In this document: positions 1 to 64,000 of the stretch, piece after piece
How positions within the stretch are numbered: the stretch's first letter is position 1
Layout of the letters: each line of letters starts with the position of its first letter
Source of the DNA: a virus
Strand: one strand, 5' to 3'
IMG/VR virus record: IMGVR_UViG_3300045988_126140
Span: 64,001 to 128,000 of that record
Length of the DNA: 64,000 nucleotides
Made by a program: the position numbers and the translations under genes
Notes under the pieces: generated by a model
What the model saw: only the letters and a program-made list of their open reading frames with translations
Told to the model about the DNA's origin: nothing
Databases searched by the model: none

Positions 1-3000
1 CTGTTTTGAAAACTGTTTAATACTTCGTCTATATTACTTACATTTCCTTCTACATCAAATGTGAAACCATATTTAGATAAACTTTCTTGATATGTAGGAA
101 TCTTATTTTTCATATTAGTCATTAAATCCATTTGTTTAGATAGTTGTTCATTCATGAGTTTTAATTTTTCTTCTGTTAATTTAATTGTATCTACTCCATT
201 TGAATTTTCTAGTTTAACATCTATTATATCAATTTTATTTCCTAGTATATCAAATTGATTTTTTAATTTAGTTATGGCGTTGCTAAATTTATACAATTTA
301 TCTTCTCTAGTTAGCTTTTCAATTTCGTCATTATTTTCTTTGATTGTATTTTTCATTTCTTGCCATTGTTCTTCACAACTAAATAAATCACTTTGTTGTA
401 TATCATAATATTTATTAGCTAAATTTGTAAGTTTATCCAATTCTTCTTTATATTTACTAGCTTTATCACTTGCTGTATTATTTGAAGAACTACTAGAAGA
501 GTTACTTTTAGAAGATTTATCAGCTATATCTTGAAGTCGTTTATATTCTTTTTGCATAGCTAATAATTTTTCTTCATAGTTAGTCATATTCCCATCTTCA
601 TTAAATTGGAATCCTTCTTTTTGAAGCTTTTGTTGAAGTGTTTCTCTTTCAGAAATTAAATCGTCATAATATTCCTTTTGAAGTTTTGCTTGTTCTTCTA
701 GTAATTTATTTTTTTGTTTAAGGTATTTAATTTTTTCAGTACCTACTGCTTTTTCCATTTGTTTATCTAATAATGAAGTCTTCTTAGTTACTGTTTCAAT
801 TCTGTATTGCAATTCTTTAAATAGTTCAACAGAGTATTCAATCATATCTAATACATCTTGATATTTAAGACTTATAGGAGTTAAAGCAGTTTCTACATCA
901 CCTATGCTATTAAAATCTCTCGTAGCATATGTACTTATTCCACCAGAACCATCTGAAGTAGGAGTTGCTGTGTTTGCATCATTTGCAGTTACTACAGGTT
1001 GTGGAGTTACCATCGGTGTAGCACTCAACTGCTCTACAGAATAAGGATTATCTTCTATATTAGAAAATTCACCTATAGAATCTCCCCACATTACTGATTT
1101 TCCCTTTCCACTATGAGGAACTTTTGATTTACCTTTTTCTGTATAGGTTAAAGTAGCCATTATTGATATACTTCGTGGTATTTCTTTTATTTGTTGTTTC
1201 AAACTATCTAGTTTGCTTGCTACATCGGCACTATTACTAATTATTTTAATATATTTCTCTGGAATTTTTAATCCTTGAAGTGCATAAAGTTGCTGTAATG
1301 CTTGAAAAGCCATTACGGTAACATCTACAACTTTATTTTTTAATTGTATAGCATCTACAGTTCCAAGTTCATCTAATGCGTTAGATAATGCTACTCCAAC
1401 TTCAATTTGTTTTTCTGCTGGTAATCGCCCTATTAAGTCCATTACGGTTGCTATGTCACCTTGAGCTAAAGCTTTATCTATTTTTACTTTTATGTCTTTT
1501 TCATCTTTTTTATTTAATAGACTATCTATTTCAGCTTTAGCAGTTTTTATTGTATCTTCACCTAAAACATTTATATGACAACTTGTTACTGCTTCTGGAT
1601 GGTTAAATACCCATTGAATCATGTCTTCATAAGATTCTAATTTAGATAAATCTTCAATGTTATTTTTAAAGAATGTTTCAATGTCTTTATCTTTACCTCT
1701 TAAATTATCCATTAATTTGGCATAATTTTCAACTTGGTCAGTATTTTCTATATTCGCTCTTAAAGTTTTTACTATTTCATCTTTTCCGTCAAATTGTTTA
1801 AAACTTGCAAAAGCGTCATCTATTTTCTTTTTATCGTCATCAGATACAGCATATTCTCCTGTAACAAATAATTTACCTACGTCTATTTTACCTTTTCCAA
1901 ATTGTTTATCTACAAGATTTTGAACGTCTTGAATTAAATTATTTCTAGTTTCTTCATCATCTTCTACATAAATTTGAGATAATTTAGCTGTTAATTCCAT
2001 ATCGTCTAAAGAAAATTCATTGTCATCCATCAATCGATTTACCAAGTCTTTTACTTTGTCTGGTAAATTACTATCTTCTAAAGTGGCTTTAACTTCTTTG
2101 ATGTTATAAACCATTTTTCCGTCTTTTTCTACTGTATCAAGACCACTTAAATCTTGAAGAAAATTATTGTAAGCGTCCCATGTTGCCATTAAATCTTTAG
2201 TTTCTTTATCTGTCATGTTTATGTTTTTACCAAAAGAACGTAAATAAGCATCCATAGCATTTTGAGCCATTTTAGCACTTTCTGGCAATTCCACCATACT
2301 TCTAGCTACATCTTCATTTACTCCCCATAATTTAGCTAAAGAAGGGATTAATTTTTCAATTCCTTGTTCGTAAGCAGTAATGTCGCTTGTGTCTGCATAT
2401 GCTTGTTGCAAATCATACAATTTTCTTATTGACTTATCTATTGTTCCAGAATCAAACATTTTCTTCATATTTGATTCAAATAAACTTTGTTGTCCACTTG
2501 TTAATTGAGAAAAATCTAATCCATTTACAACTTCTATCATTTCAGATTGAACGTCACTTTTTAATTTACTAAAACCATCACCTATAGACAAAGAGTTTAC
2601 TATACTTTTATTTATTTTTTGAGATTCGGCACTTATTTTTGCTTCGGCATCTACAACTGCCTCTTTAGCACTAGCGTAAGTATCACTTAATTTAGCAAGC
2701 CTTTCTGAATAATCTTCTAGCCATGCTGAATCACCTGTTTGAGTAAATGTATTGTTAAGTTCACTTTTCTTTTTTCTGATGTTTTCTATTTGTCTATTAT
2801 ATTCCTTAATTGCTTGTTTATTGAAAGCCCCATCTTTACCAGCAAATCCTTGTCCTTCATTCATTTTGTCTGTAGCGTTTCTTTGTTGGTCTTTATATTC
2901 TTGATTCAGAGCCTCTTGTTGTTTCTTGATTAATTTATCATATTTTGCAATTAATTTATCAATATCTCCACCCATCGATAAAATCGGGTTATTATCTTTA

Positions 3001-3014
3001 TCATACAATATCTT
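1..3014 (-). CDS. tail tape measure protein, last exon visible (ORF runs off the window at position 1)
   Basis: I translated the minus strand by hand. It is open from 3014 to position 1 (KILYDKDNNPILSMGGDIDKLIAKYDKLIKKQQEALNQEYK...). It is coiled-coil-like and rich in K/E/Q/L. It is absent from the ORF track, probably because no stop falls inside the window. It follows in frame from the upstream exons once the intron is removed. Confidence 0.7.
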
Positions 3015-3362
3015 CACATAAGGTCGTTAATCTTATGCAGTTCTCTTATGAACTTCTCTAGTTTTCACTAGACGTTGAGACTATATCTTTACCTATTACT
3101 AGGCACATACCGCTTCCACTCACTTAAGTGTACTCTCTTTCGAGATAGTCGTTGAAGTTTAATTATTTTATTAATTATTTAAATTAAATCTTTTAAACAA
3201 TTAATAAAATAATTCTTACCTGCTGATTGCCCAATCCTTAAACTTTTTAAAACCATCACGCTTATCATTGCTAATTACGTTGTGGTATTAAGGCTCTAAG
3301 GGGTTTCCAGCAATTCAATATGTTTTCTAATAATAATTTCTTATTATAGGGGCTATTTATTA
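3015..3362 (-). ncRNA. group I intron, family A, in the tape measure gene (boundaries +/- a few nt)
   Basis: The minus-strand RNA carries all four classical group I core elements. P-like AAUUGCUGGAAA, Q AAUCAGCAGG, R UUCAACGACUA and S AAGAUAUAGUC, with GACUA/UAGUC able to form P7. A GNRA hairpin UCUC-GAAA-GAGA follows R. The 5' exon ends GGGU and can pair with GCCC 10 nt downstream, giving the U-G wobble. The intron ends in G. A stop codon lies just inside the intron, and removal restores the reading frame. Confidence 0.75.
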
Positions 3363-4253
3363 ACCCAAGACAATATCTTCGCCACAAATATCAATTATTT
3401 GTTGTTGTAACTCTTTAAATCTTTCTTGCTGTTCAGAAGTTTTATCTACTGTATCGTATAATTTTTTATATTCGTCTCTAATATTTGAAAGATTTGTTTT
3501 TGCTTTTGTTGAGCTATTTACTTTATTGTTTAAATTGGTTATATTTTCTGCATTTTCTTCTAAAGCATCATTAAGTTTATTAGCCTCGTCTGTAAAATGT
3601 TGAATAACTTTACCTATTCCCCATGATACGAGCATACCTATACCCATATTTACAACGCCCATAGCTAAATTCATAGCTCCTAAAGCTATTTTTGTTCCTA
3701 ATGCTTTAGCCTCTACACCTGCTAAAGCACTTCTAACTGCTGTTAATCCAGAGGCAAATACCCCAGATGATTGACGAGCTTCTTTAAATGAAGTACCTAT
3801 TCCTTTTATTACATTCCAAGATTTTCCAAGATAACTAGCTTGAAATCCTTCTCTTATTGTTGCAAAGAATCCTGGATTAGTAGTTCCAATCATTGTAGCA
3901 CTAGATGCTTGTCGTGTTGCAGTGGCTTGTCCTTCTAATGCAGTAGTTGTACTTAAAGCTTCGGCTTTTAATCTTCTTTCTTGATTAATTAATGCTTCAA
4001 ATCCACCGCTTCGATTAAATTTTAATGATTGAAAAAGACCAGAAATTGCACCTGCTATTACGGGTAATCCTACACCCATGTCATCTATATACTTAACAAA
4101 TTTATCTAACATGTCTAAAGCGCTTATACCAATGTCTAAAAATCCTTTTGCCGTATTTCCACTTACAGCAGTATTGACTATACTTCTCCATTTTTCTTGA
4201 AGTAATGTAAGTTTCCCTTGTACGGAGTCTATATATCTTGCATTCGTTATCTT
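3363..4253 (-). CDS. tail tape measure protein, exon 4
   Basis: This is track ORF 3360..4256 trimmed to the inferred splice sites. Ala/Gly-rich hydrophobic segments are typical of tape measure proteins. Confidence 0.7.
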
Positions 4254-4645
4254 CACATAAATTCGCTACATCTATGCAGTTCTCTTATGAACTTCCTATA
4301 CTTTCATATAGAGTCGAGACTATTTCTTCACCTTCAGCATTATCTGTTAAGGGCAAAGTATTTCCACTATCAATAGCTTATAGTGTACGGTTTCACAACC
4401 TAGTCGTTGAAAGTTTAATCTAATTTATTAATTATTTTTAAATCTTTAAATGATTTTTAACTGTATTAGATTAATACTTGCATGAACACCCATTGTTTAA
4501 GATTACTTAGGATTTAACCATATAATCATCCTTACGTTTTTTCTACTTTCGTACCTTCACGCTTATTGTTGCCAATTACGTTGTGGTGTAAGGCTTTAGG
4601 GATTACCTGCTTTTAACTTTGTGTCCTACGCACATTTCTGTACGT
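4254..4645 (-). ncRNA. group I intron, family A, in the tape measure gene (5' end uncertain, 4641-4650)
   Basis: It shares R (UUCAACGACUA), S-like (GAAGAAAUAGUCUC) and the 3' tail with the 3015..3362 intron. Its 5' half matches the capsid-gene intron (UAGGACACAA..GCAGGUAAU..UAAAGC..UACACCA). The hairpin after R covaries: GGUU-GUGA-AACC. Confidence 0.65.
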
Positions 4646-4769
4646 ACGGAGAATGTTGTTTCTCTTTCATTGAAGAGCCGAAAGTGTCACCATTTTCGTA
4701 CTCTTTCATAAATTTTTCAGCTTGACTCCAGTTACTCATTATTGCTGTGAAAACATTTAACTGGTTTTT
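4646..4769 (-). CDS. tail tape measure protein, micro-exon 3 (about 40 codons, ends approximate)
   Basis: An open stretch, KNQLNVFTAIMSNWSQAEKFMKEYENGDTFGSSMKE..., lies between two intron-like elements. It continues the '...AEAIAG' motif of exon 2 in the manner of tape measure core regions. Confidence 0.5.
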
Positions 4770-5107
4770 CGGTTTATTATCGTAAAGGCTTTTTATCCTC
4801 TACTTCTTATAGTTTCCTATAAGCCTAGCATACATTTTCACCCTCGTTTAACGTTAGGTATTGATGGTTGCAAACCCATCTCAAACATTACTATATAATG
4901 CTGTGGAGGAGGCTCGTGGTAGGATTATTGCTAACAATATCGCTCACCTACTATGCGTTACGGATGTTCTCTGTTAAGACACCCTCGGTATTACCACTAT
5001 CCATACAGGACTTAGGCTCTCTTACCACCTTAATCTTTTGATTTAGTTGACCGATACACCCCTCTAATCTACATGATATTTCTACCATGAGTGGCAAAAA
5101 TAATTTT
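4770..5107 (-). ncRNA. group I-like intron, family B, in the tape measure gene
   Basis: It shares blocks with the introns at 5279..5609 and 25922..27337: GGGG..AUCGGUC, GGUAAGAGAGCCUAAGUC, UAAUACCGAG and the 3' tail GAUAAUAAACCG. The upstream frame meets a stop shortly after the inferred 5' splice site. The core is less clearly canonical than in family A. Confidence 0.55.
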
Positions 5108-5278
5108 ACCTGCTATCGCTTCAGCTACAGAAGATTTACTTTTCTTATCTAACTTGTCCCACATTCCTGCTATATCACCCATGATGTCATAGAAATCTCT
5201 AACTTGACCATTTGAGTCATGCATATCAATTCCAGTTATTTTTTCTATAGCCATTGCTGTTTTATTCATTGAAATACT
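5108..5278 (-). CDS. tail tape measure protein, exon 2 (conserved core)
   Basis: SISMNKTAMAIEKITGIDMHDSNGQVRDFYDIMGDIAGMWDKLDKKSKSSVAEAIAG resembles the conserved core of TP901-type tape measure proteins. The N-terminal 20 codons of track ORF 5069..5338 are intron sequence. Confidence 0.65.
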
Positions 5279-5609
5279 CGAATTGTTATTATCATGAAGT
5301 TTTTTATCTTCATCTCTGGAAGTTTCCTTCATTTTCATCGATTGGTCATTTCCAATCCAGTCTGGCGTACATATTCCATCTTATATAAGACAGTCGGAGA
5401 CTCTTGGAGGGATTATATTCTAATTTAGGTTCACCCTCTACGCTCTACATTATTAAATAAGTTTTAATTTATTCAATTAACTCGGTATTAACTTATCTTT
5501 ATTAATTATTTTTAAGACTTAGTCTTTCTTACCATATGTATTACTACATATACGACCGATTTTCCCCGAACCGGCAATATTATTTACCGTCTTTAGCACT
5601 TGTTTTCCA
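5279..5609 (-). ncRNA. group I-like intron, family B, in the tape measure gene
   Basis: The 5' exon end GCUGGU can pair with GCCGGU about 30 nt downstream, giving a U-G at the splice site. There is a GNRA hairpin AUAUGUA-GUAA-UACAUAU. The intron ends ...AAUAACAAUUCG. It is collinear with the terminase intron but lacks that intron's ORF. Confidence 0.6.
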
Positions 5610-7616
5610 ACCAGCCATATTTTGCATGATTGTTTTTAAACCATTACCTAATTTACTTGCATTTTGTAACGGTTCTTGACCTGCAATTATAATACCAACT
5701 AACTCTTGCATACTAACGCCTAATGTTTTTGCTACGGAAGCTGAACGCATCATTGCTTCAGATACGTCTTTACCTGTAACAGCATAGTTGTTGTTTGCAT
5801 AGTTGACCATATCCATCATTTGCATCATTTTGGTAGTTTCTTTGGTGTTACCTTTGACTTTCATTGTGACTTTATCTAATGAGTTTGCAACACCACCATA
5901 AGATGCTAATGTTGATTTCAAGTATTTATCTGCATCTGCTTGGCTTGTATCTATAACGTTGGCAAACATAGATGCGTTTTTAGCATATTGTAAAGCTTTG
6001 CTGACATTATGGAAACCAGATTGTAATGCCTCGGCAGTGGAATCAATTATATCAATACTACTTCTGGCAACCTCTTGACCTGCCTCACTTGCTTTTTGAG
6101 TTAACCAATCTAATTGTTTAGCTGTTCCTGTAAAGGTATCTGGTGCAACCTTTAATAATTTTTTAATTGCTGTATCAGTATCAACAATAGTCTTAGGGAT
6201 TGAAGATATAGCTTGAGTAATAACTCTAGCAAACATATTCGGTATTGAATACATTGACAACATAGAGGATAGAGAACTGAAAAATCCCGACGTTTTTCTA
6301 GTTGTATTTCCTAGTATATTCATTGCTTGAGTTGCACTTCTAGCACTATTAGTAACTCCGTTTATACCATTTCCGTTAATATTAGATAAACTACTAGAAA
6401 AAGTACTCACATCTTTAGTTAACGCTTTTAATTCTGCATCTCTATCTTTTAAATTACTCATATTAGCTATCGTTTGCAATCTTTGTCTAAATTCTTCTAT
6501 TTTAGATGACGAAGCTCCTAACTCTTGACATCTTCTTGTTAGGTTCGTTAAATCTTGAGATACTTTATTAAAATCTGCATCAAATTTTACATTAGCTCTT
6601 TTAGTAGAAATTTCACTCTCAAATTGTTTATATTTATTTTCACATTCCGATATTTTATTTTTTAAACCATCAAATTCAGCTTTAGCACCTTCTGTATTAG
6701 GGTCTATATTTCGCAGTTTTGATTGATATTGTTCTATTTGAGTTATTAGCTCTTGTATTCCAGATGTATTAGCAAATTTACTCGTTCCTAATTCAGCAAG
6801 TTTAGCTTTAAGAGATTCTAACTTAGCGACAGATGTATTTACCTTATCAGTGAATGTAATTGAGCCGTTTAATCCTTTTAATGATACTGAAACATTACTA
6901 ATCTCTGCATTTAAATTATGTATTTGTTCATATGCCTTGTCGGATTTTAATATTTGACTTAAATCAGCACCTTTAACATTATTGATTTTATTTTGAAGTT
7001 CTTGGAGTTGCCCCACCTGTGAACTTGTTAAGTTTTTATTTTTGAACATATTGTTAATTTGTTCAGAGGTGTTATTAGCCTTTTGTTGAATTTTATCAAA
7101 TGAACTTATTAAATCTCTACTTATATCTATATTAGATTTATTTTTTAAGTTATCCATTTTTTGTGCAGTAGATTGCATCTCGCTGTTAATTTTTGACAAC
7201 TTAGATTCTAACTCGTTATAAGCTTGAGTATTTATAGTTTTAGACATTTGTTTTTGAAGTGATTCTGATTGTTTTTGTAAAACTTTATATTTAGCTATAG
7301 TATTATCTAATTCTTTATTACCAGTAGAAGTCTTAGTAGAACCACTGCCAAATAAATTTTTCTGTACGTCTTTACTTAAAGAATTTATTTCTTTCAAAGT
7401 ATTCTGTATCTGCTTAAGATTGTTTAATTGGTCGTCTTTAAGTTTAAAAGCATTATTTAATACTTTTTGAAGTTCCTCCATTTGAGATTTCATTTTTGTC
7501 GTATCAAATTTCAGATTAACTTCTTTTTTTTCTAATTTCTCTTTCAATTTTGCAACTTCTTGTTCTGCTCCACTTCCGTCTACAGAAGTTTTTAATCTAA
7601 TAGTTAAATCTGCCAT
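5610..7616 (-). CDS. tail tape measure protein, exon 1
   Basis: This is track ORF 5580..7616 trimmed at the inferred 5' splice site. A long coiled-coil N-terminal part is followed by ...GNGLKTIMQNMAG, which continues into exon 2. Confidence 0.75.
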
Positions 7617-7637
7617 ATATTAATCTCACCTGCCTTT

Positions 7638-8081
7638 CTATATAACATCTAAACCTTGCTCTATTAAATATTGTTTCAATTCAGATGGTATTTGTTGAGC
7701 TATTTTAGCTTGTGAATCTGGTATAATAGTTGTTGGAGGATAATAAGCAACTGTAGAATCGCTTTTAAAACTCCAAACTTTACCTGCTTCCCAACCTATA
7801 ATAGGAAAGAAATGCTCTCCCGTTAATACACTTGTCCAGTCCCCATTATCTTGAAATTCTACTACAGCACAATTCATATCAATGCTTGATATTTGTGCTA
7901 TTTCTCCCATTTGTCCTGTACGTCCATATGCAGATGGTTCATGGTCAGCATATATTTGTTCATTTACTTCTCGTTGCATTATTTCTACCATTTTATTTGC
8001 CATAGGTGTCATAGCCGTAGAAACAACGGATTTAATATAATTGACTGCACTTTCAATATCATTTACAACCAAATTAATCAC
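7638..8081 (-). CDS. hypothetical virion/tail-assembly protein
   Basis: A 147-aa ORF lies immediately upstream of the tape measure gene and overlaps the preceding ORF by 8 nt. Function not recognised. Confidence 0.6.
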   Translation of the reverse strand: MINLVVNDIESAVNYIKSVVSTAMTPMANKMVEIMQREVNEQIYADHEPSAYGRTGQMGEIAQISSIDMNCAVVEFQDNGDWTSVLTGEHFFPIIGWEAGKVWSFKSDSTVAYYPPTTIIPDSQAKIAQQIPSELKQYLIEQGLDVI

Positions 8082-8538
8082 CTTTTTTCATTTCTTTTAT
8101 TTCCTCTTCCAATTTTTCACATTGTTTATTTAATATTTCTAATTTTTCAGCCTCTAATAATATTCTTTTGCTTAAAGTTAATGAAGTCATATTTGCTAAT
8201 AGATTTTGTTTTTCTAACATGGCTTCTATAACAATTTCACTTACTATTTCATCTACGTCTTGTGCAATAAACATTAATTCTTTTTTACCCTTATTTATTG
8301 ATTTTATTAAATCTTCGCCTAATTCTAAATCCGTAGCTAATTCAAATGCTTTTTTATATATAAGTTCCATTAATGCTTTTTCTTCTAATCCTTGCTCTAG
8401 TCCTTTAGATATTTTTTCTTTTAATTCATTTCTATTCTCGCCAAATATATTATAAACTAAAACAGTTTCTATTTCGTTATTTATTTCCACGTCATATGAA
8501 CTTCTAATCATATCTAATGTTAAATCACTTAATTTCAT
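8074..8538 (-). CDS. acidic helical protein, possible tail assembly chaperone
   Basis: A 154-aa ORF, acidic and helical, sits two genes upstream of the tape measure gene. The 15-mer AAAATAATTAATAAA plus GGGAG RBS lie directly upstream. Confidence 0.5.
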   Translation of the reverse strand: MKLSDLTLDMIRSSYDVEINNEIETVLVYNIFGENRNELKEKISKGLEQGLEEKALMELIYKKAFELATDLELGEDLIKSINKGKKELMFIAQDVDEIVSEIVIEAMLEKQNLLANMTSLTLSKRILLEAEKLEILNKQCEKLEEEIKEMKKGD

Positions 8539-8723
8539 TTCTTAATCTCCCTTCTTTATTAATTATTTTAATATCTTTCCACTTTTATTTATTTTTATAA
8601 AACAAAATAGGAGAAGGAATTAATCCTCTCCTATTTCACACATTATACAAATAGTAATTAGAGTTATAACACACAGCTGGTTTTGTATACGTTTATATTA
8701 TGTGTTTATTTTAAATTTTTATA

Positions 8724-8749
8724 CGCAATATTTTTAAATTGCGAACTTA
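8724..8749. repeat. 26-bp palindromic element CGCAATATTTTTAAATTGCGAACTTA, copy 3
   Basis: It is identical over 26 bp to 11499..11524 and abuts the stop codon of the small ORF 8747..8881. Confidence 0.8.
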
Positions 8750-8881
8750 CACTAATGAATCTCCATATCCGTCATAACCATCTTGTTTTAATATATCAAG
8801 TGTTGATTCTTTAAACATTTTTGGTACTTGTTCTATTGTTCTAAGTTTCTTTATAATTAAATTAGCATATATTCTTGCCAT
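8747..8881 (-). CDS. small conserved tail-module protein (44 aa, below the track cutoff)
   Basis: MARIYANLIIKKLRTIEQVPKMFKESTLDILKQDGYDGYGDSLV. Its ATG overlaps the upstream stop (TAATG). Small proteins of this style commonly follow tail-fibre genes in Firmicute phages; this is from memory, not searched. Confidence 0.55.
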   Translation of the reverse strand: MARIYANLIIKKLRTIEQVPKMFKESTLDILKQDGYDGYGDSLV

Positions 8882-9246
8882 TATTTAGCACCTCCTTCTT
8901 GTAAAGCTAGAATCATTTCAGTTAATTCTGCTAATGCCTCTTCATGTTCAGTGTCCACATTTTTAAGTTGTGTTATTTTTTCATCTATAGTCAGTTCTTG
9001 TTCTATTAAATCCATTTGTTTTACCGCATACACGATTGTTATTGTTGTATCTTGTTCTGTATATCCTGTTATTACTAGATATTCAGTATCTGCATTATAA
9101 CTTGGTTGTTGGTCTATCACTTCTTTAAATCCATATCTAGTCATTAGTGCAACAGATTTGTTAAAACCTACTATTGTTCTACCATCATTTAATTTGTAAT
9201 TTTGTGGAGCATATTCTAATGCTTCATTATTTAATTTTGCATACAT
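8881..9246 (-). CDS. hypothetical protein, tail-fibre module accessory
   Basis: A 121-aa ORF with an RBS, in the fibre cassette. Confidence 0.6.
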   Translation of the reverse strand: MYAKLNNEALEYAPQNYKLNDGRTIVGFNKSVALMTRYGFKEVIDQQPSYNADTEYLVITGYTEQDTTITIVYAVKQMDLIEQELTIDEKITQLKNVDTEHEEALAELTEMILALQEGGAK

Positions 9247-9259
9247 ATTATTTTACCTC

Positions 9260-9826
9260 CTATTTTTTATAAGAAAATTTACCTGTACCTAAATTATAAA
9301 AATATTGTTGTGTTACTTCATCCCACAAACAAGCTACTCCTTTATTATCTAAGCAGGGTCTATAATCTCTAATAAGTTTATCGTTTTCTGATATTTTAAA
9401 ATAATTCAAAATCATTCGTGCATATGATTTATTAGAATTACTGCCAAATATGTATATTGGTTCTGTACTATCGAAATTAAAAACCATACCATCTTCAACA
9501 GTTTCTACTTCATCTATTGTAAAAGACTTATTTTTACTTTTAATTATATGTGGAACGTTATATTTACAATTAGAAAAATAATACACAACTGAATTTACTG
9601 TTAATGCATATCTATTATCATAATTTCTAAATCCTTTAATTTGTGAATTACCAAATTCAAAACTTCTATCGCCTAAGGGAGTATAATTAAACTCAAACAC
9701 ACTATTTATATTCGGAACATAATTAGTATTTATATATTGGTTTCCAGAACTCTCTATATAAGATACATAATCTACATTTATTTTATTTTTAACGTTATTA
9801 AATAATAATTTATGCGACATACTCAA
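9260..9826 (-). CDS. hypothetical protein, tail-fibre module
   Basis: A 188-aa ORF that overlaps the upstream fibre gene by 17 nt. Confidence 0.6.
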   Translation of the reverse strand: MSMSHKLLFNNVKNKINVDYVSYIESSGNQYINTNYVPNINSVFEFNYTPLGDRSFEFGNSQIKGFRNYDNRYALTVNSVVYYFSNCKYNVPHIIKSKNKSFTIDEVETVEDGMVFNFDSTEPIYIFGSNSNKSYARMILNYFKISENDKLIRDYRPCLDNKGVACLWDEVTQQYFYNLGTGKFSYKK

Positions 9827-11375
9827 TCACCCCACCTAACCATTCTGTAGTATAAGTAAAAATAAATTCATATGTTTTATTGGCAGATATTGTCGGAGTA
9901 TTTCCATTTTGCCATTTACACGAAGGTAATATAAGTGTTAAATCTTTAGTAGTATTAAAAAACAAGTGGAGTTCTAAAGGTCTACTGCCAGAAATTGAAG
10001 GCAATAAAATTTCTGTTCCGTCTACCATATTGTTAACAATTTGATTCTTTTTTTCAGTTAAAGTCAATGTTGTATTACTTATCGTTAACTCTTCCCATGT
10101 TTCAACAATTGCTCCACCAGTATCACCTTTTGGAATACCTAAATTTAATAACGGATTTTCAGTTGTTCCAGTAATACTTGCAGTTGCATTACTGCCACTC
10201 TCAAGTGTAGTTACTTTTCCTATTTGTAAATTTGGAGTTGCACCAGTATCTCCATTGTCTCCTTTCCAATTATACCAAGTGTAATTTTTTGGATTTGTTG
10301 GAGAATCTGCATTTGTATCTACACATAAGCCTATATATGCGTTTGGTGTATCTGATATTTGTCCTGCTAACTGTGGTGCTCCTGTACTTGAATATTTTAT
10401 ATGTAAATACTGACTTGTACCCCCACCACTTGATATAGGAAGTGTTATTCCGTTGCCTAATTTACTACCCTTTGAATTTACAAGTTGAAGTAAATTAGTA
10501 GCACTATCTAATGACAAATCAGTTGGTTGGTTGTTCGCAATATCTTTACATTGTGTATTAACTTCATTAATAGCTCCTATTAATGTTTTATTTGTGGTAT
10601 TTAATTCATCATGTGAAATATCATCTATACCATTAAATGAAACATCATCTTTATCAAGTTCAATTTGACTTTCTTGAACTTTCTTTATTTTATTATTTAC
10701 TTCATTTATCCCACCAGTAATTGTTTTTTCATCGGTATTTAAAAATTCATCATTTTTCTTTTGATAATCTTTTAATTCCACAGTTCCTCCACCGATTCCA
10801 GAATCAACATCTTCTCTTAACTGATTTATCGCACCTACTATAGTTTTGTTATCACCAACTAAATTTTCATCTCGTTTCATTTGAATTTCATCTTTATTTA
10901 TTCCGTCGGTTATTTCTTTAACATCTTTTATTAATTTTTCTAACACAGGAAGATTTTTATCATTTTTTATTTTTTTATTTAACTTAGCAGTTATATTTGG
11001 TTTAACTACATAATCAAATTCTTCAGATGTAAAACATTTTAATTCATTTTCTATTGTTCCCGAAACTCTTATTTCACATTCATAAGTTCCAATTATATCA
11101 AAATAATCTGTAGTTAAATCAACTTGATATAATAAATCTTCTTTAGATATTAATGTTGCATCTAAAGGTTTAAATTCATCTGTCTCTGGTTTTAATACTG
11201 CAAATTCAACAATTAAATCATCTGGTATGGTTTTATCTTCATCAGTACAAATTAATTTAATAAAAATATTACATATATTTAAATCTGTATTATAGAAAAA
11301 TATAGTTTTGTCGGATTTAACTTTTGTATTTTTTAAATCTACGGTAATTAAATAATCTTTATCTATATTAATCAT
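9810..11375 (-). CDS. tail fibre / receptor-binding-like protein
   Basis: A 521-aa ORF with repeated '..TI(V/T)G(A/G)IN(Q/E)(L/V)..' segments. '...NTQCKDIAN' matches the N-terminal motif of the neighbouring fibre gene. The C-terminal half is Gly/Thr/Asn-rich. Confidence 0.55.
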   Translation of the reverse strand: MINIDKDYLITVDLKNTKVKSDKTIFFYNTDLNICNIFIKLICTDEDKTIPDDLIVEFAVLKPETDEFKPLDATLISKEDLLYQVDLTTDYFDIIGTYECEIRVSGTIENELKCFTSEEFDYVVKPNITAKLNKKIKNDKNLPVLEKLIKDVKEITDGINKDEIQMKRDENLVGDNKTIVGAINQLREDVDSGIGGGTVELKDYQKKNDEFLNTDEKTITGGINEVNNKIKKVQESQIELDKDDVSFNGIDDISHDELNTTNKTLIGAINEVNTQCKDIANNQPTDLSLDSATNLLQLVNSKGSKLGNGITLPISSGGGTSQYLHIKYSSTGAPQLAGQISDTPNAYIGLCVDTNADSPTNPKNYTWYNWKGDNGDTGATPNLQIGKVTTLESGSNATASITGTTENPLLNLGIPKGDTGGAIVETWEELTISNTTLTLTEKKNQIVNNMVDGTEILLPSISGSRPLELHLFFNTTKDLTLILPSCKWQNGNTPTISANKTYEFIFTYTTEWLGGVIEYVA

Positions 11376-11400
11376 TTAATCATCCTCCTTTATTATTTTT

Positions 11401-11430
11401 AAAAGGGTTGTATTTTATAATACAACCCTA
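11401..11430 (-). terminator. intrinsic terminator after fibre gene 11525..13594
   Basis: On the minus strand: AGGGTTGTATTATAAAATACAACCCT followed by TTTT. Confidence 0.7.
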
Positions 11431-11496
11431 ATTTACATTCTTTCTAGCTTTTTTAAATTTTTCTTTCCTTTTTATATGAATGTAAGTGTGTAAGTG

Positions 11497-11524
11497 TTCG
11501 CAATATTTTTAAATTGCGAACTTA
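11497..11524. repeat. palindromic element TTCGCAAT-N8-ATTGCGAA, copy 2
   Basis: It abuts the stop codon at 11525. See the finding. Confidence 0.8.
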
Positions 11525-13594
11525 TTATAAACATAACAGATATTTTATTTCACTTGCTAAAGTATTTCCTACAGCAGTTATTCCATTATCACCTAAATGT
11601 AAACCATCTGATAAATAGCCTATATTAGCTATGGTTGTATTTGGAACAACACCACTATGTCTATATAAATCTAAAGTTCTAATACTATATTCATCTTCGA
11701 CTATTTTTTTAATTACTTCATTGACTAATAATTGAGTAGCATTTCCGTCAGCTCTTTGGGGTGGTAAACATACCAATATCTGAGCTGTTGGGTCATAGGC
11801 TTTTAATGTTTCCATACAATATCTAATTGCACCACACATTGTAGTTTTATCTGAACTTGTTTCACCTGTATCGGTATTACTACCTGCATTTGTTCCCATT
11901 ATAAAACAATATAAATCAAATTTTTCTTTATTAGCAACAATATAATCAACACGATTGACTGCACATTGAGTTTGTCCATCGCCTGTTTGCCACCATGCAC
12001 CTGCTAAACCTCTGTTAGTAGTTAATGCTCCCGTTTTATTATGTACAACTTTTAAAAAACCGTCTTGAGCATCATTACCTCCTCCCCAGTTAGTTAAACT
12101 ATCGCCAATACAAACCATAGTTTTTGGTATCACTTTTTCTTTTTCACCAGCTATATCTAATATCATTTTTCTTACATCGTCATTCCATTCAGAAAAATAT
12201 TCATCTTCTAATATATCATAATCCAAAATAGGATTATATGAATAAATAGCAGAATAATGCAATGCATCTTTTACATAAGGTATTACATATGATACATTTG
12301 CTGGAAAGGTAGTAGAATATATTTGCTTATCATAAATGGAGTCGTTATTTTTATCAGTACACCAAGGTTGGGGGGCTTGATTTACTATATTCAATCCAAG
12401 GCTACTTACTAAATTTGTAATAACTCCACTATTTGTTGCTCCACTTACATATAAAAAATTTTTATTTTCATCAAAACATCCAAACGTAGGTGGCTTTTTA
12501 TCTTTATAAACACACCAAGTTTTAAAGTAAAGTATTTTATTTGTACTGACATCTACATATCCATTATCTTTACCATACAATAAATTGCAATTTGAACCAT
12601 ATTTTGTAGCTAAATCGCCAGAATATCCTGTATTTATGTATTTATATATGTTTACAGGTGGACTTTGTTTCGTTTTAAAATTTATATTGCTAGAATCAAT
12701 ATTACTATACCAATATTTATTGTATTCATCTGAAAATGTTAATAGTTTCTCATATTTTTCTATTAGTGATAATTTGTTTGTTGTTAATGAAATTTTAATA
12801 TTATTAATATCTACATCACTCTCTGGTGTAAAACCGATTTTTATACCTGTTGCACCTAAAGATTTAAATTCGGATAAATCACATTCAAATTCATTTATAT
12901 TTTTACCTAACGAATTATGTGACAACTTATTCCAAAACCAATGTGTTGCATCGTTATTTACGTTTTTTGTAGTTTCTGTAGTATTTATGAAATAGCTAAA
13001 CCATATAACGGTGCAATTTTTACAATATATATATATATGTTCAGCATCAGTTATATCTATTAAATTCGTCATTTTTGCCCCTTTAGGTATATATCCATGC
13101 GAATTATCCGTTTCTAATGTTGGAGATATACAAACATTTCTATAACTTAAAAAATCTGTTTTTTGAGGAGTTATACTATTATCTGTTATAGTCATATTAG
13201 TTAAAGTACCATCATCTATTTTAGATTGAATTATATTTGTTAATTGTTCATCTGTAACTACTGCTGTAGGAATTTCAACAGTTGCTATTTGATTACCGTA
13301 ATTCATAAGTTTTAGAGTTTGACCACTCATACTCATAGATATTTTTGATAAGTCTACATCACTTCCACCTATTTCAATACCAGTTCCTAAAAGCGTCCCG
13401 TCTTGTTTTTTAATATAAACTTTTCCATCTGTATGTTTTGTAAGAGATAAGTTCGCAATATCTTTAAATTGCGCATCAATTTCATTAAACTTTGAAGTAT
13501 TACTTTTACCATTCTTATCCACAACTAAATCTGGTGAAGTGTAAGGGTAAGAATAACCATCATTACCGTCTCTTACTTTCATTTTATCGCTCAT
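11525..13594 (-). CDS. tail fibre-like protein with a C-terminal SGNH/GDSL hydrolase domain
   Basis: A 689-aa ORF. The C-terminal part has 'VCIGDSLTNWGG' (GDS block) and 'SDGLHLGDNG' (DxxH block). The N-terminus is fibre-like. Confidence 0.65.
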   Translation of the reverse strand: MSDKMKVRDGNDGYSYPYTSPDLVVDKNGKSNTSKFNEIDAQFKDIANLSLTKHTDGKVYIKKQDGTLLGTGIEIGGSDVDLSKISMSMSGQTLKLMNYGNQIATVEIPTAVVTDEQLTNIIQSKIDDGTLTNMTITDNSITPQKTDFLSYRNVCISPTLETDNSHGYIPKGAKMTNLIDITDAEHIYIYCKNCTVIWFSYFINTTETTKNVNNDATHWFWNKLSHNSLGKNINEFECDLSEFKSLGATGIKIGFTPESDVDINNIKISLTTNKLSLIEKYEKLLTFSDEYNKYWYSNIDSSNINFKTKQSPPVNIYKYINTGYSGDLATKYGSNCNLLYGKDNGYVDVSTNKILYFKTWCVYKDKKPPTFGCFDENKNFLYVSGATNSGVITNLVSSLGLNIVNQAPQPWCTDKNNDSIYDKQIYSTTFPANVSYVIPYVKDALHYSAIYSYNPILDYDILEDEYFSEWNDDVRKMILDIAGEKEKVIPKTMVCIGDSLTNWGGGNDAQDGFLKVVHNKTGALTTNRGLAGAWWQTGDGQTQCAVNRVDYIVANKEKFDLYCFIMGTNAGSNTDTGETSSDKTTMCGAIRYCMETLKAYDPTAQILVCLPPQRADGNATQLLVNEVIKKIVEDEYSIRTLDLYRHSGVVPNTTIANIGYLSDGLHLGDNGITAVGNTLASEIKYLLCL
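13451..13474. repeat. palindromic element, copy 1, inside the 5' coding region of the fibre gene
   Basis: GTTCGCAATATCTTTAAATTGCGC encodes ..AQFKDIAN.. on the minus strand. Confidence 0.7.
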
Positions 13595-13604
13595 TTAATC
13601 ATCC

Positions 13605-13800
13605 TCCATTTCTATATTTTGTAAGAGCAATAATTTGCCCCCATATAATTTGTATACTTTTTTGAACTACTCGCCAATAAATTGGCAAGATTCTTGGTCA
13701 ATATGCCTAACGGCACAAGTTTACCCAAGCTACCGAGGTAGTCCCGACCTCACTGAATACTAAAATTATAGTGCTAATTTTAGTAAGTTTTTACTTGCAT
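13605..13800 (-). ncRNA. putative omega RNA (reRNA) of TnpB
   Basis: The last codons of tnpB plus about 160 nt downstream are unusually GC-rich and full of stems (GGTCGGGACTACCTCGGTAGCTTGGG..., GCCAATTTATTGGC). In characterised TnpB systems the guide RNA is made from exactly this position. Confidence 0.45.
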
Positions 13801-14908
13801 TTATATCTCTATCGTGATGTGTATTACATTTAGGGCAAGTCCATTCTCTTAGTCCTAGATTTTTCACATCACTATTTTTATATCCACATTCAGAACATAA
13901 TTGAGAACTAGCATAGTTTGATGGTGCAATTACTATTTCTCTTCCATACCAATTAGCCTTATATTCTAACATTACTCTAAATTTATACCACGATACTTCT
14001 GATATAGCTCTTGCATTTTTATGATTTTTCACCATATTACCTATTCTTAAATCTTCTATTACTATTACTTGGTTTTCGTTTATTAGCTTTGTAGAGATTT
14101 TTTGTAGATAATCAGTTCTTTGATTTTTAATCTTTTCATGTAATTTCGCAACTTTAATTCTCGTTTTATTCCAATTACTAGAGCCATATTGCTTTCTCGA
14201 TAAATCTCTTTGTAATTTTTTCAATCTCTTAGTTTTATTTCTTAGCCACTTAGGATTTTTGAATTTAACTCCATCTGAACATATTGCAAAATCTTTTAGC
14301 CCAACATCTACTCCAACTTTCTTATTTATTTTAGGAAGCTCATTAATTTCTAGCTCACAAGTTAAAAATATGAAGTATTTCTCTGTGTTAGTTCTTCTTA
14401 TAGTTGCAGTTTTAATTTTACCTTCTACCTCTCTCGACTTAGCAAACCTCACTTTCCCTAGTTTTGGTAGTTGAATATACTTATTTAATACTTTAATATT
14501 TCCATTTACCATTTTTGTCTTGTAAGATTGTATTTCATTTTTCTTAGATTTAAATTTAGGTTTACCCCCTAAATGTTTATAATATCTACTGTATGCATTA
14601 TCTAAGTTTTCTACAGAAGATTGTAAAGCGATACTATCTACTTCTTTAAGAAAAGAATATTGTGATTTTAACTCTTTTACATCCTTAAAAGAGTTATTCT
14701 TGTTAAAAAACTCACCCTTCCAATTATTACAAGGAAGTTGCCCACATTGATACATTTCTTCTACTATATACCACATCTTATCTTTCTCTTGTTGTTTATC
14801 TAAAAAATAGTTAAATACAAATCTAGCACAACCAATAGTCTTATTAATGAGAATTGTCTGTTCTTTATTTGGATAAATTCTGAATTTATATGCTTTCATT
14901 TTTACCAT
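13766..14908 (-). CDS. tnpB: TnpB, RNA-guided RuvC-like nuclease (IS605 OrfB family)
   Basis: Starts [17 protein letters not shown]. RuvC motifs are present: [18 protein letters not shown] and [10 protein letters not shown]. Zinc-finger pairs CSECG...CPKC are present. The start was chosen at the ATG behind GGGGG; the track start at 15004 lies inside the IS end. Confidence 0.85.
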
Positions 14909-15006
14909 AATATCACCCCCTAAAGGAATATGTTTTATAATTAAACATATACTAAAAAAGCCGATTTGTCTCATGTTTAAAGACATGAGTGTTCTTGGTT
15001 GCATAT

Positions 15007-15036
15007 AAAAAAATATGGGGACATTTCTGCCCCCAT
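15007..15036 (-). terminator. intrinsic terminator after the tail tube gene
   Basis: On the minus strand: GGGGCAGAAATGTCCCC followed by ATATTTTTTT. Confidence 0.75.
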
Positions 15037-15059
15037 AAGTTAAAATTTATTAATTATTT

Positions 15060-15569
15060 TTATACACTTGCTTTATCTTCTTCAAATGTCATAAAATCTC
15101 CATTTGTATCAGTACCTATATCAAAAGTTACAGAATAAGTTTGTAAATCTAATGAACTTGTACCAAAGTCTTCAGTTATTTGTGGAGTACAATTAGCTAT
15201 TGTTGCATTTAATATTTTTCTTGTACCATCTGGGAATTTTAATTTCATTTTTCCTGTATAAGTATAAGTAGTAGATGGAGAATCACCTATATGTACTTTA
15301 CCTTCTGCATCTTTTGTAGCTCCTAAAGTAACTAAGAACATATCAAAATTCATAACTTCCATTTCTGCTGTGAAAGTCATGGCTTTATTTGCTTTTAATG
15401 TTATTTTATTTTTACCATCAGCTCTAGCATTTAAAGTGTCTTCTGATTGACCTAAATTAAATGCATTTACATAATCTAATGCTACGTCTTTATCTGTTCC
15501 AGTTTCACCGTTTGGATGAAGTTTCCCTTGCATAGCACCTTCTATTACGAATAAAGTTTCTTGTGCCAT
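15060..15569 (-). CDS. major tail (tube) protein, putative
   Basis: A 169-aa ORF rich in beta-type residues. It has a strong RBS and its own terminator, and it sits after the neck genes. Assigned by position and composition only. Confidence 0.5.
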   Translation of the reverse strand: MAQETLFVIEGAMQGKLHPNGETGTDKDVALDYVNAFNLGQSEDTLNARADGKNKITLKANKAMTFTAEMEVMNFDMFLVTLGATKDAEGKVHIGDSPSTTYTYTGKMKLKFPDGTRKILNATIANCTPQITEDFGTSSLDLQTYSVTFDIGTDTNGDFMTFEEDKASV

Positions 15570-15597
15570 TTCACATTACCTCCATTTTATTAATTAT

Positions 15598-16338
15598 TTA
15601 TTCATCCCTCATTAGTCTTGTACCCATATACCAAGGGGGAATTTCTTTACCTTTATATGCTCCTGCAATAGCAAGTTTCCAAGCCAATTCGCAATCTTCC
15701 ATTGCTTTCATTGATTTATAAGTGTCTTGTAATTGCCAAGCAGTCCAATTTTTTATTTCTTCATACGTAATTTTTCTCGTATGTATTACTTGTCTTACTA
15801 TTTCTTCAAAATATATAGCATTTTTTTTCATTTGTTTTTCTTTGTATTCTTTTTCATACTTTTCAAATAATGCTATATCTTCAGCCGAACCTTCAATCTT
15901 TTGCTTGATTTCTTTTTTAGGTTCATCATAATACATTATTTCTAAAACAATTTTAGACAATATATTAAAATTGCTATCGTCTATAAAAGATTCAATATTA
16001 TCTTGAGATTTAATAAATATACTATATCCTTTATCTCCACAATTTTTTAACTTTATATCTTTCGTATCATATAAAATCATAAGATATAATATTAAATCTA
16101 CTAATAAAGATTTATTCTTTTGAGATAAGGTATAATATATATTAAAAGGCATTTCCACTTCTTCAAAAGCACCATTATTATTCCAATATCGAACCATATA
16201 AAAAGGCTTTATAAATTCTATACTATCTACCACTTCTATAAAGGTTTGAACCTTGGGTTGTTTAATAATGCCCAAATTAAATTCTTTTAAATCAATATCT
16301 TTACCAGATAATAATTCTTTAGTGAATTTACATTTCAT
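15598..16338 (-). CDS. hypothetical virion-module protein
   Basis: A 246-aa ORF in the late operon. Confidence 0.6.
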   Translation of the reverse strand: MKCKFTKELLSGKDIDLKEFNLGIIKQPKVQTFIEVVDSIEFIKPFYMVRYWNNNGAFEEVEMPFNIYYTLSQKNKSLLVDLILYLMILYDTKDIKLKNCGDKGYSIFIKSQDNIESFIDDSNFNILSKIVLEIMYYDEPKKEIKQKIEGSAEDIALFEKYEKEYKEKQMKKNAIYFEEIVRQVIHTRKITYEEIKNWTAWQLQDTYKSMKAMEDCELAWKLAIAGAYKGKEIPPWYMGTRLMRDE

Positions 16339-16855
16339 TGAAATATCTCACTGTAACACTTGTTATATAAGTGTTGTAATCAATTGGTATTGAATAATTT
16401 TGTGATGTAGTTCCTATAATTGGTTTTCCAATAGCCTCTAATCTTTCATCTTCTCTAAGAATTTCATTTATTCTTTTGTAAATGATAACATCTCTTGAAC
16501 CATTTAATGTATTGGAACAACTATTGTGACAAACTACACCTATATCTAATCTAAAAGAACTTATAAATGAAGAGGTTTTACCATTATTTAAAGAAGCTGG
16601 TTCATCTTTATACATATTTAAAAATATATAACAATCAGATTCAAATATAGCGTCAAAGAGTTTATTAACTCTACGGTCTATAAATATTTTTTTATCATTA
16701 AGGTTCTTTATAGGCTCTTTTACTTTAGGTAGAGATAAAATATCATCTTCAGTGGTGTTCGTATAATACAACATTTTATTAATTGTATCATCAAGCATTA
16801 AAAGAGTTCCCACTTTATTTATATATCTATCTGGAAATGTTATTAACTTGCCCAT
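16328..16855 (-). CDS. hypothetical virion-module protein
   Basis: A 175-aa ORF that overlaps its neighbours. Confidence 0.6.
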   Translation of the reverse strand: MGKLITFPDRYINKVGTLLMLDDTINKMLYYTNTTEDDILSLPKVKEPIKNLNDKKIFIDRRVNKLFDAIFESDCYIFLNMYKDEPASLNNGKTSSFISSFRLDIGVVCHNSCSNTLNGSRDVIIYKRINEILREDERLEAIGKPIIGTTSQNYSIPIDYNTYITSVTVRYFNEM

Positions 16856-16856
16856 T

Positions 16857-17852
16857 TTAAGATGCCCCCAATCCTCTTATTGTTATATTTTTAATATCTA
16901 TAGTTTCACCATTCTTATTTTTTGCTATTAAAGTAATAACTTCTCCAATAATATCAAAATCTAAATCTACAGATATAGTACATTCTTTATTATTTGCATT
17001 AGTAATTTTACAAAAACCATAATCAAAATCTAATTCAAAATTTACTTCTTCGTCATATTGAATTTTATAAATTAAATCTTCACCTATATGTATTTTATCA
17101 TTTCCTTCTATTTCTCCAGATTTAACAGACGAGTCATAAAAAGGATTATAAGCAACTAAATTATCGTCATCGTCTTCAACTAATTGAGTAGTTTCAAGTA
17201 ACAACCATTTGATTAATCCATCACCAGGAGTTTCTCTTCTAGTATACTCAAAATCATTTTTATGAGTTATTTTATAAGCTTGTCTATCTTTTCCCATAAG
17301 TCTTGCACCGACTTTCAAACTAGAAGTTATCGGATTAGAACCTACTAAAACTGTTCTTTTTGCATCTAGGTTAGAAATATATTTATAATCGTGAATACCT
17401 TTAGAATACATTGTTAAGTTAGTAATATTAACTGGTGTTCTATAAATTTCACCTTTGTATCCAATATTGAACCATTCATTACATCGTTTTAATGTATACT
17501 TTTTATGAGTCATTGTACTTATTACTTCTTCAAATTCTAATATGTAATATGATTTATTCCAATATATATAACTACCCACATCCACAGGACATTCTAATCT
17601 ACAAACTAAATATTTTTCATCAAATGCTGTTTTATCATTATCAGCTACGTCTTTTATAATCATTCTTTCATGAAGATTAGTTTCTTTATTTATTAATTCA
17701 TCTGGTCTCGTATATTGGATTTCATAAGCACTTCGAGCCTCTTTAGTTAAGTAAAACTCAAAGTCGTTAATCATATCATTTCTTTCTTTTTCCTCTATTG
17801 TATTAAAATCTTTTAGATTTCTTTTTCTATATTTTTCAAAGTAATTACTCAT
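16857..17852 (-). CDS. hypothetical virion-module protein
   Basis: A 331-aa ORF in the late operon. Confidence 0.6.
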   Translation of the reverse strand: MSNYFEKYRKRNLKDFNTIEEKERNDMINDFEFYLTKEARSAYEIQYTRPDELINKETNLHERMIIKDVADNDKTAFDEKYLVCRLECPVDVGSYIYWNKSYYILEFEEVISTMTHKKYTLKRCNEWFNIGYKGEIYRTPVNITNLTMYSKGIHDYKYISNLDAKRTVLVGSNPITSSLKVGARLMGKDRQAYKITHKNDFEYTRRETPGDGLIKWLLLETTQLVEDDDDNLVAYNPFYDSSVKSGEIEGNDKIHIGEDLIYKIQYDEEVNFELDFDYGFCKITNANNKECTISVDLDFDIIGEVITLIAKNKNGETIDIKNITIRGLGAS

Positions 17853-18255
17853 TTATGTCAACTCCTCTTGTGGCATAACCTATTCTTAACTTTCTTAATT
17901 CTTTAACATACATTTCTCTAGTTTTCAAAAGGTTATTCAATAAGGTTGCAGGTGACTTAATAGAATATTCACTATCTGTTATATGAATAGTTAACGCATC
18001 TCTATTAAGTATTTTTGTATCTACAAAAGGAATTAACATACCTTTAGCTAATATTTGTTTTTCTTTCCAATTTAATTCAGATTTAAAATAGCCGTCCTCT
18101 ATAGTTAAATCTTGTTTGCATTGTTCAAAATTAGATATTGAAACATATAAATAGGATTCTAACAAATCTTCAAGGACGGATTCATCTATTTCTAATAAAT
18201 CATCTTTACCTAAATGTTTTAGAAATAAATCATAAATTTCTGTAACAGGTGTCAT
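17845..18255 (-). CDS. hypothetical protein, possible head-tail connector
   Basis: A 136-aa ORF downstream of the capsid gene. Assigned by position only. Confidence 0.45.
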   Translation of the reverse strand: MTPVTEIYDLFLKHLGKDDLLEIDESVLEDLLESYLYVSISNFEQCKQDLTIEDGYFKSELNWKEKQILAKGMLIPFVDTKILNRDALTIHITDSEYSIKSPATLLNNLLKTREMYVKELRKLRIGYATRGVDINE

Positions 18256-18265
18256 TTAATCACCT

Positions 18266-18886
18266 CTAATCAATATCTAGTAATTGTTCTCTACCTAGTA
18301 AATCACATAATATTTTTTCTTTTCTTCTTGATAACTCGAAATCACTTTCTTCTGATTTAGTCATCATTATTGCTTTGCAGGCTAGATTTCTTAGGAATGA
18401 TTCTTTTCTATTTTGAATTTTTCTTTCAAATCTATCATCTGGAAGATTTAATAATTCTTCAGCTTTAGCAGTTAATTGACTTTCTTCACTATTATAAATA
18501 GAAGCTATACCAACGTAATCTACAACATTATCTATTGTGTATTCATCTGATAATACGTCTGTTACAATTATCAGATAATCTTTAAAAAAAGATTTACATT
18601 TATTTGCAACTTCCCATAATTCTGCTAAAGATATTTCAGTATATTCGTTTGGAAGTAAATCAAAATATACTTCTTCATTCTTATTCATATAAATAACACT
18701 CATAAAAGACATATTACAAATCTGAACATATATTTCATCTTGATTCTTTTTTAGTTCCATGTTAATTTGTCTTTTAGTTTTTTTCTTTTCTATTTTTTCT
18801 TCTACCTTTTCCATAACATCTTCGGTTACTTCATTGGCAGTTTTCGCTTTAGTTGATTTAGTAGTAGCTTTTTTTATTTTTTCCAT
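18266..18886 (-). CDS. hypothetical protein
   Basis: A 206-aa ORF with a Lys-rich N-terminus. Confidence 0.6.
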   Translation of the reverse strand: MEKIKKATTKSTKAKTANEVTEDVMEKVEEKIEKKKTKRQINMELKKNQDEIYVQICNMSFMSVIYMNKNEEVYFDLLPNEYTEISLAELWEVANKCKSFFKDYLIIVTDVLSDEYTIDNVVDYVGIASIYNSEESQLTAKAEELLNLPDDRFERKIQNRKESFLRNLACKAIMMTKSEESDFELSRRKEKILCDLLGREQLLDID

Positions 18887-18963
18887 TTTGTTTATTCTCC
18901 CTTCTAAATTAAATAAAGCACTACCAATAAAGTAGTGCTATGTTAATTATTAATTATTTTTGA

Positions 18964-19104
18964 TTAGTTTTGTATTTTTATTATAGCGTAAGTAGAAGCT
19001 ACAGCTACACCTAAATGTACCATACGGTTCATTTCCATTTCGATTTGATAATCTTTTCTAGCTCCAGTAGTATCTTCGTTTAATTCTACATCGCCTAATC
19101 TTCG
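18964..19104 (-). CDS. major capsid protein, exon 2 (46 codons)
   Basis: I translated RRLGDVELNEDTTGARKDYQIEMEMNRMVHLGVAVASTYAIIKIQN* by hand. It is in frame with exon 1 after removal of the intron-like element. It is too short to appear in the track. Confidence 0.6.
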   Translation of the reverse strand, partial: RRLGDVELNEDTTGARKDYQIEMEMNRMVHLGVAVASTYAIIKIQN

Positions 19105-19501
19105 CATAAGGTCGTTACTCTTATACCGTTCTCTAAGGAACTGCTCATGCTTTCACATGAGAGGAGACTATTTCTTCACCCTATATTTATAGGGGCAACC
19201 CACTTCCGCCCACTTGGGTGTACGAACTTGCGTTCTAGTCGTTGGAGTTTTTCCTCGTTATATTATAAATTTATTTATAACAGGGGAACTTACCTGCATG
19301 AACAGGGATTGTAATGAATTTAATCATCTAGTGTTTAGGATTTAACCATGCACCATCTCTACGTTTTTTCTACTTTCGTGCCGTTACGTTTTAGTTTTCA
19401 CTATCCGCTTTGGTGTAGAGCTTTACCCATTACCTGCAATTCAAGTTGTGTCCTATACCGATTGCTCGATATACGAGGCGTTAAGCTACGTTTAGCTCGT
19501 T
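19105..19501 (-). ncRNA. group I intron, family A, in the major capsid gene (boundaries +/- about 8 nt)
   Basis: R is CCAACGACUAG. The covarying GNRA hairpin is GAAC-GCAA-GUUC. S-like is GAAGAAAUAGUCUCC. The 3' tail CGACCUUAUGCGAAGAU is nearly identical to that of the 3015..3362 intron. The 5' exon AGGU can pair with GCCU. Track ORF 19348..19638 (+) is an intron shadow. Confidence 0.7.
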
Positions 19502-20374
19502 ACCTTCATATCCTAATTTTACAATTGACTCACCGGCTGGTAGTAAAATCAAGTATTTATCTTCTATATCAAATTTACCTACTTCTTTATCATAATAGTT
19601 TGGTAATGGAACTAATGGAGTACCTTCAAATACTCTAGTGTAACCATAATTTCTTCTATCATCTTTTTCTGCGTCAGATAAGAAAGTAGCATCACTTTTT
19701 ACATGAGCTAATGCTGATTTAGTACCTAATATTTGTACTTCTGCACCTGTATGGTCAGAAACTTTAGCTATCATTTCTCTTAATGTTTCTGCTAAAGCAG
19801 TATCATTAGAGGCTTTGCATAAATTTGGATTTCCAGAAGCATCATAAGCTCCGTATAAAGTTTTAGTTACTAAAGTACATATTTTTTTATCAAAAGATTT
19901 AGAAACTCTTTCTACGAATAATGTCCAATCTATAGCACCTTTTAAGAAATCGAACATTTCTGCATAGATTTTGATACCTAGTCTAAAACCTTTAGTATCA
20001 ACTTTTCTATCAAAAATTCTTTGTCTATGAACAGTTTTGACACCAGTAGCCATTAAACTAACTTTAAATAATTCATCATTTTGTACTAAATATTCTTTTT
20101 TATCACCTAAATCAAATGTTTCAACATCAACTAAATCTCCATAAGATTCCATAGTTATTTCATTATGTGTTACTGTTATTAATTCTTCTAATAACTCAAA
20201 TACAATAGTACCATTTCTATCTAACCATCTTTTATATTTAGATTTCTTTTCTGGTAATGGTTCTACTTTTTCAAATATCATATTTCTGATTATATCAGAT
20301 GCTTCCTTTTTAGAATAATTACATACTCCATTATGTAAATCTACTATCATTTGTCTAACATCGTTATCTATCAT
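19502..20374 (-). CDS. major capsid protein, exon 1
   Basis: This is track ORF 19481..20374 trimmed. It follows the scaffold gene and is about 340 aa after splicing. Capsid assignment rests on position and size. Confidence 0.6.
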
Positions 20375-20415
20375 TATTTATAACCTCCTAATTTTATTAA
20401 TTGTTTTTCTTGATT

Positions 20416-20925
20416 TTAATAGAATAATATTTTAACCATATCTCTACCTTGTACTGTAAGTACCTCTACAACTTCACCAACTATTCTTTTAGCTCCTGTT
20501 TCACCAACATCTGGAGCAGTGTATTTTTTAAGATTATGTGAACTAGCTTTAACAGTTAATTGGTCTCCTACGGCAACAGTTTCGTCTATAAGTGTTTTTT
20601 CTATAGTGACAACCATTCCTTTATGTAAGAAATAACCTCTCACAGGGTTTCCTGCTTCTGTATCTGGATAATCTCCATGATTCCACATATCTCTTTTTTC
20701 ATATCTATGACCGTCAGATGCTACCATAGCTAATATTTTATTAGCGTCATCTTCTAAATCAGTTACTTTGTAACATTCACCTTCTGCTCCTATATCAGAT
20801 ACTTTAGCTAAAGTATTATCAGCAAGTCCTTTTACTAATACTACTTCTCCATTTTTTAATGCTTCATCTTCGCATATTATTGATTTGGCAAAATTATCTT
20901 CTACATAATTTAATATTTGTATCAT
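20416..20925 (-). CDS. hypothetical head-module protein
   Basis: A 169-aa ORF between the scaffold and capsid genes. Confidence 0.6.
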   Translation of the reverse strand: MIQILNYVEDNFAKSIICEDEALKNGEVVLVKGLADNTLAKVSDIGAEGECYKVTDLEDDANKILAMVASDGHRYEKRDMWNHGDYPDTEAGNPVRGYFLHKGMVVTIEKTLIDETVAVGDQLTVKASSHNLKKYTAPDVGETGAKRIVGEVVEVLTVQGRDMVKILFY

Positions 20926-20950
20926 TATTTATACCTCCTAATTTTGTTAA

Positions 20951-22225
20951 TTATTTTTTGTTTTTCCATTTTTCCAATCTACCACCGTAAGGTGCATTAG
21001 AATCCGTAAATTCTTCATTTGGATTTATTATACCTACTGAATTAGCTTTTCCATGTTTAGTTTTACTAAATGATTGAGCTTCTTTAACTTGTTTAGCCCA
21101 CATTATAGCTAATTTTCCTTCATATTCTTCTTTAGATATTTCATGTTTTAATACTGTGTCTTGAAGTACTTTAGCATCTTCTGTATCTAAAGAATATTTT
21201 TCAGTTATAGAATCAATTTCTAATTTAAATTGTTTAGCATCGCTATCAGCTTTAAATTGTTTTAATTCTTCATAATCACTCATGTTTTCTAATTGAGTTT
21301 TTAATTCTTCATATTCAACTTTTAATTGGTCAAAAGCAGTTTTTAATTGTGCATATTTTTCATCTTCTGTGTTATCTTCAACAGAATGATTTTCCTTATC
21401 TTTATCTTCTTCCTCTTCTGAACAATCTTCTTTCTTTTCTTCAGAATTATCTTGAGAACATTCTTCTTTTTGTTCTTCTTCATCTGGAGTGAAATCTTCT
21501 TGTTGAGTTTCCTCTTGATTTTCAAATTCTTCAGTTTCTTGAACTTCTTGATTTTCAAACTCTTTGTCCATTGTTTCACCTCCCTTTTCTAAAGAATAAA
21601 TTTTCTTCATTTTTTCTAATTCAGTTTTAACATCTCCACAAGTGAACAGAGATAAGTTAGCTCCTGCCATAGCAGGTTTAACACCTACACCAAGCATTGT
21701 TATACCTAAAAAAGTAAAATCAGTTATTTCAAAGAATCCATCTTCTCTAAAGCTGAAATCGTCAACATTTATTTCCATAGATACTTCTAATACACCATCG
21801 TTAGAATCTAATATATCAAGTAATTGTTGGGAATACTCCCTCCATATTAATGCTGTGCAAGATAAATATTTCTTACCGTCTTTTTCTACTTGTGTAATTA
21901 TAGTATCTTCTGGAACAAATCCATAAGCTTTTTCAAGGTATATTAATTGATAGTCATAACCATCTGGAGTATCAGTAGCCTCCATTTTAGTATCATGTCC
22001 ACCTAAAACCCATTTGTCATCTTCATTTTTATAAACATGAGCTAATAAGGGTATGCCTCTAATACTTTTTTCAGCACATTTCATTTGTGTTTCTGAATCA
22101 AACCAAGAACCATTTAAATTATCTTGGTCGTGGCATGCAAGTATTCTACAGGGAACGAATCTACTATCACTTGAAGATTTAAAAACTTCCATTTCACTAT
22201 ATAATTTTAAATGTTTATTTCCCAA
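20951..22225 (-). CDS. scaffolding-type head assembly protein
   Basis: A 424-aa ORF. It has a central, extremely acidic low-complexity stretch (EEFENQEETQQEDFTPDEEEQKEE...) and a coiled-coil C-terminal half. It lies upstream of the capsid gene. Confidence 0.5.
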   Translation of the reverse strand: MGNKHLKLYSEMEVFKSSSDSRFVPCRILACHDQDNLNGSWFDSETQMKCAEKSIRGIPLLAHVYKNEDDKWVLGGHDTKMEATDTPDGYDYQLIYLEKAYGFVPEDTIITQVEKDGKKYLSCTALIWREYSQQLLDILDSNDGVLEVSMEINVDDFSFREDGFFEITDFTFLGITMLGVGVKPAMAGANLSLFTCGDVKTELEKMKKIYSLEKGGETMDKEFENQEVQETEEFENQEETQQEDFTPDEEEQKEECSQDNSEEKKEDCSEEEEDKDKENHSVEDNTEDEKYAQLKTAFDQLKVEYEELKTQLENMSDYEELKQFKADSDAKQFKLEIDSITEKYSLDTEDAKVLQDTVLKHEISKEEYEGKLAIMWAKQVKEAQSFSKTKHGKANSVGIINPNEEFTDSNAPYGGRLEKWKNKK

Positions 22226-22249
22226 TTCTAATTCACACCCCCTTTCTTC

Positions 22250-22435
22250 TTAGAAAAATAATTTATTAGAAAACATGAATTTTCTTTTATCTTCATTACT
22301 GAATTTAACTTTAGTACTATTAAGAAAAATATAAACAGTTTTATTATCTATAATACCTTCAGATAAAAACACTAATCCTCGATTTAAAAGTTCATGTTTA
22401 TCTTCTTCATTAAATGCATATATGAATTTATTCAT
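22250..22435 (-). CDS. hypothetical protein
   Basis: A 61-aa ORF in the operon. Confidence 0.45.
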   Translation of the reverse strand: MNKFIYAFNEEDKHELLNRGLVFLSEGIIDNKTVYIFLNSTKVKFSNEDKRKFMFSNKLFF

Positions 22436-22445
22436 AATATATCAC

Positions 22446-23297
22446 CTACTCATTTATATATAAAAATCCCTCACCTTGAAGTTTTGAACTTATGCCCAAG
22501 TCTTTAGTATGCTTAATAAGTCTTGCATACAACTCTTCTTCTGAAGGAATTCTACCATATTTATTTATAAATTTTTCTCTTAATAATAATGATGCTCCTG
22601 TAACTATAGGTGCTGACATTGAAGTTCCACTGCTCTTACACCATTTATTATCGAAGTATACAGATACAATATCTGTTCCAACAGCTACTATATCCACCCA
22701 TTCGTTACTATTACTATATCTAGCAATAGATAAATCTTGATTTACTGCACCAACGTTTACACATTCTTGATAACTAGCAGGATATCCATATTCATCTGTA
22801 TTTGCATTTTCATCACCGTCATTACCTGCTGAAGTAACAACAAGAATACCACGTGTATTAGCTTCTTTTACTAATTCATGTAATTCTTCATCACTTTTGG
22901 TGCTTCCTAAACTCATAGATATTACATGAACATTTTGTTCTAAGGCATATTTAAAAGCATTTATAATACTTTTCATATCACCTTCACCTTTAGAGTTTAG
23001 TGCTTTAGCAACTACTACTTCACACTCTGGTGCTATTTGTATTACCTCACCTATACAGAAACTACCATGATTATTTTTATCAGTATAATCTTCTGAAGTT
23101 CCTTCATTTGTAAAATTTTTGCCTGCTACAATATTATTAACTATAAATGAATGAGAATGTGAACCTGTATCAATAATACAAACTCTTTGTCCTTTTCCGT
23201 TATATCCTTGTTCATGTAAAACTTGTATATTAGAAAGTTGTATTCCTTTACATATATAATTCTCATAAGGATTTGTTGATAAAATATTATAATCCAT
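22446..23297 (-). CDS. subtilisin-like serine protease (S8 family)
   Basis: The catalytic triad motifs appear in order: VCIIDTGSHSH (Asp), NNHGSFCIGEV (His) and SGTSMSAPIVTGA (Ser). Confidence 0.85.
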   Translation of the reverse strand: MDYNILSTNPYENYICKGIQLSNIQVLHEQGYNGKGQRVCIIDTGSHSHSFIVNNIVAGKNFTNEGTSEDYTDKNNHGSFCIGEVIQIAPECEVVVAKALNSKGEGDMKSIINAFKYALEQNVHVISMSLGSTKSDEELHELVKEANTRGILVVTSAGNDGDENANTDEYGYPASYQECVNVGAVNQDLSIARYSNSNEWVDIVAVGTDIVSVYFDNKWCKSSGTSMSAPIVTGASLLLREKFINKYGRIPSEEELYARLIKHTKDLGISSKLQGEGFLYINE

Positions 23298-23317
23298 TAT
23301 ATCACCTCCTTATTTTT

Positions 23318-24784
23318 TTAATAATCACCTGCGTTATCCGCTTCTGGCGCTCTATTCGGGTCACCAGACTCCTCTGATGTACTCGGTCTACCACCTGTAT
23401 TTTCAATATCTGCTCCCGACATTGTATGCGAATTAGCTAACGGACTCATAAGAGTTCCAAAATCTAATATACTTTCTATTTGAAGTATATTTAACGCTTC
23501 TAATGGTGAATATCCACATATTCCTAAATGTTCTAGCTTGCTTGTCCACGTTGTTAATCTATTGCAACTAGATTGAATTTTTTCCTCTTTATTAAATTTG
23601 GTTGTATCACAGAAATATAATTGAAAATTTTTTAATGATGAATTTTTACTAAAAACATAATTTAACCATATTTTGATTCTATCTAATAAATTCAATGGTA
23701 CTAAACTATCTACAATTGTCCCATAGATTACAGATTGAGTGCTACTTCTATTATCTCCATTAAATAAATTACTATCTATACCAGCTGTATCATATACATT
23801 TTTAGTTAAATTGTTTATTTCCTCATAATCAGAAACTTTATTAGTTTGTAATGAAACAGAATCTATTGGGTAAGGTGAACTTACAACTCCTATACCATCT
23901 CTGACATTTTTAACTAATGCTCTATGATAAAACGTTGCTGTTTCTGGCTCTATACTTAAATCACCGTCATCATCTGTAGGCAATAGTTGGTGAATTAATT
24001 TGAAGTTATTAGCTTCAATATTTTCCATACTAGCATCTGCTAAATCTTTTATCCTACTTAAATCTAAAAGCAATCCAGAATAATATGGAATACCTTTACT
24101 TTCTATTACTTCTGGAAGAAAAGCTATTGCATTTTCAAGTGGTAACATGTAATAGTTGTCTATGAAATTTTCATCATTTTTCAATTTACCTGCTTTATAA
24201 TCAGCGTATAAATTTTGAATATCTATTGGGTAATATCCTAATTGTTTAGTATTAATACCACTAAGTTTTATACTATAACCTAACATAAAAGATTCGGTAT
24301 AAGTAACTTTGCATAAATCTTCTGGTAAAGAAACAAATGTAATATTATCACTTGTTTCTTGTTTATATAAATATATTTCTCCTTTTCTAAATTCGCTTTC
24401 TAAAATCCAGGGACAAAGAGTTTTTAAATTATATTTTTCTAACTCTAAACAGGCTTTTCTGTAAGATTTAAAAAAGTTATCTTGTCCTTTAGTTATAAAT
24501 TTACTCGCATCTAATGGGACTAAATAATGGTCGTAAGTTAATAAATTCGATTTATAATTTATTATTTCTTTTAAATTACCATTAATAACCCTCATTAATT
24601 CAGATTGTTGTTGTAGTGTAGTAACATTAGAATAAGGATTTTCTAAGGCACTAGCTATTGTATCCGTATCAACTTTACTTCTCTTTCTACTACTAGCTAC
24701 CTTATCTATACTATTTATATCAATCATAGAAGATTTCTGTGCAAATTCTAAATTATTCTTTCTATTATCTTTCCCTTCGTTCAA
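23318..24784 (-). CDS. portal protein, putative
   Basis: A 488-aa ORF directly downstream of the large terminase, with an acidic C-terminal tail. Assigned by position and size. Confidence 0.55.
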   Translation of the reverse strand: MNEGKDNRKNNLEFAQKSSMIDINSIDKVASSRKRSKVDTDTIASALENPYSNVTTLQQQSELMRVINGNLKEIINYKSNLLTYDHYLVPLDASKFITKGQDNFFKSYRKACLELEKYNLKTLCPWILESEFRKGEIYLYKQETSDNITFVSLPEDLCKVTYTESFMLGYSIKLSGINTKQLGYYPIDIQNLYADYKAGKLKNDENFIDNYYMLPLENAIAFLPEVIESKGIPYYSGLLLDLSRIKDLADASMENIEANNFKLIHQLLPTDDDGDLSIEPETATFYHRALVKNVRDGIGVVSSPYPIDSVSLQTNKVSDYEEINNLTKNVYDTAGIDSNLFNGDNRSSTQSVIYGTIVDSLVPLNLLDRIKIWLNYVFSKNSSLKNFQLYFCDTTKFNKEEKIQSSCNRLTTWTSKLEHLGICGYSPLEALNILQIESILDFGTLMSPLANSHTMSGADIENTGGRPSTSEESGDPNRAPEADNAGDY

Positions 24785-24801
24785 ACATTTTCACCACCTT
24801 T

Positions 24802-25921
24802 TTAATTAGCCAAGAAAATATGTCTCTTTTTCTTATTCCTATTTTTCTTTCTTATATCTCTTTCTATCAATTCTGCTAAATAATTACCATAAGTAATAGA
24901 AGAATATCTATCCTTACGATTTCTTCCTTTTTCTTTAAGAACTATATCACCATTCCCCATAGTTTCATAATCTAAGTTTATTGATTCAAATATAAAATTA
25001 GATGTTTGAATAAATGGTGCTATTTTATTAGCATGATATTCTGCGTCTTGATGATATTTTAAGTCTTTACTAAAATCTCCTCTTTTTTCATTTTCTTCTA
25101 TTAATAATCTTATTTTTTTACTACTAAAAGCATTTTTAAGATATACTGCACAATCATTATTTATTTTTTGATTCCCTTTAATTACATATATACAATTTAT
25201 ACCATTTTTTAAAGGTTGAAAATCTTTTGATTGCGTACTCATATCATAAATACCAAAAGGTTCGTAATGTTCATCAATATTTTCGTCATAAGATGATTTT
25301 TCCATCTCTTGTATTACTGCTATACCTAAACCACCACCATCTATAATGATTTTATCAGCTTTAAATTCTGTATATAATCTCTTAATTCTAGTGGCTTGTT
25401 TTTCAAATTTCATACCATTATGTGATTCCATATAAACAACTTCTCTAATAATATTATTTCCACTAGGAAGTAATCTCCATAAAGTAAAAATAGAGTTATC
25501 ATTTTTATTTGATTTGTTAGCTTTTGCCGTTGCTACGTCAACTGAAATTATTCTTATTTCATCTTTCTTTTTAGGCATTCGTTTTAATTTTTCTTTCTTT
25601 TTATCTGGATTCCTATAATCGTCGTCCGTTAATGGATAATAACAATTCTTTAAAACTCTTGCATTCAACATATCTGCTGTATTAAAGAAACAATCTCCAC
25701 TTTGTCCATGCCATATAGCACCATATTCCATATTAAATACAAATTCACCCATATCCTCTTTATCTTCTTCAATCTTATCTTTTAAGACAAGTTTATGGTC
25801 TAAAGATGCCAAATAAGGAATTGCACAAGCAAATGCTTTTCCATTTTCAAACATTCTATTAAATATGGTTGTGAATTTTTCATAACTCCAGTGAACTTTT
25901 AACCACGCACTAGAAAGATAT
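24802..25921 (-). CDS. terL: terminase large subunit, exon 2 (nuclease half)
   Basis: This is track ORF 24802..25854 extended upstream to the inferred 3' splice site. The joined sequence reads ...PLESNMEI|YLSSAWLKVHWSYEKF.... Confidence 0.7.
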
Positions 25922-26175
25922 CAATTTGTTATTAACTATAGGTTTTTTATCCTATACTCTGGAGGTTTCCCTCATTTTCATCGGTTAGTCAATTCTAACC
26001 CAGTTTAGCATATATTTTCATTCTCTAAATTCTGTATAATGAATGTAGGATACTCTTGGGATACTAATTTTAGTATGTAAAATAATTACGGCATTATATT
26101 CTGTGGAGGGTAATTATCCCTCAAACAGTTTCAGCCCCTATGCGTTACAATACTTATAGTTTTTAAACATATAAG

Positions 26176-27156
26176 TTATCTCGGTATTAGCTTATTTATA
26201 AAATAATCATTTAAAGTTTTAATTGTATTTTCATAATAAGGTATTCTTAACATATTTATATTATTACTTTTACAATAATTATTTTTAATTCCATCTTTAA
26301 TTATTTGGATTTTAAATCCTTCTTCTCCTCCAAATAATTCTACTGGCATAAAATGTTGTCTACCATCGTATTCAACAACTAAATTATAATTAGGAATATA
26401 AAAATCAAATCTTAGTACATCATTATATTTACAATCATTGAATATGTATTCTCTTTCAAATCCAATATTTTTACTTAATAAATATTCCAGAATTTCTTGT
26501 TCCCCTTTGCTAATTGTAGCTTTTGACATTTTGTCATATCCTTTTCTAGCCATACATTTGGGGCAAATTATTTCAATATTGTTTTTAATTTTATCTTTAA
26601 TGTGATAAAAATTTTGCTCATATTCTTTTCCACATTTACATTTTAATTTTAATTTTTCGCCTGGAATATATTCAGTAGACAATAATTCACTTTCACCAGT
26701 ACTTTCACATATAAGTTTTACGTCATGGAAACTACAATAATGTCCATTATTGTTTTCTATATTTCTTTGTTTTCTTATTTTTTCAGCACATTTAGGACAA
26801 GTTTTTGTTTTACTTTTTTTAAATAATTCCCATGTTGTTTCATAAGTTTCACCACACGTTCCACATTTAACTAATAGTGAAGTATATACATTTTTATATT
26901 CAGTTGAAAGTAATTTATTACCATAAGATTCAATTTCACTTCTAACTTTATCTATACTCACTTTGTTATTAGAACAAGTTTGACAATAATATCTTTTTTT
27001 ATTTTTAAAATCTTGAAAACTTCTTTCAAATACATCTCCACATTTACAACGAATTTTCAATTTTTGTTTGTTATTAATATACTCTTTAGTTAATAAGGTA
27101 CAACCTTTTGATTCTATATATTCCTTAACTTTATCATAATCATATCTAACTCCCAT
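26176..27156 (-). CDS. intron-encoded nuclease: three zinc-ribbon repeats plus a PD-(D/E)xK (Vsr/DUF559-like) C-terminal domain
   Basis: Three repeats of Y..x..L.(I/V)(K/R)C.CG..(F/Y)E....F.....C..C are present. The C-terminus reads RFDFYIPNYNLVVEYDGRQHF. The ORF lies wholly inside the intron. Confidence 0.6.
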   Translation of the reverse strand: MGVRYDYDKVKEYIESKGCTLLTKEYINNKQKLKIRCKCGDVFERSFQDFKNKKRYYCQTCSNNKVSIDKVRSEIESYGNKLLSTEYKNVYTSLLVKCGTCGETYETTWELFKKSKTKTCPKCAEKIRKQRNIENNNGHYCSFHDVKLICESTGESELLSTEYIPGEKLKLKCKCGKEYEQNFYHIKDKIKNNIEIICPKCMARKGYDKMSKATISKGEQEILEYLLSKNIGFEREYIFNDCKYNDVLRFDFYIPNYNLVVEYDGRQHFMPVELFGGEEGFKIQIIKDGIKNNYCKSNNINMLRIPYYENTIKTLNDYFINKLIPR

Positions 27157-27180
27157 AAATTCACCCCCTTTTTTATATTA

Positions 27181-27220
27181 TTGTATTAACATAACTCAAT
27201 GATTAATTACTTATAAATTA
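27181..27220 (-). promoter_or_regulatory. class II bipartite promoter-like motif (TAAGTAAT-N15-GTTAATA) inside the terL intron
   Basis: On the minus strand: TAATTTATAAGTAATTAATCATTGAGTTATGTTAATACAA, about 25 nt upstream of the RBS of the intron ORF. Confidence 0.5.
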
Positions 27221-27337
27221 TTAATTATTTTATAAACTTAGCCTTTCTTACCATGTATATCACTATACATTTGACCGATTTTACCCTATTTTAAATATAA
27301 GCACTTATACTTTACTTATATTGAGACATATCTTTTT

Positions 27338-27978
27338 ATCTCCATATTTGATTCTAATGGATAATCTTTATATTCGGGTTTTTCTAAAAACGGAGGTTTT
27401 CTTGGATTTGTTAAGAATTGTTTTAAAACTGAATTTATTACATCTAATTTGATAAGCCTAAATTCATCTGCAACCAATACATTCCCTCTCAAGCCTCTCG
27501 CTCCATCATTAGAAGCTATAGCTGTTATTACAGAACCATTTTTAAATATACATTTAACATTATCTTTATTATTTTGAACTTTTTTAATTTCTTTTGCTAA
27601 CGCAGGGTAATCCCTTCGTAAATCTTCAATCTTTTCGGTTATAATTAATCCTGCCTGGTCTTTGTTACCAGATGCAACTATTATTTTAGAACCTGGATAT
27701 AATATTGCTCTACAACATACAAATATCGCAGTTAGAAATGACTTACCGAGACCACGTGACGCAATAAAGCAGAAACTTGTGCATATATTCATCATATAAA
27801 GTAATATTTGTTGAAACAAATATAAATTAATTCCTAACCAATCCATACAAAATCTATGTGGATTTTTTCTAAAATATTCTGTCCATATTTTTACACCATC
27901 TAATAAATTTTCATATGAATCTTTTTTTAAGTTTTTTCTTTGTTTGCATTTTAATCTATTCTCCATATCCTTTTTCAT
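27338..27978 (-). CDS. terL: terminase large subunit, exon 1 (ATPase half; start uncertain, 27978 or 27966)
   Basis: Walker A-like SRGLGKSF and Walker B VLVADEF are present. The layout LGINLYLFQQILL... is typical of TerL N-termini. Confidence 0.75.
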
Positions 27979-28801
27979 CCTCCTCTGTATAAGGAGTTGA
28001 ATCATTATTTATTAACTTTTTAATAGGATTTAAGAAGTAACGATTTAACCACCATTTAATTCTATCCACATCATCGTATTCTTGGTGGACATCTGGAATA
28101 GGTTCATTTTTTTCTACTTTAGCAATTAATGTACCATAACTTAAATTATCGTCTTCACCATATTTGCTCATTTTAGATGGTAAAACATTTAGTTCTTCCA
28201 TACGTTTAGAAATTTGATTAGTTAAGTTTTCAAATGCTTTTTGGTCATTCTTAACTATAGCTCTTTCTCTTAAAACTTCTAACATACATATTGTTTTAAT
28301 TAAATTAACTTCTTGAATGGCTTTAGACGGATAATTATCTGTGTATTGTTCATATTTTCTTTGGAGTAATTCATACTCATCATCTTGAAATCCCTTACCC
28401 CAAAAGTTAACAATCTCACTTGAAGTAACTGTCTCTCCAGTAATAATATTAGTTACACCATCATAAGTAAGCATATTATCTAAAGATGTTAACCCTTTAA
28501 ATGCTTTATCTCTATTCATTATTCTAGTATAATTACCTAAAAAATTATTGCCATATTTCTCAACACATTTTAGATATGTTTCTTCGTCATAATACATATC
28601 TAAAACCATACATAAATGTATAAATGCTAATCTACGGTCGTTGTTATAATTTTTTAATAACTTTTTAAAATATTTATCAACTACTTCTTTACTCATGGGT
28701 AATTTCTTATCATGCTCATAAAGCATTGATTGTGTAGAGTAGAAATCTCTAACGGTAGGTTTAAATTTACCTGTAGCTGAACATTGTTTTGTGTCTGCCA
28801 T
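27956..28801 (-). CDS. terminase small subunit, putative
   Basis: A 281-aa ORF immediately upstream of terL and overlapping it. Assigned by position only. Confidence 0.45.
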   Translation of the reverse strand: MADTKQCSATGKFKPTVRDFYSTQSMLYEHDKKLPMSKEVVDKYFKKLLKNYNNDRRLAFIHLCMVLDMYYDEETYLKCVEKYGNNFLGNYTRIMNRDKAFKGLTSLDNMLTYDGVTNIITGETVTSSEIVNFWGKGFQDDEYELLQRKYEQYTDNYPSKAIQEVNLIKTICMLEVLRERAIVKNDQKAFENLTNQISKRMEELNVLPSKMSKYGEDDNLSYGTLIAKVEKNEPIPDVHQEYDDVDRIKWWLNRYFLNPIKKLINNDSTPYTEEDEKGYGE

Positions 28802-28956
28802 TATATCACTCTCCTTTAAAATGAAAAAAAATGGTTACGACTAATGGAAGGAGTTTTTAGCCGTAACCTAAAGGGGAGAATTTATTATGAATTTTGAGCC
28901 TTATTTTAAAGACTCAAAAAATACTGATATAATTATCAATATCATTTCAATCCTTA

Positions 28957-28989
28957 AAATAAAAATACCACTCTTATTCGAGTGGTTTA
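28957..28989 (-). terminator. intrinsic terminator
   Basis: On the minus strand: ACCACTCGAATAAGAGTGGT followed by ATTTTTATTTT. Confidence 0.7.
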
Positions 28990-28994
28990 ATTAA

Positions 28995-30122
28995 TTATTC
29001 AACTTTCATTACATAACTTGCAACTACTCCATCTTCATCAAGTATTAATAATGTTTGAGAAGGTTTATTATATAATTTTTTCTTCATAGCATAATCGTCT
29101 GTTGAAATCAAACTACCATTTACATATATATCTGTGTTATATTGTGAAAACATCTTAGGTTGATGATAATGTCCTAATAAAATTAAATCTATGTTTTCAC
29201 CACCTATAACCATAGATAATTCTTCACTTACTTTATTTAAATTAACTTGGTCGCCATGACATGAAACAACTGTATTTCCTTTTACATTCATTACAGATAA
29301 TTCACCATTATTTATCGAATCTAAAAATACAACATTAGATAAATTTAATGTTCTCATTTTTATCATCTCATTTAATAACATAGAGTAATTATTACCATTA
29401 CTTCTATCGTCTTTCATCATTTCTACTGCTTCATGGTTACCATTATTTTGAGTTACAGTTAAATAAAAATAATTTGACAATTTCTCTATTACCTGTGATA
29501 TTATTTCACTAACACTTACTATTTGTTTTACTAAAGATTCTTGATTAGATAGCTTTATACTATTATGTAATTCACCAGATATTAAATCTCCGTTCAATAC
29601 TAAATGCAATTTATCTATGTTATTATCAATACAATGTTCTATTGTTTTATTAATTATTTTATCTAACCTTTCTATAGCTATATCTTTATTATATTTATTT
29701 ACTGAATTTTCTACAATCATAGAAATATGTAAATCGCTTAATATTAAAATTCCGTCTTTTCCACTTGAATCTTCTTTTAAAACATAACGATTTAATAATG
29801 GACTTCTTAAATTTAAATTATTAATTTCTTCTCTTATTAAATCCATTACATTTTCCATCCTAGACAATCCTCTTAATTGTCTATTCACTTCTGTTCTTAA
29901 ATCGGTTAGCTTTATTTTTTCCTTTTTTATTTCAGCTAATGTTTTACTGTCCATGTCATTTTCACTTATAGTTTCAGAATATAATTTAAATCCATATGCT
30001 AATTTTCTTAAATGGTCGTCTGAATAATCTGTTTCGTATTTTCTATTTATATCTTCCCATGACATATCATTTAATTTATTAAGTTTATTTAAACAATCCT
30101 GTATTAATCCCTTTTTATTCAT
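28995..30122 (-). CDS. calcineurin-like metallophosphoesterase
   Basis: The motifs LILSDLH, NGDLISG, GNHE and GHYH appear in canonical order. Confidence 0.75.
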   Translation of the reverse strand: MNKKGLIQDCLNKLNKLNDMSWEDINRKYETDYSDDHLRKLAYGFKLYSETISENDMDSKTLAEIKKEKIKLTDLRTEVNRQLRGLSRMENVMDLIREEINNLNLRSPLLNRYVLKEDSSGKDGILILSDLHISMIVENSVNKYNKDIAIERLDKIINKTIEHCIDNNIDKLHLVLNGDLISGELHNSIKLSNQESLVKQIVSVSEIISQVIEKLSNYFYLTVTQNNGNHEAVEMMKDDRSNGNNYSMLLNEMIKMRTLNLSNVVFLDSINNGELSVMNVKGNTVVSCHGDQVNLNKVSEELSMVIGGENIDLILLGHYHQPKMFSQYNTDIYVNGSLISTDDYAMKKKLYNKPSQTLLILDEDGVVASYVMKVE

Positions 30123-30182
30123 AACATACCCCCCAAAATAAACAAAAAAATAATTGGGAGGCTTTATACCTCCCTTATTTAA

Positions 30183-30374
30183 TTATCTTTCAATAGTATT
30201 TTCTACTTTCAATTTAACATTTTTGTCTCCAACAAAATCAGCGAACAAATCATTAATTGCAAATTTTTCTATATCATAACCGTCTTTATCAGTTTCAACA
30301 ATGAAATATTCACCATCTTCTTCGATAATACGACCTATTTTTATTTCTAATGTTTTTCCTTCTTTAAAAATCAT
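30183..30374 (-). CDS. hypothetical protein
   Basis: A 63-aa ORF with an RBS. Confidence 0.5.
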   Translation of the reverse strand: MIFKEGKTLEIKIGRIIEEDGEYFIVETDKDGYDIEKFAINDLFADFVGDKNVKLKVENTIER

Positions 30375-30396
30375 ATAATCATTCTCCCTTTATTAA

Positions 30397-30702
30397 TTAT
30401 TCACCTTGTATTCTTTTAGCAACAGACTTTTTAAGTCTAACCTTAACAACTTCTTTATCTTCGGTTTTAAAAGGTGTTTCTTTTCCTTCTTTAGTTTTCA
30501 TTACACCTTCTCTACCTTTTTTAACTTTCTTATCTACTAAGAACATTCCTAGAGAAACAGATTCATCAACATCTATTTGTTCATATACAGAAGCTACAAC
30601 ATCTTCTAATGCTTTTAATACTTCTCTAGCTTCTGCCTGTGATACTTTTAGACCTCTTTCTTCTAAAGCTCCTTGTAGTTCTTTTATTACGTTTATTTCC
30701 AT
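30397..30702 (-). CDS. HU/IHF-like DNA-binding protein
   Basis: A 101-aa ORF with HU-like layout: an N-terminal helix pair (..KVSQAEAREVLKALEDVV..) and a beta-arm region (..KKGREGVMKTKEGKETPFKTEDKEVVKVRLKKS..). Confidence 0.6.
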   Translation of the reverse strand: MEINVIKELQGALEERGLKVSQAEAREVLKALEDVVASVYEQIDVDESVSLGMFLVDKKVKKGREGVMKTKEGKETPFKTEDKEVVKVRLKKSVAKRIQGE

Positions 30703-30840
30703 AAAACATACCCCCCTTATAAATTATAAAATATTAATAAAAATAACAAATATTATAGGCTTTTTTAGCCTTACATAAATAATAGTTAATATACTAGGAA
30801 AAAATTAGGATATTTTGCACACTTTTAAAATATATTATTT

Positions 30841-32016
30841 TTATCGACATTTTTTACATATAGATAATAATCCTTTACTTCCGTTTTTATTAAATTTACT
30901 CACCAATTTAACTTTGCCACACTTATTACAACGTTTATATTCTCCTTTACATATATTCAAATAATACCAATCTTCTAATTCTTCTTCATAAGCTTGTACT
31001 ATGTTTTTTACTATTGTGTCTAACATTCCTGTAATTGAAGGAAGTTTTCGATTTAATTCCTTGGCTATATTTTTAATCGTCATACCTCCCATCCATAAAT
31101 CTAAAACTTCCTTCTGTTTATCTGTAAATTTAACTTTCTTTAATACTCGTCCTAAATCGTATAAAATACAATCTATATCCGACGTGAAATCATATGCTTC
31201 AGACTCTCTATATAATTGTAATAAAGGCTTAACATGAGTGACATCTAATGTATCTAAACAATCCCATGTTACCGCCCCATTATCTTTTAATAGTTTTTTA
31301 GGTATGTATAATGGATTATATGAATTTTGAACGTATTCCATATCACTTCTCAAACTACTTTTCATGTAATCACATTTATATTTAAACCATCCTTCATTTT
31401 TATTTTGATTTAATTTTTTATTAATATTATTTTGTAACTCTTTATTTTTCTGTATTTCATTTAAGTGATTTATTAAATCTTGATAACATTGTAATTCTTC
31501 ATGTTCATTTATATATTCTTTATTAATTGTTCTTTTTGGTACTAATTTAATGTTTTGAACCGATTTTAATACAATCATTGGGTCGTCTTCATTTATTTGT
31601 TCACCATATTTATGAATGTAAGATTTTTCTTTTTTCAATGCTCTTTGAAACTCTTCTTCATTATTATATATTTTTAATTTATTCTTTTTCCTATATTCTT
31701 CATCTGGCTGGAGAATATATGTACCTAAGCTTTCTAATAATTTACATACATTACTATCTGTTGCTAAATCTTCGTTTGCATTCGGTGATAAATTTATATG
31801 ACTTCTCTTCTCATTTTTTTGTTCAAATATTTCGTCCCAAAACAGTTCACCGTTTAGTTCTACCTCGTCTATGTATTTTAAATTCAACAATTCTTTTATG
31901 TATTCAATTCTTTCTTCCACAGTTTCTAATTTATATTTATCTTTATCTATCTGATAATCAAATATTGATTTACCATTTATTTTTCCGTAAAAATTATTAA
32001 AGTATATTCGTCCCAT
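30841..32016 (-). CDS. putative late transcription regulator with a sigma-70 region-4/LuxR-type HTH and a C-terminal zinc ribbon
   Basis: FTDKQKEVLDLWMGGMTIKNIAKELNRKLPSITGMLDTIVKNI looks like sigma region 4.2. It is followed by CKGEY..CNKCG...CKKC. It is the first large gene of the minus-strand late block. Confidence 0.5.
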   Translation of the reverse strand: MGRIYFNNFYGKINGKSIFDYQIDKDKYKLETVEERIEYIKELLNLKYIDEVELNGELFWDEIFEQKNEKRSHINLSPNANEDLATDSNVCKLLESLGTYILQPDEEYRKKNKLKIYNNEEEFQRALKKEKSYIHKYGEQINEDDPMIVLKSVQNIKLVPKRTINKEYINEHEELQCYQDLINHLNEIQKNKELQNNINKKLNQNKNEGWFKYKCDYMKSSLRSDMEYVQNSYNPLYIPKKLLKDNGAVTWDCLDTLDVTHVKPLLQLYRESEAYDFTSDIDCILYDLGRVLKKVKFTDKQKEVLDLWMGGMTIKNIAKELNRKLPSITGMLDTIVKNIVQAYEEELEDWYYLNICKGEYKRCNKCGKVKLVSKFNKNGSKGLLSICKKCR

Positions 32017-32051
32017 CTTATATCATCTCCTATTAATTTTATTAATTATTT

Positions 32052-32210
32052 TTACTTCGCATAATTATTTATTTCATCAATTTTATATTCTATCCTTTCT
32101 AAACTCCAACACAATCTTCGTATACATTCCTTACTCCTGCCCTCTTGAATTGCCTGTTTAATTTTTTCCTCCATTTTTATAGCTCTGTCTGTATTAGCTA
32201 CTCTACTCAT
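32052..32210 (-). CDS. hypothetical small protein (52 aa, below the track cutoff)
   Basis: MSRVANTDRAIKMEEKIKQAIQEGRSKECIRRLCWSLERIEYKIDEINNYAK. Found by hand translation; it abuts the upstream stop. Confidence 0.4.
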   Translation of the reverse strand: MSRVANTDRAIKMEEKIKQAIQEGRSKECIRRLCWSLERIEYKIDEINNYAK

Positions 32211-32211
32211 T

Positions 32212-32475
32212 TCATATCACCTCCCATTCATTTATTTTAAACACAAGCGATTCGTACATACTGTCTAAAATATATTTATCGTCTTCTATCGTTGTTATTG
32301 CCCAATCTTCATATTCAAATTGTTCTTCTAGTTGTTTCTTTACATATCCTTTTATTTTATCTCTAGCCGTATTTTTATCTTTACAAACACATTTAATATC
32401 TTTCTGAATTCCTTCTTCACTATAATATATTTCTATGACAATATACACTTTCATGTTTACACCTCCTAAATTCAA
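32212..32475 (-). CDS. hypothetical protein
   Basis: An 87-aa ORF. The likely start is the internal MKVYIV behind GGAGG. Confidence 0.55.
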   Translation of the reverse strand: MNLGGVNMKVYIVIEIYYSEEGIQKDIKCVCKDKNTARDKIKGYVKKQLEEQFEYEDWAITTIEDDKYILDSMYESLVFKINEWEVI

Positions 32476-32590
32476 TTTTAAGCAATCCTATTTCTTTATT
32501 GAATAACTAATCCTATTTTCAATTAAAAACTCTTAGAAAAGCTCTTATTAGATATTTTAACTATATCTTGTTTAACCACCTCCTATATTA

Positions 32591-32630
32591 GTGTATTAAC
32601 ATTGATGGTAGATAAATTACCTATGAATTA
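32591..32630 (-). promoter_or_regulatory. class II bipartite promoter-like motif
   Basis: On the minus strand: TAATTCATAGGTAATTTATCTACCATCAATGTTAATACAC. Confidence 0.5.
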
Positions 32631-32633
32631 AAA

Positions 32634-33182
32634 TTATTCATTCTTATATACATAATAATAGAAGATATTATCTATAACGATTCCTATTAACATAAAAATA
32701 AAACCTATATTTTGAGGTAATGTGATAATAAAACTAAAACCATAGCCAAGTATGCTAGTTATATTACAATAATAAACGGTTTTGTTATCAAATGTCTCCC
32801 TTTTTTCACCTATATATCTTCTAGATTTTAGTCTAGTTCCTCCGCATATTATATTTCTTGTTATTAAAGCACCAAGTATTCCATCCGCTATAAAATAAGT
32901 CACAGAATCAGCCAAGCCTGTCAAAAATAGAATAGTTAAAATTGTATATGCTACAGCTTCTAAGAATAATAATATTCCAAAATATTTATATAATTTTTCA
33001 CTCTTAGATAACCATATTTTCGTTATTATAACTACAAAAATACAATTTAATAATGATGTAAAACTTAAAATATTTGAATTAATACTTTGTACTGTTATCG
33101 TGTGAACTACGGGATAAGCAATACTATAAAATAAATTACTTATAGCTCCTGCAAAAAGTAATAAATCAACCTTTTTATTCAT
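32634..33182 (-). CDS. integral membrane protein
   Basis: A 182-aa ORF with about 5 hydrophobic segments. Confidence 0.6.
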   Translation of the reverse strand: MNKKVDLLLFAGAISNLFYSIAYPVVHTITVQSINSNILSFTSLLNCIFVVIITKIWLSKSEKLYKYFGILLFLEAVAYTILTILFLTGLADSVTYFIADGILGALITRNIICGGTRLKSRRYIGEKRETFDNKTVYYCNITSILGYGFSFIITLPQNIGFIFMLIGIVIDNIFYYYVYKNE

Positions 33183-33518
33183 ATTTAACCCCCCTTCATA
33201 TAATTAAAATTATTTATAGTGTCACTCTAAGTTTACGAATGTAATGAGTAAATGAAAGAGTGTGAGGAAAGAGTTAATGTTCTTTGTTAACTCTTGACGA
33301 ATAAATACAATTCTATCCCCTAGGTAATTCATAATAATTTAAAAACTAAATTATTATTCATTCCTTCCCCTTATCAAAGGGGAATTATCTCTTTATTAAT
33401 TATTTTTACTCTTCTCTTATTTTCTAAGAAAATGAATTTTTTGTCTTTAAAATGTTGCGATTTTTTCATATTATTTTAAATGGCGTTTTTTAGTTTTGTA
33501 ACCTTAATGGTAACAAAT

Positions 33519-34718
33519 TTATTTATCCAACCATTTTTTTAAAAGATTCCTCATCCTCTTAGAAGGTATATATAAATTAATTTCTTTTTCTTCTCGTATA
33601 CCACTTCTAAATAACCATTGAATTAATTCTGATAATGACCAAATATCTTCATCTATTTTTACACCTTTATCTGTGAAGAAATTGTTAATTGTAGGTTTAT
33701 AGTATCTATTTATTAAATAGGCACAATTAGTTTTATCTTTATATTCATTTGTCGCTCTACTGTTACAAGGTACAAATCCATTCGTGTATCCTTTACCTTT
33801 ACACTGATTTTTATAATCTTCAAAGCAAGTCCACATATTAAATTGACCCTTTCCTTTAATTATGTGTGTAAAGTAATTGACTGTGTTATTTTTTAATTTC
33901 TTCATCAATTCCTTCTTACTAGATTTATCATACCAACTTTTAGATAGTGCAGTAGTTTTGTCTCCTATATCATTTAATTTTCCTTCGTATATATGTATCA
34001 AACTTTTATATTTAGCACCATTAATTTCTTGATATTCACATAAGTTATAGCTGTCATTAATTTTACTTATTGATTTATATTCATATTCAACATTATTTAA
34101 ATCATAGTAATATCTTTGTACTTGACCTTTAAACATATACGTTAATATGTAAACTTCTTTGAATGCTGTAAATATATTAATTGGAAAAGTCCACAGCATT
34201 AATGAATTATTAAAGAAATATACATCTCCATTTTTAATTGGATTTTTCATACTACTAAATTTACCTTCATATGTATCATCTATCCAATGGGCTTTATTTT
34301 CTTCATCTATTTTGATTATTTTTTCATTTATTAATATTTGAATATCTCGTTTACTTATAGGTATTTGTTCGACAACATCACACACTTCATCTAATATAAG
34401 TATATACTCACCTTCTCGTATGTCATTTATCACTTCTTGACTTAACCCTCTAAATAAAGAATGTGTTGAAATTACGTTATAACCTTCTTTTACAAGTTCA
34501 TAGAAGTGATTTGTCTTACTTCCTTTCCCTAGTTTCTCATTCGGCTTTCTGAACTCTCTATTATCACAAGTTTTAATTACTCTATCTATTTCAGATAAAA
34601 ACGGTGTTATATACATAAATCTTTCAAATAGTTCATTATTCATATATTGTATTGCAAACGAAGTCTTACCGTACCCACATGGCGCATCAACTACTGTTAT
34701 TTTACATTGATTTTTCAT
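33519..34718 (-). CDS. P-loop NTPase, SF2 helicase-like
   Basis: Walker A is DAPCGYGKTS and Walker B/DExx is ILILDEVCD. Confidence 0.55.
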   Translation of the reverse strand: MKNQCKITVVDAPCGYGKTSFAIQYMNNELFERFMYITPFLSEIDRVIKTCDNREFRKPNEKLGKGSKTNHFYELVKEGYNVISTHSLFRGLSQEVINDIREGEYILILDEVCDVVEQIPISKRDIQILINEKIIKIDEENKAHWIDDTYEGKFSSMKNPIKNGDVYFFNNSLMLWTFPINIFTAFKEVYILTYMFKGQVQRYYYDLNNVEYEYKSISKINDSYNLCEYQEINGAKYKSLIHIYEGKLNDIGDKTTALSKSWYDKSSKKELMKKLKNNTVNYFTHIIKGKGQFNMWTCFEDYKNQCKGKGYTNGFVPCNSRATNEYKDKTNCAYLINRYYKPTINNFFTDKGVKIDEDIWSLSELIQWLFRSGIREEKEINLYIPSKRMRNLLKKWLDK

Positions 34719-34720
34719 AA

Positions 34721-34990
34721 TTATTTATCTCCTTTATTAATTTTTCTTCTAGCTATGTAATATTTGATTTTATCTATTATAACTTTTCCTAAATACCAAG
34801 ATATTAACAAACAAAATGCACAAACTGTAGTCAATATTATAAATTCTATAATTTTTATGTTCATTAATAAATAAAACAAAATAAGACATGTATAAGCCGA
34901 TACATAAATACTTGTAAATATTCCTATCCAACCTAAAACACCTAATAACACATATCCTATATTAAATAATATATTTTTAAATTTAATCAC
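34721..34990 (-). CDS. small membrane protein
   Basis: An 89-aa ORF with three hydrophobic segments. Confidence 0.55.
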   Translation of the reverse strand: MIKFKNILFNIGYVLLGVLGWIGIFTSIYVSAYTCLILFYLLMNIKIIEFIILTTVCAFCLLISWYLGKVIIDKIKYYIARRKINKGDK

Positions 34991-35123
34991 AATACCACTC
35001 CTTTTTATTAATTATTTTTGATAATGCTTATATTTTTTATACAATCCATATAACACTAATGTATTTTAAATGCTTTATCTTTTCTCATACATTCATGGTC
35101 TACCACCTCCTTTCTTATATTAC

Positions 35124-35163
35124 TATATTAACGAAATTATATTAAAAATTACCTATGATTTTA
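35124..35163 (-). promoter_or_regulatory. class II bipartite promoter-like motif
   Basis: On the minus strand: TAAAATCATAGGTAATTTTTAATATAATTTCGTTAATATA. Confidence 0.5.
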
Positions 35164-35379
35164 TTTCTTTTTATTTTTAATTATAGCGTCGTGAATTACT
35201 ACTATCATTATTAGTATAATCATAGGAAGAAACATAATTCCTGTTAATGTTATTATAAAAGCTACCTCTCCAAATGCTTCACCAACTATAACTGAATATT
35301 TTAAAGCTTTAAATAATATAAATGCAGTTATCACAGCTCCTGATAATGTTGCACTATTTTTACCAGCATATCTCCACAT
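35161..35379 (-). CDS. small membrane protein
   Basis: A 72-aa ORF with two hydrophobic segments. Confidence 0.55.
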   Translation of the reverse strand: MWRYAGKNSATLSGAVITAFILFKALKYSVIVGEAFGEVAFIITLTGIMFLPMIILIMIVVIHDAIIKNKKK

Positions 35380-35410
35380 AATATCAACTCCTTTTTATTT
35401 ATTTCTTATT

Positions 35411-35451
35411 TATGTATTAACATAACTGTATCAAAAATTACCTATGAATTA
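35411..35451 (-). promoter_or_regulatory. class II bipartite promoter-like motif
   Basis: On the minus strand: TAATTCATAGGTAATTTTTGATACAGTTATGTTAATACATA. Confidence 0.5.
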
Positions 35452-35533
35452 CAAAAAATATGTATGTCCTCCAAGATTTTTATTAAGCTTCTTTAATACC
35501 ATTACAAAAACACTCCGAATATATGTGTTATTT

Positions 35534-35575
35534 TATATAATTAACAACTAATAATGAAAAATTACCTATGAATTA
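35534..35575 (-). promoter_or_regulatory. class II bipartite promoter-like motif
   Basis: On the minus strand: TAATTCATAGGTAATTTTTCATTATTAGTTGTTAATTATATA. Confidence 0.45.
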
Positions 35576-35667
35576 CATTATTTTTAATATATATAGTATT
35601 TAATTTAGTATTTAATAGTATTTAGAGTGCCTATATATGTTGATATCGCTTGTATTCAGACTATTAT

Positions 35668-35861
35668 ATATGAGTTTTAAAGGTTTTAATATGTGTTTTT
35701 AAGGAACAAATATGTTAAATTAAGTATTATTTCATTTATAAATATGTGTTTTTAAGGTTATTTTATTTCCTTAATTACTCATAATAATTTTAAATATGTT
35801 AAAATAAGGGACTATTAATATGAGATATTAAGGGTTATAATATAACTATGAGAAATTAAGG
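35668..35861 (+). repeat. iteron array upstream of rep (6-7 copies of about ATATGWGNTTTTAAGG)
   Basis: ATATGAGTTTTAAAGG, ATATGTGTTTTTAAGG (twice), ATATGTTAAATTAAG, ATATGTTAAAATAAGGG, ATATGAGATATTAAGGG and CTATGAGAAATTAAGG. They are preceded at 35593..35627 by three tandem AGTATTTAA units. Confidence 0.75.
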
Positions 35862-35870
35862 AGGTTTAAT

Positions 35871-36827
35871 ATGAGCAAAAATCAAATACTTATGAAAAAT
35901 AATACAATAGTTAGTGCTAGATATAACATATCTCTTATGCATAATAATATATTTATTTTCATATTGTATAAACTTCAGAAAGCTAAGTCTGGTAATGCAT
36001 ATTGTTATATAAGCAAACAAGAATTTCAAAATCTTATTTCAAATAAAACACAGAAAACAGTTCCAGGTATTAAAAAAGTATTAGATAATATGCTAGATGA
36101 AAAAATATATTTTAGAGAAGATGGTGAGTGGAGCTGTAAATATAGTATTATAGCTGGGTATGAATATAATAAAAAAGAAGATTTATTTAAAATAGTTGTC
36201 ATTGATAAAGTTTATCATCTTCTTATGAATTACAAAGCTTATACACCTATTAATATGAAAATATTTTTAACTTTAAAATCAATATATAGCCAAAGATTAT
36301 ATGACCTTCTTAGATTATGGAGTAATACAAAAGAAAATATAACATATGAACTAGATGAATTAAAAGATTTGTTAATGCTAAATAACAAATATAATTTGTA
36401 TGCTGATTTTAAAAGAAATGTTCTTCAACGAGCTAAAAAAGAATTAAATAATACTGGAATGTTTGAATTATCATATACCGAAAATAAAAAAGGACGAAGT
36501 GTAAAGTCTATAACATTTCATGTGAAAGATTTAGATAAAAGAGTATATTTTAAAAAGAAACAAACTGAACAAATTTCGCCATTGTCATACATTTCTAATA
36601 AGGATTTAATATCAAATGATTGTATATCATCTTTTCAAAAAGATTTTGAACTAATAGATTTCACATACGAAGATATGAATCAAGCTTTTATTGAATCAAT
36701 TAATATAACATTATCTAAATTTAATGTAGATAAAATAGATTATAATGTATATCCTTACTTTAAAGCTGTGTTAAATAATAAAATTAAGTATTATACTGAC
36801 TTATTTATAAAGACAAGTATTTTTTAA
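35871..36827 (+). CDS. rep: plasmid-type replication initiator, Rep_3 family
   Basis: The N-terminus NNTIVSARYNISLMHNNIFIFILYKL and the later LKSIYSQRLYDLLRLWSN...ITYELDELKDLLML..KYNLYADFKRNVLQRAKKELN follow the Rep_3 pattern as I remember it. Iterons lie upstream. Confidence 0.75.
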   Translation: MSKNQILMKNNTIVSARYNISLMHNNIFIFILYKLQKAKSGNAYCYISKQEFQNLISNKTQKTVPGIKKVLDNMLDEKIYFREDGEWSCKYSIIAGYEYNKKEDLFKIVVIDKVYHLLMNYKAYTPINMKIFLTLKSIYSQRLYDLLRLWSNTKENITYELDELKDLLMLNNKYNLYADFKRNVLQRAKKELNNTGMFELSYTENKKGRSVKSITFHVKDLDKRVYFKKKQTEQISPLSYISNKDLISNDCISSFQKDFELIDFTYEDMNQAFIESINITLSKFNVDKIDYNVYPYFKAVLNNKIKYYTDLFIKTSIF

Positions 36828-36966
36828 TCAATTTATCGACAAAATATATTTTCCATGTTATCATAATATAGTACACTCTCATAAGAATTGCAAATATCAC
36901 GTATAACATAGAATTTTCTTACAATTTTAATTAAATTATTACCTTTTGGAGATAAAATGTAATAAT

Positions 36967-36992
36967 CAGCCCTTTTTAGGGCTTTTTCTTTT
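36967..36992 (+). terminator. hairpin terminator (T runs on both sides)
   Basis: CAGCCCTTTTTAGGGCTTTTTCTTTT lies between the convergent rep gene and the minus-strand genes. Confidence 0.6.
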
Positions 36993-37010
36993 GTTTTTTA
37001 TAAAAATAAG

Positions 37011-37080
37011 CAATTTTTCTTAATTTTTAATGTTTTTTATGCATTTTTACTCATTTTTTACTAAAATTTTAGCATTTTAT
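37011..37080. other. phased T-tracts (predicted intrinsically curved DNA)
   Basis: T4-6 runs start at about 37014, 37024, 37033, 37044, 37054, 37067 and 37075, close to a 10-bp period. Confidence 0.7.
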
Positions 37081-37271
37081 TCGTATTTTTTCTTAACAAT
37101 CTCACCAAATTCAGGAGCTTTCATTAAAATTTTCTCACGTATTGACCTATCTTTATAAATTTCCATCAATGATTCTAATTCTTTCAATGAGTTTTCTCTG
37201 ATTACTCCACCAATTATTTCTCTTCCATCTCTTGATTTCATTTCCCATTCTACTTCCCAAATTTCTCTCAT
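37077..37271 (-). CDS. hypothetical protein
   Basis: A 64-aa ORF with an RBS. Confidence 0.5.
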   Translation of the reverse strand: MREIWEVEWEMKSRDGREIIGGVIRENSLKELESLMEIYKDRSIREKILMKAPEFGEIVKKKYE

Positions 37272-37283
37272 ACCATCGACCTC

Positions 37284-37466
37284 CTAAAATAATTTTTTAA
37301 CTATATTATATTCACATCCATATTGTGGATTTTTATTGCATTTTTCTTTTAACTCTTCAATTTCTTCCTTGACTTGTTCTTTATTTTTAAGTTTTGTTTC
37401 CTTTTTATAAACTGTTTCACAACAATCATCTATATCATATATATATCCGTACAATTCATATCTCAT
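37284..37466 (-). CDS. hypothetical protein
   Basis: A 60-aa ORF with an RBS. Confidence 0.5.
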   Translation of the reverse strand: MRYELYGYIYDIDDCCETVYKKETKLKNKEQVKEEIEELKEKCNKNPQYGCEYNIVKKLF

Positions 37467-37478
37467 AATTGCCCCTCC

Positions 37479-38597
37479 TTATTTCTTTTTACCATACTTT
37501 TCACATATTTTAAGTACAGTCTCTCTATCAATATAGAAAGTTTGTATTTCTGTACCATATTCCTCATAGTCAAACACTCTCATATTCCCTGCTCCTCTTA
37601 ATAAATGTAAATATCCATAGTTAATTATCATATTAGACCTAATTTCATCTTTACATTTACCACCTATAACGATATTTATATTTTGTTTAGTTATATTAGG
37701 TAATATATCTTTAGAAGGTAATTGGGTAGTTAGTATTAAAAATACCCCTGCCCCTGCACCTCTACTAGCTATTAAAGCTAACATATTGTGAAAATCTTTA
37801 TTCTTCATATAAGAAGATAACTCTTCTATCACTATAAATCTAATAGGCATTTTTTTAAACTTTCTATATTGCCATATATCAGTACAATTTCTATAAGTAA
37901 ACTGTTCATATCTTTTATCTATATCTTGTATAGCATCAAATAATATATCTTCAGCTTCATCTCTGTTTTCTGTATAATGAATTACGTTCTTACAGTTTCT
38001 AAATTCAAATAAATCTACTCTCTTTTCATTGATTAAATCTAATACAACATCACATTTTCTTTTCATTACTAATTGAGATATAATAACTCTTAAACAATTA
38101 GATTTACCACATCTAGTAGCACCTGCTAAATACATATGTGCATTAGAAGGTTCGCTAAAATCAATATATCTAATGCTACAATCTTCTAAATTAATCCCAA
38201 TAGGTATTTTATATCCTTTAGCCTTATGTTTTTCTAAATCAAAGTCAGCACATACTATCTCTTCCTTTTTAATTCTTAATTGAATATAATATCCATTCTT
38301 TTTAAAACTAACATCTTCTTTTTCTTTATTTAATAAATGACAAAACTTATTCTTATTATTACTAAAATCATCTATAGTCATTCCTACAGGTATTATAAAT
38401 TCATATATCTTATAATTTTCATCCTCCCATTTCTTTCTTAACTTAGGTATATCTCCAGAAACATTCTTCATATTGATATTATTAAAGAAATCAGTAAAAT
38501 CAATATGTTTAATATTAAATACATCTAAAACTGATTTACATAATAATGTTATTGTATCCCAAATAGTATTTGTTAAAGGTTCTATTACATTACTCAT
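37479..38597 (-). CDS. FtsK/SpoIIIE-family DNA translocase-like ATPase
   Basis: Walker A is LAGATRCGKSN and Walker B is RFIVIEELS. The size and layout resemble the small FtsK-like proteins of Gram-positive plasmids and ICEs. Confidence 0.7.
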   Translation of the reverse strand: MSNVIEPLTNTIWDTITLLCKSVLDVFNIKHIDFTDFFNNINMKNVSGDIPKLRKKWEDENYKIYEFIIPVGMTIDDFSNNKNKFCHLLNKEKEDVSFKKNGYYIQLRIKKEEIVCADFDLEKHKAKGYKIPIGINLEDCSIRYIDFSEPSNAHMYLAGATRCGKSNCLRVIISQLVMKRKCDVVLDLINEKRVDLFEFRNCKNVIHYTENRDEAEDILFDAIQDIDKRYEQFTYRNCTDIWQYRKFKKMPIRFIVIEELSSYMKNKDFHNMLALIASRGAGAGVFLILTTQLPSKDILPNITKQNINIVIGGKCKDEIRSNMIINYGYLHLLRGAGNMRVFDYEEYGTEIQTFYIDRETVLKICEKYGKKK

Positions 38598-38716
38598 ATT
38601 ATCATCTCCTTTTACTTAACTATATGCAAGTGTGTAGTAAATGTTTCCTAAATATTAAAAAAAATATTTTAGTAACATTATTTAAATATATACATATACT
38701 ATATTGAGGTGATAAT

Positions 38717-39310
38717 ATGACGGAAAGAGATTTAAATGTATTAAACTTTATTAATTTAGTTGCTATGTGTAGAACAGAACATATAAGAAACTTATTTTTT
38801 ACAGGATTAACTAATACCACTTGGGATAGAAGAGCTAATAAATTAGTAGAATATAAGCAATTAAAACGATTTAGAAGTGGAATATATAATAGAGAATATA
38901 TTTATTATATTGAAAATAAACCTAATGAAAGATTACTTAGGCATGATATGTATATAACTGAATTAATATATAATTTATTATTACTAGGTGTAGAAATAAT
39001 ATACGTAGATAGAAACGTTCAATTAGGTAATGTTATAGCAGATGGTTATATTATAATTAGATATAAAAAAGACAATACTATAATTAAGAAAGGCTTATTA
39101 ATAGAAGTTCAATTGCATGGTAGATTATCAGATTGTATAGATAAATACACAGATATTAATCCCATTAAAGAATATGTTATAGAACAAGGTATGCAGACTC
39201 TTCCTTCTCTACTTATTATAAGCGACTTACAGGGTAAGATTAGAAATAAAATTCTTAAAACTATGTGTGTAAACTGTAACTTAGAGTGTTTAGACAAGTG
39301 TATATTATAA
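38717..39310 (+). CDS. replication-relaxation family protein
   Basis: The N-terminus MTERDLNVLNFINLVAMCRTEHIRNLFF...RRANKLVEYKQLKRF matches the Replic_Relax pattern as I remember it. It is divergent from the FtsK-like gene. Confidence 0.55.
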   Translation: MTERDLNVLNFINLVAMCRTEHIRNLFFTGLTNTTWDRRANKLVEYKQLKRFRSGIYNREYIYYIENKPNERLLRHDMYITELIYNLLLLGVEIIYVDRNVQLGNVIADGYIIIRYKKDNTIIKKGLLIEVQLHGRLSDCIDKYTDINPIKEYVIEQGMQTLPSLLIISDLQGKIRNKILKTMCVNCNLECLDKCIL

Positions 39311-39319
39311 TGTAAAATT

Positions 39320-39364
39320 GAGTGTGTGATACAACTATTGCTTGTACTACACACTCTTTTATTT
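39320..39364 (+). terminator. intrinsic terminator
   Basis: GAGTGTGTGATACAACTATTGCTTGTACTACACACTC followed by TTTTATTT. Confidence 0.7.
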
Positions 39365-39920
39365 GGTATTTCAATGGTTTGATACGGTAAACTAAGGAGT
39401 TTATATAGATAAATTAATACGTAGTGGGGAGTATATTATGTCCAATTAACACCGTATTTTCCCATTTATTTCCAATATATTAAATATACTATTAAATTCC
39501 CATTAAATCAAGTACTAATTTATAAACGTAAAATAACATATTTATGATACCATTTCCCGAGAATAAGCACAACATAGAAACATTTAATTTTAATACTTTT
39601 AAATTAGGCAAAATGAAGTATAACAAAAACGTATTAATTTCCTAGTATTCTTGATTTGCAAATATGGCTATGTTGCAAATATAGGAGCTTGTAGGAATTG
39701 CTAAAAATCTAATTCGGTATTTTTTACGACATGTAGTTGGTAAACTACTACACAGAATAAAATTTTTGTCAAGCCCCTCCGAATATGATACCACCCCCTA
39801 GATGTTGAAATATCAACATTTCTTACCCTTTGAAAAAAAATTCCTTCTCCAAAAAGTGTGATTAAGTATTAATTAATCGTACATTCTTAATTTTTTAAAG
39901 TGGTTGACTTGTCCAGAATT

Positions 39921-39984
39921 CTAGTTGTCTACAAGCATTTTGCTAGTTATCCACAAGTATTTTGCTAGTTATCCACAAGCTGTT
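39921..39984 (+). repeat. three tandem 22-bp repeats, each carrying a DnaA box
   Basis: The repeat is CTAGTT(G/A)TC(T/C)ACAAG(C/T)ATTTTG. Perfect TTATCCACA boxes lie at 39947..39955 and 39969..39977. A variant, TTGTCTACA, lies at 39925..39933. A fourth perfect box lies at 40134..40142. Confidence 0.8.
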
Positions 39985-40081
39985 AATATGTATAAATATA
40001 TATACGAAGGCAAGTATTACCAATACTTACAATTACATTTACAACTACATCTCAAGCTAACAACCTATAAGTCTATATAAT

Positions 40082-41315
40082 CTAGTAATATCAACGCTTT
40101 CATACACTTATACACTTTTTTTCTTAATCTAAGTTATCCACAAGTAAAATTTTTCTAATTTTTTCATTTTACATTTTTTACCATTTATTCAATTTCCCCT
40201 AATAATCTAAAGTAATTTGTCTATTTTCCTTTATTTTCCTAAAGCGTCTACACTAAAATGTTCTACGGTTTACCTTTATTACCCAATACTATACAACCGT
40301 TGCAATAACTGTATCCTATACCTATAGTGGGTATATTGTAAAGCGTGAAACGGTTGAAACTGCTACATTCTTCTGTTTTCTTCTATTTGTGTATACCTAT
40401 GTATGGTATTCAATCCTAGTTATATCAACACTTCTATTGTTTTCCTTTGCATTTTCCTAAAGCTTACAACCGTTGATAATGCTAGATAGTTAATAAATAT
40501 ACCTATGATAATTAAGATAATAAATCATAATGTTAATTTACATTAATTAATTAAACTATTCTCTTCTGTTCTCTTTACTATATAAACCATGCATATATTT
40601 TGTCGAATACTCTAAAGCTAGTAATATCAACAACTACAGTATTTTATAATAACTTTACAATATAAAACAATCTTTATATTTTCCCTAATTAAATAAAGCT
40701 AATCCTTGATTTACCTTAATATTTTAAAGGAGATATTATCATTCTGCTTTATTTAATTAAGTTAAACTTATTAATTAATACCAACTTTATTTATTAAACT
40801 TTAAAATCAATTTTAAAATGGAGTATTCCATAAAAATAATTTTGTACTATATACTTTTTTATAGCTTTACTAAAATAAGTATATAGTACTATTCACTTTA
40901 ATAAAATTCGTGACCCTATTTTCTACTATCAATAAGTAAAGTATTCGACATAATGCACTTTACTTATATAAAGTATTCGACACTTGCTTTCACTATATCA
41001 ATTATTTTTTATGTAAGAATTATCTAATATGATACAAATATATTTTAATATATAAATTATTTTTTATGTAAAGAATTAATTATTTAGAGGGCGTAAACTT
41101 TAATAAATAAAGTGACCATATTTTTTACTATCACTTTTTAAAGTAAAACTTGTCGAACACTTTAATAATTGACTGTGGAGTCTATCAATTGCCTTGTTTT
41201 TTAAAGTGTTAATTGTCGGACTATCATATAAATTTATTTTTATGTAAAAATTTAATTTTATAATAAGAAAATCCAACACAACTAAAATATAGCTTAAACT
41301 GTTGATATTACTAAC
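40082..41315. repeat. nested repeat region (candidate origin/partition locus)
   Basis: CTAGTAATATCAAC-type sites lie at 40082, 40416, 40618 and, inverted, at 41301. GTATTCGACA lies at 40941 and 40973 and, inverted, at 40601. TATTTTTATGTAA occurs three times between 41012 and 41258. TTTTCCTAAAGC..ACAACCGTTG occurs twice. Two degenerate units of about 200 bp lie at 40899-41095 and 41098-41260. Confidence 0.7.
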
Positions 41316-41385
41316 TTGTAGCGTTTTTACTTATCATTTTTCTATCTATATATTTTTTAAGAAAAAAATAAATTTCAAAAAATTG

Positions 41386-41415
41386 TTGACAAATTAAACT
41401 AGAACGTGATATTAT
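41386..41415 (+). promoter_or_regulatory. sigma-A-type promoter, first of two in front of the plus-strand early array
   Basis: TTGACA, an 18-nt spacer, then TATTAT with an upstream TG. Confidence 0.6.
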
Positions 41416-41467
41416 ATAAACATAAACAACAACAAAAAAATAATTAATAAAAAATTAAAAAAAGTTG

Positions 41468-41496
41468 TTGACAAAATAGACGACAAGTGATAACAT
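41468..41496 (+). promoter_or_regulatory. sigma-A-type promoter
   Basis: TTGACA, a 17-nt spacer, then TAACAT. The 15-mer lies just upstream at 41437..41451. Confidence 0.55.
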
Positions 41497-41580
41497 TAAA
41501 GTATAAGTATTAGACAAGGGAGAACGCCCAACCGTTCATAAAGTAACAATAAAAATAATTAATAAATAGGAGTGGTAAAT

Positions 41581-41940
41581 ATGAAAACAAGAAATCCAAA
41601 GAACTTAGTTAAAAGATATGGAAATCTTTGCGAATTAGAAAACACTGTATCAGATTGTTATTTAGGAAATTCAAGTTTCTATATGTTATCTGACGGTAGA
41701 TACTTGAATGCCGAATCTGATGGTAGTTACAGAGCAGTCGACCATAGAATAATTTTTGGAGCTACAAAAATAAGTGCATACGATAATGACGCTTTTGGAA
41801 AATTACAAAGAAATTACCAACTTATTAGAATAGTTCCAGAGTGTGAAACTATAATGTTAGATAAAAAGCAGAAGATAACATTAGAACAACAAAGAGAACT
41901 TGACAACCTTGGTTTTGACATAGAATATTATTGGGAATAA
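41581..41940 (+). CDS. hypothetical early protein
   Basis: The ATG sits behind AGGAG; the track start at 41572 is a GTG inside the RBS. The 15-mer lies directly upstream. Confidence 0.65.
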   Translation: MKTRNPKNLVKRYGNLCELENTVSDCYLGNSSFYMLSDGRYLNAESDGSYRAVDHRIIFGATKISAYDNDAFGKLQRNYQLIRIVPECETIMLDKKQKITLEQQRELDNLGFDIEYYWE

Positions 41941-42000
41941 TAATCTATTCCCTAAAGCTCAAGTTTTAAAAATAATTAATAAATAAAGGGGATGTTTTAA

Positions 42001-42444
42001 ATGCTAAAAGGTGAAATAAGAAAAGGAACAATAAGAAATACAGAAGGACAAGAAAAGAAATATATTAAACAGTTCAAAGGTAACGACCTAGAAAAGTGTA
42101 TCATAGCAATAAATAATATGATGCATCAACGTATATACACATCAAGTCACTTAAGAAAAAAATCAACAGTATCATATAATATGAGAACAATTTGCGAAAT
42201 GTTGAAATATGGAGAATTTGACGTCATAGAATACAATTACACTAGAGGACAAGGAAGAATATTAGTGGAAAGTTGGAGTACATTTCCAGTAGAAATTGAT
42301 GATAAAATGACACAATGTACAATGAAGGTTGTCGTTGAACCAAAAACACAAAAAATTATAACAGTATGGTATAATAGCGTTGACGACACTCATGTAAGTT
42401 TAAATATGAAAAGATATAACAAGGACTTAGAAATTGTGTTCTAG
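42001..42444 (+). CDS. hypothetical early protein (weak resemblance to small DUF4258/BrnT-like toxin folds)
   Basis: A 147-aa ORF. The pattern H.RK...S....I.EML.YGE.DVIEY.....G..LVE......KVVVEP...KIITVWYN is only a remembered similarity. Confidence 0.6.
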   Translation: MLKGEIRKGTIRNTEGQEKKYIKQFKGNDLEKCIIAINNMMHQRIYTSSHLRKKSTVSYNMRTICEMLKYGEFDVIEYNYTRGQGRILVESWSTFPVEIDDKMTQCTMKVVVEPKTQKIITVWYNSVDDTHVSLNMKRYNKDLEIVF

Positions 42445-42497
42445 TCCTTCCAGCTCAATACTATCATTTATGATAATGAAAACAATTAATAAAATTG

Positions 42498-42526
42498 TTG
42501 ACAAATATTAAATGATAGTATATAAT
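42498..42526 (+). promoter_or_regulatory. consensus sigma-A-type early promoter
   Basis: TTGACA, a 17-nt spacer containing AATGATAGTA, then TATAAT. Confidence 0.7.
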
Positions 42527-42561
42527 ATCGATATAAAATAAATTGATAGGAGTGATGAGTT

Positions 42562-42708
42562 ATGAAGAAAGTATATTATAGCTTATATTTAGTAACAGAA
42601 GAAAGCGAAGAATTTTTAGCAAAAGTAAAGTCAAAAGGTCTTGCAATAAGAACTAAAATGTTATATAACAAAATATATGAAGGCAAAGGAAAAATAATTA
42701 TTAAATAG
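42562..42708 (+). CDS. hypothetical small protein (48 aa, below the track cutoff)
   Basis: MKKVYYSLYLVTEESEEFLAKVKSKGLAIRTKMLYNKIYEGKGKIIIK. It has an RBS (AGGAG) and its own promoter. Confidence 0.5.
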   Translation: MKKVYYSLYLVTEESEEFLAKVKSKGLAIRTKMLYNKIYEGKGKIIIK

Positions 42709-42780
42709 AGGATTTTAAGCCCTCTAGCTCAAGCTATCGAATGATAGCAAATTATATTAATAAAAAGGAGATATAAGATT

Positions 42781-42945
42781 ATGAAAAATAAAATGTTATT
42801 TGTATTAGTGTTAGTATTAGGAATTGTTATATTTAAAAATCAAATATCCATAGCATTGATGTATGCAGTTGACTGTATAGGTTATGCATTCAACATTAAT
42901 GTGGTTGATATTATTGATTTGCTTAATACAATATACTATTTATAG
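42781..42945 (+). CDS. small hydrophobic protein (54 aa, below the track cutoff)
   Basis: MKNKMLFVLVLVLGIVIFKNQ... with an RBS (AAGGAG). Confidence 0.5.
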   Translation: MKNKMLFVLVLVLGIVIFKNQISIALMYAVDCIGYAFNINVVDIIDLLNTIYYL

Positions 42946-42994
42946 TATTAAGCAATGATGGCAAAAATAATTAATAAATTTTTTAAAATAATTA

Positions 42995-43023
42995 TTGACA
43001 ACATCTAAATGATAGTATATAAT
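42995..43023 (+). promoter_or_regulatory. consensus sigma-A-type early promoter
   Basis: TTGACA, 17 nt (..AAATGATAGTA), then TATAAT. The 15-mer lies at 42964..42978. Confidence 0.7.
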
Positions 43024-43056
43024 ATTAAGTATAAGTAAATAAAGGAGTTGGTTTAA

Positions 43057-43404
43057 ATGACTAAAAAAGAAAAAAATATATTATTAGAAGAATATGGATA
43101 TCAATATCAAATGGAACAACTAATGGATAAGGATATTAGATTTTATAAAAATCTATTAGACAAATTAGGACTTCATAATGACAGAATAAATATAGAAAAC
43201 GATGTTTATTATATGGAAAATGAATTGAGTACTGTAAAATCCCATGCCTATGAAAGCCTTAATGATATAATTGAAAAATACAATGATGGTAAAAGAGTTA
43301 ACGTTGAAGTCATGGAAATTTATTTAGAAGAAATAAAATATCAAGCTACTAATGATGATAAAAAATATATAGAAAGCAGTAAAAAAATTATATTAGGAGA
43401 ATAA
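43057..43404 (+). CDS. hypothetical early protein
   Basis: A 115-aa ORF with an RBS and its own promoter cassette. Confidence 0.65.
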   Translation: MTKKEKNILLEEYGYQYQMEQLMDKDIRFYKNLLDKLGLHNDRINIENDVYYMENELSTVKSHAYESLNDIIEKYNDGKRVNVEVMEIYLEEIKYQATNDDKKYIESSKKIILGE

Positions 43405-43458
43405 TTTTCTCCTAAGCTCAAGCTATCTAAATTATAGTGAATAATATTAATAAAATTG

Positions 43459-43487
43459 TTGACTTGTTGTAAATGATAGTATATAAT
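43459..43487 (+). promoter_or_regulatory. sigma-A-type early promoter
   Basis: TTGACT, 17 nt, then TATAAT. Confidence 0.7.
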
Positions 43488-43522
43488 ATTAAATATAGAA
43501 TAAATAAAGGGGAGTCGATAAT

Positions 43523-44020
43523 ATGAAATATTTTGAAAGTTGTAAGAGTAAAGAAGACGCAAAAAAATTATATAAAAAATTAGCTTTCCAATATCATCCC
43601 GATAAAGGCGGGGATGTTGAAATAATGAAAGCCATCAATAATGAATTTGATGACTTTATGAAGAACTTTAGAGAAGAAAAAAAAGATAGTAAAAAAGAAT
43701 ATGAATTTACGGCAACTACATATAGAAACCTTATAGAACAATTAATAAAATTTGACGATATAACCATTGATGTAGTAGGCTGTTTTATATGGATAACTGG
43801 CAACACTTATCCAATAAAAGAAGAATTAAAACAATTAGGATTTAGATTTAGTAAAAATAAAAAATCATGGTATATTGCGCCAGAAGAATATATGAAAAAT
43901 AGAGTCAATTATAAGAAAAAATACAGTATGAATGAAATAAAAAATAAATATGGATGTACTTCTATAAAATCAAAAGGAGGATACAAGAAGGAAAAAGATA
44001 ATATAATAATGATAGGATAA
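43523..44020 (+). CDS. J-domain (DnaJ-like) protein, copy 1
   Basis: KEDAKKLYKKLAFQYHPDKGGDVEIMKAINNEFD carries the HPD motif. The C-terminal motif LKQLGFRFSKNKKSWYIAPEEY is shared with 48313..49167. Confidence 0.75.
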   Translation: MKYFESCKSKEDAKKLYKKLAFQYHPDKGGDVEIMKAINNEFDDFMKNFREEKKDSKKEYEFTATTYRNLIEQLIKFDDITIDVVGCFIWITGNTYPIKEELKQLGFRFSKNKKSWYIAPEEYMKNRVNYKKKYSMNEIKNKYGCTSIKSKGGYKKEKDNIIMIG

Positions 44021-44166
44021 ATAATTAATAATACTGCTTATAAGAACATAAGCAGTATAGCTCAAAATGATTATATAAATTATTAATAAAAACTATTGAC
44101 AAAAGATAGTAAAATATGATATTATATAATCATGATAAAAATAATTAATAAATAGGAGTGGTAAAT

Positions 44167-44676
44167 ATGAATAAAAAAACATTATGGACTATATTAGGTA
44201 TAACAAGTAATGCTATATTTCTAATAGGATTATTATTAATAATAGTATCATTTAAATATGATACTCATAAAGAATATGCATATACAGAAATGACTAGCAT
44301 AAACATACAAAAAGATGACAAAATAATAGCTAATGAACGTCCTCTTGATGATAGTCAAGAGCATGACAATAGAGTTAATAAAGATAATAAAGATTATGCT
44401 ACTAATAACACTAGTGATTATGTTATAAAAACAACTACAAAAAAATCTACATACAATAATAATAGCAAAAACAATAGTAATGATAATAAAAACTATAGTA
44501 ACACTAATACTAATAATACTAATAATACTAATAATACTAATAATACTAATAACAATAATAACTATACAGTTGAATATACAAACACCAGTTATTGTGGATT
44601 TTGTGGTAAACAATTAAATAACAACGATGGTATTTGTGAAACTTGCAAAGATATAAGAAGTAAATTAGGAGAATAA
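44167..44676 (+). CDS. membrane-anchored protein with an Asn/Thr repeat and a C-terminal zinc ribbon
   Basis: It has an N-terminal transmembrane segment. The NTNNTNNTNNTNN stretch comes from a 9-bp tandem repeat at about 44503-44560. The C-terminus reads CGFCG...CETC. Confidence 0.65.
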   Translation: MNKKTLWTILGITSNAIFLIGLLLIIVSFKYDTHKEYAYTEMTSINIQKDDKIIANERPLDDSQEHDNRVNKDNKDYATNNTSDYVIKTTTKKSTYNNNSKNNSNDNKNYSNTNTNNTNNTNNTNNTNNNNNYTVEYTNTSYCGFCGKQLNNNDGICETCKDIRSKLGE

Positions 44677-44732
44677 TTTTCTCCTAAGCTCAATACTATC
44701 ATTTTGATATTGAAAAATAATTAATAAAACTA

Positions 44733-44761
44733 TTGACAACTTATGAATGATAGTATATAAT
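44733..44761 (+). promoter_or_regulatory. consensus sigma-A-type early promoter
   Basis: TTGACA, 17 nt (..GAATGATAGTA), then TATAAT. The 15-mer lies at 44714..44728. Confidence 0.7.
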
Positions 44762-44800
44762 ATTAAATATAAGTAAATTAATAAAAAGGAGAATGATATT

Positions 44801-45115
44801 ATGAATAAAAAAGAATTAAGAACAATAGTAAAAGGTTTAGAAGGATATAAAATAGTTTTAACAAAAGAAGAATATAGAAAAGAAGGAAGAAAAAACTTCC
44901 CTAAAAATCCTTTAGAAATAACTGTTGAAGAAATAACAAGAGAAGAATATGAAAAAATATTCTCTAGTGTAAACTTCTTTATTGAAACATTTGGAGGGAC
45001 TGAAAGAATTTATAAAAGTTATACTTTAGCAGGTTATATACCTACTAAATTAGTAAGTACAAGTCCTAATAAAGAAATTAAAATTGTAAGAAGAATATCT
45101 ATTGAAAGATATTAA
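44801..45115 (+). CDS. hypothetical early protein
   Basis: A 104-aa ORF with an RBS. Confidence 0.65.
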   Translation: MNKKELRTIVKGLEGYKIVLTKEEYRKEGRKNFPKNPLEITVEEITREEYEKIFSSVNFFIETFGGTERIYKSYTLAGYIPTKLVSTSPNKEIKIVRRISIERY

Positions 45116-45279
45116 AAATAATTAATAAAGTTATTTATAATGATGACAAAATCATATATTATATAAATATAAAAAGGTTTACTGGTTCATCCTTTAAAAA
45201 CCAGTCGTAAAAATAATTAATAAATTTTTTAAAAAGCTTTTGACAATGATAATAAAATATATTAATTGGAGGTTTTAAA

Positions 45280-45516
45280 ATGAACAACAATTTAATAAGA
45301 TTAAGAAGTTTAATAGGGAGCGAATTAGATTATGATGATATAATTTGTGCAATGATAGATAAAGACGAAGAAGTAATAATCGATAACGTAAATCGTAGTA
45401 GCAACTTTGAAGAATATGGACTTTGCAATTTGTATCTAGTATATTACAACGACCCAATAAGTAGGACATATGGCATATGGGTTGATGTTGATAATATAAT
45501 ACGTGTAATATCATAA
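45280..45516 (+). CDS. hypothetical early protein
   Basis: A 78-aa ORF behind GGAGG. The antisense ORF 45275..45514 is rejected. Confidence 0.6.
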   Translation: MNNNLIRLRSLIGSELDYDDIICAMIDKDEEVIIDNVNRSSNFEEYGLCNLYLVYYNDPISRTYGIWVDVDNIIRVIS

Positions 45517-45587
45517 GGGCGTTAAGCCCTGGTTCTTAGTCATCAAAATGATGACAGAATATATTAATATTTTGGAGGTAATAATAT

Positions 45588-45818
45588 ATGCGTATAGAAG
45601 GTTATATATTGGACTGTGATAATAATAACTTAGCTAATAGCGTATTAGAATATTTAAAAAGAAAAACAAATAATTTAACTTATAAATATGAAGAGGATAT
45701 TTACAGTTTATTTGTAAAAGGTGATATAGTATCAAATGATACAGAAATATATATTAACAATTTTATAGATTTTTTAGAAAATAATAATATGTGTTTTATG
45801 GGTATGTTTGGGGAGTAA
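45588..45818 (+). CDS. hypothetical early protein
   Basis: A 76-aa ORF behind GGAGG. Confidence 0.6.
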   Translation: MRIEGYILDCDNNNLANSVLEYLKRKTNNLTYKYEEDIYSLFVKGDIVSNDTEIYINNFIDFLENNNMCFMGMFGE

Positions 45819-45941
45819 TTCCTCAAGTTCTAGATTGTCTAAAATGATACTAAAAATAATTAATAATACTGCCTATATTTATAGGTGATATTGCTCAAAA
45901 CTATCAAATGATAGTAAATAATATTAAAGGGGATGGAATAT

Positions 45942-46766
45942 ATGAACGAATTACAAATAAATAATAAATTAGTTGCTACTATACCAAGTTACGAAATTGC
46001 TAAAATGATGGATAGAAGACATAGCGATGTATTAAGAATGTTGGAAGGGAGTGAAAAACCTAAAGTTATCGGAATAATACCAGTTATAGAGGAGAACGTA
46101 GAACTACACTTATCCGATTATTTTATTAAATCTACATTCATAACAAGTCAAAATAAAAAAGTAACTTGTTATGAATGTACGCGAATGGGTTGTGATATAT
46201 TAGCGAATAAAATGACAGGTGAAAAGGGAATATTATTTACTGCGAAATATGTTAAACGTTTTAGAGAGATGACAGAATATATTGATAATCAAATACAACA
46301 ATTGTCACCAGAAGACCAAGCTGTATTAAATATAATAAATGCAAATGATAAACTTGATAAAGCATTAGCCATAAAGGATTACAAAGATATCATAGAAAAG
46401 CCTTTATTGCAAGAAATAGATAAAATTAAACCATTAGCTCAAAAATTTGAAGCATTTTTAAAAGATGATGGATTAATTGATATAAATACATTTGCTAAAA
46501 CATTAGGGATAAAAAATCTTGGAAGAAATAATATGTATAAATATCTTAGAGATAATCACTACATAGATAAAAATAATTATGCTATGCAGAGATATATTAA
46601 TCAAAAATTATTTATTCTTAAACCAAGGGGGTATAAAGAAAATTATTATGGTGAGCGTATGCTAATATTTAAAACTTTTATAACTAAAAAGGGATTGGCT
46701 TATCTATTAGGAAAATTAGTCGAAGACGGATATATAACTTTTACAGATGATAATAAAAATAATTAA
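45942..46766 (+). CDS. antirepressor (Rha-type N-terminal domain plus KilA-C/ANT-type C-terminal domain)
   Basis: IPSYEIAKMMDRRHSDVLRMLEG is Rha-like. DINTFAKTLGIKNLGRNNMYKYLRDNHYIDKNN.AMQRYINQKLFILKP is KilAC-like. Confidence 0.7.
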   Translation: MNELQINNKLVATIPSYEIAKMMDRRHSDVLRMLEGSEKPKVIGIIPVIEENVELHLSDYFIKSTFITSQNKKVTCYECTRMGCDILANKMTGEKGILFTAKYVKRFREMTEYIDNQIQQLSPEDQAVLNIINANDKLDKALAIKDYKDIIEKPLLQEIDKIKPLAQKFEAFLKDDGLIDINTFAKTLGIKNLGRNNMYKYLRDNHYIDKNNYAMQRYINQKLFILKPRGYKENYYGERMLIFKTFITKKGLAYLLGKLVEDGYITFTDDNKNN

Positions 46767-46777
46767 TAAATATTATT

Positions 46778-46805
46778 GACTGGAGTTTTATCCAGTCTTT
46801 TTTAT
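46778..46805 (+). terminator. intrinsic terminator
   Basis: GACTGGAGTTTTATCCAGTC followed by TTTTTTA. Confidence 0.75.
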
Positions 46806-47277
46806 TGTCTATAAAATGATAATGATTTTCATTAACATTAAATATTAACTCCAGAAGTTATTTTTATAAAAGCTCAATAAAATCAACCTCTTAAACGCCC
46901 TTCTAAGGCGTTTTAAAATGATTAAGGTATAAATACCTTGTAGGCTATCGAATTCCTTTATAATGGATTATATAGGATATTTTATATTTTTATCTATAAT
47001 TGATAATACTTTTCATTTATATATTTATTCTCATTTAAAAATGATACTAAAATATATTAATTTATGAATTGATAATAAATATCAAATAAAATTATTTGTT
47101 ATTGAGAATAATAATCATAACTATAAAAATTAATTTATATATAAAATAATATATTTTTAAAAAAATTTATATTTATTATTGATTTATAAAATTGAATATG
47201 ATATTATATAATCATAGTAGTAAATAAAAAGTTTTAAAAGATTATAAAAATAATTAATAAAATTAATAAAAAAGCTC

Positions 47278-47306
47278 TTGACAACGATAGTTAAATCATA
47301 TATAAT
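47278..47306 (+). promoter_or_regulatory. sigma-A-type early promoter
   Basis: TTGACA, 17 nt, then TATAAT. The 15-mer lies at 47247..47261. Confidence 0.7.
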
Positions 47307-47338
47307 AATATTAGATAATTAAATAAGGAGTTGATATT

Positions 47339-47851
47339 ATGTTAAGTTTACAAAAAGCAAATAAAATATTGGAATTAGTTAAATCAGAAGGTATAAAGCT
47401 AGATAATATAAAATTAATAAAAGATGATAAATTTTCATATAGTACAAATGGTGTGATAACAATTCAAAATTGTAATTTTAACATAAATTCTAAATGGTAT
47501 GAATTTATGATTAAATACTTAGAAAAAGAATATAATTTAGACTCTAATGTTTATATGTTTTATGACTTTTTAGAAACATTTTCATTTTTACATGAGGTAG
47601 GGCACGCAACACAAGGATTAAAGAATAATGAAAAATATGATGATGAATACTTTTTATATAAAAATACAATATATAAAAGTTATGAAGAAGCTTACAAAAC
47701 TTATAGAAATTTGACACTAGAAAAACAAGCTGATAAATTTGCGGTATCATTCATTAAAAATCATAAACTTGAAATCTGGGCAATAATGAATGATATAAGT
47801 GTAAAAGAGGCTGAAGAAGAGTCTCAATTTTGGGAAACAAATTTATATTAA
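47339..47851 (+). CDS. putative zinc metallopeptidase (HExxH)
   Basis: FLHEVGHATQG is the only motif recognised. Confidence 0.45.
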   Translation: MLSLQKANKILELVKSEGIKLDNIKLIKDDKFSYSTNGVITIQNCNFNINSKWYEFMIKYLEKEYNLDSNVYMFYDFLETFSFLHEVGHATQGLKNNEKYDDEYFLYKNTIYKSYEEAYKTYRNLTLEKQADKFAVSFIKNHKLEIWAIMNDISVKEAEEESQFWETNLY

Positions 47852-47973
47852 TCCTAATAGCTCGAGCTATTAGGATAATTATAAAAACAATTAATAAATT
47901 TAAAAAAGCTCTTGACAAAATAAAATGAAGTGTGATATAATTAAAATATAAAATAAATAAAGGAGTTGATAAT

Positions 47974-48249
47974 ATGAAAACAAATAGAGATAGAATATTA
48001 GAAAAATTAAAGAAGGAAGGGTTTATAATAGGTTGTTATGACAGTAATATAGATAAATTAAATTATAACAACATTAAAAAAGTACTAGACGATATTCCTT
48101 TTGGAAGTACTGATATACAAGTATCCCTAAATAGAAAAAAATACATTGTCGAAGTTTCTGATGTAGACAATGAGTATGATTTTAAAATGACAGAAAAAAA
48201 CACTTATTTAGACAGATATGGAGATGATGAATATTATGAAAAATGGTAA
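47974..48249 (+). CDS. hypothetical early protein
   Basis: A 91-aa ORF with an RBS and promoter cassette. Confidence 0.6.
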   Translation: MKTNRDRILEKLKKEGFIIGCYDSNIDKLNYNNIKKVLDDIPFGSTDIQVSLNRKKYIVEVSDVDNEYDFKMTEKNTYLDRYGDDEYYEKW

Positions 48250-48312
48250 GGGAATTAATCCCTTCCAGCTCTTAAAAATAATTAATAAGATAATTGAAAG
48301 GGGACAAATGAT

Positions 48313-49167
48313 ATGAAATATTTTAAAAATGTAAACTCTTTAGAAGACTTAAAAAAACAATTTAAAAAATTAGCTTTTAAACATCATCCAGATAGAGGTG
48401 GAGACGCTGAAATAATGAAAGCTGTCAATAATGAATATGATATGTTATTTCCTATTTGGAAAAATAGAGATAATATAAAAACAGAGGAAACAGCAGAAAG
48501 CACAAGAAATGAATTTTATACTGCAAATGGTTGGAAGGGTGACAAATATAATAGAGATTTAGATATTAAAACAATAGCAAAATTAGTTAGAAAACAATTA
48601 AAAGAAGAATTTCCAGATTGTAAATTTAGTGTTACAAAAAATGAATTTTCTGGAGGTTGTAGTTTAACTGTAATTGTAAAAGAAACTCCTAAAAGTGTTT
48701 ATGCAAATGATGATAAAAATATAATCAATTATGATATATCACCGTATATCGAATATCCAGAATTATCAATATATGGTAAAGAATTAGTTATAAGAGTTTG
48801 GGAAATAATAAATCAATATAGATATTCTGATTGTGACTATCAAATAGATTATTTTGACGTTAATTTTTATCCATCTTTAAACCTTGGTAATTATGATGAA
48901 ACAGTCAAAGTGGTTGAAAAAGTTAAAAAATCTAAAAGACAAGAAAAAAATAATAAAAATAATAATAAATTTGATATAATAGAAAACCTTGAAAAAAATG
49001 GAATAGAATTATATTTTGAAGGTAAACCATCAGAAGATTTTAGAAATATGTTGAAACAATTTGGATTTAGATGGAATAGAAATAAAAAATGTTGGTATGC
49101 TAAAAGAGATTCAGATATTTTAATAGTATTTGAAAATTTACAAAATCAATATAAATTAATAGGATAA
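48313..49167 (+). CDS. J-domain (DnaJ-like) protein, copy 2
   Basis: LEDLKKQFKKLAFKHHPDRGGDAEIMKAVNNEYD carries the HPD motif. The C-terminus reads LKQFGFRWNRNKKCWYAKRDSD. Confidence 0.75.
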   Translation: MKYFKNVNSLEDLKKQFKKLAFKHHPDRGGDAEIMKAVNNEYDMLFPIWKNRDNIKTEETAESTRNEFYTANGWKGDKYNRDLDIKTIAKLVRKQLKEEFPDCKFSVTKNEFSGGCSLTVIVKETPKSVYANDDKNIINYDISPYIEYPELSIYGKELVIRVWEIINQYRYSDCDYQIDYFDVNFYPSLNLGNYDETVKVVEKVKKSKRQEKNNKNNNKFDIIENLEKNGIELYFEGKPSEDFRNMLKQFGFRWNRNKKCWYAKRDSDILIVFENLQNQYKLIG

Positions 49168-49330
49168 TATTATAGGTTTATTGGTTTATCCTTTAAAAAC
49201 CAGCATAAAAATAATTAATAAATTTTTTAAAAATTCTTGACAATGATAGTAAAAATAATTAATAAGATAGCACTTGACTTTTATATGGGTTGAGTGCTAT
49301 AATATAATATAAGATAACTGAAAGGGGAAA

Positions 49331-49825
49331 ATGATGATGAATAATATTAAAAGATTCTTAAAATTATTAAATGACGAAACAATAGAAGGCAAAATAATAG
49401 ACTGCTATTGCACTCTTCATAAACAAGCATGGTATGATGGAAAAATAAAAACTAAAATAGTACTAGATTTAAATGGAGTAATAACAGCTACAAATGAAGT
49501 AAAAGATAATCAATTACTAATAATAGAACTCAATGAATATGTAGAAGTACCAGAGACAGAATTTGGTAACATTGAATTACAAGATGATTATCAAGAATTT
49601 GTAAATTATCTAATGGAAGAATGTGAAGAAATATTTGAAAGTGATATAGATAAACAGCAGTATATTTGGGATAATGCAACATGGAATGAATATAAAGATT
49701 TCAATGGATTAGGTTATGAGGATGAAGAACAATATGTTTGGAATTATATTTGTGATATGGAAGATGCAGATTTTATATATAATGTTATATCAAAATTAAT
49801 AAGCCAACTAGAAATGATGGTATAA
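49331..49825 (+). CDS. acidic protein, paralog of 51243..51791
   Basis: The shared N-terminus is (R/K)FL..LND..I.G.I......H...W.DG.IK..I.L..G. The C-terminal half is very rich in D/E/Y/W. Confidence 0.65.
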   Translation: MMMNNIKRFLKLLNDETIEGKIIDCYCTLHKQAWYDGKIKTKIVLDLNGVITATNEVKDNQLLIIELNEYVEVPETEFGNIELQDDYQEFVNYLMEECEEIFESDIDKQQYIWDNATWNEYKDFNGLGYEDEEQYVWNYICDMEDADFIYNVISKLISQLEMMV

Positions 49826-49963
49826 ACTATTATATGGTAGTATGGAAATATCTATACTACCATATAGAAAAAAGATAATAAAAATAATTAATAAATAGCT
49901 CTTGACAAATATATCTACAATGATATATAATATAACTATAATAATAAATAAGGAGTTGATAAT

Positions 49964-50215
49964 ATGAAACAATGCACAGGAGATTATTTATATAAAGGTT
50001 TCTTAATTAATTTTAGCGAATACGACCAAGCTTGGAGATTAGAACCTACATTACAATTAACAGGAGATGATTCCGACACAGCAATAGATTTTGCTATAGA
50101 GTATAACAATGATAGTAAAAAATTTAGAACTATCAATCAAGCTAAAAGATATATAAAAGATAATTACAATGAATTAGTATTAGAAATTAAAAAATTATAT
50201 GAGGATTTTAAATAG
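49964..50215 (+). CDS. hypothetical early protein
   Basis: An 83-aa ORF with an RBS and promoter cassette. Confidence 0.6.
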   Translation: MKQCTGDYLYKGFLINFSEYDQAWRLEPTLQLTGDDSDTAIDFAIEYNNDSKKFRTINQAKRYIKDNYNELVLEIKKLYEDFK

Positions 50216-50321
50216 TCCTCAAGCTCAAAAGTCAATGATGATAAAAATAATTAATAAAATCATTGACAAATAATAACATAACATGATATACTTAATATAT
50301 AAAATTGATTGGAGGAATTAA

Positions 50322-51173
50322 ATGATGGAAAAATACATTAAAAGTCCGATGAATTACACAGGGGGCAAAGGTAAATTATTAAGTCAAATATTACCACTAT
50401 TTCCAAAAAATATAAATACTTTTGTAGATTTATTTACAGGTGGTTGTAATGTAGCAGTAAATGTATCAGCTAATAAAATAATAGCTAATGATTTATGCAC
50501 TCAAGTAATAAATACATATAAAGGAATACAAAATAATACTACAGAAAAAGCTATCGAAATGATAGAAAAAATAATTAACGAATATGATTTAAGTAAAGAA
50601 AACAAAGAAGGTTATTTAGAATTAAGAAAAGCTTACAATGATGGTAATAAAGAATGGCATATATTCTATACTTTATTAGCTTATTCATTCAATAATCAAA
50701 TTAGATTCAATAAAAAAGGCGAATTTAATATGCCTTTTGGAAAGGGTAGAAGTAGTTTTAACTCAACTTTAAAAAAGAAATTTGAAGACTTTTCAGACGC
50801 AATTCATAATAAAAATATAAAATTTACAAATAACGATTTTAAAAAATTAAATATAGATAAATTAAAGAATGATGATTTTGTATATTTAGACCCACCATAC
50901 TTAGTAACAGAAGCTACTTACAATACAGGTTGGAATGAAGAAACTGAAAAAGAATTATTATCATTATGTGACAGATTAAATGAAAAAGGTATAAAATTTG
51001 CAATATCTAATGTATTAGAACATAATGGAAGTAAAAATGAAATATTAATAAACTGGAGCAAAAATTATAATATAAACTACTTAGATTATAATTATTCAAA
51101 TTGTAATTATCATAAAAAAGATAATGGACATAAAAGTATAGAAGTTTTAATTACTAACTACAAAAATAATTAA
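50322..51173 (+). CDS. DNA N6-adenine methyltransferase, Dam/D12-class (no restriction partner in the window)
   Basis: MNYTGGKGKLLSQILPLFP, FVDLFTGGCNV (FxGxG) and VYLDPPYLV (DPPY) appear in the order typical of Dam-like enzymes. Confidence 0.8.
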   Translation: MMEKYIKSPMNYTGGKGKLLSQILPLFPKNINTFVDLFTGGCNVAVNVSANKIIANDLCTQVINTYKGIQNNTTEKAIEMIEKIINEYDLSKENKEGYLELRKAYNDGNKEWHIFYTLLAYSFNNQIRFNKKGEFNMPFGKGRSSFNSTLKKKFEDFSDAIHNKNIKFTNNDFKKLNIDKLKNDDFVYLDPPYLVTEATYNTGWNEETEKELLSLCDRLNEKGIKFAISNVLEHNGSKNEILINWSKNYNINYLDYNYSNCNYHKKDNGHKSIEVLITNYKNN

Positions 51174-51242
51174 TAAAACCCTTGACAATGATAGTTAAAC
51201 ATGATATACTTAATATATAAAAATAAAAAGGTGGTTGATATT

Positions 51243-51791
51243 ATGAATAAAACTGAAAAATTTTTAGGATTTTTAAATGATGACAAAATATTTGGTGAAA
51301 TACAAGAATTATATCACGAACTACATCTAAATTTATGGACTGACGGTCATATAAAACATGATATAATATTAACTATAGACGGAGATGTTGAATATACAAG
51401 TTATATAGGTAATCAGTCTAGAATGGATGTATATGAAGGTGATGCAATACTTATATGTACTATGGACGAATATCCAGAAGTATTTGACGAAGATTTAGGG
51501 GAATTATCAGAAGTTGATAATTATAATGAATACCTTGAATGGTTAGAAAAAGATGCTAGAATCAATTATGAATATGAAACAACAGAAGAAGTTAAAGAGC
51601 ATATTGAAGAGTATGCTGACGACTGGGAAAAATATTCAGAATTTGATTTAATAACATACGAAGAACAGCAACTTTTAGTTTGGCAATTTAATTGTGAACA
51701 ATACGACTGGGATTATATAAACGATAAAATTTATCAAAGAATAGACGAGTTAGAAGAAATAGGGGAAAATTACTTTAAAAGAGGGTTTTAA
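51243..51791 (+). CDS. acidic protein, paralog of 49331..49825
   Basis: The start was chosen behind AAAGGTGG. See 49331..49825. Confidence 0.65.
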   Translation: MNKTEKFLGFLNDDKIFGEIQELYHELHLNLWTDGHIKHDIILTIDGDVEYTSYIGNQSRMDVYEGDAILICTMDEYPEVFDEDLGELSEVDNYNEYLEWLEKDARINYEYETTEEVKEHIEEYADDWEKYSEFDLITYEEQQLLVWQFNCEQYDWDYINDKIYQRIDELEEIGENYFKRGF

Positions 51792-51846
51792 ATAACCCTC
51801 TAGCTCAATCAATGATGATAAAAATAATTAATAAAATTATTGACTT

Positions 51847-51908
51847 ATATAATATAGTATGTTATATTTAATATATAATATAGTATGTTATATTTAATAT
51901 ATAATATA
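51847..51908 (+). repeat. 26-bp tandem repeat (about 2.4 copies) duplicating a promoter -10 region
   Basis: ATATAATATAGTATGTTATATTTAAT occurs twice, plus a partial third copy, directly after TTGACT. Confidence 0.8.
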
Positions 51909-51928
51909 AATAAAGGGGTGTTGATAAT

Positions 51929-52231
51929 ATGGATGAAAATGTATGTGCGAATTGTGATTATAATAAGATGTGGGGAGGTAATTGTGAATATGAACAAGAA
52001 GAAAAATGCATATATGCAACTGCTAGATATTTAACTCATGATGAACGTAATAAGATAGAAAAGAAATTAATTATGATTGATTATTTATTAAATGATATAG
52101 TCGAAATCGACAAAGAGAATACTATCGAGGATTTAACAGATAAGATTTCAGATGTATTGTGTGAAATGGAATATGAAGTCAAATATAGAATTAGAGACTT
52201 TGAATATATGAAAAAGGAGGGTTTTAAATAA
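51929..52231 (+). CDS. hypothetical Cys-rich early protein
   Basis: A 100-aa ORF with N-terminal CANCDYNKMWGGNCEYEQEEKC. Confidence 0.6.
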   Translation: MDENVCANCDYNKMWGGNCEYEQEEKCIYATARYLTHDERNKIEKKLIMIDYLLNDIVEIDKENTIEDLTDKISDVLCEMEYEVKYRIRDFEYMKKEGFK

Positions 52232-52353
52232 CCTTCCAGCTCTTGAAATGATAGTAAAAATAATTAATAAATTTTTTAAAAAGCTCTTGACATCTTAGTT
52301 AAAATCATATATGATAATATTAAGATTAAGATAATTGAAAGGGGTTTTATAAT

Positions 52354-52791
52354 ATGAGCAAATATATAACATTACCTAGTACAATAACAATGACTACTTT
52401 AGCATTAGCAAAAAGTTTATCAAGTAAACCAGTATCAACATCACCAGTAATAACATACCTTACTCCAGCAACTGTAAAACCACACATAAGCAAAGTAATT
52501 TGCACTCTAAAAGCATCTAGTACTCCAGCAACAATGTTGCCTTATCTTGTAGGTTATAAAATAGCATTGCGTGGTACTCACCACAAATACGTATGTGTGC
52601 ATAGTGTCAAAATTCCTACATCTTTGTTGATAGTATCAACAACATCAACTGGTATTATTACTTATACAGGTATGAGTTACAGTGGTGGTTATGCACATTA
52701 TACAGTACATGTATTTCCATACACTAGCACAACAACATTAACTGGTTTAATAAAGATGCTAAAAAGTGGTATGTATACATTACTACCATAA
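52354..52791 (+). CDS. compositionally aberrant Thr/Ser-rich basic protein (no D, E, N, Q or W)
   Basis: A 145-codon ORF with an RBS (AAAGGGG) and a canonical promoter cassette. See the finding. Confidence 0.5.
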   Translation: MSKYITLPSTITMTTLALAKSLSSKPVSTSPVITYLTPATVKPHISKVICTLKASSTPATMLPYLVGYKIALRGTHHKYVCVHSVKIPTSLLIVSTTSTGIITYTGMSYSGGYAHYTVHVFPYTSTTTLTGLIKMLKSGMYTLLP

Positions 52792-52839
52792 TATAAAAGG
52801 TTTGCAGGTAATCCTTTAAAACCTGCTAAAAAGATTATC

Positions 52840-52911
52840 AAAATAATTAATAAAAATAATTAATAAATTTTTTAAAAGCTCTTGGCAATGATAGTAAAAA
52901 TAATTAATAAA
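52840..52911 (+). repeat. cluster of three copies of the 15-mer AAAATAATTAATAAA
   Basis: Copies lie at 52840..52854, 52853..52867 and 52897..52911. This is an example of a motif found about 45 times in the window. Confidence 0.9.
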
Positions 52912-52930
52912 TAATATCAAGGGGGTAAAA

Positions 52931-53713
52931 ATGATGGGGAAAAATATTAATAGAATAGGAGAGAGAAATATAAATACATTTGGAAGTGAAATGGTTATAG
53001 TAGAATATAGAATGAATAGAGATATCGACGTTTATTTTCCAGAATATGACTGGACTTTTAAAAATGCGAGATATGAAACTTTTAAAAAAGGAAACATTAA
53101 ATGTCCTTATGATAGAAGTATATATGGTGTTGGTTACATTGGTGAGGGTAATTATAAGGTAAGTGAAAATCGCAAACTAACTAAAGTTTATAGCACTTGG
53201 CAAAGCATGCTACAAAGATGTTATAGTAATAAATTTCATAAGAAACAACCTACTTATATTGGTTGTGATGTTTCTGAAGAATGGCATAATTTTCAAAACT
53301 TTGCCAAATGGTATTATGAAAATTATTATGAGGTAGAAGGAGAAAAAATGCATTTGGATAAAGATATTTTATATAAACATAATAAGATATACTCTCCTAG
53401 GACTTGCATATTTGTACCTCAAACTATTAATGGTTTATTTATTAAAAGGGATAATAATAGAGGTAAATCAGTTATAGGGACAACGCCTCGTAAAAATGGT
53501 AAATATCAAGTAAAATGTTGTTTAATAAATCCAGAAACAGGTAAGTCTAAATATGAATATTTAGGGATTTATGACACACAAGAAAAAGGGTTTAAAATAT
53601 ATAAGTATTATAAAGAGAAAAATATTAAACAAGTTGCTGACTATTACAAAGATTTAATACCATACAAATTATATCAAGCTTTATATGAGTATGTTGTTGA
53701 AATAGATGATTGA
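52931..53713 (+). CDS. homing-endonuclease-like protein, paralog 1 of 5 (HNH-like core plus AP2-like C-terminal domain)
   Basis: The family signature is G(E/K)...N.FGSEM.I..Y, then Y.TW..ML.RCY...(F/S)..K.PTY..C.V..EWHNFQNF..WY, then LDKDIL.KHNKIYSP.TC.FVPQ.IN, then GKYQV.C.L.NP.TGKS...YLG.YD....AF..YK.YKE. Confidence 0.55.
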   Translation: MMGKNINRIGERNINTFGSEMVIVEYRMNRDIDVYFPEYDWTFKNARYETFKKGNIKCPYDRSIYGVGYIGEGNYKVSENRKLTKVYSTWQSMLQRCYSNKFHKKQPTYIGCDVSEEWHNFQNFAKWYYENYYEVEGEKMHLDKDILYKHNKIYSPRTCIFVPQTINGLFIKRDNNRGKSVIGTTPRKNGKYQVKCCLINPETGKSKYEYLGIYDTQEKGFKIYKYYKEKNIKQVADYYKDLIPYKLYQALYEYVVEIDD

Positions 53714-53767
53714 AAATTTAAAATGATACCAAAAACTATTAATAAATAATATTAAGGGGTGGTAAAA

Positions 53768-54367
53768 ATGATGAAAGAAACTTGGACTGAAAAAGAAATA
53801 AGAAGTTATATGAAGAACTTTGTTAATGACATGGACGAAGAAGACAAAATGGTAATAGGGGATATAATTGATGCAATTCCAATATCAGTAGACGGACGAC
53901 TTAAAAATAGTCTAGGTTACTTCTCTGGTATATATAAAAGAAGTGGAGAATTTGTAGAACCTGTAAAATTTAAATTTTCCAAACGTATTAACTGTTATGA
54001 CGATAACACTATAAAACATATTATAAATCACGAACTTTTACACTTATTATCAGACAAGAAGTATGGTAAAAGTACAAGCCATAACAAAGAATGGAAAGAA
54101 CTTTGCTGTAAATATAGGATAAATGATGATGAATTCTTTACTCCTAATTTAGAATTAGAAAAAGATTATCACCGTTATCATATATATTGTAATGAATGTT
54201 ATAAATTAGTAGGTGTAAGAGACAGATTATCAAAAGAGAAAATAATTCAATTGTTATTATATGGAAGACATCAAGATGATTATGGTAAATTAAGAATATA
54301 TGATAATAAAGAAAAAGGATATATTAAATTAAACAATATAATGGTAAATGATGGTGAAAATAATTAA
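53768..54367 (+). CDS. SprT-like zinc metalloprotease-domain protein
   Basis: It carries IINHELLHLL (HExxH). The start was chosen behind AAGGGG. Confidence 0.55.
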   Translation: MMKETWTEKEIRSYMKNFVNDMDEEDKMVIGDIIDAIPISVDGRLKNSLGYFSGIYKRSGEFVEPVKFKFSKRINCYDDNTIKHIINHELLHLLSDKKYGKSTSHNKEWKELCCKYRINDDEFFTPNLELEKDYHRYHIYCNECYKLVGVRDRLSKEKIIQLLLYGRHQDDYGKLRIYDNKEKGYIKLNNIMVNDGENN

Positions 54368-54437
54368 TAAAACTGTTGACAAATGATAGTGAAATATGAT
54401 ATAATTAATGATATAAAACATAAGGAGGTTGGTAATT

Positions 54438-54920
54438 ATGAATAAAAAATTATCAGTACTAATATTAACAGGGATGTTATCAATATCTATGATAGGATGC
54501 AAAGATGTTGAACTTGATTCTGTGCCAGAAAATACAACTCAACAAATGGATGAGGAAGCAAAAGATAAACAAAAACAACAACTGGTAGAAATAGCATATT
54601 ATTTAACCGAAAATAAGGTGGATGAAATATTCTATGGAAAAGATTACGTTTATAAAATGGAAAAAGATGGTTTAGTATTAACTAACTATTTCCAATATGA
54701 TGAGGTATCTAATGCTATATATACTGGTAAATGGGATAATCTGTTAGATACATTAAAAGAAACATCTAGTACCTTAAAAGAATACTTAAACGACAAAGGT
54801 TACACTAATGTTAGCTTTACAATTCAAATTTGTGACGCAAAGGATAGGGAGGGAACTTGTTATTTGATAATAAAAGATGGTGAAATTGTATTTAACATAG
54901 CAGATAACATGAATCAATAA
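54438..54920 (+). CDS. lipoprotein
   Basis: The signal peptide carries the lipobox LSISMIGC. Confidence 0.65.
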   Translation: MNKKLSVLILTGMLSISMIGCKDVELDSVPENTTQQMDEEAKDKQKQQLVEIAYYLTENKVDEIFYGKDYVYKMEKDGLVLTNYFQYDEVSNAIYTGKWDNLLDTLKETSSTLKEYLNDKGYTNVSFTIQICDAKDREGTCYLIIKDGEIVFNIADNMNQ

Positions 54921-55085
54921 AAGAACTAAAATGATGACAAATAATATTAATTGATAGGCTAGATTTTATTCTAGTCTATTCTTTTATAGTTCAAAAAGAT
55001 TGTAAAAATTATTAATAAATCTATTGACAAAATATACCATATGATATATACTTATACATATATAAGATATTAAAGGGAGGAAAAG

Positions 55086-55988
55086 ATGATGGAAAAAGTT
55101 AATAATATGGAAAGATTAATAAATAATTATATAGCATACTTGAAGGATATAAAAAACTTATCACCTAAAAGTATTAAATCATATATTCCAGTAGTAAAGG
55201 AAATGATTGAGTATTGTGGATTTAAAAGAATAGATGATATACAAAATTCTACTATAATCCAATTACAAAATTGGTTAAACAAAAAAAGAAATGAAGGATT
55301 ATCTAATCAAAGTCTTAACAGAAGGATAGCTAGTTGTAAATCATTTTATGGTTATCTATGTGCATTTAGGATTATTGATTTTAATGCTAGTAAGGAACTT
55401 AAACAATTAAGAATTGAATCTAAAGGTAAAATAGGAAACACAGGACAAGTTGACAAAATAAGAACTTATTTAGAATCTGAATATAATAGAAAACCTAATT
55501 ATATGAATATGAGAAATAGATTGATTGTTGAAGTCATGCTTAATTGTGCTTTAAGAAATTCAGAGCTTAGACAATTAAATATAGATAGTATCAATCCCAA
55601 TACTGGAGAATTTACAGTTATCCAAAAAGGCGGGACTAGGAAATCTTGCGTGTTATCTAGTAAAACATTACAACTATATAATGAATACATGATAGAACGC
55701 AACAGAATCCCTTCTAAGGATAATTCTCTATTTCTTAGTAGTTATAAGAGTAGAATAAGTATTGGTGGCTTAGAAAAGCTTATACACAAGATAACAGAGG
55801 TTACAGGACAACAGTTAAATCCCCACGATTTACGTCATATTTCAGCTACAAAATACGTGGAAGCTGGATTTAGTTGTGATGAGGTCGCAAAGTTACTAGG
55901 GCACTCAAGTAGTAATACAACCTTCAGATTTTATTATCACCAAGATAATGACAATAAAAAGAAAATGGTTGAAAATACATGGGATTAA
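55086..55988 (+). CDS. tyrosine recombinase (XerC/D / phage integrase family)
   Basis: NCALRNSELRQL (Arg box) and HDLRHISATKYVEAGFSCDEVAKLLGHSSSNTTFRFYYH (H-x-x-R, H, Y) are present. Confidence 0.8.
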   Translation: MMEKVNNMERLINNYIAYLKDIKNLSPKSIKSYIPVVKEMIEYCGFKRIDDIQNSTIIQLQNWLNKKRNEGLSNQSLNRRIASCKSFYGYLCAFRIIDFNASKELKQLRIESKGKIGNTGQVDKIRTYLESEYNRKPNYMNMRNRLIVEVMLNCALRNSELRQLNIDSINPNTGEFTVIQKGGTRKSCVLSSKTLQLYNEYMIERNRIPSKDNSLFLSSYKSRISIGGLEKLIHKITEVTGQQLNPHDLRHISATKYVEAGFSCDEVAKLLGHSSSNTTFRFYYHQDNDNKKKMVENTWD

Positions 55989-55991
55989 TTT

Positions 55992-56031
55992 TAATTCATA
56001 GGTAATTTTACTTAAAGTTATGTTAATATAA
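55992..56031 (+). promoter_or_regulatory. class II bipartite promoter-like motif
   Basis: TAATTCATAGGTAATTTTACTTAAAGTTATGTTAATATAA lies upstream of paralog 2. Confidence 0.5.
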
Positions 56032-56131
56032 TGATAACAATTAATAAAGTGGATAAAGTTTTGTTGTGTCACAATTAAAAATAACGTTACTTATCCTCTT
56101 TATTAAATTATAATATAAAGGAGGAGATATT

Positions 56132-56944
56132 ATGGGAAGAAAATCAATAAATAGAACAGGGGAGAAAGGAATTAATAATTTTGGAAGTGAGATGATAATT
56201 GTTAATTCTTATATGAAATTCAATGATAAATATAAAAGAAATTATACTTATGTAGACGTTTATTTCCCAGAGTATAATTGGACTTTTAAAGGTGTAAGAT
56301 ATGAGAGTTTCAAAAATGGTAATGTCAAATGCCCATATGAGAGAACTGTGTTTGGAATAGGTTATGTTGGCGAAGGAAAGTATAAGGTAAGTGAAAATGG
56401 CAAAGACACTAAGAGTTATAATACTTGGCGTAATATGTTGCAAAGATGTTATAATGAAAAATGTCAAGAGAAAAATCCAACTTATAAAGGTTGTACTGTA
56501 TGTGATGAGTGGCATAATTTTCAGAACTTTGCGAAATGGTATGAAGACAATTATTATGAGATAGAAGGTGAGAGAATACATTTGGACAAAGATATTTTAT
56601 GTAAAGGCAATAAAATATATACTCCAGAAACTTGTGTTTTTGTACCACAGACAATTAATATGTTATTTACTAAAAGGCAAAATGATAGAGGGGAATCAGT
56701 TATTGGAACAAGCTATCATAAAAGAGATAAAAAATATCAAGCATATTGTAGTTTAATTAATCCTAAAACTGGTAAATCTAAAGATAAATACTTGGGATAT
56801 TATGATACAGAAATAGAAGCATTTGAGATATACAAATATTATAAAGAACGTAATATTAAACAAGTAGCTGATTATTATAGAGATTTAATACCAGAAAGAT
56901 TATACATGGCATTGTATAATTATGAAGTTGAAATTACAGACTAA
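56132..56944 (+). CDS. homing-endonuclease-like protein, paralog 2 of 5
   Basis: It carries the same signature as 52931..53713. Confidence 0.55.
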   Translation: MGRKSINRTGEKGINNFGSEMIIVNSYMKFNDKYKRNYTYVDVYFPEYNWTFKGVRYESFKNGNVKCPYERTVFGIGYVGEGKYKVSENGKDTKSYNTWRNMLQRCYNEKCQEKNPTYKGCTVCDEWHNFQNFAKWYEDNYYEIEGERIHLDKDILCKGNKIYTPETCVFVPQTINMLFTKRQNDRGESVIGTSYHKRDKKYQAYCSLINPKTGKSKDKYLGYYDTEIEAFEIYKYYKERNIKQVADYYRDLIPERLYMALYNYEVEITD

Positions 56945-56982
56945 AATTGACTATAAAAATAATTAATAAAGGAGATGATAAT

Positions 56983-57792
56983 ATGAGTAACAAAGTACAA
57001 AAATTATTTGATAAATTAGTAGAAAAATATAATATGAGAGCAATAAAAATAGGTGATGAAACATGGTATGCGATGAACGATTTACCATTAGATAGAAAAG
57101 CAATAAACAGAAAAATGAGTGACCTTAGAAAAAACTTATCTGGTAACGGTGATTTTAAATATACTCCAAACTTTGTAGAGCAAAACACAAGATTAATAAC
57201 AAATTCAACGGTGATTTTAAATCACCTTAGAAATTTTGATAAAGTTCATAATACAGGAGAAATGTTTGGTAACTTTACAATGATAAATTACATAGTTATG
57301 ACAAGTAGACTTGGACACGAATATAAAATAGAAATGATAAAAATTTTAGACGAAATAAGAAAAAATGATTTCTATGTAGATGACAATATATCAAAAGAAC
57401 AATTAAACTCGCTTCAGAACAAAGTTAATAAACTAAAAGATAGATTACATTATGAAAGACGTAGAAAGGCTTACGGGGCTACTCAAATAGTTAAAAAAAT
57501 AAATATAGATAATTTGTTGCCAAGTACATTATTTAGATACCTAGATGAATATTTGAATTTAGGAGATTATATAATAGTAAATAAAAATAGAAGATTTAGA
57601 CCTAATGATAATTTTGTTAACAAATGTGCTGATTTAGGTGTAGTCAGAATTGGAGTAAACAATAATATAATATTCTTTAGTGAATTTGCAGAACAAGTAA
57701 ATAGAAACAAAGACATCCTTAATATATTGAAAATAATTAATAAAGAAGAATTACAAATAAGAGAAAAGGGAATTGAAAACAGAATTAAATAA
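56983..57792 (+). CDS. antirepressor-like protein (Bro-N/KilA-C-like)
   Basis: The start MSNKVQ sits behind AGGAG. NMRAIKIGDETWYAMNDL and a C-terminal KilAC-like stretch give weak motif support. Confidence 0.45.
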   Translation: MSNKVQKLFDKLVEKYNMRAIKIGDETWYAMNDLPLDRKAINRKMSDLRKNLSGNGDFKYTPNFVEQNTRLITNSTVILNHLRNFDKVHNTGEMFGNFTMINYIVMTSRLGHEYKIEMIKILDEIRKNDFYVDDNISKEQLNSLQNKVNKLKDRLHYERRRKAYGATQIVKKINIDNLLPSTLFRYLDEYLNLGDYIIVNKNRRFRPNDNFVNKCADLGVVRIGVNNNIIFFSEFAEQVNRNKDILNILKIINKEELQIREKGIENRIK

Positions 57793-57803
57793 TCATTGCT
57801 TTC

Positions 57804-57831
57804 AAGAGGTTTTATACCTCTTATTTTTTTT
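57804..57831 (+). terminator. intrinsic terminator
   Basis: AAGAGGTTTTATACCTCTT followed by ATTTTTTTT. Confidence 0.75.
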
Positions 57832-57973
57832 GCTTTATTTTCAAAATAATTAATAAATTATGAATATTTAAACTCCATTTTGTATATAATATAGTAAAGA
57901 AAATTAATAAAAAGTAGTTGTCATTAAGGATATCATATGTTATACTAAGCAAGACAACTAAGAAGGAGTTAAA

Positions 57974-58846
57974 ATGAAAAAAATGTGTGATAAAAAAATT
58001 AAAATGGACAGAATGGAAAATAGAGTAAACGATTTAATTAATGAAATAGGTGAAAAAAATATAAATGAAGAAGTGATAAAAGATTTTGCTATAAAAAATT
58101 TAAAGACAATTAATAGAAGTAGTTTCTACGATGGATTTAGAATTTTAAAAGAAGTATTAGATACAAAGGGAATTAAATACGATTTAAAAGAAGATGAATT
58201 AATGGAAAAATGTTTATATTTTGACGAATCTAAATACTTCACAAAAACTCAAATATTAGATATAATCAATTCACTTATAAATGCACAAGACAAATTATTA
58301 ATATACATGATATTTAATAAAGTATTAGGTAAGAAATTCAAAGACCTATTAGAAATTAAGGTTTCTGACGTAGCCGAAGACTATAGTTATATAAATGTAA
58401 ATGGAAATAAAATACTATGCGACGATATAATGAAAGAGTTAGTTAAAGACACAATAGAACAAGAAGTATATGTTAATACAACAAGAAGTAGAAACGTACT
58501 TTATTATGATTTAAATATGAATAGTGAATATTTATTCAAGACATTATGTAATAGATATACCAATAATGGTTTAGAACCAATGAAACGTAGTAATTTAAGT
58601 GGAAAATTAACTGTTTTAACAAAAGAATTACAACATGGAGGATTAAATGTTACCTTAACAGCTACAGGAATATATCAGTCTGGAATCATGTATGACATGT
58701 TTGTATTGCAAGTATTAGATAATATTATATGGACTATACAAAATACAAAGAGCTATCTTGATATAAATGGATATAATATGAATGCCAATGAATTAACCTA
58801 TAAATATCACCATTTATATTATGGAACGAACTCTTCAAGAAATTAG
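57974..58846 (+). CDS. hypothetical protein, possibly a degenerate integrase-fold protein
   Basis: A 290-aa ORF. Its layout recalls tyrosine recombinases (..LLIYMIFNKVLGKKFKDLLEIKVSDV..), but the catalytic R/H/Y residues are not evident. Confidence 0.5.
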   Translation: MKKMCDKKIKMDRMENRVNDLINEIGEKNINEEVIKDFAIKNLKTINRSSFYDGFRILKEVLDTKGIKYDLKEDELMEKCLYFDESKYFTKTQILDIINSLINAQDKLLIYMIFNKVLGKKFKDLLEIKVSDVAEDYSYINVNGNKILCDDIMKELVKDTIEQEVYVNTTRSRNVLYYDLNMNSEYLFKTLCNRYTNNGLEPMKRSNLSGKLTVLTKELQHGGLNVTLTATGIYQSGIMYDMFVLQVLDNIIWTIQNTKSYLDINGYNMNANELTYKYHHLYYGTNSSRN

Positions 58847-58873
58847 AGGTTTTTCTCTAGTTTCTTTTTTTTT
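58844..58873 (+). terminator. intrinsic terminator
   Basis: TAGAGGTTTTTCTCTA followed by GTTTCTTTTTTTTT. Confidence 0.7.
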
Positions 58874-58912
58874 GTTTATAGGTAATTTTTCAATACTAAT
58901 TGTTAATATATT
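58874..58912 (+). promoter_or_regulatory. class II bipartite promoter-like motif
   Basis: GTTTATAGGTAATTTTTCAATACTAATTGTTAATATATT. Confidence 0.45.
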
Positions 58913-59061
58913 AGTATAAGAAAGGAGTTGATGCAAATTGAGTGTAGAATAAAAATAATTAATAAAATCAGTTGACAAATTGTAGTGAATATCATATACT
59001 TAATATTATAAATAATCAATAAAATATTAATAAAAATAATAAATAAAGGGGATGGAATATT

Positions 59062-59838
59062 ATGGGAAATAAAATAGATAGAACAGGAGAAATAAATTGT
59101 AATACGTTTGGAAGTGAAATGATAATTACGGAATATAGAAGTGCAAAAGACATTGATGTTTATTTTTCAGAATATAACTGGACTTTTAAAAATGTTCGAT
59201 ATAGTATTTTTAAAAATGGTAATATGAAATGTCCGTATGAAAGAAGACATTATAAAATTGGTTATTTAGGTGAAGGTGAGTATAAAATGAGTGAAAATCG
59301 TAAACATACCAAAGTTTATAATACTTGGCATCATATGTTAGAAAGATGTTATGATAAAAAATTTCAAGAGAAACACCCCACTTACAAAGATTGTAAAATA
59401 TCTGAAGAATGGCATAACTTTCAGAATTTTGGCAATTGGTATAATGAAAATTATTATGAGGTAGAAGGCGAGATTATGTGTTTAGATAAAGACATTCTTG
59501 TTAAGCATAACAAGATATATTCACCAGATACTTGTATATTTGTACCTCAAATAATTAATACTTTATTTGTTAAAAGAGATAATGATAGAGGTGAATCATG
59601 TATAGGTACAAGTCTTAAAGATGGAAAATATCAAGTAAGTTGTAATTTAATTAATCCTAAAACTGGAAAATCAAAAAGCGAATATTTAGGAATTTATGAT
59701 ACAGAACTAGAAGCATTTGAGGTTTATAAGTATTATAAAGAAAAGAATATAAAACAAGTAGCTGATTATTATAAAGAACAAATACCATATAAACTTTATA
59801 ACGCTTTATACAAGTATAAAGTTGAAATAAATGATTAA
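59062..59838 (+). CDS. homing-endonuclease-like protein, paralog 3 of 5
   Basis: It carries the same signature as 52931..53713. Confidence 0.55.
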   Translation: MGNKIDRTGEINCNTFGSEMIITEYRSAKDIDVYFSEYNWTFKNVRYSIFKNGNMKCPYERRHYKIGYLGEGEYKMSENRKHTKVYNTWHHMLERCYDKKFQEKHPTYKDCKISEEWHNFQNFGNWYNENYYEVEGEIMCLDKDILVKHNKIYSPDTCIFVPQIINTLFVKRDNDRGESCIGTSLKDGKYQVSCNLINPKTGKSKSEYLGIYDTELEAFEVYKYYKEKNIKQVADYYKEQIPYKLYNALYKYKVEIND

Positions 59839-59855
59839 AACAATTAGTAATATTA

Positions 59856-59883
59856 AGACTAGATAATTCTAGTCTATTTTTTG
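59856..59883 (+). terminator. intrinsic terminator
   Basis: AGACTAGATAATTCTAGTCT followed by ATTTTTT. Confidence 0.75.
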
Positions 59884-59945
59884 TTCATTTTTTAGTTGAT
59901 AAATATATCAAGATGTGCTACTTTTATATTAAAGGGGTGATAGAT

Positions 59946-60014
59946 ATGAAATATGTATTAACATTTATGTTTATAAATTTAGTTGGTATAACAATGGGCT
60001 TTATATTATTTTAA
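59946..60014 (+). CDS. 22-aa hydrophobic peptide
   Basis: MKYVLTFMFINLVGITMGFILF behind the RBS AAAGGGG. Confidence 0.35.
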   Translation: MKYVLTFMFINLVGITMGFILF

Positions 60015-60099
60015 TTGATTTTAAAAATAATTAATAAAACAGTTGATAAATTATAATAAACATCATATAATATATATAAAATAAAAACAAGGGGGATAA

Positions 60100-60411
60100 A
60101 TGATAAATATGATAATAGAACCTATGAACTGTGCAGGGGGAAATGTAATCGAAAAAAATAAAGAAAGAATTAGAAATATAAAACTAGAAATACAAAGAGG
60201 TGGTATTTCGATAAATAATCTATATAGTAAATATAACTACGAAGGATTTAAAACTTTTTTATGTAACAATGTATTATTTGAAGATATACCAGATTCAGAA
60301 GTTATTAGGATATATAATTGTATAAACAAGGAGCAGTTTAAAGAATGGTATATGAGTAGAGGGACTAGAGGTGCGTATGATTTAATAGCATATTATAAAA
60401 TTTATAAATAA
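60100..60411 (+). CDS. hypothetical protein
   Basis: A 103-aa ORF with an RBS. Confidence 0.6.
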   Translation: MINMIIEPMNCAGGNVIEKNKERIRNIKLEIQRGGISINNLYSKYNYEGFKTFLCNNVLFEDIPDSEVIRIYNCINKEQFKEWYMSRGTRGAYDLIAYYKIYK

Positions 60412-60490
60412 TTAATAAAGATGTTGACAAAATAGTAAAGGATATGTTATACTTAGTACATAAATAAAATAATAAAGGAGCTGATATAAT

Positions 60491-60832
60491 ATGAATACAG
60501 ATTTATATAACTTAAATAAAAATTATATATACAAAGGAGAACTTGTAACACTTGTGGATGAGTTTACAGGCGTAATAGAAGAAAATGGTAAAGAGAAAAT
60601 AATTTTACCATCACAAACTGAATGTTTAGGTTACAAAGTAGAAGAGTTTGAAGTAGGAAAACAATATGTATTTGATAAGAGATTAATATCAAAACATCTA
60701 GGAGAATTGAGTGGATGGCAAATAGAAATAGATGGTAAACCAGTCAAAGTTGAAAATAAAAAAAATGGTTATTGTTTCAATGATAAAGGTGAATTGTATA
60801 TGGTATTTGCGAGTTGGTGTAAAGAAGTATAA
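60491..60832 (+). CDS. hypothetical protein, related to the C-terminal half of 62050..62661
   Basis: The shared pattern is F.V.K.Y.FD..L......W......V.V....(N/K)G......E...V...WCK. Confidence 0.6.
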   Translation: MNTDLYNLNKNYIYKGELVTLVDEFTGVIEENGKEKIILPSQTECLGYKVEEFEVGKQYVFDKRLISKHLGELSGWQIEIDGKPVKVENKKNGYCFNDKGELYMVFASWCKEV

Positions 60833-60870
60833 TATAATATACAAAAGATAAAATAAGGGGGAAATTGAAT

Positions 60871-61068
60871 ATGAAATTAATAGAAGCATTTCAAATAGTT
60901 ACTGATTCTATAGAAGACGATATAAAATTTTGTAAGGAAATTAACAATGACTTTGACGATGAGTTTCTACATGAAGTTATTGATTTCTTAGAAACAAGAT
61001 GCGATGTATTGAATCGTGCTGAACAAAGGGAGAGAAAATGGAATCAACGTAGAAATTTAGAAAAATAA
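60871..61068 (+). CDS. hypothetical protein
   Basis: The ATG sits behind GGGGG; the track start is a TTG. Confidence 0.55.
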   Translation: MKLIEAFQIVTDSIEDDIKFCKEINNDFDDEFLHEVIDFLETRCDVLNRAEQRERKWNQRRNLEK

Positions 61069-61090
61069 TTAATAAAAAAGGGGGATTAAA

Positions 61091-61867
61091 ATGGGGAAAG
61101 TAATAGATAGAACAGGAGAAAAGAATTATAATACATTTGGAAGTAAAATGATAATAGCGAATTATAATGGATGTATGGATATTGATATATATTTCCCAAA
61201 GTATGATTGGACTTTTAAAAATGCAAAATATCAACATTTTAAAAATGGAGATATAAAATGTCCTTATGATAGAAGTATATATGGTGTTGGTTACATTGGT
61301 GAGGGTAATTATAAGGTAAGTGAAAATCGCAAACTAACTAAAGTTTATAGCACTTGGCAAAGCATGTTACAAAGATGTTATTCTGAAAAATTTCAAGAGA
61401 AACATCCTACATATATTACTTGTGAAGCATCTGAAGAATGGCATAATTTTCAAAACTTTGCTAAATGGTACAATGAGAATTACTATGAAATTGAAGGCGA
61501 AAGAATGGATTTAGATAAAGATATTTTAGTAAAGCACAATAAAATATATTCTCCAGAGACTTGTATATTTGTACCACAAACTATTAACAAATTATTTGTT
61601 AGATGCGATAGAAGTAGAGGTGAATCAGTTATAGGTACAACTCCTGTAAATGGTAAATATCAAGTAAAATGTTATTTACTTAATCCTAAAACAGGAAAAT
61701 CTAAAAATGAATATTTAGGCTATTATGATAGTCAAGAAAAAGCATTTGAGGTATACAAATACTATAAAGAAAAGAATATAAAAGAAGTCGCTGATTATTT
61801 TAAAGATGAAATTCCAGTTAAACTTTATAACGCTTTATATTCATATGAAGTTGAAATTACAGATTAA
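61091..61867 (+). CDS. homing-endonuclease-like protein, paralog 4 of 5
   Basis: It carries the same signature. It shares a 126-bp tract with paralog 1 that differs at one position. Confidence 0.55.
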   Translation: MGKVIDRTGEKNYNTFGSKMIIANYNGCMDIDIYFPKYDWTFKNAKYQHFKNGDIKCPYDRSIYGVGYIGEGNYKVSENRKLTKVYSTWQSMLQRCYSEKFQEKHPTYITCEASEEWHNFQNFAKWYNENYYEIEGERMDLDKDILVKHNKIYSPETCIFVPQTINKLFVRCDRSRGESVIGTTPVNGKYQVKCYLLNPKTGKSKNEYLGYYDSQEKAFEVYKYYKEKNIKEVADYFKDEIPVKLYNALYSYEVEITD

Positions 61868-61895
61868 TAATAATGTATAAAGGAGGTTATATAAT

Positions 61896-62033
61896 ATGAA
61901 ACATTTATTTAAATTTATATTATTATTGTTAATTTATGGAGTTTTATTTGAAACATTCGGAGTAAAAAGTTTTGATGGTAAGTGGTTAATTATGACTATT
62001 TGTGTTACATTGACATATATGTTAGGTAATTAA
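61896..62033 (+). CDS. 45-aa hydrophobic protein (below the track cutoff)
   Basis: MKHLFKFILLLLIYGVLFETFGVKSFDGKWLIMTICVTLTYMLGN behind AAGGAGG. Confidence 0.45.
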   Translation: MKHLFKFILLLLIYGVLFETFGVKSFDGKWLIMTICVTLTYMLGN

Positions 62034-62049
62034 TAAAGGAGGAGAAAAT

Positions 62050-62661
62050 ATGTTAGATAAATTTAATTTAGAATCATTATATATATTTAATAAAAACAAA
62101 TACAAAGTCTACAATGGTACAATTCCTAATTGGGTTGAAATATGTCACGGATTAATAGTTGAAGTGGAAAACGAATATATAGGTAATATTAAAGTAGAAG
62201 GCGAAGAGTACGTTGTATTTCCTTATAGTTGTAATAAAATAGAAGTAGATGTTAAATCCGCAGAAACAGAAAATGTATATGGAAATGATATTATAAATGA
62301 CGTTATAGGAACAATACAAACAAAATCAAGTTTTCAAGGTGGTAAACCTAAAGAATTTGAAGGAAAAATATTTTTTGGTATAGATAAAAATGATATTTGG
62401 ACAGACGCAGGATTTTCATTATTAGATAATTTAGAAGATAAATCTATAAATAATCACTCAAAAGAACTTACATTTAATGTAAATAAGAAATATTATTTTG
62501 ATGTGAATTTAGTTGATAAAAAAGACATAAAAGATTGGATGTATAAATGTAGTGGAGTTAATGTCGATGTAGCTGATGTAAATAAAGGATTTGTTTTAGA
62601 TTCGTGGGAAGATGAATATCATGTTGTAGTTAGAAAATGGTGTAAGTTGAAAAATAATTAA
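62050..62661 (+). CDS. hypothetical protein
   Basis: A 203-aa ORF with an RBS. Confidence 0.6.
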   Translation: MLDKFNLESLYIFNKNKYKVYNGTIPNWVEICHGLIVEVENEYIGNIKVEGEEYVVFPYSCNKIEVDVKSAETENVYGNDIINDVIGTIQTKSSFQGGKPKEFEGKIFFGIDKNDIWTDAGFSLLDNLEDKSINNHSKELTFNVNKKYYFDVNLVDKKDIKDWMYKCSGVNVDVADVNKGFVLDSWEDEYHVVVRKWCKLKNN

Positions 62662-62719
62662 TAAACTTATTGACGAATAATATTGAAAACTAAATAATTA
62701 ATAAAAAGGAGGAGAAAAT

Positions 62720-63502
62720 ATGAGTGAAAAAACAATAGGTAGAACAGGTGAAACAGCTTATAATAAATTTGGAAGCGAGATGATAATTATTGATTATAAA
62801 GGATGTATGGACGTAGATGTTTATTTTCCAGAATATAATTGGACCTTTAAAAATGCACATTATAGTAGTTTTAAAAAAGGAAATATTAAATGCCCTTATG
62901 AGAGGAGATATTATGAAGTTGGATATTTAGGAGAAGGAAAATATAAAGTAAGTGAAAATGGTAAACATACCAAAGTTTACCAAACATGGCACGATATGTT
63001 GAGAAGATGCTATGACGAAAAAAGTCTTAAAAGAAATCCTACTTATATAGGCTGTAAGGTAGATAAAGAGTTTCATAATTTTCAAGAATATGGAGAATGG
63101 AGCGAAGATAACTATTATGAAATAAAAGAAGAAAAGATGTGTCTTGACAAAGACATATTAGTTAAACATAATAAAATCTACTCACCAGAAACCTGTATAT
63201 TTGTACCGCAAAGAATAAATACTTTATTTACAAAAAGAGATAGTAAAAGAGGAAATAATCCAATAGGTGTTTCAGATTATATAAATGGTAAGTATGTAGC
63301 ACAATGTCATATAATTAATCCCGAAACAGGAAAATCAAAATATGAATGTTTAGGTGTTTATGAAACTCAACTTAAAGCTTTTGAGGTGTATAAAGAATTT
63401 AAAGAGAAAAATATCAGACAAGTAGCTGACTATTACTTTGGTTTAATCCCTAACAAACTATACAATACTTTATATAATTATGAAGTTGAGATAACAGATT
63501 AA
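62720..63502 (+). CDS. homing-endonuclease-like protein, paralog 5 of 5
   Basis: It carries the same signature and is the most diverged copy. Confidence 0.55.
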   Translation: MSEKTIGRTGETAYNKFGSEMIIIDYKGCMDVDVYFPEYNWTFKNAHYSSFKKGNIKCPYERRYYEVGYLGEGKYKVSENGKHTKVYQTWHDMLRRCYDEKSLKRNPTYIGCKVDKEFHNFQEYGEWSEDNYYEIKEEKMCLDKDILVKHNKIYSPETCIFVPQRINTLFTKRDSKRGNNPIGVSDYINGKYVAQCHIINPETGKSKYECLGVYETQLKAFEVYKEFKEKNIRQVADYYFGLIPNKLYNTLYNYEVEITD

Positions 63503-63593
63503 AAATAATTAATAAAATTTATTAGAAGGTATTGACTTTCTAGTAAATACTTTATATAATATGTAGTATAAGATAAACAAAGGGGGAGAAAAT

Positions 63594-64000
63594 ATGAAAG
63601 AAAAAATTTCAAATGAACAAGGAAGATTGATGATAAAAATAACAAAGGGGATATGGAATAAACGATTTAAAACATTCTCTCTATTTAAAGACGATATGCA
63701 ATCATATGCTTATATGCAAATGTGTAGTGCTATAAAAAGATATGATGAAAGCAAAAATGTTTCATTAAATACTTATCTCAATGCTATTGCATGGAAGAGC
63801 ATGACAAAATATGTGAGAGACTTTGTATATAAAAATAAAGGTAAAGTTATTTCTGCTGAAGGAATATATACAATGAATGATACATCACTGGATTGTAGAA
63901 AGGAATATAATAAAATAATTAGTCATTTTCTTAAGGAAGATATCAACTATGAAAATATTGAAAAACAAGAGTTTATAGATAAATTTAATAATATAGTTGA
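63594..64000 (+). CDS. sigma-70-family RNA polymerase sigma factor, N-terminal part (ORF runs off the window)
   Basis: I translated it by hand; it is open to position 64000. DDMQSYAYMQMCSAIKRYDESKNVSLNTYLNAIAWKSMTKYVRDF follows the region 2 pattern (D..Q.....L..A...(F/Y)D......F.TY....I.....D..R). It has an RBS (GGGGGAG) and an upstream TTGACT..TATAAT promoter. Confidence 0.6.
   Translation, partial: MKEKISNEQGRLMIKITKGIWNKRFKTFSLFKDDMQSYAYMQMCSAIKRYDESKNVSLNTYLNAIAWKSMTKYVRDFVYKNKGKVISAEGIYTMNDTSLDCRKEYNKIISHFLKEDINYENIEKQEFIDKFNNIV

Follow-up and report, generated by a model that had tools for sequence, protein, structure and literature searches.

An origin of plasmid type upstream of a Rep_3 gene

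The 64-kb stretch of phage DNA analysed here (the window) carries, at 35871..36827 on the plus strand, a gene for a 318-amino-acid replication initiator of the Rep_3 (RepE/RepA) type. Two Pfam models fit its product above their curated cut-offs, Rep3_N at E 1.3e-17 and Rep3_C at E 7.9e-20, and among solved structures the protein matches RepE-type initiators (E about 1e-6). Directly upstream of rep lies an iteron array (35668..35861, plus strand) of the 16-mer ATATGNNNWWWTAAGG. An earlier sequence-only reading had counted six or seven direct iterons before a Rep_3 initiator; we find the initiator and seven direct copies, plus one inverted copy at 35769-35784. Allowing at most one mismatch, the 16-mer occurs 11 times in the window against 4.4 matches expected, and eight of these fall inside the array. 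Spacings between iterons are 21-32 bp, a TATAAT (35836-35841) sits between the final two, and the last overlaps the rep ribosome-binding site (RBS).

On the far side of the array is an AT-rich block (35593..35624, plus strand) with the core TAGTATTTA, a candidate DNA-unwinding element of the origin. The tandem 11-mer block described previously is real but short: it has three units of 10-12 nt (TRF period 10, 3 copies, score 46) and is not a strict 11-mer array. It keeps an identical offset in 16 related contigs, and a TAGTATTT repeat also occurs just upstream of a 45%-identical Rep in a sister lineage. The iteron array is likewise kept in the 16 relatives, also across a mosaic boundary. With a Rep_3 gene, iterons directly upstream and AT-rich repeats, the locus has the theta-plasmid origin layout that had been proposed for it.

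How might such an origin work? By analogy with the Rep_3 plasmids F (RepE), pSC101 (RepA), R6K (pi) and pPS10, Rep monomers would attach to the direct iterons and melt the TAGTATTTA repeats beside them, after which a replicative helicase would be loaded. Rep bound to the inverted iteron and to the two iterons flanking the TATAAT and RBS would repress rep, and iteron handcuffing would limit copy number. A DnaB-like helicase and a primase-like protein are among the phage's own products. Rep_3 could also serve lytic replication, alongside or in place of plasmid maintenance.

Where the rep and FtsK operons converge there is a terminator-like hairpin (36968..36983, plus strand), the sole such site within 34.9-41.7 kb. 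Further on, a cluster of 22-nt repeats (CTAGTTATCCACAAGCATTTTG; 39921..40142, plus strand) within a 2.2-kb gene-free region holds three perfect DnaA-box 9-mers (39947, 39969 and 40134) and one near-match. Relatives have two to five DnaA boxes at the equivalent place, and sister lineages without the FtsK pair described below have none. The cluster is 4 kb from the iterons, which departs from the classic arrangement, and we regard it as a candidate site for DnaA or for the Replic_Relax/FtsK pair.

An FtsK-family ATPase and a distant Replic_Relax protein

Next to the replicon, the minus strand encodes a 372-amino-acid P-loop ATPase of the FtsK/SpoIIIE family (37479..38597), as had been noted from its sequence. 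It scores 31.6 bits against Pfam FtsK_SpoIIIE (cut-off 24), matches phrog_1358 (E 2e-55), has Walker A (GATRCGKS) and Walker B (FIVIEE) motifs, and finds FtsK and EccC motors among solved structures. Its hydropathy profile contains no N-terminal membrane segment. Downstream in the same operon are two small ORFs of 64 and 60 amino acids (37077..37466, minus strand), called as genes and kept in relatives, for which Pfam and PHROG gave no family match.

The divergent gene at 38717..39310 (plus strand) encodes a 197-amino-acid protein that had been read as a replication-relaxation protein. Of the three families suggested for this block, Rep_3 and FtsK_SpoIIIE were recovered above cut-off, and Replic_Relax gave no direct Pfam match to this protein even at E 10. 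Transitive profile evidence nevertheless bears the reading out. A family profile of the protein found 178 relatives; 72 of the 97 full-length ones match PF13814, and hhalign aligned the family to Replic_Relax proteins of Bacillus and Geobacillus phages with 97.7% probability (E 1.9e-12). The protein has an N-terminal winged helix-turn-helix (HTH) and a PD-(D/E)XK-like core, with D109, E130 and K143 conserved in the family, and its relatives adjoin FtsK genes. By profile methods alone, then, it is predicted to be a distant Replic_Relax protein (MOBC-type, PD-(D/E)XK).

The pair had been called typical of Gram-positive conjugative or mobilisable plasmids rather than phages. This did not hold: such pairs are frequent among temperate phages of Bacillus and Geobacillus, 226 phage records match the FtsK protein, and in a Wbetavirus and in Geobacillus temperate phages the gene after FtsK is a Pfam-positive Replic_Relax. 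Two sister lineages of the window phage have Rep_3 and lack the pair. We infer that FtsK and Replic_Relax form a linked two-gene accessory module, recurrent in Firmicute temperate phages and plasmids, that only this lineage acquired next to its replicon.

Could the module mobilise the episome? The 197-amino-acid protein would then be a MOBC-type relaxase and the ATPase a TcpA-like coupling protein, with transfer through the type IV secretion system (T4SS) of a co-resident element. The relaxase would bind or nick a candidate oriT in the 22-nt repeats (39921-40142) or in the 119-bp divergent intergenic region, and the phage-plasmid could then spread by a second route that needs no capsid. CONJscan typing in streptococcal IMEs lists PF13814 as the MobC relaxase family, and coupling proteins in Firmicutes include the FtsK-like TcpA (PMC5357655). 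MOBC relaxases are akin to restriction endonucleases (PMC6499999), Replic_Relax is a PD-(D/E)XK plus HTH family (PMC3424549) whose conserved residues are present here, the FtsK/Replic_Relax linkage is kept in three arrangements, and acquisition of mob and oriT genes has been reported for phage-plasmids (PMC11652158). Against this, the pair also occurs in small temperate phages with a serine recombinase gene, such as a Wbetavirus, in which it has no known part in transfer, and the putative relaxase fails the direct Pfam match. Conjugative spread is also speculative because no T4SS genes were found in the window or in the relative surveyed, and because the ATPase is without the membrane segments of the Bacillus phage versions. 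We consider mobilisation improbable. The putative role of the module is most likely sequence-directed DNA processing or translocation that aids episome maintenance.

Two relatives of the phage assemble as circles without host flanks

The window most likely covers the middle of a circular genome, about 134-137 kb in size, of an SPbeta/phiCD211-like tailed phage (a siphophage) from the human gut. Its host is probably an uncultured low-GC gut Firmicute of the Peptostreptococcaceae. IMG/VR holds 16 close relatives with Rep at least 95% identical, of 113-140 kb (most 133-140 kb). Their break points differ, so that Rep stands at varying contig positions, and none of the 16 carries a host flank. Two of the 16 close as circles, again without host flanks. 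In contig 131721 (136,794 bp) the first 40 nt equal the last 40, and its ends map to neighbouring window positions (32638 and 33234); contig 136492 (136,683 bp), broken at another point, overlaps itself by 99 nt at its ends. Circularly permuted virion DNA, or DNA in the course of replication, can also give circular assemblies.

More distant Rep proteins, 40-47% identical, are found on Peptostreptococcaceae plasmids and phage-plasmids. In genome collections every relative of Rep lies on a contig of at most 138 kb, never on one of chromosome size. A T. mayombei isolate likewise shows the YonJ/sigma/YonV/Rep_3 synteny, on a 124.7-kb contig.

Is the 35.5-39.3 kb block merely a passenger, a small plasmid or IME of foreign origin that entered the phage recently? 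There is a mosaic junction at its left edge, strand and GC skew change over at the block, and, as noted, two sister lineages are without the FtsK/Replic_Relax pair. However, the pair alone looks inserted, and the block is found in all 16 close relatives. Moreover, three phage lineages, with Rep proteins just 45-47% identical, all have Rep_3 at the late/early switch. Because of this shared position and divergence, we take Rep_3 to be an old resident, and a passenger origin of the block is very unlikely.

Recombinases and partition

A tyrosine recombinase gene at 55086..55988 (plus strand) encodes a Phage_integrase domain and a SAM-like N domain; its top-scoring Pfam and NCBIfam models are XerA, XerC and XerD. 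It had been described as the only recombinase in the window. The XerC/D-like assignment stands, but the window also contains a TnpB transposase (13766-15004) and an MrpR-like repressor of the SPbeta master repressor type, with a recombinase fold (57974..58846, plus strand; PF22823 MrpR_C_cat, phrog_10004, phrog_5830, synteny). The XerC/D-like gene is syntenic with a C. difficile phage recombinase gene beside an MrpR-like repressor gene, and the order in SPbeta, yopP-yopQ-yopR, is equivalent; hence it may belong to a lysogeny-control module. A role as a multimer or dimer resolvase is plausible, and action as an integrase is conceivable in principle.

In a nearly complete relative, we compared large ORFs by tblastn with SPbeta and a C. 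difficile plasmid and searched unmatched ORFs with Pfam. No serine recombinase or further integrase was found among these large ORFs, in a screen that took in all but about 3 kb of that genome. About 4 kb past the window end is an actin-like partition gene (Pfam ALP_N, E 1e-12; phrog_691 'partition protein', E 5e-36).

Perhaps the phage is an ordinary integrating prophage, in which Rep_3 and its iterons only initiate lytic (theta-phase) replication and the circles are induced or packaged permuted DNA? Its type relative SPbeta is an integrating phage with annotated attachment sites and a yokA integrase, a tyrosine recombinase is encoded, and the IMG/VR contigs may stem from bulk metagenomes or from viromes. 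Yet no SprA-like serine recombinase, and no integrase beyond the XerC/D-like gene, was found among the large ORFs screened, and the counterpart of that gene occurs in plasmidial C. difficile phages too. The phage encodes a partition actin, closed phage-plasmids carry Rep proteins of the same clade, and neither the flank-free contigs nor the chromosome-free distribution of Rep fits integration. We therefore think integration unlikely.

The plasmid-type origin and the partition gene instead argue that the phage is most likely a free circular plasmid and not chromosomal. The extrachromosomal prophage proposed earlier is upheld by the closed relatives of about 137 kb without host DNA, the actin-like partition gene, the failure to find another integrase in the relative screened, the plasmidial C. 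difficile relatives and the closed P. sordellii phage-plasmid that bears the closest named Rep. We conclude that the phage-plasmid reading is well supported, short of proof for this host. The best overall explanation, which we hold to be likely, is a circular SPbeta/phiCD211-like siphophage kept as a low-copy plasmid in lysogeny, with FtsK/Replic_Relax as an accessory module. Partition of the copies would fall to the actin-like (ParM/Alp7A-type) protein and a small downstream gene, multimer resolution perhaps to the XerC/D-like recombinase, and maintenance of lysogeny to the MrpR-like repressor.

Comparison with known systems

A phage-plasmid lifestyle is already known from related phages: the large C. 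difficile siphophages of the phiCD5763, phiCD2955 and phiCD211/phiCDIF1296T group were published as plasmidial (PMC5786514). They share with the window phage a genome size near 130 kb (their closed circular records span 127-136 kb), a two-arm layout, an actin-like ParM-type gene and, most likely, a circular extrachromosomal state. Homologues at 25-47% amino acid identity include portal, terminase, tape measure, YonG, a YonJ-like phosphoesterase, a LuxR/sigma-like regulator and the recombinase and MrpR-like pair. At the late/early switch, the C. difficile records have ParM, whereas Rep_3 and iterons stand there in our phage, with the actin-like gene about 30 kb beyond them. The annotation of the one C. 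difficile record examined lists neither a Rep_3 nor an FtsK-family gene, and a tblastn search of it with the window Rep, FtsK and Replic_Relax was empty. The C. difficile plasmid has two additional tyrosine integrase genes near its lysis module, not found in this clade.

SPbeta (Spbetavirus) resembles the phage in size, overall gene order, YonF (35-50%), YonG, YonJ and YonV (41%) homologues, and the order from yopP-like recombinase to yopR/MrpR-like repressor. It differs in integrating through SprA/SprB, a counterpart of which was not found here. The SPbeta annotation lists no gene for Rep_3, an FtsK-family protein or an actin-like partition protein, and tblastn with the window Rep and FtsK was empty.

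Adjoining FtsK-family and Replic_Relax genes, as here, also occur in temperate phages and plasmid prophages of Bacillus and Geobacillus (Wbetavirus McSteamy, PT9.1, RBClin15). In RBClin15 this FtsK/SpoIIIE and replication-relaxation operon is described as upstream of a repA-like gene and close to a parABS system (PMC11526630, PMC9658697). Those genes are co-directional and the two here divergent; the Bacillus phage ATPases have N-terminal hydrophobic segments that ours lacks; and the Replic_Relax protein here is below Pfam detection.

With the Rep_3 theta replicons (F RepE, pSC101 RepA, R6K pi, pPS10 RepA) the locus shares WH1 and WH2 domains, direct iterons adjoining rep, an inverted partial iteron near the promoter and AT-rich repeats on one side. 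It differs in the low identity to solved RepE, in DnaA boxes outside the origin, and in residing within a phage of about 135 kb with its own helicase and primase. The closest named Rep is on P. sordellii pRSJ16_1 (NZ_CP014149.1), a 34-kb closed circle. That phage is an unrelated small HK97-type siphophage without the FtsK/Replic_Relax pair, with ParA and not an actin-like partition protein. Its Rep_3, of the same clade (43% identity), serves an extrachromosomal prophage of the Peptostreptococcaceae with a full siphophage gene set.

An iteron-type replicon at the late/early switch

The window has a GC content of about 26%, and both gene strand and GC skew change near 35-41 kb. The late genes, all leftward, lie to the left of this switch (tape measure, portal, terminase and tail proteins), and rightward genes lie to its right. 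At the switch itself are located a replicon and an FtsK/Replic_Relax block.

The rep gene (35871-36827, plus strand) encodes a Rep_3 initiator, as the sequence-only reading had proposed: Pfam Rep3_N (WH1) and Rep3_C (WH2) matched its product with E values of 1.3e-17 and 7.9e-20, both above the cut-offs, and a structure search matched it to solved structures of the RepE type. Iterons had been proposed ahead of rep, and they are indeed present: the 16-mer ATATGNNNWWWTAAGG occurs eight times within the 194 bp at 35668-35861, in seven direct copies and one inverted copy. Across the 64-kb window we counted 11 matches to ATATGNNNWWWTAAGG, compared to 4.4 expected, and 8 of the 11 lie directly upstream of rep. 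The final copy overlaps the rep RBS, and a TATAAT at 35836-35841 is flanked by iterons. The array is kept in 16 relatives. The AT-rich block of the sequence-only reading is also real, but short; it consists of three TAGTATTTA-centered repeats to the left of the iterons (35593-35624), which we regard as a candidate unwinding element. TAGTATTTA repeats are found in a sister lineage too. The conserved origin block starts at about 35528, and the relatives are wholly different leftward of there.

By analogy with well-studied Rep_3 plasmids, Rep would bind the direct iterons and melt the AT-rich repeats, and loading of a helicase would be the next step. The same plasmids suggest that Rep would repress its own gene through the inverted copy and the iterons around the TATAAT (35836-35841) and the RBS, and that copy number would be limited through iteron pairing. 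The predicted maintenance replicon of this clade is an identifiable Rep_3-iteron unit of less than 1.4 kb. It is directly testable and could possibly provide the backbone of vectors for gut clostridia that are difficult to manipulate.

Circular relatives carry phage and plasmid genes on one replicon

The source scaffold is metagenomic (133,562 bp; sample ZELL14-1). Leftward of the window, 6.6 kb of sequence hold only tail genes. Sixteen IMG/VR contigs encode a Rep at least 95% identical to that of the window. They span 113 to 140 kb, most of them 133 to 140 kb, and the distance from rep to the contig end varies. Perhaps the arrangement was an assembly chimera? We rejected this, since no fewer than 16 independent contigs share the arrangement.

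Two of the relatives close into circles as assembled. In contig 131721 (136,794 bp), the first 40 nt are identical to the last 40 nt, and the two contig ends map side by side in the window. The near-complete contig 136492 (136,683 bp) has a 99-nt terminal overlap, with a break point elsewhere than in 131721. No host DNA was found on the 16 relatives, including both circular contigs. Two other, independent IMG/VR contigs (140,471 and 133,124 bp; compared over the last 50 nt of stretches L059 and L070) have ends at most 10 nt apart, at about 45.87-47.15 kb of the window. The end sequence that they share lies just beyond the antirepressor-gene region; it may mark a physical end of the genome or a repeat that broke the assembly.

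We rebuilt contig 136492 over 101 kb from seven loci with zero conflicts. A 14-mer scan of IMG/VR, used to sample the remaining genome, gave contigs that were for the most part unrelated. By ORF calling, tblastn, and Pfam we identified genes for actin-like ALP_N, DnaB-like helicase, primase-like, DHH, and AAA_24 proteins in contig 136492, along with ligase, NrdD, RuvC, and lysins. Over all but about 3 kb of contig 136492, the large ORFs include neither a serine recombinase nor an integrase besides the XerC/D-like gene. The only recombinase-fold genes among these ORFs, in the window, and in the stretch L231 are the XerC/D-like gene, the MrpR-like gene, and transposases. The SprA/SprB module was not detected: the ORFs of contig 136492 gave no tblastn match to SPbeta yokA, and the large unmatched ORFs scanned there contained no Resolvase or Recombinase Pfam domains.

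The XerC/D-like gene encodes, by Pfam, a tyrosine recombinase with a SAM-like N domain. The XerA, XerC, and XerD models matched it with E values of 1e-35 to 1e-40, below their cut-offs. The enzyme may resolve multimers. A role in lysogeny control is also possible, because genomes of the SPbeta type consistently have the gene next to that for the MrpR-like repressor.

About 4 kb beyond the window end, on its own scaffold, lies an actin-like ALP_N gene with an 82-aa partner (phrog_691, "partition protein"). Copies of the element would be segregated by this actin-like system. A complete tailed-phage gene set (portal, terminase, tape measure, and tail genes, with lysins seen in a relative) and plasmid-type replication and partition genes share one replicon. 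In isolates, related phages occur as closed plasmids. A phage-plasmid lifestyle is well supported by this comparison of sequences, short of proof for this host.

Rep_3 is old in this phage clade

Named relatives of Rep, 37 to 47% identical, come from Paraclostridium, Romboutsia, and Terrisporobacter, and none in the genome collection is on a contig larger than 138 kb. A 124.7-kb contig from a Terrisporobacter mayombei isolate has the same YonJ/sigma/YonV/Rep_3 order as the window, and a second metagenomic lineage (133 to 140 kb) has a Rep_3 gene (45% identity) at the matching position. Since Rep_3 sits at the same place in these sister lineages, we conclude that it has long occupied the late/early switch of this group of phages.

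The Paraclostridium sordellii replicon pRSJ16_1 (NZ_CP014149.1, 1-34354) is a closed 34-kb circle with a Rep_3 protein 43% identical to that of the window. It is a phage-plasmid, carrying a complete siphophage (terminase, portal, protease, tail, holin, and amidase) together with ParA and Rep_3. Its database entry calls it a plasmid, of the non-mobilizable type, and a record of the same size is present in IMG/VR. One Rep_3 clade serves this 34-kb phage-plasmid and an unrelated, probable one of 135 kb in Peptostreptococcaceae, a concrete example of replicon exchange between phage-plasmids.

An FtsK-type ATPase and a divergent Replic_Relax protein

The FtsK/SpoIIIE-like ATPase recognized in the sequence-only reading (37479-38597, minus strand) is confirmed by Pfam FtsK_SpoIIIE (31.6 bits compared to a cut-off of 24) and by intact Walker A (GATRCGKS) and Walker B (FIVIEE) motifs, and it matched FtsK motor structures. 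We found no membrane anchor: the N-terminal 130 residues contain no hydrophobic 19-mer, and the hydropathy maximum of 1.74 falls inside the ATPase core.

The divergent gene (38717-39310, plus strand) encodes a 197-aa protein that had been named a replication-relaxation protein. Profile methods support that assignment, but as remote homology; a direct Pfam scan of the protein returned nothing, even at an E value of 10. Its family profile recruited 178 relatives, and 72 of the 97 full-length ones matched PF13814 Replic_Relax. With the deep profile, hhalign against Pfam-positive Replic_Relax proteins of Bacillus/Geobacillus phages gave 97.7% probability; a shallow 10-sequence family alignment gave 0.9%. 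BLASTP comparisons to two Replic_Relax proteins of phages gave marginal matches. In the predicted secondary structure a helix is followed by strands, as expected for the family, but the AlphaFold model is of low confidence (pLDDT 53). Among the 97 sequences, E130 is invariant and D109, H76, and K143 are at least 90% conserved. The Replic_Relax family has been assigned to helix-turn-helix (HTH) plus PD-(D/E)XK nucleases (PMC3424549), and these conserved residues fit that assignment.

The FtsK/Replic_Relax pair is an accessory insertion, since neither sister lineage has it. The sequence-only reading had taken the pair to be typical of plasmids rather than phages. This does not hold: the ATPase matches 226 phage records, and an FtsK gene directly followed by a Replic_Relax gene occurs in a Wbetavirus and in Geobacillus temperate phages. 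This Wbetavirus also has a serine recombinase gene. In published work, the pairing has been described on plasmid prophages, close to their rep and par genes (PMC11526630; PMC9658697). Three further relatives of the 197-aa protein adjoin FtsK genes, one of them also adjoining an actin-like gene. The two genes form a common module of phages and plasmids, and the lineages described here, some with the module and some lacking it, are open to comparison.

Could the pair provide a conjugation-like route for the element? In the typing of streptococcal IMEs, PF13814 stands for the MOBC relaxase family, and the FtsK-like TcpA proteins of Firmicutes are coupling proteins (PMC5357655; PMC6499999), so that a role in mobilization is conceivable. 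However, no T4SS genes were seen in the window or the surveyed relative, and the ATPase lacks the N-terminal hydrophobic segments of the Bacillus phage versions. We regard a conjugation-like route as low-probability speculation. A specific form of the idea is that the ATPase and a MOBC-like nuclease move the element independently of capsids, either by mobilization through a helper conjugation pore, with recognition of 22-nt repeats containing TTATCCACA, or by active pumping into the forespore when the host sporulates; we think this quite improbable. If it were true, the same widespread two-gene module would act in this way in many temperate phages of Firmicutes.

Repeats in the gene-free region

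Next to the Replic_Relax gene is a 2.2-kb gene-free stretch (39310-41572) that contains these 22-nt tandem repeats. The window has four perfect TTATCCACA DnaA boxes, three of them within the 22-nt repeats, and relatives have 2 to 5 such boxes at the matching position. Such boxes are missing from the sister lineages, which lack the FtsK pair. Either DnaA or the HTH of the Replic_Relax protein may bind the repeats. We rejected the idea that DnaA boxes generally accompany Replic_Relax genes, since none are seen in the other contexts that we examined.

At about 41386 and 41468 there are strong promoters of the sigma-70 type that face rightward. The gene-free region upstream of the early promoters also holds four AAGTATTCGACA-like 12-mers at 40601-41172, two per orientation, and two copies of ATTTTCCTAAAGC (40232 and 40452). 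Repeats of both kinds may act as operators, with the MrpR-like repressor (57974-58846) as their ligand.

Endonuclease and transposase genes and a scattered 14-mer

The terminase large-subunit gene is in two ORFs (27316-28005 and 24802-25854) that map to contiguous parts of SPbeta yonF. They are separated by a 1.4-kb insertion (about 25922-27336) with an HNH-type endonuclease ORF (26176-27156). In the related stretches L091 and L070 the insertion is absent and the terminase gene is uninterrupted. Rfam detected no group I intron at the insertion and no RNA families in the window.

HNH endonuclease paralogues of about 260 aa (phrog_953, E value of 1e-60) are present in at least five window copies (52931-53713, 56132-56944, 59062-59838, 61091-61867, and 62720-63502) and at L231:20032-20808, with pairwise nucleotide identities of 69 to 81%. 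They are scattered, with many copies per related genome; one query found 47 loci in about 20 contigs.

The 14-mer AAAATTACCTATGA occurs at 32613, 35145, 35434, and 35558 on the plus strand and at 15761, 55996, and 58876 on the minus strand, 7 occurrences with at most one mismatch compared to 0.23 expected. It is always in short intergenic gaps, pointing to the next gene. Several copies precede HNH paralogues or small ORFs by 50 to 170 nt, and one falls on the mosaic junction to the left of the origin. AAAATTACCTATGA may be a phage-specific promoter or a cassette boundary.

Inside the tail-gene arm is an IS605-family TnpB gene (13766-15004, minus strand) with OrfB_IS605 and Cas12f-like TNB domains; copies 91 to 92% identical are found on other contigs of 144 to 150 kb. 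Contig 136492, in which the stretch L261 lies, encodes a Gad1 anti-Gabija protein (L261:2724-3704; Pfam E value of 4e-55), a split NrdD gene (L261:3836-5113 and 5434-6396), an ISL3 transposase, and a second YonV-like copy.

Comparison with known systems

Megablast of 33-42 kb against phage and plasmid collections gave no match. Neighboring genes have the SPbeta-type domains YonG_N, YonV_C, and MrpR_C_cat. By local tblastn, the window matches YonF, YonG, YonJ, and YonV of SPbeta; YoqD-like and MrpR-like proteins are also present, and SPbeta gene order is shared. As in iteron-type theta replicons of the Rep_3 class, an initiator with Rep3_N and Rep3_C and an adjacent direct-repeat array are both present. 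By the same method, the late arm, the LuxR/sigma-like regulator, and the recombinase/MrpR-like pair show colinear homology with a closed 132-kb circular Clostridioides difficile "plasmid". The C. difficile relatives have been published as "big plasmidial Siphoviridae phages", circular elements with a parM-like gene and an extrachromosomal state (PMC5786514). Elements of this kind, phage-plasmids and more narrowly the large plasmidial siphophages related to SPbeta, are already known; this lineage and its Rep_3 replicon are new, and they would extend the big SPbeta-like plasmid phages, so far described from C. difficile, to uncultured human-gut Firmicutes.

Follow-up and report, generated by a model that had tools for sequence, protein, structure and literature searches.

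The stretch of DNA that was analyzed (the window: 64,000 nucleotides of a ~133-kb SPbeta-like gut phage-plasmid) contains a gene-free gap whose true extent is 39311-41571. As the first-pass annotation proposed, the gap lies between a plasmid-type maintenance module on its left and the early operon, with the first early promoters, on its right. The module consists of three genes. The first (35871..36827, plus strand) encodes a Rep_3 initiator (Pfam Rep3_N/Rep3_C) and is directly preceded by approximately five copies of an iteron-like repeat, AATATGnnnnnnTAAGG, at 35688-35835; this gene and its own repeats, 4 kb away from the gap, could be the sole origin. The second (37479..38597, minus strand) encodes an FtsK/SpoIIIE-like ATPase (Pfam PF01580, PHROG 1358). 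The third (38717..39310, plus strand), which bounds the gap on its left, encodes a 197-aa protein that is probably a divergent member of the Replication-relaxation family (PF13814): the window's protein is itself without a Pfam match, but of the 44 homologues linked to it by phmmer, 34 hit the PF13814 profile (best E = 5.7e-12), and H76, D109 and E130 are invariant. The last two genes are a genetic pair, which is also found in L045, in phage McSteamy and in pBClin15-like phages. Behind the 197-aa gene stands an intrinsic terminator (39315..39365, plus strand), whose hairpin (-17.5 kcal/mol, z = -4.4) precedes UUUUAUUU; its counterpart in the relative L041 is also marked as a terminator. The right boundary is formed by two early promoters (41386..41496, plus strand): P1 (TTGACA-18-TATTAT) and P2 (TTGACA-17-TAACAT), which share a word, AAAttGTTGACAAA, that recurs solely on the plus strand of the right arm.

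Homologues of YonG and YonV place the element in an SPbeta-related lineage. Synteny with SPbeta and with the 132-kb Clostridioides phage-plasmids was looked for: the yonV-like gene is arranged differently there and an equivalent gap is absent. Searches of public phage and plasmid collections (megablast, blastn) turned up no near DNA relatives, and genome collections yielded a single match, to a 1.9-kb contig from a Firmicutes MAG. The nearest relatives of the Rep_3 protein, on Paraclostridium and Clostridium plasmids, are just 40-43% identical; the Paraclostridium plasmid with the nearest of them is an ordinary plasmid and lacks synteny. The host is probably a spore-forming, low-GC Firmicute, and with Rep_3 relatives this distant its capacity to sporulate is something that we infer.

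Is the gap truly devoid of genes? The first-pass annotation found no ORF of at least 60 aa in 39365-41385, and the longest ORF there indeed has 59 aa (41100-41279, minus strand). Independent gene callers left the gap without calls in the source contig, its relatives and a clade farther off. Each of the three stop codons turns up often in every one of the six frames, so that stop-codon recoding, which was considered and rejected, does not explain the gap. Conserved small proteins were likewise considered and rejected; a 22-codon hydrophobic ORF at 40819, for example, has no ATG in the relative L007. Six-frame matches between clades fall in several frames of the same DNA and thus do not specify a conserved peptide. 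In short, the search for a hidden protein-coding gene in the gap yielded neither an ORF, nor a recoded ORF, nor a cross-clade peptide.

The gap is found with the same synteny in three clades, always 2.2-2.7 kb long, while most of its sequence turns over (at ~0.5-0.9 times the synonymous rate, only 14% being alignable between clades). The segment from Rep_3 to the gap is kept in all relatives, and its flanks are mosaic. (A technical note: one of these clades, at 80% identity, is absent from IMG/VR, and its sequences were obtained through exact protein look-ups; IMG/VR-wide scans with 14-mers of two of the repeat families gave chance matches only.) The gap thus preserves its position and size; the sites described below exist, are statistically clustered, and retain their cores amid changing flanks. 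Several elements of the left part are shared across clades. An inverted repeat, ATTCGG ... CCGAAT (39711..39784), lies within a conserved block; its counterpart in L041 reads ATTCGA ... TCGAAT, both sides having changed with pairing kept. A palindrome reported at 39801 is a genuine inverted repeat, although it starts at 39802 and has 7-bp arms around a 4-nt center (ATGTTGA-AATA-TCAACAT, 39802..39819; z = -4.6); its right arm, like TTTCT, is conserved in all clades. A single-copy 27-nt element with a 7-bp inverted repeat, TGATTAAGTATTAATTAATCGTACATT (39859..39885), is nearly invariant in three clades (96% column identity). At the other end of the gap, just upstream of P1, a 23-nt word, ATTTTTCTATCTATATATTTTTT (41336..41358, plus strand), is identical in a distant clade.

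Between these lie a number of repeat families, for which the first-pass inventory was right in kind and off in some of the counts. The family of CTAGTAATATCAAC-type sites, of the form CTAGT(A/T)ATATCAAC (40082..40631, plus strand), is real but has five members rather than four, two of them inverted rather than one: direct copies at 40082, 40416 and 40618, and inverted copies at 40472 and 41301. Allowing up to 2 mismatches, the window has 6 such sites against 1.5 expected, with the sole match outside at 17419; in the 80%-identity clade, sites of the CTAGTAATTGCAA type replace them. Similarly, TATTTTTATGTAA, listed as occurring three times, occurs exactly only once (41235), the other two copies having an extra T, but the AT-rich 22-23-nt family that it represents is real. 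Its units, (C)ATATAAATT(T)ATTTTT(T)ATGTAA, form a block (40995..41266, plus strand; units at 40995, 41050 and 41225) whose duplex is less stable than any other in the region (99.85th percentile of instability among 40-bp windows), and the AT-rich 23-mer is exact across clades, in 3-5 copies. The two longer degenerate units of the inventory were borne out by repeat comparison. Two units of 49 nt with 80% identity, ACTTTAATAAA..GTGACC..TACTATCA, occupy 40895..41145 (plus strand). A further degenerate unit, TTTTCC..ATTTTCCTAAAGC..ACAACCGTTG..TATACCTAT, is present twice (40222..40510, plus strand), with TATACC/GGTATA inverted repeats at 40317 and 40392 and four copies of AACGGTTG; the TATACCTAT cores are 96-100% conserved, and L041 has a homologous element. 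As for folding, the strongest z-scores from sliding-window folds belong to two inverted repeats, one at 40844-40889 that is perfect in the window but imperfect in its relatives, and one of 21 nt at 40679-40766; an alignment fold of the conserved left block yields one compensated pair only. Rfam 15 gives no match at gathering threshold in the 64 kb, with just two chance-level hits (E >1) in the region.

Toward the left lie the DnaA boxes. The 22-bp tandem repeat that had been described holds up (period 22, 2.7 copies, 89% matches at 39921-39980). Its three units (39921..39986, plus strand) carry a degenerate box, TTGTCTACA, at 39925 and perfect boxes, TTATCCACA, at 39947 and 39969; a third perfect box lies at 40134..40142 (plus strand). 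All are on the plus strand, and because TTGTCTACA has 2 mismatches, the perfect boxes number three, not the four originally counted. Even so, the cluster is far from random: the 64 kb contain 4 perfect boxes against 0.75 expected, and three within 196 bp have, by our calculation, a Poisson probability of ~2e-9. Three perfect boxes and one degenerate box within 220 bp also compare with the at least three DnaA boxes that are taken to mark an oriC-like cluster. In the close relatives L012 and L009 the perfect boxes number four and five, respectively, with 11/22-bp phasing. The cores of the boxes are 93-96% conserved while their flanks fall to 43% (a left-flank identity of 0.43), and the first 22-bp unit reads TTATCAACA in relatives, with unrelated flanks. 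Between the second and third perfect boxes lies a variable cassette (39990..40130, plus strand), a G-poor, CA-rich tract with a GC skew of -0.6, which L009 and L012 have swapped for a version with additional DnaA boxes; L013 and L041 have CA-rich tracts of different sequence at the same position. Judged by these patterns, the DnaA boxes have clearly been selected, in the window's own clade only, and binding of DnaA there is a well-supported prediction. Two sister clades, with homologous gap and synteny, contain neither TTATCCACA nor TTATNCACA (L013, L041, L305-L312). Since these box-free clades keep gap and synteny, DnaA is not the core function of the gap.

What, then, is common to all clades? 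The answer appears to lie in a family that was listed as a repeat but passed over as to its identity: GTATTCGACA, noted as occurring twice directly and once inverted, is indeed found so (40941 and 40973, direct; 40601, inverted), with a variant at 41151 and no copy elsewhere in the window. This family is the reverse complement of TGTCGAA and is, on its sequence, the consensus "0A box", which is TGTCGAA for the Spo0A proteins of both B. subtilis and C. difficile (PMC3485338). The 64 kb contain 6 copies of TGTCGAA (2.9 expected), 4 of which fall within 557 bp, 40601-41157, where ~0.025 would be expected (P ~1e-8, by our calculation). Each of 12 sequences from 3 clades has 2-5 perfect copies in the gap, compared with 0-3 in flanks of 5-62 kb, and no such cluster was seen in unrelated control loci; clustered consensus 0A boxes of the kind found in phi29 thus occur here beyond chance. 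The cores are 94-99% conserved, compared with 86% for the gap as a whole, and substitutions and 1-nt indels abut cores that are themselves intact.

Most of these boxes sit at the -35 position of candidate σA-like promoter elements, and the cluster flanks the least stable AT-rich repeats. Box 1 (40601..40607, plus strand) can be read on the minus strand as TTCGACA-N18-TATAGT, a leftward promoter-like element whose -10 hexamer is TATAAT in L005 and L030. Boxes 2 and 3 (40944..40982, minus strand; TGTCGAA at 40944 and, 32 bp on, at 40976) are each followed on the right, after 17-18 bp, by a -10-like hexamer. Box 4 (41151..41157, plus strand) lies in a 40-nt context that is conserved in the 80%-identity clade, and a variant box, TGTCGGA, is at 41214-41220. 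In 27 of 37 site contexts a -10-like hexamer stands 17-18 bp from TCGACA, the background rate being 20%; in our grouping, ~8 of 12 ortholog sets have promoter-like contexts. These elements match the consensus weakly, in DNA that is AT-rich, and neither terminators nor Rfam families mark transcripts. The boxes lie 230-790 bp upstream of P1, and are consequently too distant for classical repression of P1/P2. The repeated unit is, moreover, longer than the 0A box, tTGTCGAAtact, and the real ligand of this extended motif could be a phage protein of similar specificity.

A second origin, DnaA-dependent or lytic, was the first suggestion made for the gap. In its strict, oriC-like form (DnaA oligomerizes on its boxes and opens AT-rich DNA, independently of Rep_3) this is a rather improbable account of the gap. 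The three to five perfect, co-oriented and phased boxes, which are under selection in one clade, speak for it, as do a short all-AT tract after box 2 (39982-40006) and the location of the site where gene orientation diverges. Yet the homologous gap of the sister clades has no DnaA box, and the boxes are ~0.5-1 kb to the left of the Spo0A/AT-rich core, ~0.9 kb from the strongest unstable DNA. A DnaA-trio (3'-[G/A]A[T/A]-5' repeated >3 times, preceded by a GC cluster and followed by the DUE; PMC7561715) does not adjoin them either: over 39978-40080, in all registers, triplets match at best alternately, the CA-rich tract by our reading conforming to the rule only at every second triplet, and a GC cluster is absent. 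Nor is GC skew of much help. Skew and gene orientation both switch at ~41.0-41.4 kb, but skew tracks the coding strand in this genome (positive for rep and for the 197-aa gene) and is therefore no independent locator of an origin. A purely transcriptional account, in which TTCGACA-N17/18-TAnnnT promoters that Spo0A activates or represses generate mostly leftward non-coding RNAs that regulate lysis-lysogeny or maintenance, with no origin here at all, is unlikely. It is favored by the enrichment of -10-like hexamers at the correct spacing (the best element being the TTCGACA-18-TATAAT of L005 and L030), by a minus strand that is purine-rich over 40.0-41.0 kb like sense strands elsewhere in the genome, and by a terminator at 39315-39365 that could work bidirectionally. 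Against it stand a near absence of covariation (one compensated pair), the turnover of the sequence with little that aligns between clades, and the lack of an Rfam match and of internal terminators.

The remaining accounts look to other partners. It is quite improbable that the gap is the cis-acting target of the FtsK-like ATPase and the Replic_Relax-like protein, that is, a centromere, a clt- or oriT-like site, or a nicking site for segregation or translocation of the plasmid-prophage. The gap directly adjoins this conserved gene pair, several short asymmetric repeat families are confined to it, one of them switches specificity between clades (CTAGTAATATCAAC to CTAGTAATTGCAA), and the nearly invariant 27-nt inverted-repeat element is only 550 bp from the 197-aa gene. 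But Wbeta-like phages and L045 have the gene pair and no long gap, and the pair is without assigned function in PMC11526630. The centromere-like partition site that the first-pass annotation entertained fares no better: ParA, ParM, TubZ and ParB genes, and partition NTPase and centromere-binding Pfam families generally, are absent within 10 kb on either side, and the region has no Spo0J parS. Host factors might also be bound merely in order to be removed. The datA locus and clusters of DnaA boxes are known to soak up DnaA, and arrays that titrate host DnaA, and perhaps Spo0A~P, could manipulate host replication or sporulation, the more so at the high copy number to be expected during plasmid or lytic replication. 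The boxes are dense, perfect and variable in number between close relatives, but a decoy requires neither a fixed place beside early promoters nor a conserved framework, and sister clades dispense with the DnaA boxes; we regard this as very improbable. Decayed coding DNA, a packaging (pac/cos) site and an extra set of Rep_3 iterons are, together, extremely improbable. Many metagenomic contigs end in or near the gap, but their ends are scattered over kilobases rather than at a single site; the terminase genes are ~11-14 kb away and no packaging signal was found in the region. The 22-bp period is reminiscent of iterons, but Rep_3 iterons were not found in the gap: the 22-bp units are conserved only in their DnaA-box cores, and the rep-proximal repeats are unrelated. 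Decay, for its part, is hard to reconcile with cross-clade matches that fall in several frames and specify no peptide.

The explanation that we prefer, about evenly poised between right and wrong, is that the gap is a conserved non-coding control region at which master regulators of the host dock, Spo0A (sporulation) and, in the window's own clade, also DnaA (replication start), linking the phage's early development and its replication to the condition of a spore-forming host. Its core in every clade would be the cluster of Spo0A boxes, mostly at -35 positions and interleaved with or beside the AT-rich block. By analogy with phi29 and B. subtilis oriC, when the host commits to sporulation Spo0A~P would occupy the TGTCGAA boxes, switch local promoters and block opening or initiation at the AT-rich block, thereby gating early transcription and probably also origin firing. 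Lytic development and replication would be held back, and the phage-plasmid would be carried into the spore. The DnaA array of the window's own clade may recruit host DnaA, which would either assist the firing of the origin or report how able the host is to initiate replication. We infer the binding of Spo0A and DnaA, the firing of the promoters and the presence of an origin. An origin in the gap is plausible: the least stable AT-rich repeats and the place where gene orientation and GC skew diverge are compatible with one. The suggestions of the first-pass annotation are borne out in part.

Precedents for individual parts of this scheme exist. In the wider family of origins, that of phage-plasmid P1 (oriR) combines iterons and tandem DnaA boxes beside repA; the element described here resembles it in being a phage-plasmid with an iteron-type initiator gene and with DnaA boxes as host-factor sites, but its DnaA boxes are ~3-4 kb from rep and the iteron-like repeats, with two genes between. 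Lactococcus phage c2 has a ~0.6-kb non-coding origin between divergent early and late genes, and non-coding transcription from its promoters is tied to origin function. The likeness is that of a gene-free region at the divergence of early and late transcription; the c2 region is much the shorter and has no sequence similarity to this one, and we know of no reported DnaA or Spo0A boxes in it. SPbeta itself, of a related phage lineage, also uses short repeated regulatory words, the SPBRE operators bound by its repressor MrpR, but these are dispersed over about ten early promoters (PMC10516654), whereas a single gap contains the repeat families of the present element. A 25-kb stretch of SPbeta (L039) has two TGTCGAA together, ~14 kb from the equivalent intergenic gap, and no perfect DnaA box. 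The chromosomal origins of B. subtilis and Clostridia likewise assemble DnaA boxes, 0A boxes and a candidate AT-rich unwinding region in one non-coding region (PMC7561715, PMC2731898), and Spo0A also blocks initiation at the chromosomal origin (PMC2731898); the gap differs in having neither DnaA-trio nor GC cluster nor a dnaA or dnaN context, in the absence of DnaA boxes from sister clades, and in the ~0.9 kb that separates boxes from AT-rich block.

The closest parallel is phi29, in which six consensus 0A boxes lie near early promoters and origins, and Spo0A represses transcription and blocks initiation, so that the phage is entrapped in the spore (PMC2731898). The gap resembles phi29 in its several TGTCGAA boxes, near early promoters and, if an origin lies here, a replication start, in numbers and positions that vary among phage groups, and would share the outcome: a lytic program suppressed in sporulating cells, and a phage trapped in the spore (PMC2731898). 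The differences are also considerable. Phi29, virulent and 19 kb long, replicates by protein priming from terminal origins and is not a ~133-kb SPbeta-like gut phage-plasmid; its boxes are tens of bp from mapped promoters, while the boxes predicted here are spread within a 2.2-kb gene-free gap; and it carries Spo0J parS sites (PMC2731898), of which none was found in this region.

Why should a temperate element need such a device? A more ambitious proposal, which is tentative and perhaps doubtful, is that these are members of a family of uncultured gut phage-plasmids, hosted by spore-forming Clostridia, with a gene-free decision module: Spo0A~P, joined in one lineage by DnaA, would act on a combined origin and promoter array, and the choice between plasmid maintenance, lytic replication and riding in the spore would be read directly from these two host regulators of cell cycle and development, with a host-factor cassette that lineages can exchange beside an invariant framework. 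Knowledge of how Spo0A boxes control phages comes almost entirely from phi29, a small virulent Bacillus phage, and its relatives. Should the present reading be true, large temperate phage-plasmids of gut spore-formers are under this kind of control too, which would account for their persistence through sporulation and through transmission between human hosts. Clusters of TGTCGAA with AT-rich repeats, with or without DnaA boxes, would then be a signature by which spore-forming hosts and sporulation-linked control could be predicted for uncultured phages. The gain and expansion of DnaA boxes in one lineage also offers a clean natural experiment in the recruitment of host initiators by mobile elements.

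The ORF-free region recorded in the first-pass annotation at 39365-41385 holds up on closer inspection: its longest ORF is 59 aa, the callers of the source databases place no gene in it, and gene-free DNA extends over 39311-41571. On the left this gap is bounded by the terminator of a 197-aa gene (a hairpin of -17.5 kcal/mol followed by a U-run), on the right by two strong predicted σA promoters, P1 and P2, at 41386 and 41468; a word common to both, AAAttGTTGACAAA, is found again only in the early arm, on its plus strand. The repeat families listed for the region are real, subject to small corrections, and within the 64 kb they are confined to the gap. (CTAG is also enriched there, 2.3-fold. 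A near-perfect 17-bp inverted repeat at 40844-40889, 94% complementary and folding with a z of about -5.3 on either strand, belongs to the window sequence alone: in all relatives GATAAA replaces TAT in the left arm, which spoils the pairing.)

The surroundings are those of a phage with plasmid-type genes. The window (25% GC) is matched at 100% by a scaffold of 133,562 bp from a human-gut metagenome (L029; ENA ERZ28662998). Two Pfam families specific to SPbeta, YonG_N and YonV_C, are found in genes neighboring the gap; the yonV-like protein shares 42% identity with its SPbeta and phi3T homologues and 47% with its counterparts in two Clostridioides phage-plasmids of ~132 kb. Tail, portal, terminase and sigma-like proteins are encoded in the left arm, on the minus strand; early genes, including many for HNH endonucleases, make up the plus-strand right arm. 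Four paralogous HNH endonuclease genes (PHROG 953) start at 52931, 56132, 59062 and 61091 (52931-61867 overall); between them lie a gene for a tyrosine recombinase (55086-55988) and another, recombinase-like gene (57974-58846) that could encode an MrpR-like repressor (PMC10516654). In the left arm the large terminase is seemingly split into an ATPase part (27316-28005) and a nuclease-like part (24802-25854), separated by a gene for an HNH homing endonuclease (26176-27156), perhaps an intron or some other mobile insertion, and a transposase gene (PHROG 506, E = 7e-129) lies within the tail-gene block at 13766-15004. GATC is absent from the entire window (1-64000; ~150 sites expected from base composition), which suggests that the phage strongly avoids a restriction system specific for GATC.

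Just left of the gap lie the gene of a Rep_3 initiator, preceded by iteron-like repeats, and an FtsK/SpoIIIE-like ATPase gene (37479-38597), followed by the 197-aa gene (38717-39310) that adjoins the gap. The 197-aa protein has no direct Pfam match; 34 of the 44 homologues that phmmer links to it do match PF13814 (Replication-relaxation), and residues H76, D109 and E130 show no variation. The FtsK/Replic_Relax pair recurs in a 51%-identical relative and in Wbeta-like phages, and pBClin15-like phage-plasmids carry it too, with no role assigned to it (PMC11526630). The pair (in the window, in the distant relative L045 and at another locus, L048) is a two-gene module, widespread yet uncharacterised, of temperate phages and phage-plasmids from Firmicutes. 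Two further repeats are seen here: three copies of AAAAATTACCTATGA(A/T)TT around small minus-strand genes left of rep (35118-35590), and 5.5 tandem copies of the 11-bp TTTTTTACGCA directly downstream of rep (37033-37091).

The locus is carried by 17 IMG/VR contigs and several ENA or Logan contigs. All relatives retain the whole stretch running from Rep_3 through the gap, at 85-99% identity, with mosaic DNA on both sides. Inside the window's own clade the gap diverges by 6-12.5% between the window and its close relatives, as against 8-20% at four-fold sites of the three flanking genes (0-20% if the near-identical L001 is counted) and ~1-2% at their codon positions 1 and 2; constraint on the gap is therefore patchy, with short conserved islands in sequence that is turning over. 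A second clade (L041, L305-L312), sharing 80% identity in the 197-aa protein, has the same synteny and a gene-free gap of 2.6-2.7 kb, in which only 282 of 2075 bases can be aligned with the window; a third lineage, L013, is intermediate. What survives across clades is a block at 39780-39902, in which a 27-nt element (39859-39885) that includes a 7-bp inverted repeat hardly varies; a TATACC/GGTATA inverted repeat accompanied by the word AACCGTTG; a TGTCGAA-containing repeat; 3-5 copies of the AT-rich 23-mer CATATAAATTTATTTTTATGTAA; and a 23-mer just upstream of P1. Many contigs end inside the gap or within a few kb of it (L002, L004, L008, L010, L011, L013, L014, L025, L307-L312), several of them, in both clades, 700-940 bp past the 197-aa gene, at a variable cassette; assemblies probably break here because strains are hypervariable, and physical genome ends may be another cause. 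The 80%-identity clade also has an extra ~400-bp leader ahead of the first early gene (L041 12880-13177), absent from the window, with a hairpin (ATAGGAG...CTCCTAT) and T-run resembling an attenuator or terminator.

The variable cassette directly follows the invariant 27-nt element, and it is here that the DnaA boxes lie. The perfect box, TTATCCACA, occurs four times in the 64 kb (0.75 expected), and the claim of a perfect-box cluster stands: three copies fall within 196 bp, in a single orientation. The first 22-bp unit is TTATCAACA in relatives, and its flanks there are unrelated. In two relatives, L009 and L012, the spacer between boxes 1 and 2 (39947 and 39969) has been rewritten and both boxes are still perfect; L009 has five perfect boxes and one near-perfect, spaced by 11-12 and 22 bp, and L012 has four perfect ones. 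Core identity is 0.93-0.96, versus 0.43 in the left flank of box 1. On these alignments, selection acts on the DnaA box itself, not on a 22-bp iteron. No DnaA boxes were found in L013 or the entire 80%-identity clade. Neither a DnaA-trio nor a GC cluster, as defined in PMC7561715, follows the boxes; the adjoining G-poor, CA-rich tract (GC skew -0.6) obeys the trio rule only in alternate triplets.

The repeat first reported as GTATTCGACA is indeed a repeat; what can now be added is its identity, as the reverse complement of TGTCGAATAC, which contains the 0A box TGTCGAA, the consensus site of B. subtilis Spo0A and of C. difficile Spo0A alike (PMC2731898, PMC3485338). Four of the six copies in the window are in the gap, at 40601 (+), 40944 (-), 40976 (-) and 41151 (+): four within 557 bp, versus 2.9 expected per 64 kb (Poisson P ~1e-8, by our own calculation). 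All 12 relatives examined, from all three clades, have 2-5 perfect copies at the corresponding place in the gap, as against 0-3 in the flanks, and every TGNCGAA in the gaps is a perfect TGTCGAA. No such cluster occurs in SPbeta, a Clostridioides phage, a Wbeta-like phage or a Paraclostridium plasmid. The cores are 94-99% conserved, with substitutions and 1-nt indels directly beside them. Read as TTCGACA, the site is followed 17-18 bp downstream by a -10-like hexamer in 27 of 37 distinct contexts (background 20%); we group these contexts into ~12 ortholog sets, ~8 of which carry the hexamer. The best promoter-like element, TTCGACA-N18-TATAGT, lies on the minus strand at 40607; two relatives have TATAAT as its -10. 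In the window the 0A boxes flank and interleave the AT-rich repeats, and no 40-bp duplexes in the region are less stable than those repeats (99.85th percentile of the window). Because the repeated unit extends beyond the 0A core, its ligand could instead be a phage protein. The other repeat families, namely the CTAGTAATATCAAC sites (for which the 80%-identity clade has CTAGTAATTGCAA), AACGGTTG and TATACCTAT, probably bind further proteins, as does the invariant 27-nt element.

What might such a region do? At its fixed position between the plasmid-type module and the early operon, it combines 0A boxes at promoter-like elements beside unwinding-prone repeats with a lineage-specific DnaA array. 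The prediction we favor, that it is a control region docking host factors and gated by Spo0A~P, with binding read from the sites themselves, we hold to be about evenly balanced between right and wrong. That it contains a replication origin is a more tentative proposal, put at slightly below even odds and suggested indirectly by the AT-rich repeats, the DnaA boxes and the point, at about 41.0-41.4 kb, where gene orientation and cumulative GC skew switch; in this genome GC skew follows the coding strand, so that it does not provide independent evidence for an origin.

Other readings, each rated less likely, compete with a Spo0A~P-gated control region. The gap may be purely transcriptional, producing non-coding RNA (Rfam and tRNA searches found no match in it), or it may titrate host factors. 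It may serve in cis the FtsK-like and Replic_Relax-like pair encoded next to it, be a packaging site, or hold extra Rep_3 iterons or decayed genes. All stops are common in all frames, with no sign of stop-codon recoding, and cross-clade six-frame matches fall in several frames of the same DNA and therefore reflect conservation of DNA, not of peptide.

The precedent for Spo0A-gated control is phage phi29: Spo0A binds 0A boxes near its early promoters and origins, and the phi29 genome becomes trapped in the spore because Spo0A represses transcription and blocks initiation, just as it blocks chromosomal initiation at oriC (PMC2731898). In phi29 the boxes lie near early promoters and origins; here they lie at promoter-like elements beside an unwinding-prone repeat block. 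The likeness suggests that a phi29-like Spo0A logic may operate in the present phage-plasmid.

Follow-up and report, generated by a model that had tools for sequence, protein, structure and literature searches.

Composite gene-boundary cassettes in a phage-plasmid-like siphovirus genome: likely analogues of the PeSLs of T4-type phages

Between the small genes in the right arm of the window (the whole 64,000-nucleotide stretch analysed here) lies a composite regulatory cassette of ~60-160 bp, whose parts, order and statistics are real. Judging from the sequence, the best overall explanation, which we hold with moderate confidence, is that these gene-boundary cassettes combine expression signals with portable homology and are analogues of PeSLs. 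The window is part of a ~136-kb phage-plasmid-like siphovirus genome carrying a Rep3 initiator together with tail and terminase genes. Its host is a low-GC gut Firmicute, and the genome is distantly related to the large plasmidial C. difficile phages and to an element in Terrisporobacter. The right arm, where the cassettes divide the small genes, is accessory in character and of early type. The label 'early', which the earlier note had given to this region, is one that we infer because host-type promoters are found in the right arm but not in the structural arm, and because the other arm holds a sigma-like regulator gene.

The cassette opens with a hairpin, variable in sequence, that contains or adjoins the stop codon and keeps a fixed position next to a conserved AGCTCWW box. 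An RCTATC-N-GATAGY inverted repeat follows in some cassettes, and then come the 15-mer AAAATAATTAATAAA, a near-consensus host sigma-A promoter and a strong Shine-Dalgarno sequence (SD). Among the 22 plus-strand genes at 41.5-54.4 kb, 11 gene ends have a GC-containing hairpin abutting AGCTCWW, ~16 genes have a near-consensus sigma-A promoter and 7-8 have the six-part module complete and in order; the hairpin and AGCTC part is absent from the gene ends past 52.3 kb. The module described earlier is thus real, but its attribution to nearly every gene was overstated, and 'one gene, one promoter' applies to roughly three in four genes and not to the others. The similarity between cassettes goes beyond generic -35, -10 and ribosome-binding elements, comprising a sharp 15-nt word, AGCTCWW locked to the hairpin foot and the RCTATC...GATAGY repeat.

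All cassettes of this region lie on the plus strand. In the full cassette at 42422..42561, a hairpin at ~42422-42449 with the stop TAG 42442-42444 is followed by AGCTCAA 42452-42458, an ACTATC...GATAAT repeat 42460-42477, the 15-mer variant AAAACAATTAATAAA 42479-42493, a -35 at 42498-42503, AATGATAGTA 42511-42520, a -10 at 42521-42526, an SD and ATG 42562. The full cassette at 43393..43522 has a hairpin (43393-43415) reaching into the last four codons, AGCTCAA 43415-43421, the degenerate 15-mer AATAATATTAATAAA 43440-43454, TTGACT 43459-43464 as -35, AATGATAGTA 43472-43481, a -10 at 43482-43487 and ATG 43523; that at 44665..44800 has a hairpin 44665-44687, AGCTCAA 44687-44693, an ACTATC repeat, a 15-mer 44714-44728, a -35 at 44733-44738, AATGATAGTA 44746-44755, a -10 at 44756-44761 and ATG 44801. 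Two 15-mers occur in the full cassette at 44018..44166 (hairpin 44031-44058, AGCTCAA 44059-44065, degenerate 15-mer 44076-44090, -35 44096-44101, -10 TATTAT 44120-44125, 15-mer 44138-44152 abutting the SD, ATG 44167). The full cassette before the Dam methylase gene (50200..50321) comprises a hairpin 50200-50221, AGCTCAA 50222-50228, the AATGATGATA box 50234-50243, a 15-mer 50244-50258, a -35 at 50263-50268, the -10 TATACT 50287-50292 and ATG 50322. The remaining full cassettes are at 51780..51928 (hairpin 51780-51801, AGCTCAA 51802-51808, box 51811-51820, 15-mer 51821-51835, -35 TTGACT 51840-51845, exact 26-bp tandem duplication 51846-51908, ATG 51929) and 52216..52353 (hairpin 52216-52237 with one G.U pair, AGCTCTT 52238-52244, AATGATAGTA 52247-52256, 15-mer 52257-52271, linker TTTTTTAAAAAGCTC, -35 52287-52292, -10 TATGAT 52310-52315, ATG 52354).

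Other cassettes lack or vary one or more parts. Promoterless cassettes are found at 41933..42000 (hairpin 41933-41952 with the stop codon in the loop, AGCTCAA 41956-41962, 15-mer 41969-41983, SD, ATG 42001), at 42706..42780 (hairpin 42706-42726, AGCTCAA 42726-42732, perfect repeat GCTATCGAATGATAGC 42733-42748, degenerate 15-mer, SD, ATG 42781) and at 48248..48312 (hairpin 48248-48264, AGCTCTT 48267-48273, 15-mer with one mismatch 48275-48289, SD, ATG 48313), and both AGCTC and promoter are missing at 45516..45587 (hairpin GGGCGTTAAGCCC 45516-45530, AAATGATGACA box, degenerate 15-mer, SD, ATG 45588). The cassette at 42946..43056 has no hairpin (15-mer 42964-42978, 16-nt A/T linker, -35 42995-43000, AATGATAGTA 43008-43017, -10 43018-43023, SD, ATG 43057). 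Two hairpins are present at 45806..45941, the first at 45806-45828 before AATGATACTA 45843-45852 and a 15-mer with one mismatch 45853-45867, the second with GCTCAA before an ACTATC...GATAGT repeat, an SD and ATG 45942. At 47851..47973 the palindrome ATCCTAATAGCTCGAGCTATTAGGAT (47851-47876) precedes a 15-mer with one mismatch 47884-47898, a linker, a -35 at 47912-47917, a -10 at 47936-47941 and ATG 47974. An A/T-rich hairpin (~49828-49867) characterizes 49826..49963, with a 15-mer 49881-49895, AGCTC abutting the -35 at 49902-49907, a -10 at 49926-49931 and ATG 49964. The head of the right arm (41386..41580) carries a promoter with TTGACA 41386-41391 and TATTAT 41410-41415, a 15-mer 41437-41451, a second promoter with TTGACA 41468-41473 and a 15-mer 41552-41566 abutting the SD TAGGAGTGG, before ATG 41581. 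The junction at 53714..53767 is reduced to the AAATGATACC box 53722-53731, the degenerate 15-mer AAAACTATTAATAAA 53732-53746 and an SD before ATG 53768.

The 'empty or doubled' cassettes reported earlier at 45115-45279, 49201-49330 and 52840-52911 are present as claimed. The empty one (45113..45279) has a 15-mer overlapping the stop codon (45115-45129), an orphan promoter-like stretch, a GGTTT-stem-ATCCTTTAAAA-stem element 45176-45205, a 15-mer 45210-45224, the linker TTTTTTAAAAAGCTT, TTGACA 45240-45245, an SD and ATG 45280. The doubled ones each begin with a GGTTT-hairpin element: at 49168..49330 (element 49175-49204) it is followed by a 15-mer 49208-49222, a linker, TTGACA 49237-49242, AATGATAGTA 49242-49251, a 15-mer with one mismatch 49252-49266, -35 TTGACT 49274-49279, a -10 at 49298-49303 and ATG 49331, and at 52792..52930 (element 52799-52826) by overlapping 15-mers 52840-52854 and 52853-52867, a linker, TTGGCA 52882-52887, AATGATAGTA 52887-52896, a 15-mer 52897-52911, an SD and ATG 52931 of an HNH endonuclease paralog. 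At three junctions the 15-mer itself supplies the stop codon: that of the Rha/ANT gene (46756..47338; 15-mer 46756-46770, canonical terminator 46778-46797, ~450 nt of A/T-rich non-coding DNA, 15-mer 47247-47261, -35 47278-47283, -10 47301-47306, ATG 47339), of Dam (51163..51242; 15-mer 51163-51177, -35 51182-51187, AATGATAGTT 51187-51196, -10 51205-51210, ATG 51243) and of the SprT-like gene (54357..54437; 15-mer 54357-54371, -35 54376-54381, -10 54400-54405, ATG 54438).

The invariant element of the cassette is the 15-mer, which is A/T-only and strand-specific. Counted at ≤1 mismatch and set against shuffles, it has 52 matches in the window versus 1.12 expected, a number reached by no shuffle. 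It always points with transcription: the 14 minus-strand copies lie at 3-35 kb and the 38 plus-strand ones at 41.4-63.5 kb. Beyond the 41-54 kb region, it marks the transcribed strand of both arms across the whole window. Relatives have 17-30 copies per 12-20 kb, every one on the gene strand, versus 0-1 in unrelated AT-rich controls. A search of all of IMG/VR for the 15-mer followed by N0-3-GGAGG returned 102 stretches, ~80 of them within one family of 133-140-kb contigs, to which the 15-mer is specific. Each position of the 15-mer has an information content of ~1.1 bits, against ~0 bits for flanking positions; the edges are sharp, and the word is a genome-wide gene-boundary word co-oriented with the genes. 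In the Terrisporobacter locus (L060), the variant word TATAAAATTAATAAA stands at orthologous gene junctions, where protein identity is only ~40%.

The distance from the 15-mer to the next expression signal is fixed, at 4 or ~15 nt to the -35 and 0-3 nt to the SD. Among 373 distinct family contexts, 147 adjoin an SD, which begins 0-3 nt past the word in 105, and 119 adjoin a -35, at 4 nt in 53 and 15-16 nt in 32. Copies outside both classes make up a third, some lying before a hairpin or terminator and some within ORFs. The site upstream of the -35 is the position of a UP element. A generic UP-element or leader role would leave unexplained the near-invariance of the 15 positions, the sharp edges and the use of different words in different lineages, and a sequence-specific factor probably reads the 15-mer. 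The 15-mer would add to expression at the DNA level beside promoters and at the RNA level beside ribosome sites. A role linked to replication is not separable from one linked to transcription, because gene orientation equals the presumed replication direction in both arms.

The promoters were near-consensus, as previously noted: perfect TTGACA-N16-18-TATAAT has 7 matches versus 0.35 expected, and the plus strand holds every one of the 16 promoter-like sites that score 11-12 of 12, nearly all of them preceded by a 15-mer. The promoter-site scan found no credible sigma-A promoter in the structural arm. Cassette promoters would give each accessory gene transcription by host RNAP. AGCTCAA has 14 matches versus 6.2 expected, 10 of them on the plus strand at 41.9-51.8 kb, and AATGATAGTA at ≤1 mismatch has 49 versus 19.6, this box often being the 3' arm of the second inverted repeat, RCTATC-N-GATAGY.

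Hairpin formation at the stop codon was assessed on 66 different 32-mers preceding non-promoter AGCTC boxes in the window and relatives. The result showed that 85% fold at ≤ -6 kcal/mol, versus 3.5% of shuffles or random genomic 32-mers, bearing out the earlier claim. They comprise 50 different stems with a G-rich 5' arm, the helix ends 0-2 nt before AGCTC, and orthologous hairpins show compensatory changes. They lack T-runs, as had been stated for most, a terminator scan finding only two canonical plus-strand terminators at 41.3-55.1 kb (46778 and 54953). Because they have no U-tract and are placed at the stop codon, the hairpins are probably not terminators, as the earlier note suspected; together with AGCTCWW they may instead stabilise the transcript's 3' end, mark a site of processing or act as an attenuator.

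Between the window and loci L035-L042, homologous blocks are shuffled gene by gene, the relatives differing by whole-gene swaps or replacements, insertions, deletions and reorderings. Where identity within a block is ≥97%, the change to unrelated sequence falls exactly on a 15-mer edge, a promoter or an SD. L039 shows a swapped gene order and has an HNH gene inserted between the promoter at 50263-50292 and Dam, with junctions at 15-mers; in L038, L039 and L042 the junction of the gene-order swap is the promoterless cassette 48248..48312. Of 184 junction contexts, 65% are intergenic versus 29% expected, and 18% are at a 15-mer versus 4.5% expected (p = 1e-11); among intergenic positions alone the corresponding values are 26% versus 13% (p = 2e-4), so that against this null the enrichment is only about two-fold, and ~35% of junctions lie within ORFs. 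Junctions thus concentrate in cassettes, with the 15-mer the commonest single site, and the cassette-bounded indels that the earlier note had proposed to look for were found, along with replacements and reorderings. The 30 bp at 43392-43421 match those at 44664-44693 without a mismatch, the match ends exactly there on either side, and the proteins of the two genes are unrelated to each other. The overlapping tandem 15-mers and the 26-bp duplication resemble scars of recombination. Shuffling accounts for the spread of the five HNH paralogs and of the DnaJ-like N-terminal module, and for the many paralog pairs only loosely.

In published PeSLs, the upstream stop codon falls in an AT-rich stretch, the promoter is strong and of sigma-70 type, the stem-loop has a G-rich arm followed by a C-rich one, and an SD with start codon is present; PeSLs are located in a plastic region of small ORFans (PMC2839356). 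All these features are present in the phage-plasmid cassettes, and the likeness proposed earlier is supported, similarity being more than generic and cassette-bounded indels occurring. However, the phage-plasmid hairpins lack a U-tract, so the terminator role of the PeSL stem-loop is not simply transferable, and the 15-mer marks gene boundaries across the whole genome and also abuts structural-arm ribosome-binding sites, which PeSLs leave unexplained. Since every gene boundary repeats the same 15-100 bp in direct orientation, these stretches would constitute portable homology, through which general homologous recombination, of phage or host, would move genes in register with their own expression signals; the cassette would then be a functional analogue of T4-type PeSLs.

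Further plus-strand 15-mers of the right arm (55005..63516) start at 55005, 56956, 57730, 57843, 58952, 59033, 60024, 60405, 61062, 62651, 62691 and 63502, each before a -35 (55024, 58972, 60043, 60424, 62670, 63532) or an SD, and flank four further plus-strand HNH paralogs (56132-56944, 59062-59838, 61091-61867, 62720-63502). The 14 minus-strand copies of the structural arm (3167..35018), none of which has a sigma-A promoter, have low coordinates 3167, 4424, 5498, 8555, 15046, 15586, 18946, 20393, 20943, 27217, 29646 (in an ORF), 32038, 33392 and 35004. About half abut an SD (35004, 32038, 20943, 20393, 15586, 8555), and those at 18946 and 15046 are preceded by a stop codon and followed by a terminator hairpin. 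The right-arm copy at 57730 is within an ORF and is translated as KIINK.

The window has a G+C content of about 25% and is organized in two divergent arms. The minus-strand genes of the structural arm (1–35 kb) encode, among others, a minor-tail/tape-measure domain, a terminase nuclease domain, a portal-like protein and a TnpB of the IS605 type. The right arm, from 41.4 kb to the window end, carries about 35 small plus-strand genes with strong Shine–Dalgarno (SD) sequences. A Rep3 replication initiator gene (35871–36827) and an FtsK/SpoIIIE-like ATPase gene (37479–38597) are followed by about 2 kb of repeat-rich non-coding DNA. The right-arm products include a Rha/ANT antirepressor, a Dam methylase, SprT-like and DnaJ-like proteins, a Xer-type recombinase and five HNH paralogs, and a known family was absent for most of the small genes. 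No near-identical record was found in INPHARED or PLSDB, and megablast searches of INPHARED phages and PLSDB plasmids with the cassette region and with the structural arm returned nothing but one HNH fragment. The IMG/VR database contains a family of 133–140-kb contigs whose terminase-like protein is 87–100% identical; roughly 15 of these genomes are complete, among them 3300045988_118892, _125645 and _129603. More distant relatives are a 125-kb contig (58% identity) carried by the isolate genome of Terrisporobacter mayombei strain ban5-GNNATD2-55 (JACRYU010000004), which has a variant of the boundary word described below, and the large plasmidial siphoviruses of Clostridioides difficile, with a portal identity of 30–33% (PMC5786514); the paper on these big phages mentions neither intergenic repeats nor promoters. 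Kinship with the IMG/VR family, the Terrisporobacter contig and the C. difficile siphoviruses indicates that the element is a large phage-plasmid-like element of a gut Firmicute.

The earlier note had described one ordered module after nearly every small plus-strand gene, consisting of a hairpin at the stop codon, an AGCTCAA box, a second box (AATGATAGTA), a 15-nt word (the 15-mer, AAAATAATTAATAAA), a near-consensus promoter and an SD. The results showed that the parts are real but that their frequency was overstated, all six occurring in order in 7–8 of 22 genes. Among these 22 plus-strand genes (41.5–54.4 kb), a hairpin followed by AGCTCWW was found at 11 gene ends and an own promoter in about 16, and the hairpin and AGCTC part is absent beyond 52.3 kb. 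The boxes and promoters are non-random: AGCTCAA gave 14 matches versus 6.2 expected, with 10 on the plus strand at 41.9–51.8 kb, AATGATAGTA gave 49 versus 19.6, and perfect TTGACA-N16–18-TATAAT gave seven versus 0.35. All 16 promoter-like sites with 11–12 of 12 consensus matches at 41.3–55.1 kb lie on the plus strand, and sigma-A promoters of this kind are absent from the structural arm. In many cases the AATGATAGTA box forms the 3′ half of another inverted repeat of conserved sequence, RCTATC-N2–8-GATAGY, and this half-site is also found in the spacers of several promoters. The 30-bp identity noticed at the ends of genes 43057–43404 and 44167–44676 is exact and abrupt on both sides, and the two proteins are unrelated. 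Empty and doubled cassettes were present as described, and the 15-mer at 52840–52867 is a 13-bp tandem doubling. An exact 26-bp tandem duplication (2.4 copies; 51846–51908, plus strand) directly past the −35 of the promoter at 51840 multiplies −10-like TATAAT words. Within gene 44167–44676, a tandem repeat of 9-bp and 6-bp units (TAATACTAA and AATAAT; 44455–44566, plus strand) encodes an Asn/Thr-rich low-complexity tract whose length differs in relatives.

The 15-mer proved to be the most uniform of these parts. With up to one mismatch it has 52 matches in the window versus 1.12 expected, and its orientation is strict: 14 of 14 copies at 3–35 kb are on the minus strand and 38 of 38 at 41.4–63.5 kb on the plus strand, co-oriented with the genes in every case. 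Overall there is about one copy per 1.2 kb; the right arm has a site every 0.6 kb, and the density differs four-fold between the arms. Related loci carry 17–30 copies per 12–20 kb on the gene strand and unrelated loci of 24–25% G+C carry 0–1; these unrelated loci, together with shuffles, exclude chance in A/T-rich DNA as the source of the word. A scan of the whole of IMG/VR for the 15-mer followed by N0–3-GGAGG returned 102 stretches, about 80 of them within this family, and a full-text search of the literature library with the 15-mer string matched no paper.

The placement of the 15-mer was counted over 373 distinct contexts. An SD adjoins the word in 147 of them, starting 0–3 nt past it in 105 of the 147, and the start codon then lies 12–19 nt downstream of the word, which itself contains no G. 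A −35 element follows in another 119, with a bimodal spacing of 4 nt (53 contexts) or 15–16 nt (32 contexts), that is, two classes differing by about one helical turn. The long-spacing class contains the linker TTTTTTAAAAAGCTC, which we take to resemble the consensus UP element. The remaining 107 contexts are ahead of a hairpin or terminator, several lying between stop codon and terminator, or within open reading frames (ORFs), where the word is read as KIINK. At 45115, 46756, 51163, 54357, 62651 and 63502 the 15-mer contains the stop codon. The word is asymmetric and its edges are sharp, each of its 15 positions carrying about 1.1 bits and the flanks about 0 bits.

Several simple identities of the 15-mer were rejected or weakened. 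It is not the sigma-A −10 of the SD-adjacent copies, as TTGACA-like hexamers were not enriched 16–18 nt upstream compared with shifted offsets, and AGCTCAA and the 15-mer do not form a −35/−10 pair, their spacing varying from 8 to 27 nt. That the word is a promoter for the sigma-like regulator encoded by the element is weakened by the copies between stop codon and terminator, by the weak sigma-likeness of the regulator, and by a better candidate, the bipartite motif ATAGGTAATTT-N13-GTTAATA (five copies, 0 expected). In the Terrisporobacter relative, a variant word (TATAAAATTAATAAA) stands directly ahead of structural-gene SDs at junctions orthologous to three window sites, at about 40% protein identity, and 5 or 6 junctions are without a boundary word in both genomes. 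No comparable repeated k-mer was found in phiCD211, so the word is not a general feature of large phage-plasmids of Clostridia. Its uniformity within a genome and divergence between lineages argue for a sequence-specific reader or concerted evolution, and would not be expected of a generic A/T tract.

For the hairpins, all AGCTC boxes outside promoters were collected, both in the window and in related loci, giving 66 distinct upstream 32-mers. The result showed that 85% of these fold at −6 kcal/mol or below, compared with 3.5% of shuffles and 3.8% of random genomic 32-mers. The helix ends 0–2 nt short of AGCTC, and the stop codon is mostly within the loop or an arm. There are 50 different stems, with no boxes common to them inside the stem, and the 5′ arm is G-rich (179 G-C versus 25 C-G pairs, with 17 G·U pairs). 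Compensatory changes were seen between orthologous hairpins, for example ctgcTtata...tataAgcag versus ctgcCtata...tataGgcag. None of the hairpins has a U-tract, in agreement with the earlier note, and the canonical plus-strand terminators of the terminator scan are only at 46778 and 54953. Stability and compensation, together with the lack of a U-tract and the absence from the terminator scan, suggest that the structure is selected for but is not a classical terminator. No Rfam family matched at the gathering threshold in the whole window or at E ≤ 1 in 41.0–55.2 kb, and no tRNAs were found.

The window was compared by BLAST with eight related loci centred on the Dam gene. Homology was found to break up into blocks of gene size, some replaced, some deleted or inserted and some in another order, so that the gene gain and loss at cassette boundaries predicted for related genomes was indeed seen, as indels and replacements bounded by cassettes. 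The window order A(47974)-B(48313)-C(49331)-D(49964)-Dam, for example, is A-C-D-B-HNH-Dam in three relatives (L039, L038 and L042), and a base-level reading places the junctions of the swap at the 15-mers at 48275, 49252 and 50244. The HNH gene of these three loci is inserted between the Dam promoter and Dam, with its own 3′ 15-mer and SD. Many blocks of at least 97% identity turn from identical to unrelated exactly at the 15-mer edge; further switch points fall inside the promoter, on the SD or the start codon, or past a terminator. Homology blocks of at least 95% identity and at least 300 bp in nine genomes gave 184 junction contexts. Intergenic positions account for 65% of these junctions versus 29% of the sequence, and 18% are at a 15-mer versus 4.5% expected (p = 1e-11); among the intergenic junctions only, 26% are at a 15-mer versus 13% expected (p = 2e-4). 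These counts demonstrate that the cassettes are preferred exchange points, of which the 15-mer is the commonest, and the cassette-bounded organization is a genuine, statistically solid feature with a highly uniform boundary word. The spread of crossovers over the whole conserved cassette fits homologous recombination better than site-specific recombination.

Building on the observed anatomy, statistics, family specificity and conservation of the cassettes and on the mosaicism centred on them, we consider it rather probable that the cassettes combine expression signals with in-register homology for gene exchange. The right arm would be transcribed by the host sigma-A polymerase from its many strong promoters; the structural arm is without such promoters and contains a gene assigned to PHROG 5767 ('sigma factor'). 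The hairpin and AGCTCWW box would act on the RNA, as a 3′-end, processing or attenuation element. The 15-mer would cooperate with whichever signal is next downstream, from the UP position at promoters and from the leader at ribosome sites, and the directly repeated cassettes would supply the homology for exchange. The main rival explanations differ over the molecular reader of the 15-mer and most are compatible with the recombination role. It is possible, if doubtful, that the word is the recognition site of a dedicated element-encoded factor (a binder of asymmetric DNA sites, a regulator or nuclease that binds RNA, or a nickase) and no generic A/T tract. About 100 sites, as extrapolated from 52 in 64 kb, would then form a boundary code that switches the expression of every gene unit and defines the units exchanged between related gut phage-plasmids, in effect a self-contained, integron-like cassette system resting on expression signals. 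The word could also be a DNA site for a phage-encoded, probably monomeric repressor of asymmetric sites, like the operators or 'stoperators' of the L5 gp71-type repressors of Cluster A mycobacteriophages (PMC9283540), although we think this unlikely. Stoperators are bound by the immunity repressor of the phage, with a helix-turn-helix and a stoperator domain, and one site serves as the operator over the early promoter. Bound by the −35, the repressor would turn early promoters off, and at intra-operon junctions it would stop elongating RNA polymerase, so that the plasmid-prophage stays silent, with recombination at the sites as a by-product. The 15-bp word is sharply edged and, like stoperators (13–15 bp), asymmetric and lineage-specific (PMC9283540). 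In common with them it has many transcription-oriented copies in both arms, here dozens in short intergenic regions or over stop codons, and one word is used both at promoters and inside operons; the element looks temperate and plasmid-borne (Rep3, Rha/ANT antirepressor, tyrosine recombinase). However, the word is pure A/T and lies beside the −35, 4 nt upstream, rather than over it; a roadblock has no need of a tight, fixed SD spacing of 0–3 nt; and no candidate repressor emerged when some of the window proteins were scanned with Pfam and PHROG. The right-arm density of one site per 0.6 kb is also far above that of one Cluster A genome with its 26 sites (PMC9283540).

Action on the mRNA, with the 15-mer either bound by a translational regulator or enhancer or cleaved by an endoribonuclease, also appears improbable to us, and it would leave the fixed −35 spacing unexplained. 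Polycistronic transcripts would be cut just upstream of each SD, the upstream hairpin shielding the new 3′ end and the ribosome-bound SD the new 5′ end, in parallel with the RNase III-processed early mRNAs of T7 and SP82. The SD adjoining 147 of the 373 contexts, at 0–3 nt in 105, is in line with this, as are the order of hairpin, single-stranded A/U word and SD, the G·U pairs of the stems, which fit folding of sense-strand RNA, the retention of the word at specific structural-gene junctions in the 40%-identity relative, and the precedent of the start-associated sequences (SAS) of Cluster K mycobacteriophages (PMC3203893). Against it, the 119 contexts upstream of a promoter would be missing from the mRNA of the downstream gene, some copies are between stop codon and terminator, and no Rfam family matched. 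We regard it as very unlikely that the word is the target of a dedicated cassette-moving enzyme, either a site-specific recombinase or a strand-nicking multi-copy HNH endonuclease, in an integron-like or homing-like system that replaces general homologous recombination. In its favour, the word is strand-specific with sharp edges, the region contains a tyrosine recombinase gene, and 15-mers flank each of the five HNH paralogs, with the HNH insertion of L039 adjoining one. As in integrons, there are one-gene cassettes whose order is shuffled, each with a hairpin, superficially attC-like, at its 3′ end. However, junctions occur throughout the cassette (in the 15-mer, promoter spacer, SD and start codon) and extend into ORFs instead of lying at a single point, the stems are without conserved recombinase boxes such as attC core boxes, and most cassettes have their own promoters. 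An integron proper was rejected, with no IntI found and the recombinase at 55086–55988 being generic Xer-like, with a match of 37 bits versus the integron-integrase cutoff of 265 and to the C-terminus only. Finally, we give hardly any credence to a polar motif linked to replication or segregation. Such a motif could signal priming of the lagging strand or, like Chi or KOPS, be read for orientation by the FtsK-like ATPase, and would be intergenic only since an all-A/T word with stops in two frames seldom fits ORFs. The orientation of the 15-mer flips exactly with the GC skew at the Rep3 gene and repeats (about 35–41 kb), the overall frequency is about one copy per 1.2 kb, and an FtsK/SpoIIIE-like gene is present at 37479–38597, but neither the tight −35 and SD spacing nor the conservation at particular gene junctions is expected of such a motif, and the density differs four-fold between the arms.

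The likeness to the promoter-early stem-loop (PeSL) cassettes of T4-type myoviruses (Arbiol et al., 2010, PMC2839356; Comeau et al., 2014, PMC4122927), which the earlier note had drawn, was supported and extended, the architectural and the comparative features of PeSLs both being present. Both are intergenic composites of about 100 bp in a plastic region rich in small ORFans, with an AT-rich stretch that contains the stop codon of the upstream gene (here the A/T-only 15-mer, 4 or about 15 nt before the −35), a strong promoter of the sigma-70 type, a stem-loop whose first arm is rich in G and whose second is rich in C, and an SD and start codon. The stem-loop of PeSLs acts as a terminator or attenuator, and recombination between flanking PeSLs forms excised mini-circles. 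Close relatives differ by gene insertion, deletion or replacement at the elements, and crossovers are scattered over the element in PeSLs (PMC2839356) as they are here. There is, however, no sequence or phylogenetic relation, the element here being a siphovirus-type phage-plasmid of a Gram-positive host. Its stem-loop is always at the stop codon, tied to the AGCTCWW box and without a U-tract, and its AT-rich part is an invariant 15-nt word that is also found promoterless by ribosome sites throughout the structural arm.

The SAS and extended SAS of Cluster K mycobacteriophages (Pope et al., 2011, PMC3203893) are likewise short asymmetric repeats in one orientation just upstream of gene starts, some including the stop codon of the upstream gene and many following an inverted repeat whose spacer varies. 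They are kept at the same gene families in diverged relatives, across subclusters for SAS and at the orthologous junctions of the Terrisporobacter locus for the 15-mer. However, SAS contain the SD itself (AGGAG), 3–7 bp from the start codon (PMC3203893), whereas the 15-mer is G-free and upstream of the SD. SAS number 11–19 copies and are confined to the non-structural half, compared with 52 copies in 64 kb and in both arms here, where a third of the copies are ahead of promoters. Hairpins processed by RNase III lie between the early genes of T7 and the Bacillus subtilis phage SP82. They share with the present hairpins their reiteration between genes, the lack of U-tracts and, as predicted here, an early region transcribed by host polymerase; the stems here differ in being short (6–10 bp) and variable, with an external conserved box. 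Linker sequences reportedly figure in the modular theory of phage evolution put forward by Botstein in 1980, and Clark and colleagues are said to have described lambdoid boundary sequences in 2001. Such sequences are also short, conserved and situated between functional modules, where they make in-register exchange possible, but here the resolution is the single gene, and a single word, present more than 50 times, is joined to expression signals.

To our knowledge, cassettes that double as regulators and recombination linkers have been detailed only in T4-type myoviruses, whose hosts are Gram-negative. That an unrelated family of gut Firmicute phage-plasmids follows the same logic, with a far more uniform linker, provides a second, independent case and suggests convergence on a way of exchanging genes one at a time. 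The modular theory thereby gains a concrete, testable sequence for its 'linker' prediction, and the 15-mer joins SAS and stoperators among genome-wide, strand-specific phage words. The cassettes also mark sites of gain and loss for anti-defence and other accessory genes, and offer ready-made modules of a predicted strong promoter and ribosome-binding site for low-GC anaerobes.

Other elements were found beside the cassettes. The bipartite motif ATAGGTAATTT-N13-GTTAATA occurs at 32594–32624, 35126–35156 and 35415–35445 on the minus strand and at 55998–56028 and 58878–58908 on the plus strand, in each case pointing the same way as the local genes and ahead of an SD, and is a candidate promoter class for a non-sigma-A factor. 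This factor is possibly the 391-aa sigma-like regulator encoded at 30841–32016 (minus strand; PHROG 5767 'sigma factor', E = 2.5e-73), which is 32% identical to a phiCD211 protein annotated as a sigma factor. The protein has a LuxR/sigma-4-like helix-turn-helix (HTH; residues ~297–338) that is sub-threshold in Pfam and a C-terminal Zn-ribbon-like end, and a 15-mer and SD stand ahead of its gene. A second 3′-end element lies at 45176–45205, 49175–49204 and 52799–52826 (plus strand) and also in the related loci L020, L023, L025, L027, L029, L034, L042 and L127. It consists of GGTTT, a 6-nt stem, a conserved loop T-N-ATCCTTTAAAA and the complementary stem, which covaries (ACTGGT/ACCAGT, GCAGGT/ACCTGC, GTGAGT/ACTCAC). 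About 11 distinct copies were counted in the family, each just ahead of a 15-mer; an upstream AAGG could pair with the loop CCTT in a pseudoknot-like manner, and no Rfam family matched the element.

Four of the six TGTCGAA words of the window, a sequence that we take to be the Spo0A box, lie within 560 bp (40601–41157) in the divergent non-coding control region, among AATTATTTTTTATGTAAG repeat units. This cluster may link the switch or the replication of the element to sporulation. Downstream of the Rep3 gene, at 39921–40480, 22-bp direct repeats (CTAGTTATCCACAAGCATTTTG, 2.7 copies) and further TATCAAC/TTTTCCTAAAGC repeats are candidates for iterons or an origin.

The five HNH endonuclease paralogs of the right arm (PHROG 953; 52931–53713, 56132–56944, 59062–59838, 61091–61867 and 62720–63502, plus strand) are 61–77% identical. 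A 15-mer is immediately upstream of four of them, the bipartite motif standing instead ahead of 56132, and three have a 15-mer directly past the stop codon. A further HNH/homing endonuclease gene is in the structural arm (26176–27156, minus strand), and the positions of HNH genes vary between relatives. By tail and endonuclease genes, at about 3100–5500 and at 27160–27300 (minus strand), conserved, structured-looking non-coding stretches past 15-mers (for example AAACTTCAACGACTA...GTACAC...GTGG and ...ATACATGGTAAGAAAGNCTAAGT) are reminiscent of group I intron parts; these stretches had no Rfam match, and the tape-measure gene of phiCD211 has an annotated group I intron. The IS605-family TnpB gene (13766–15004, minus strand; OrfB_IS605, a Cas12f1-like TNB domain and an HTH) is an insertion in the structural arm, and a 15-mer with a terminator (15046–15000) lies just upstream of it.
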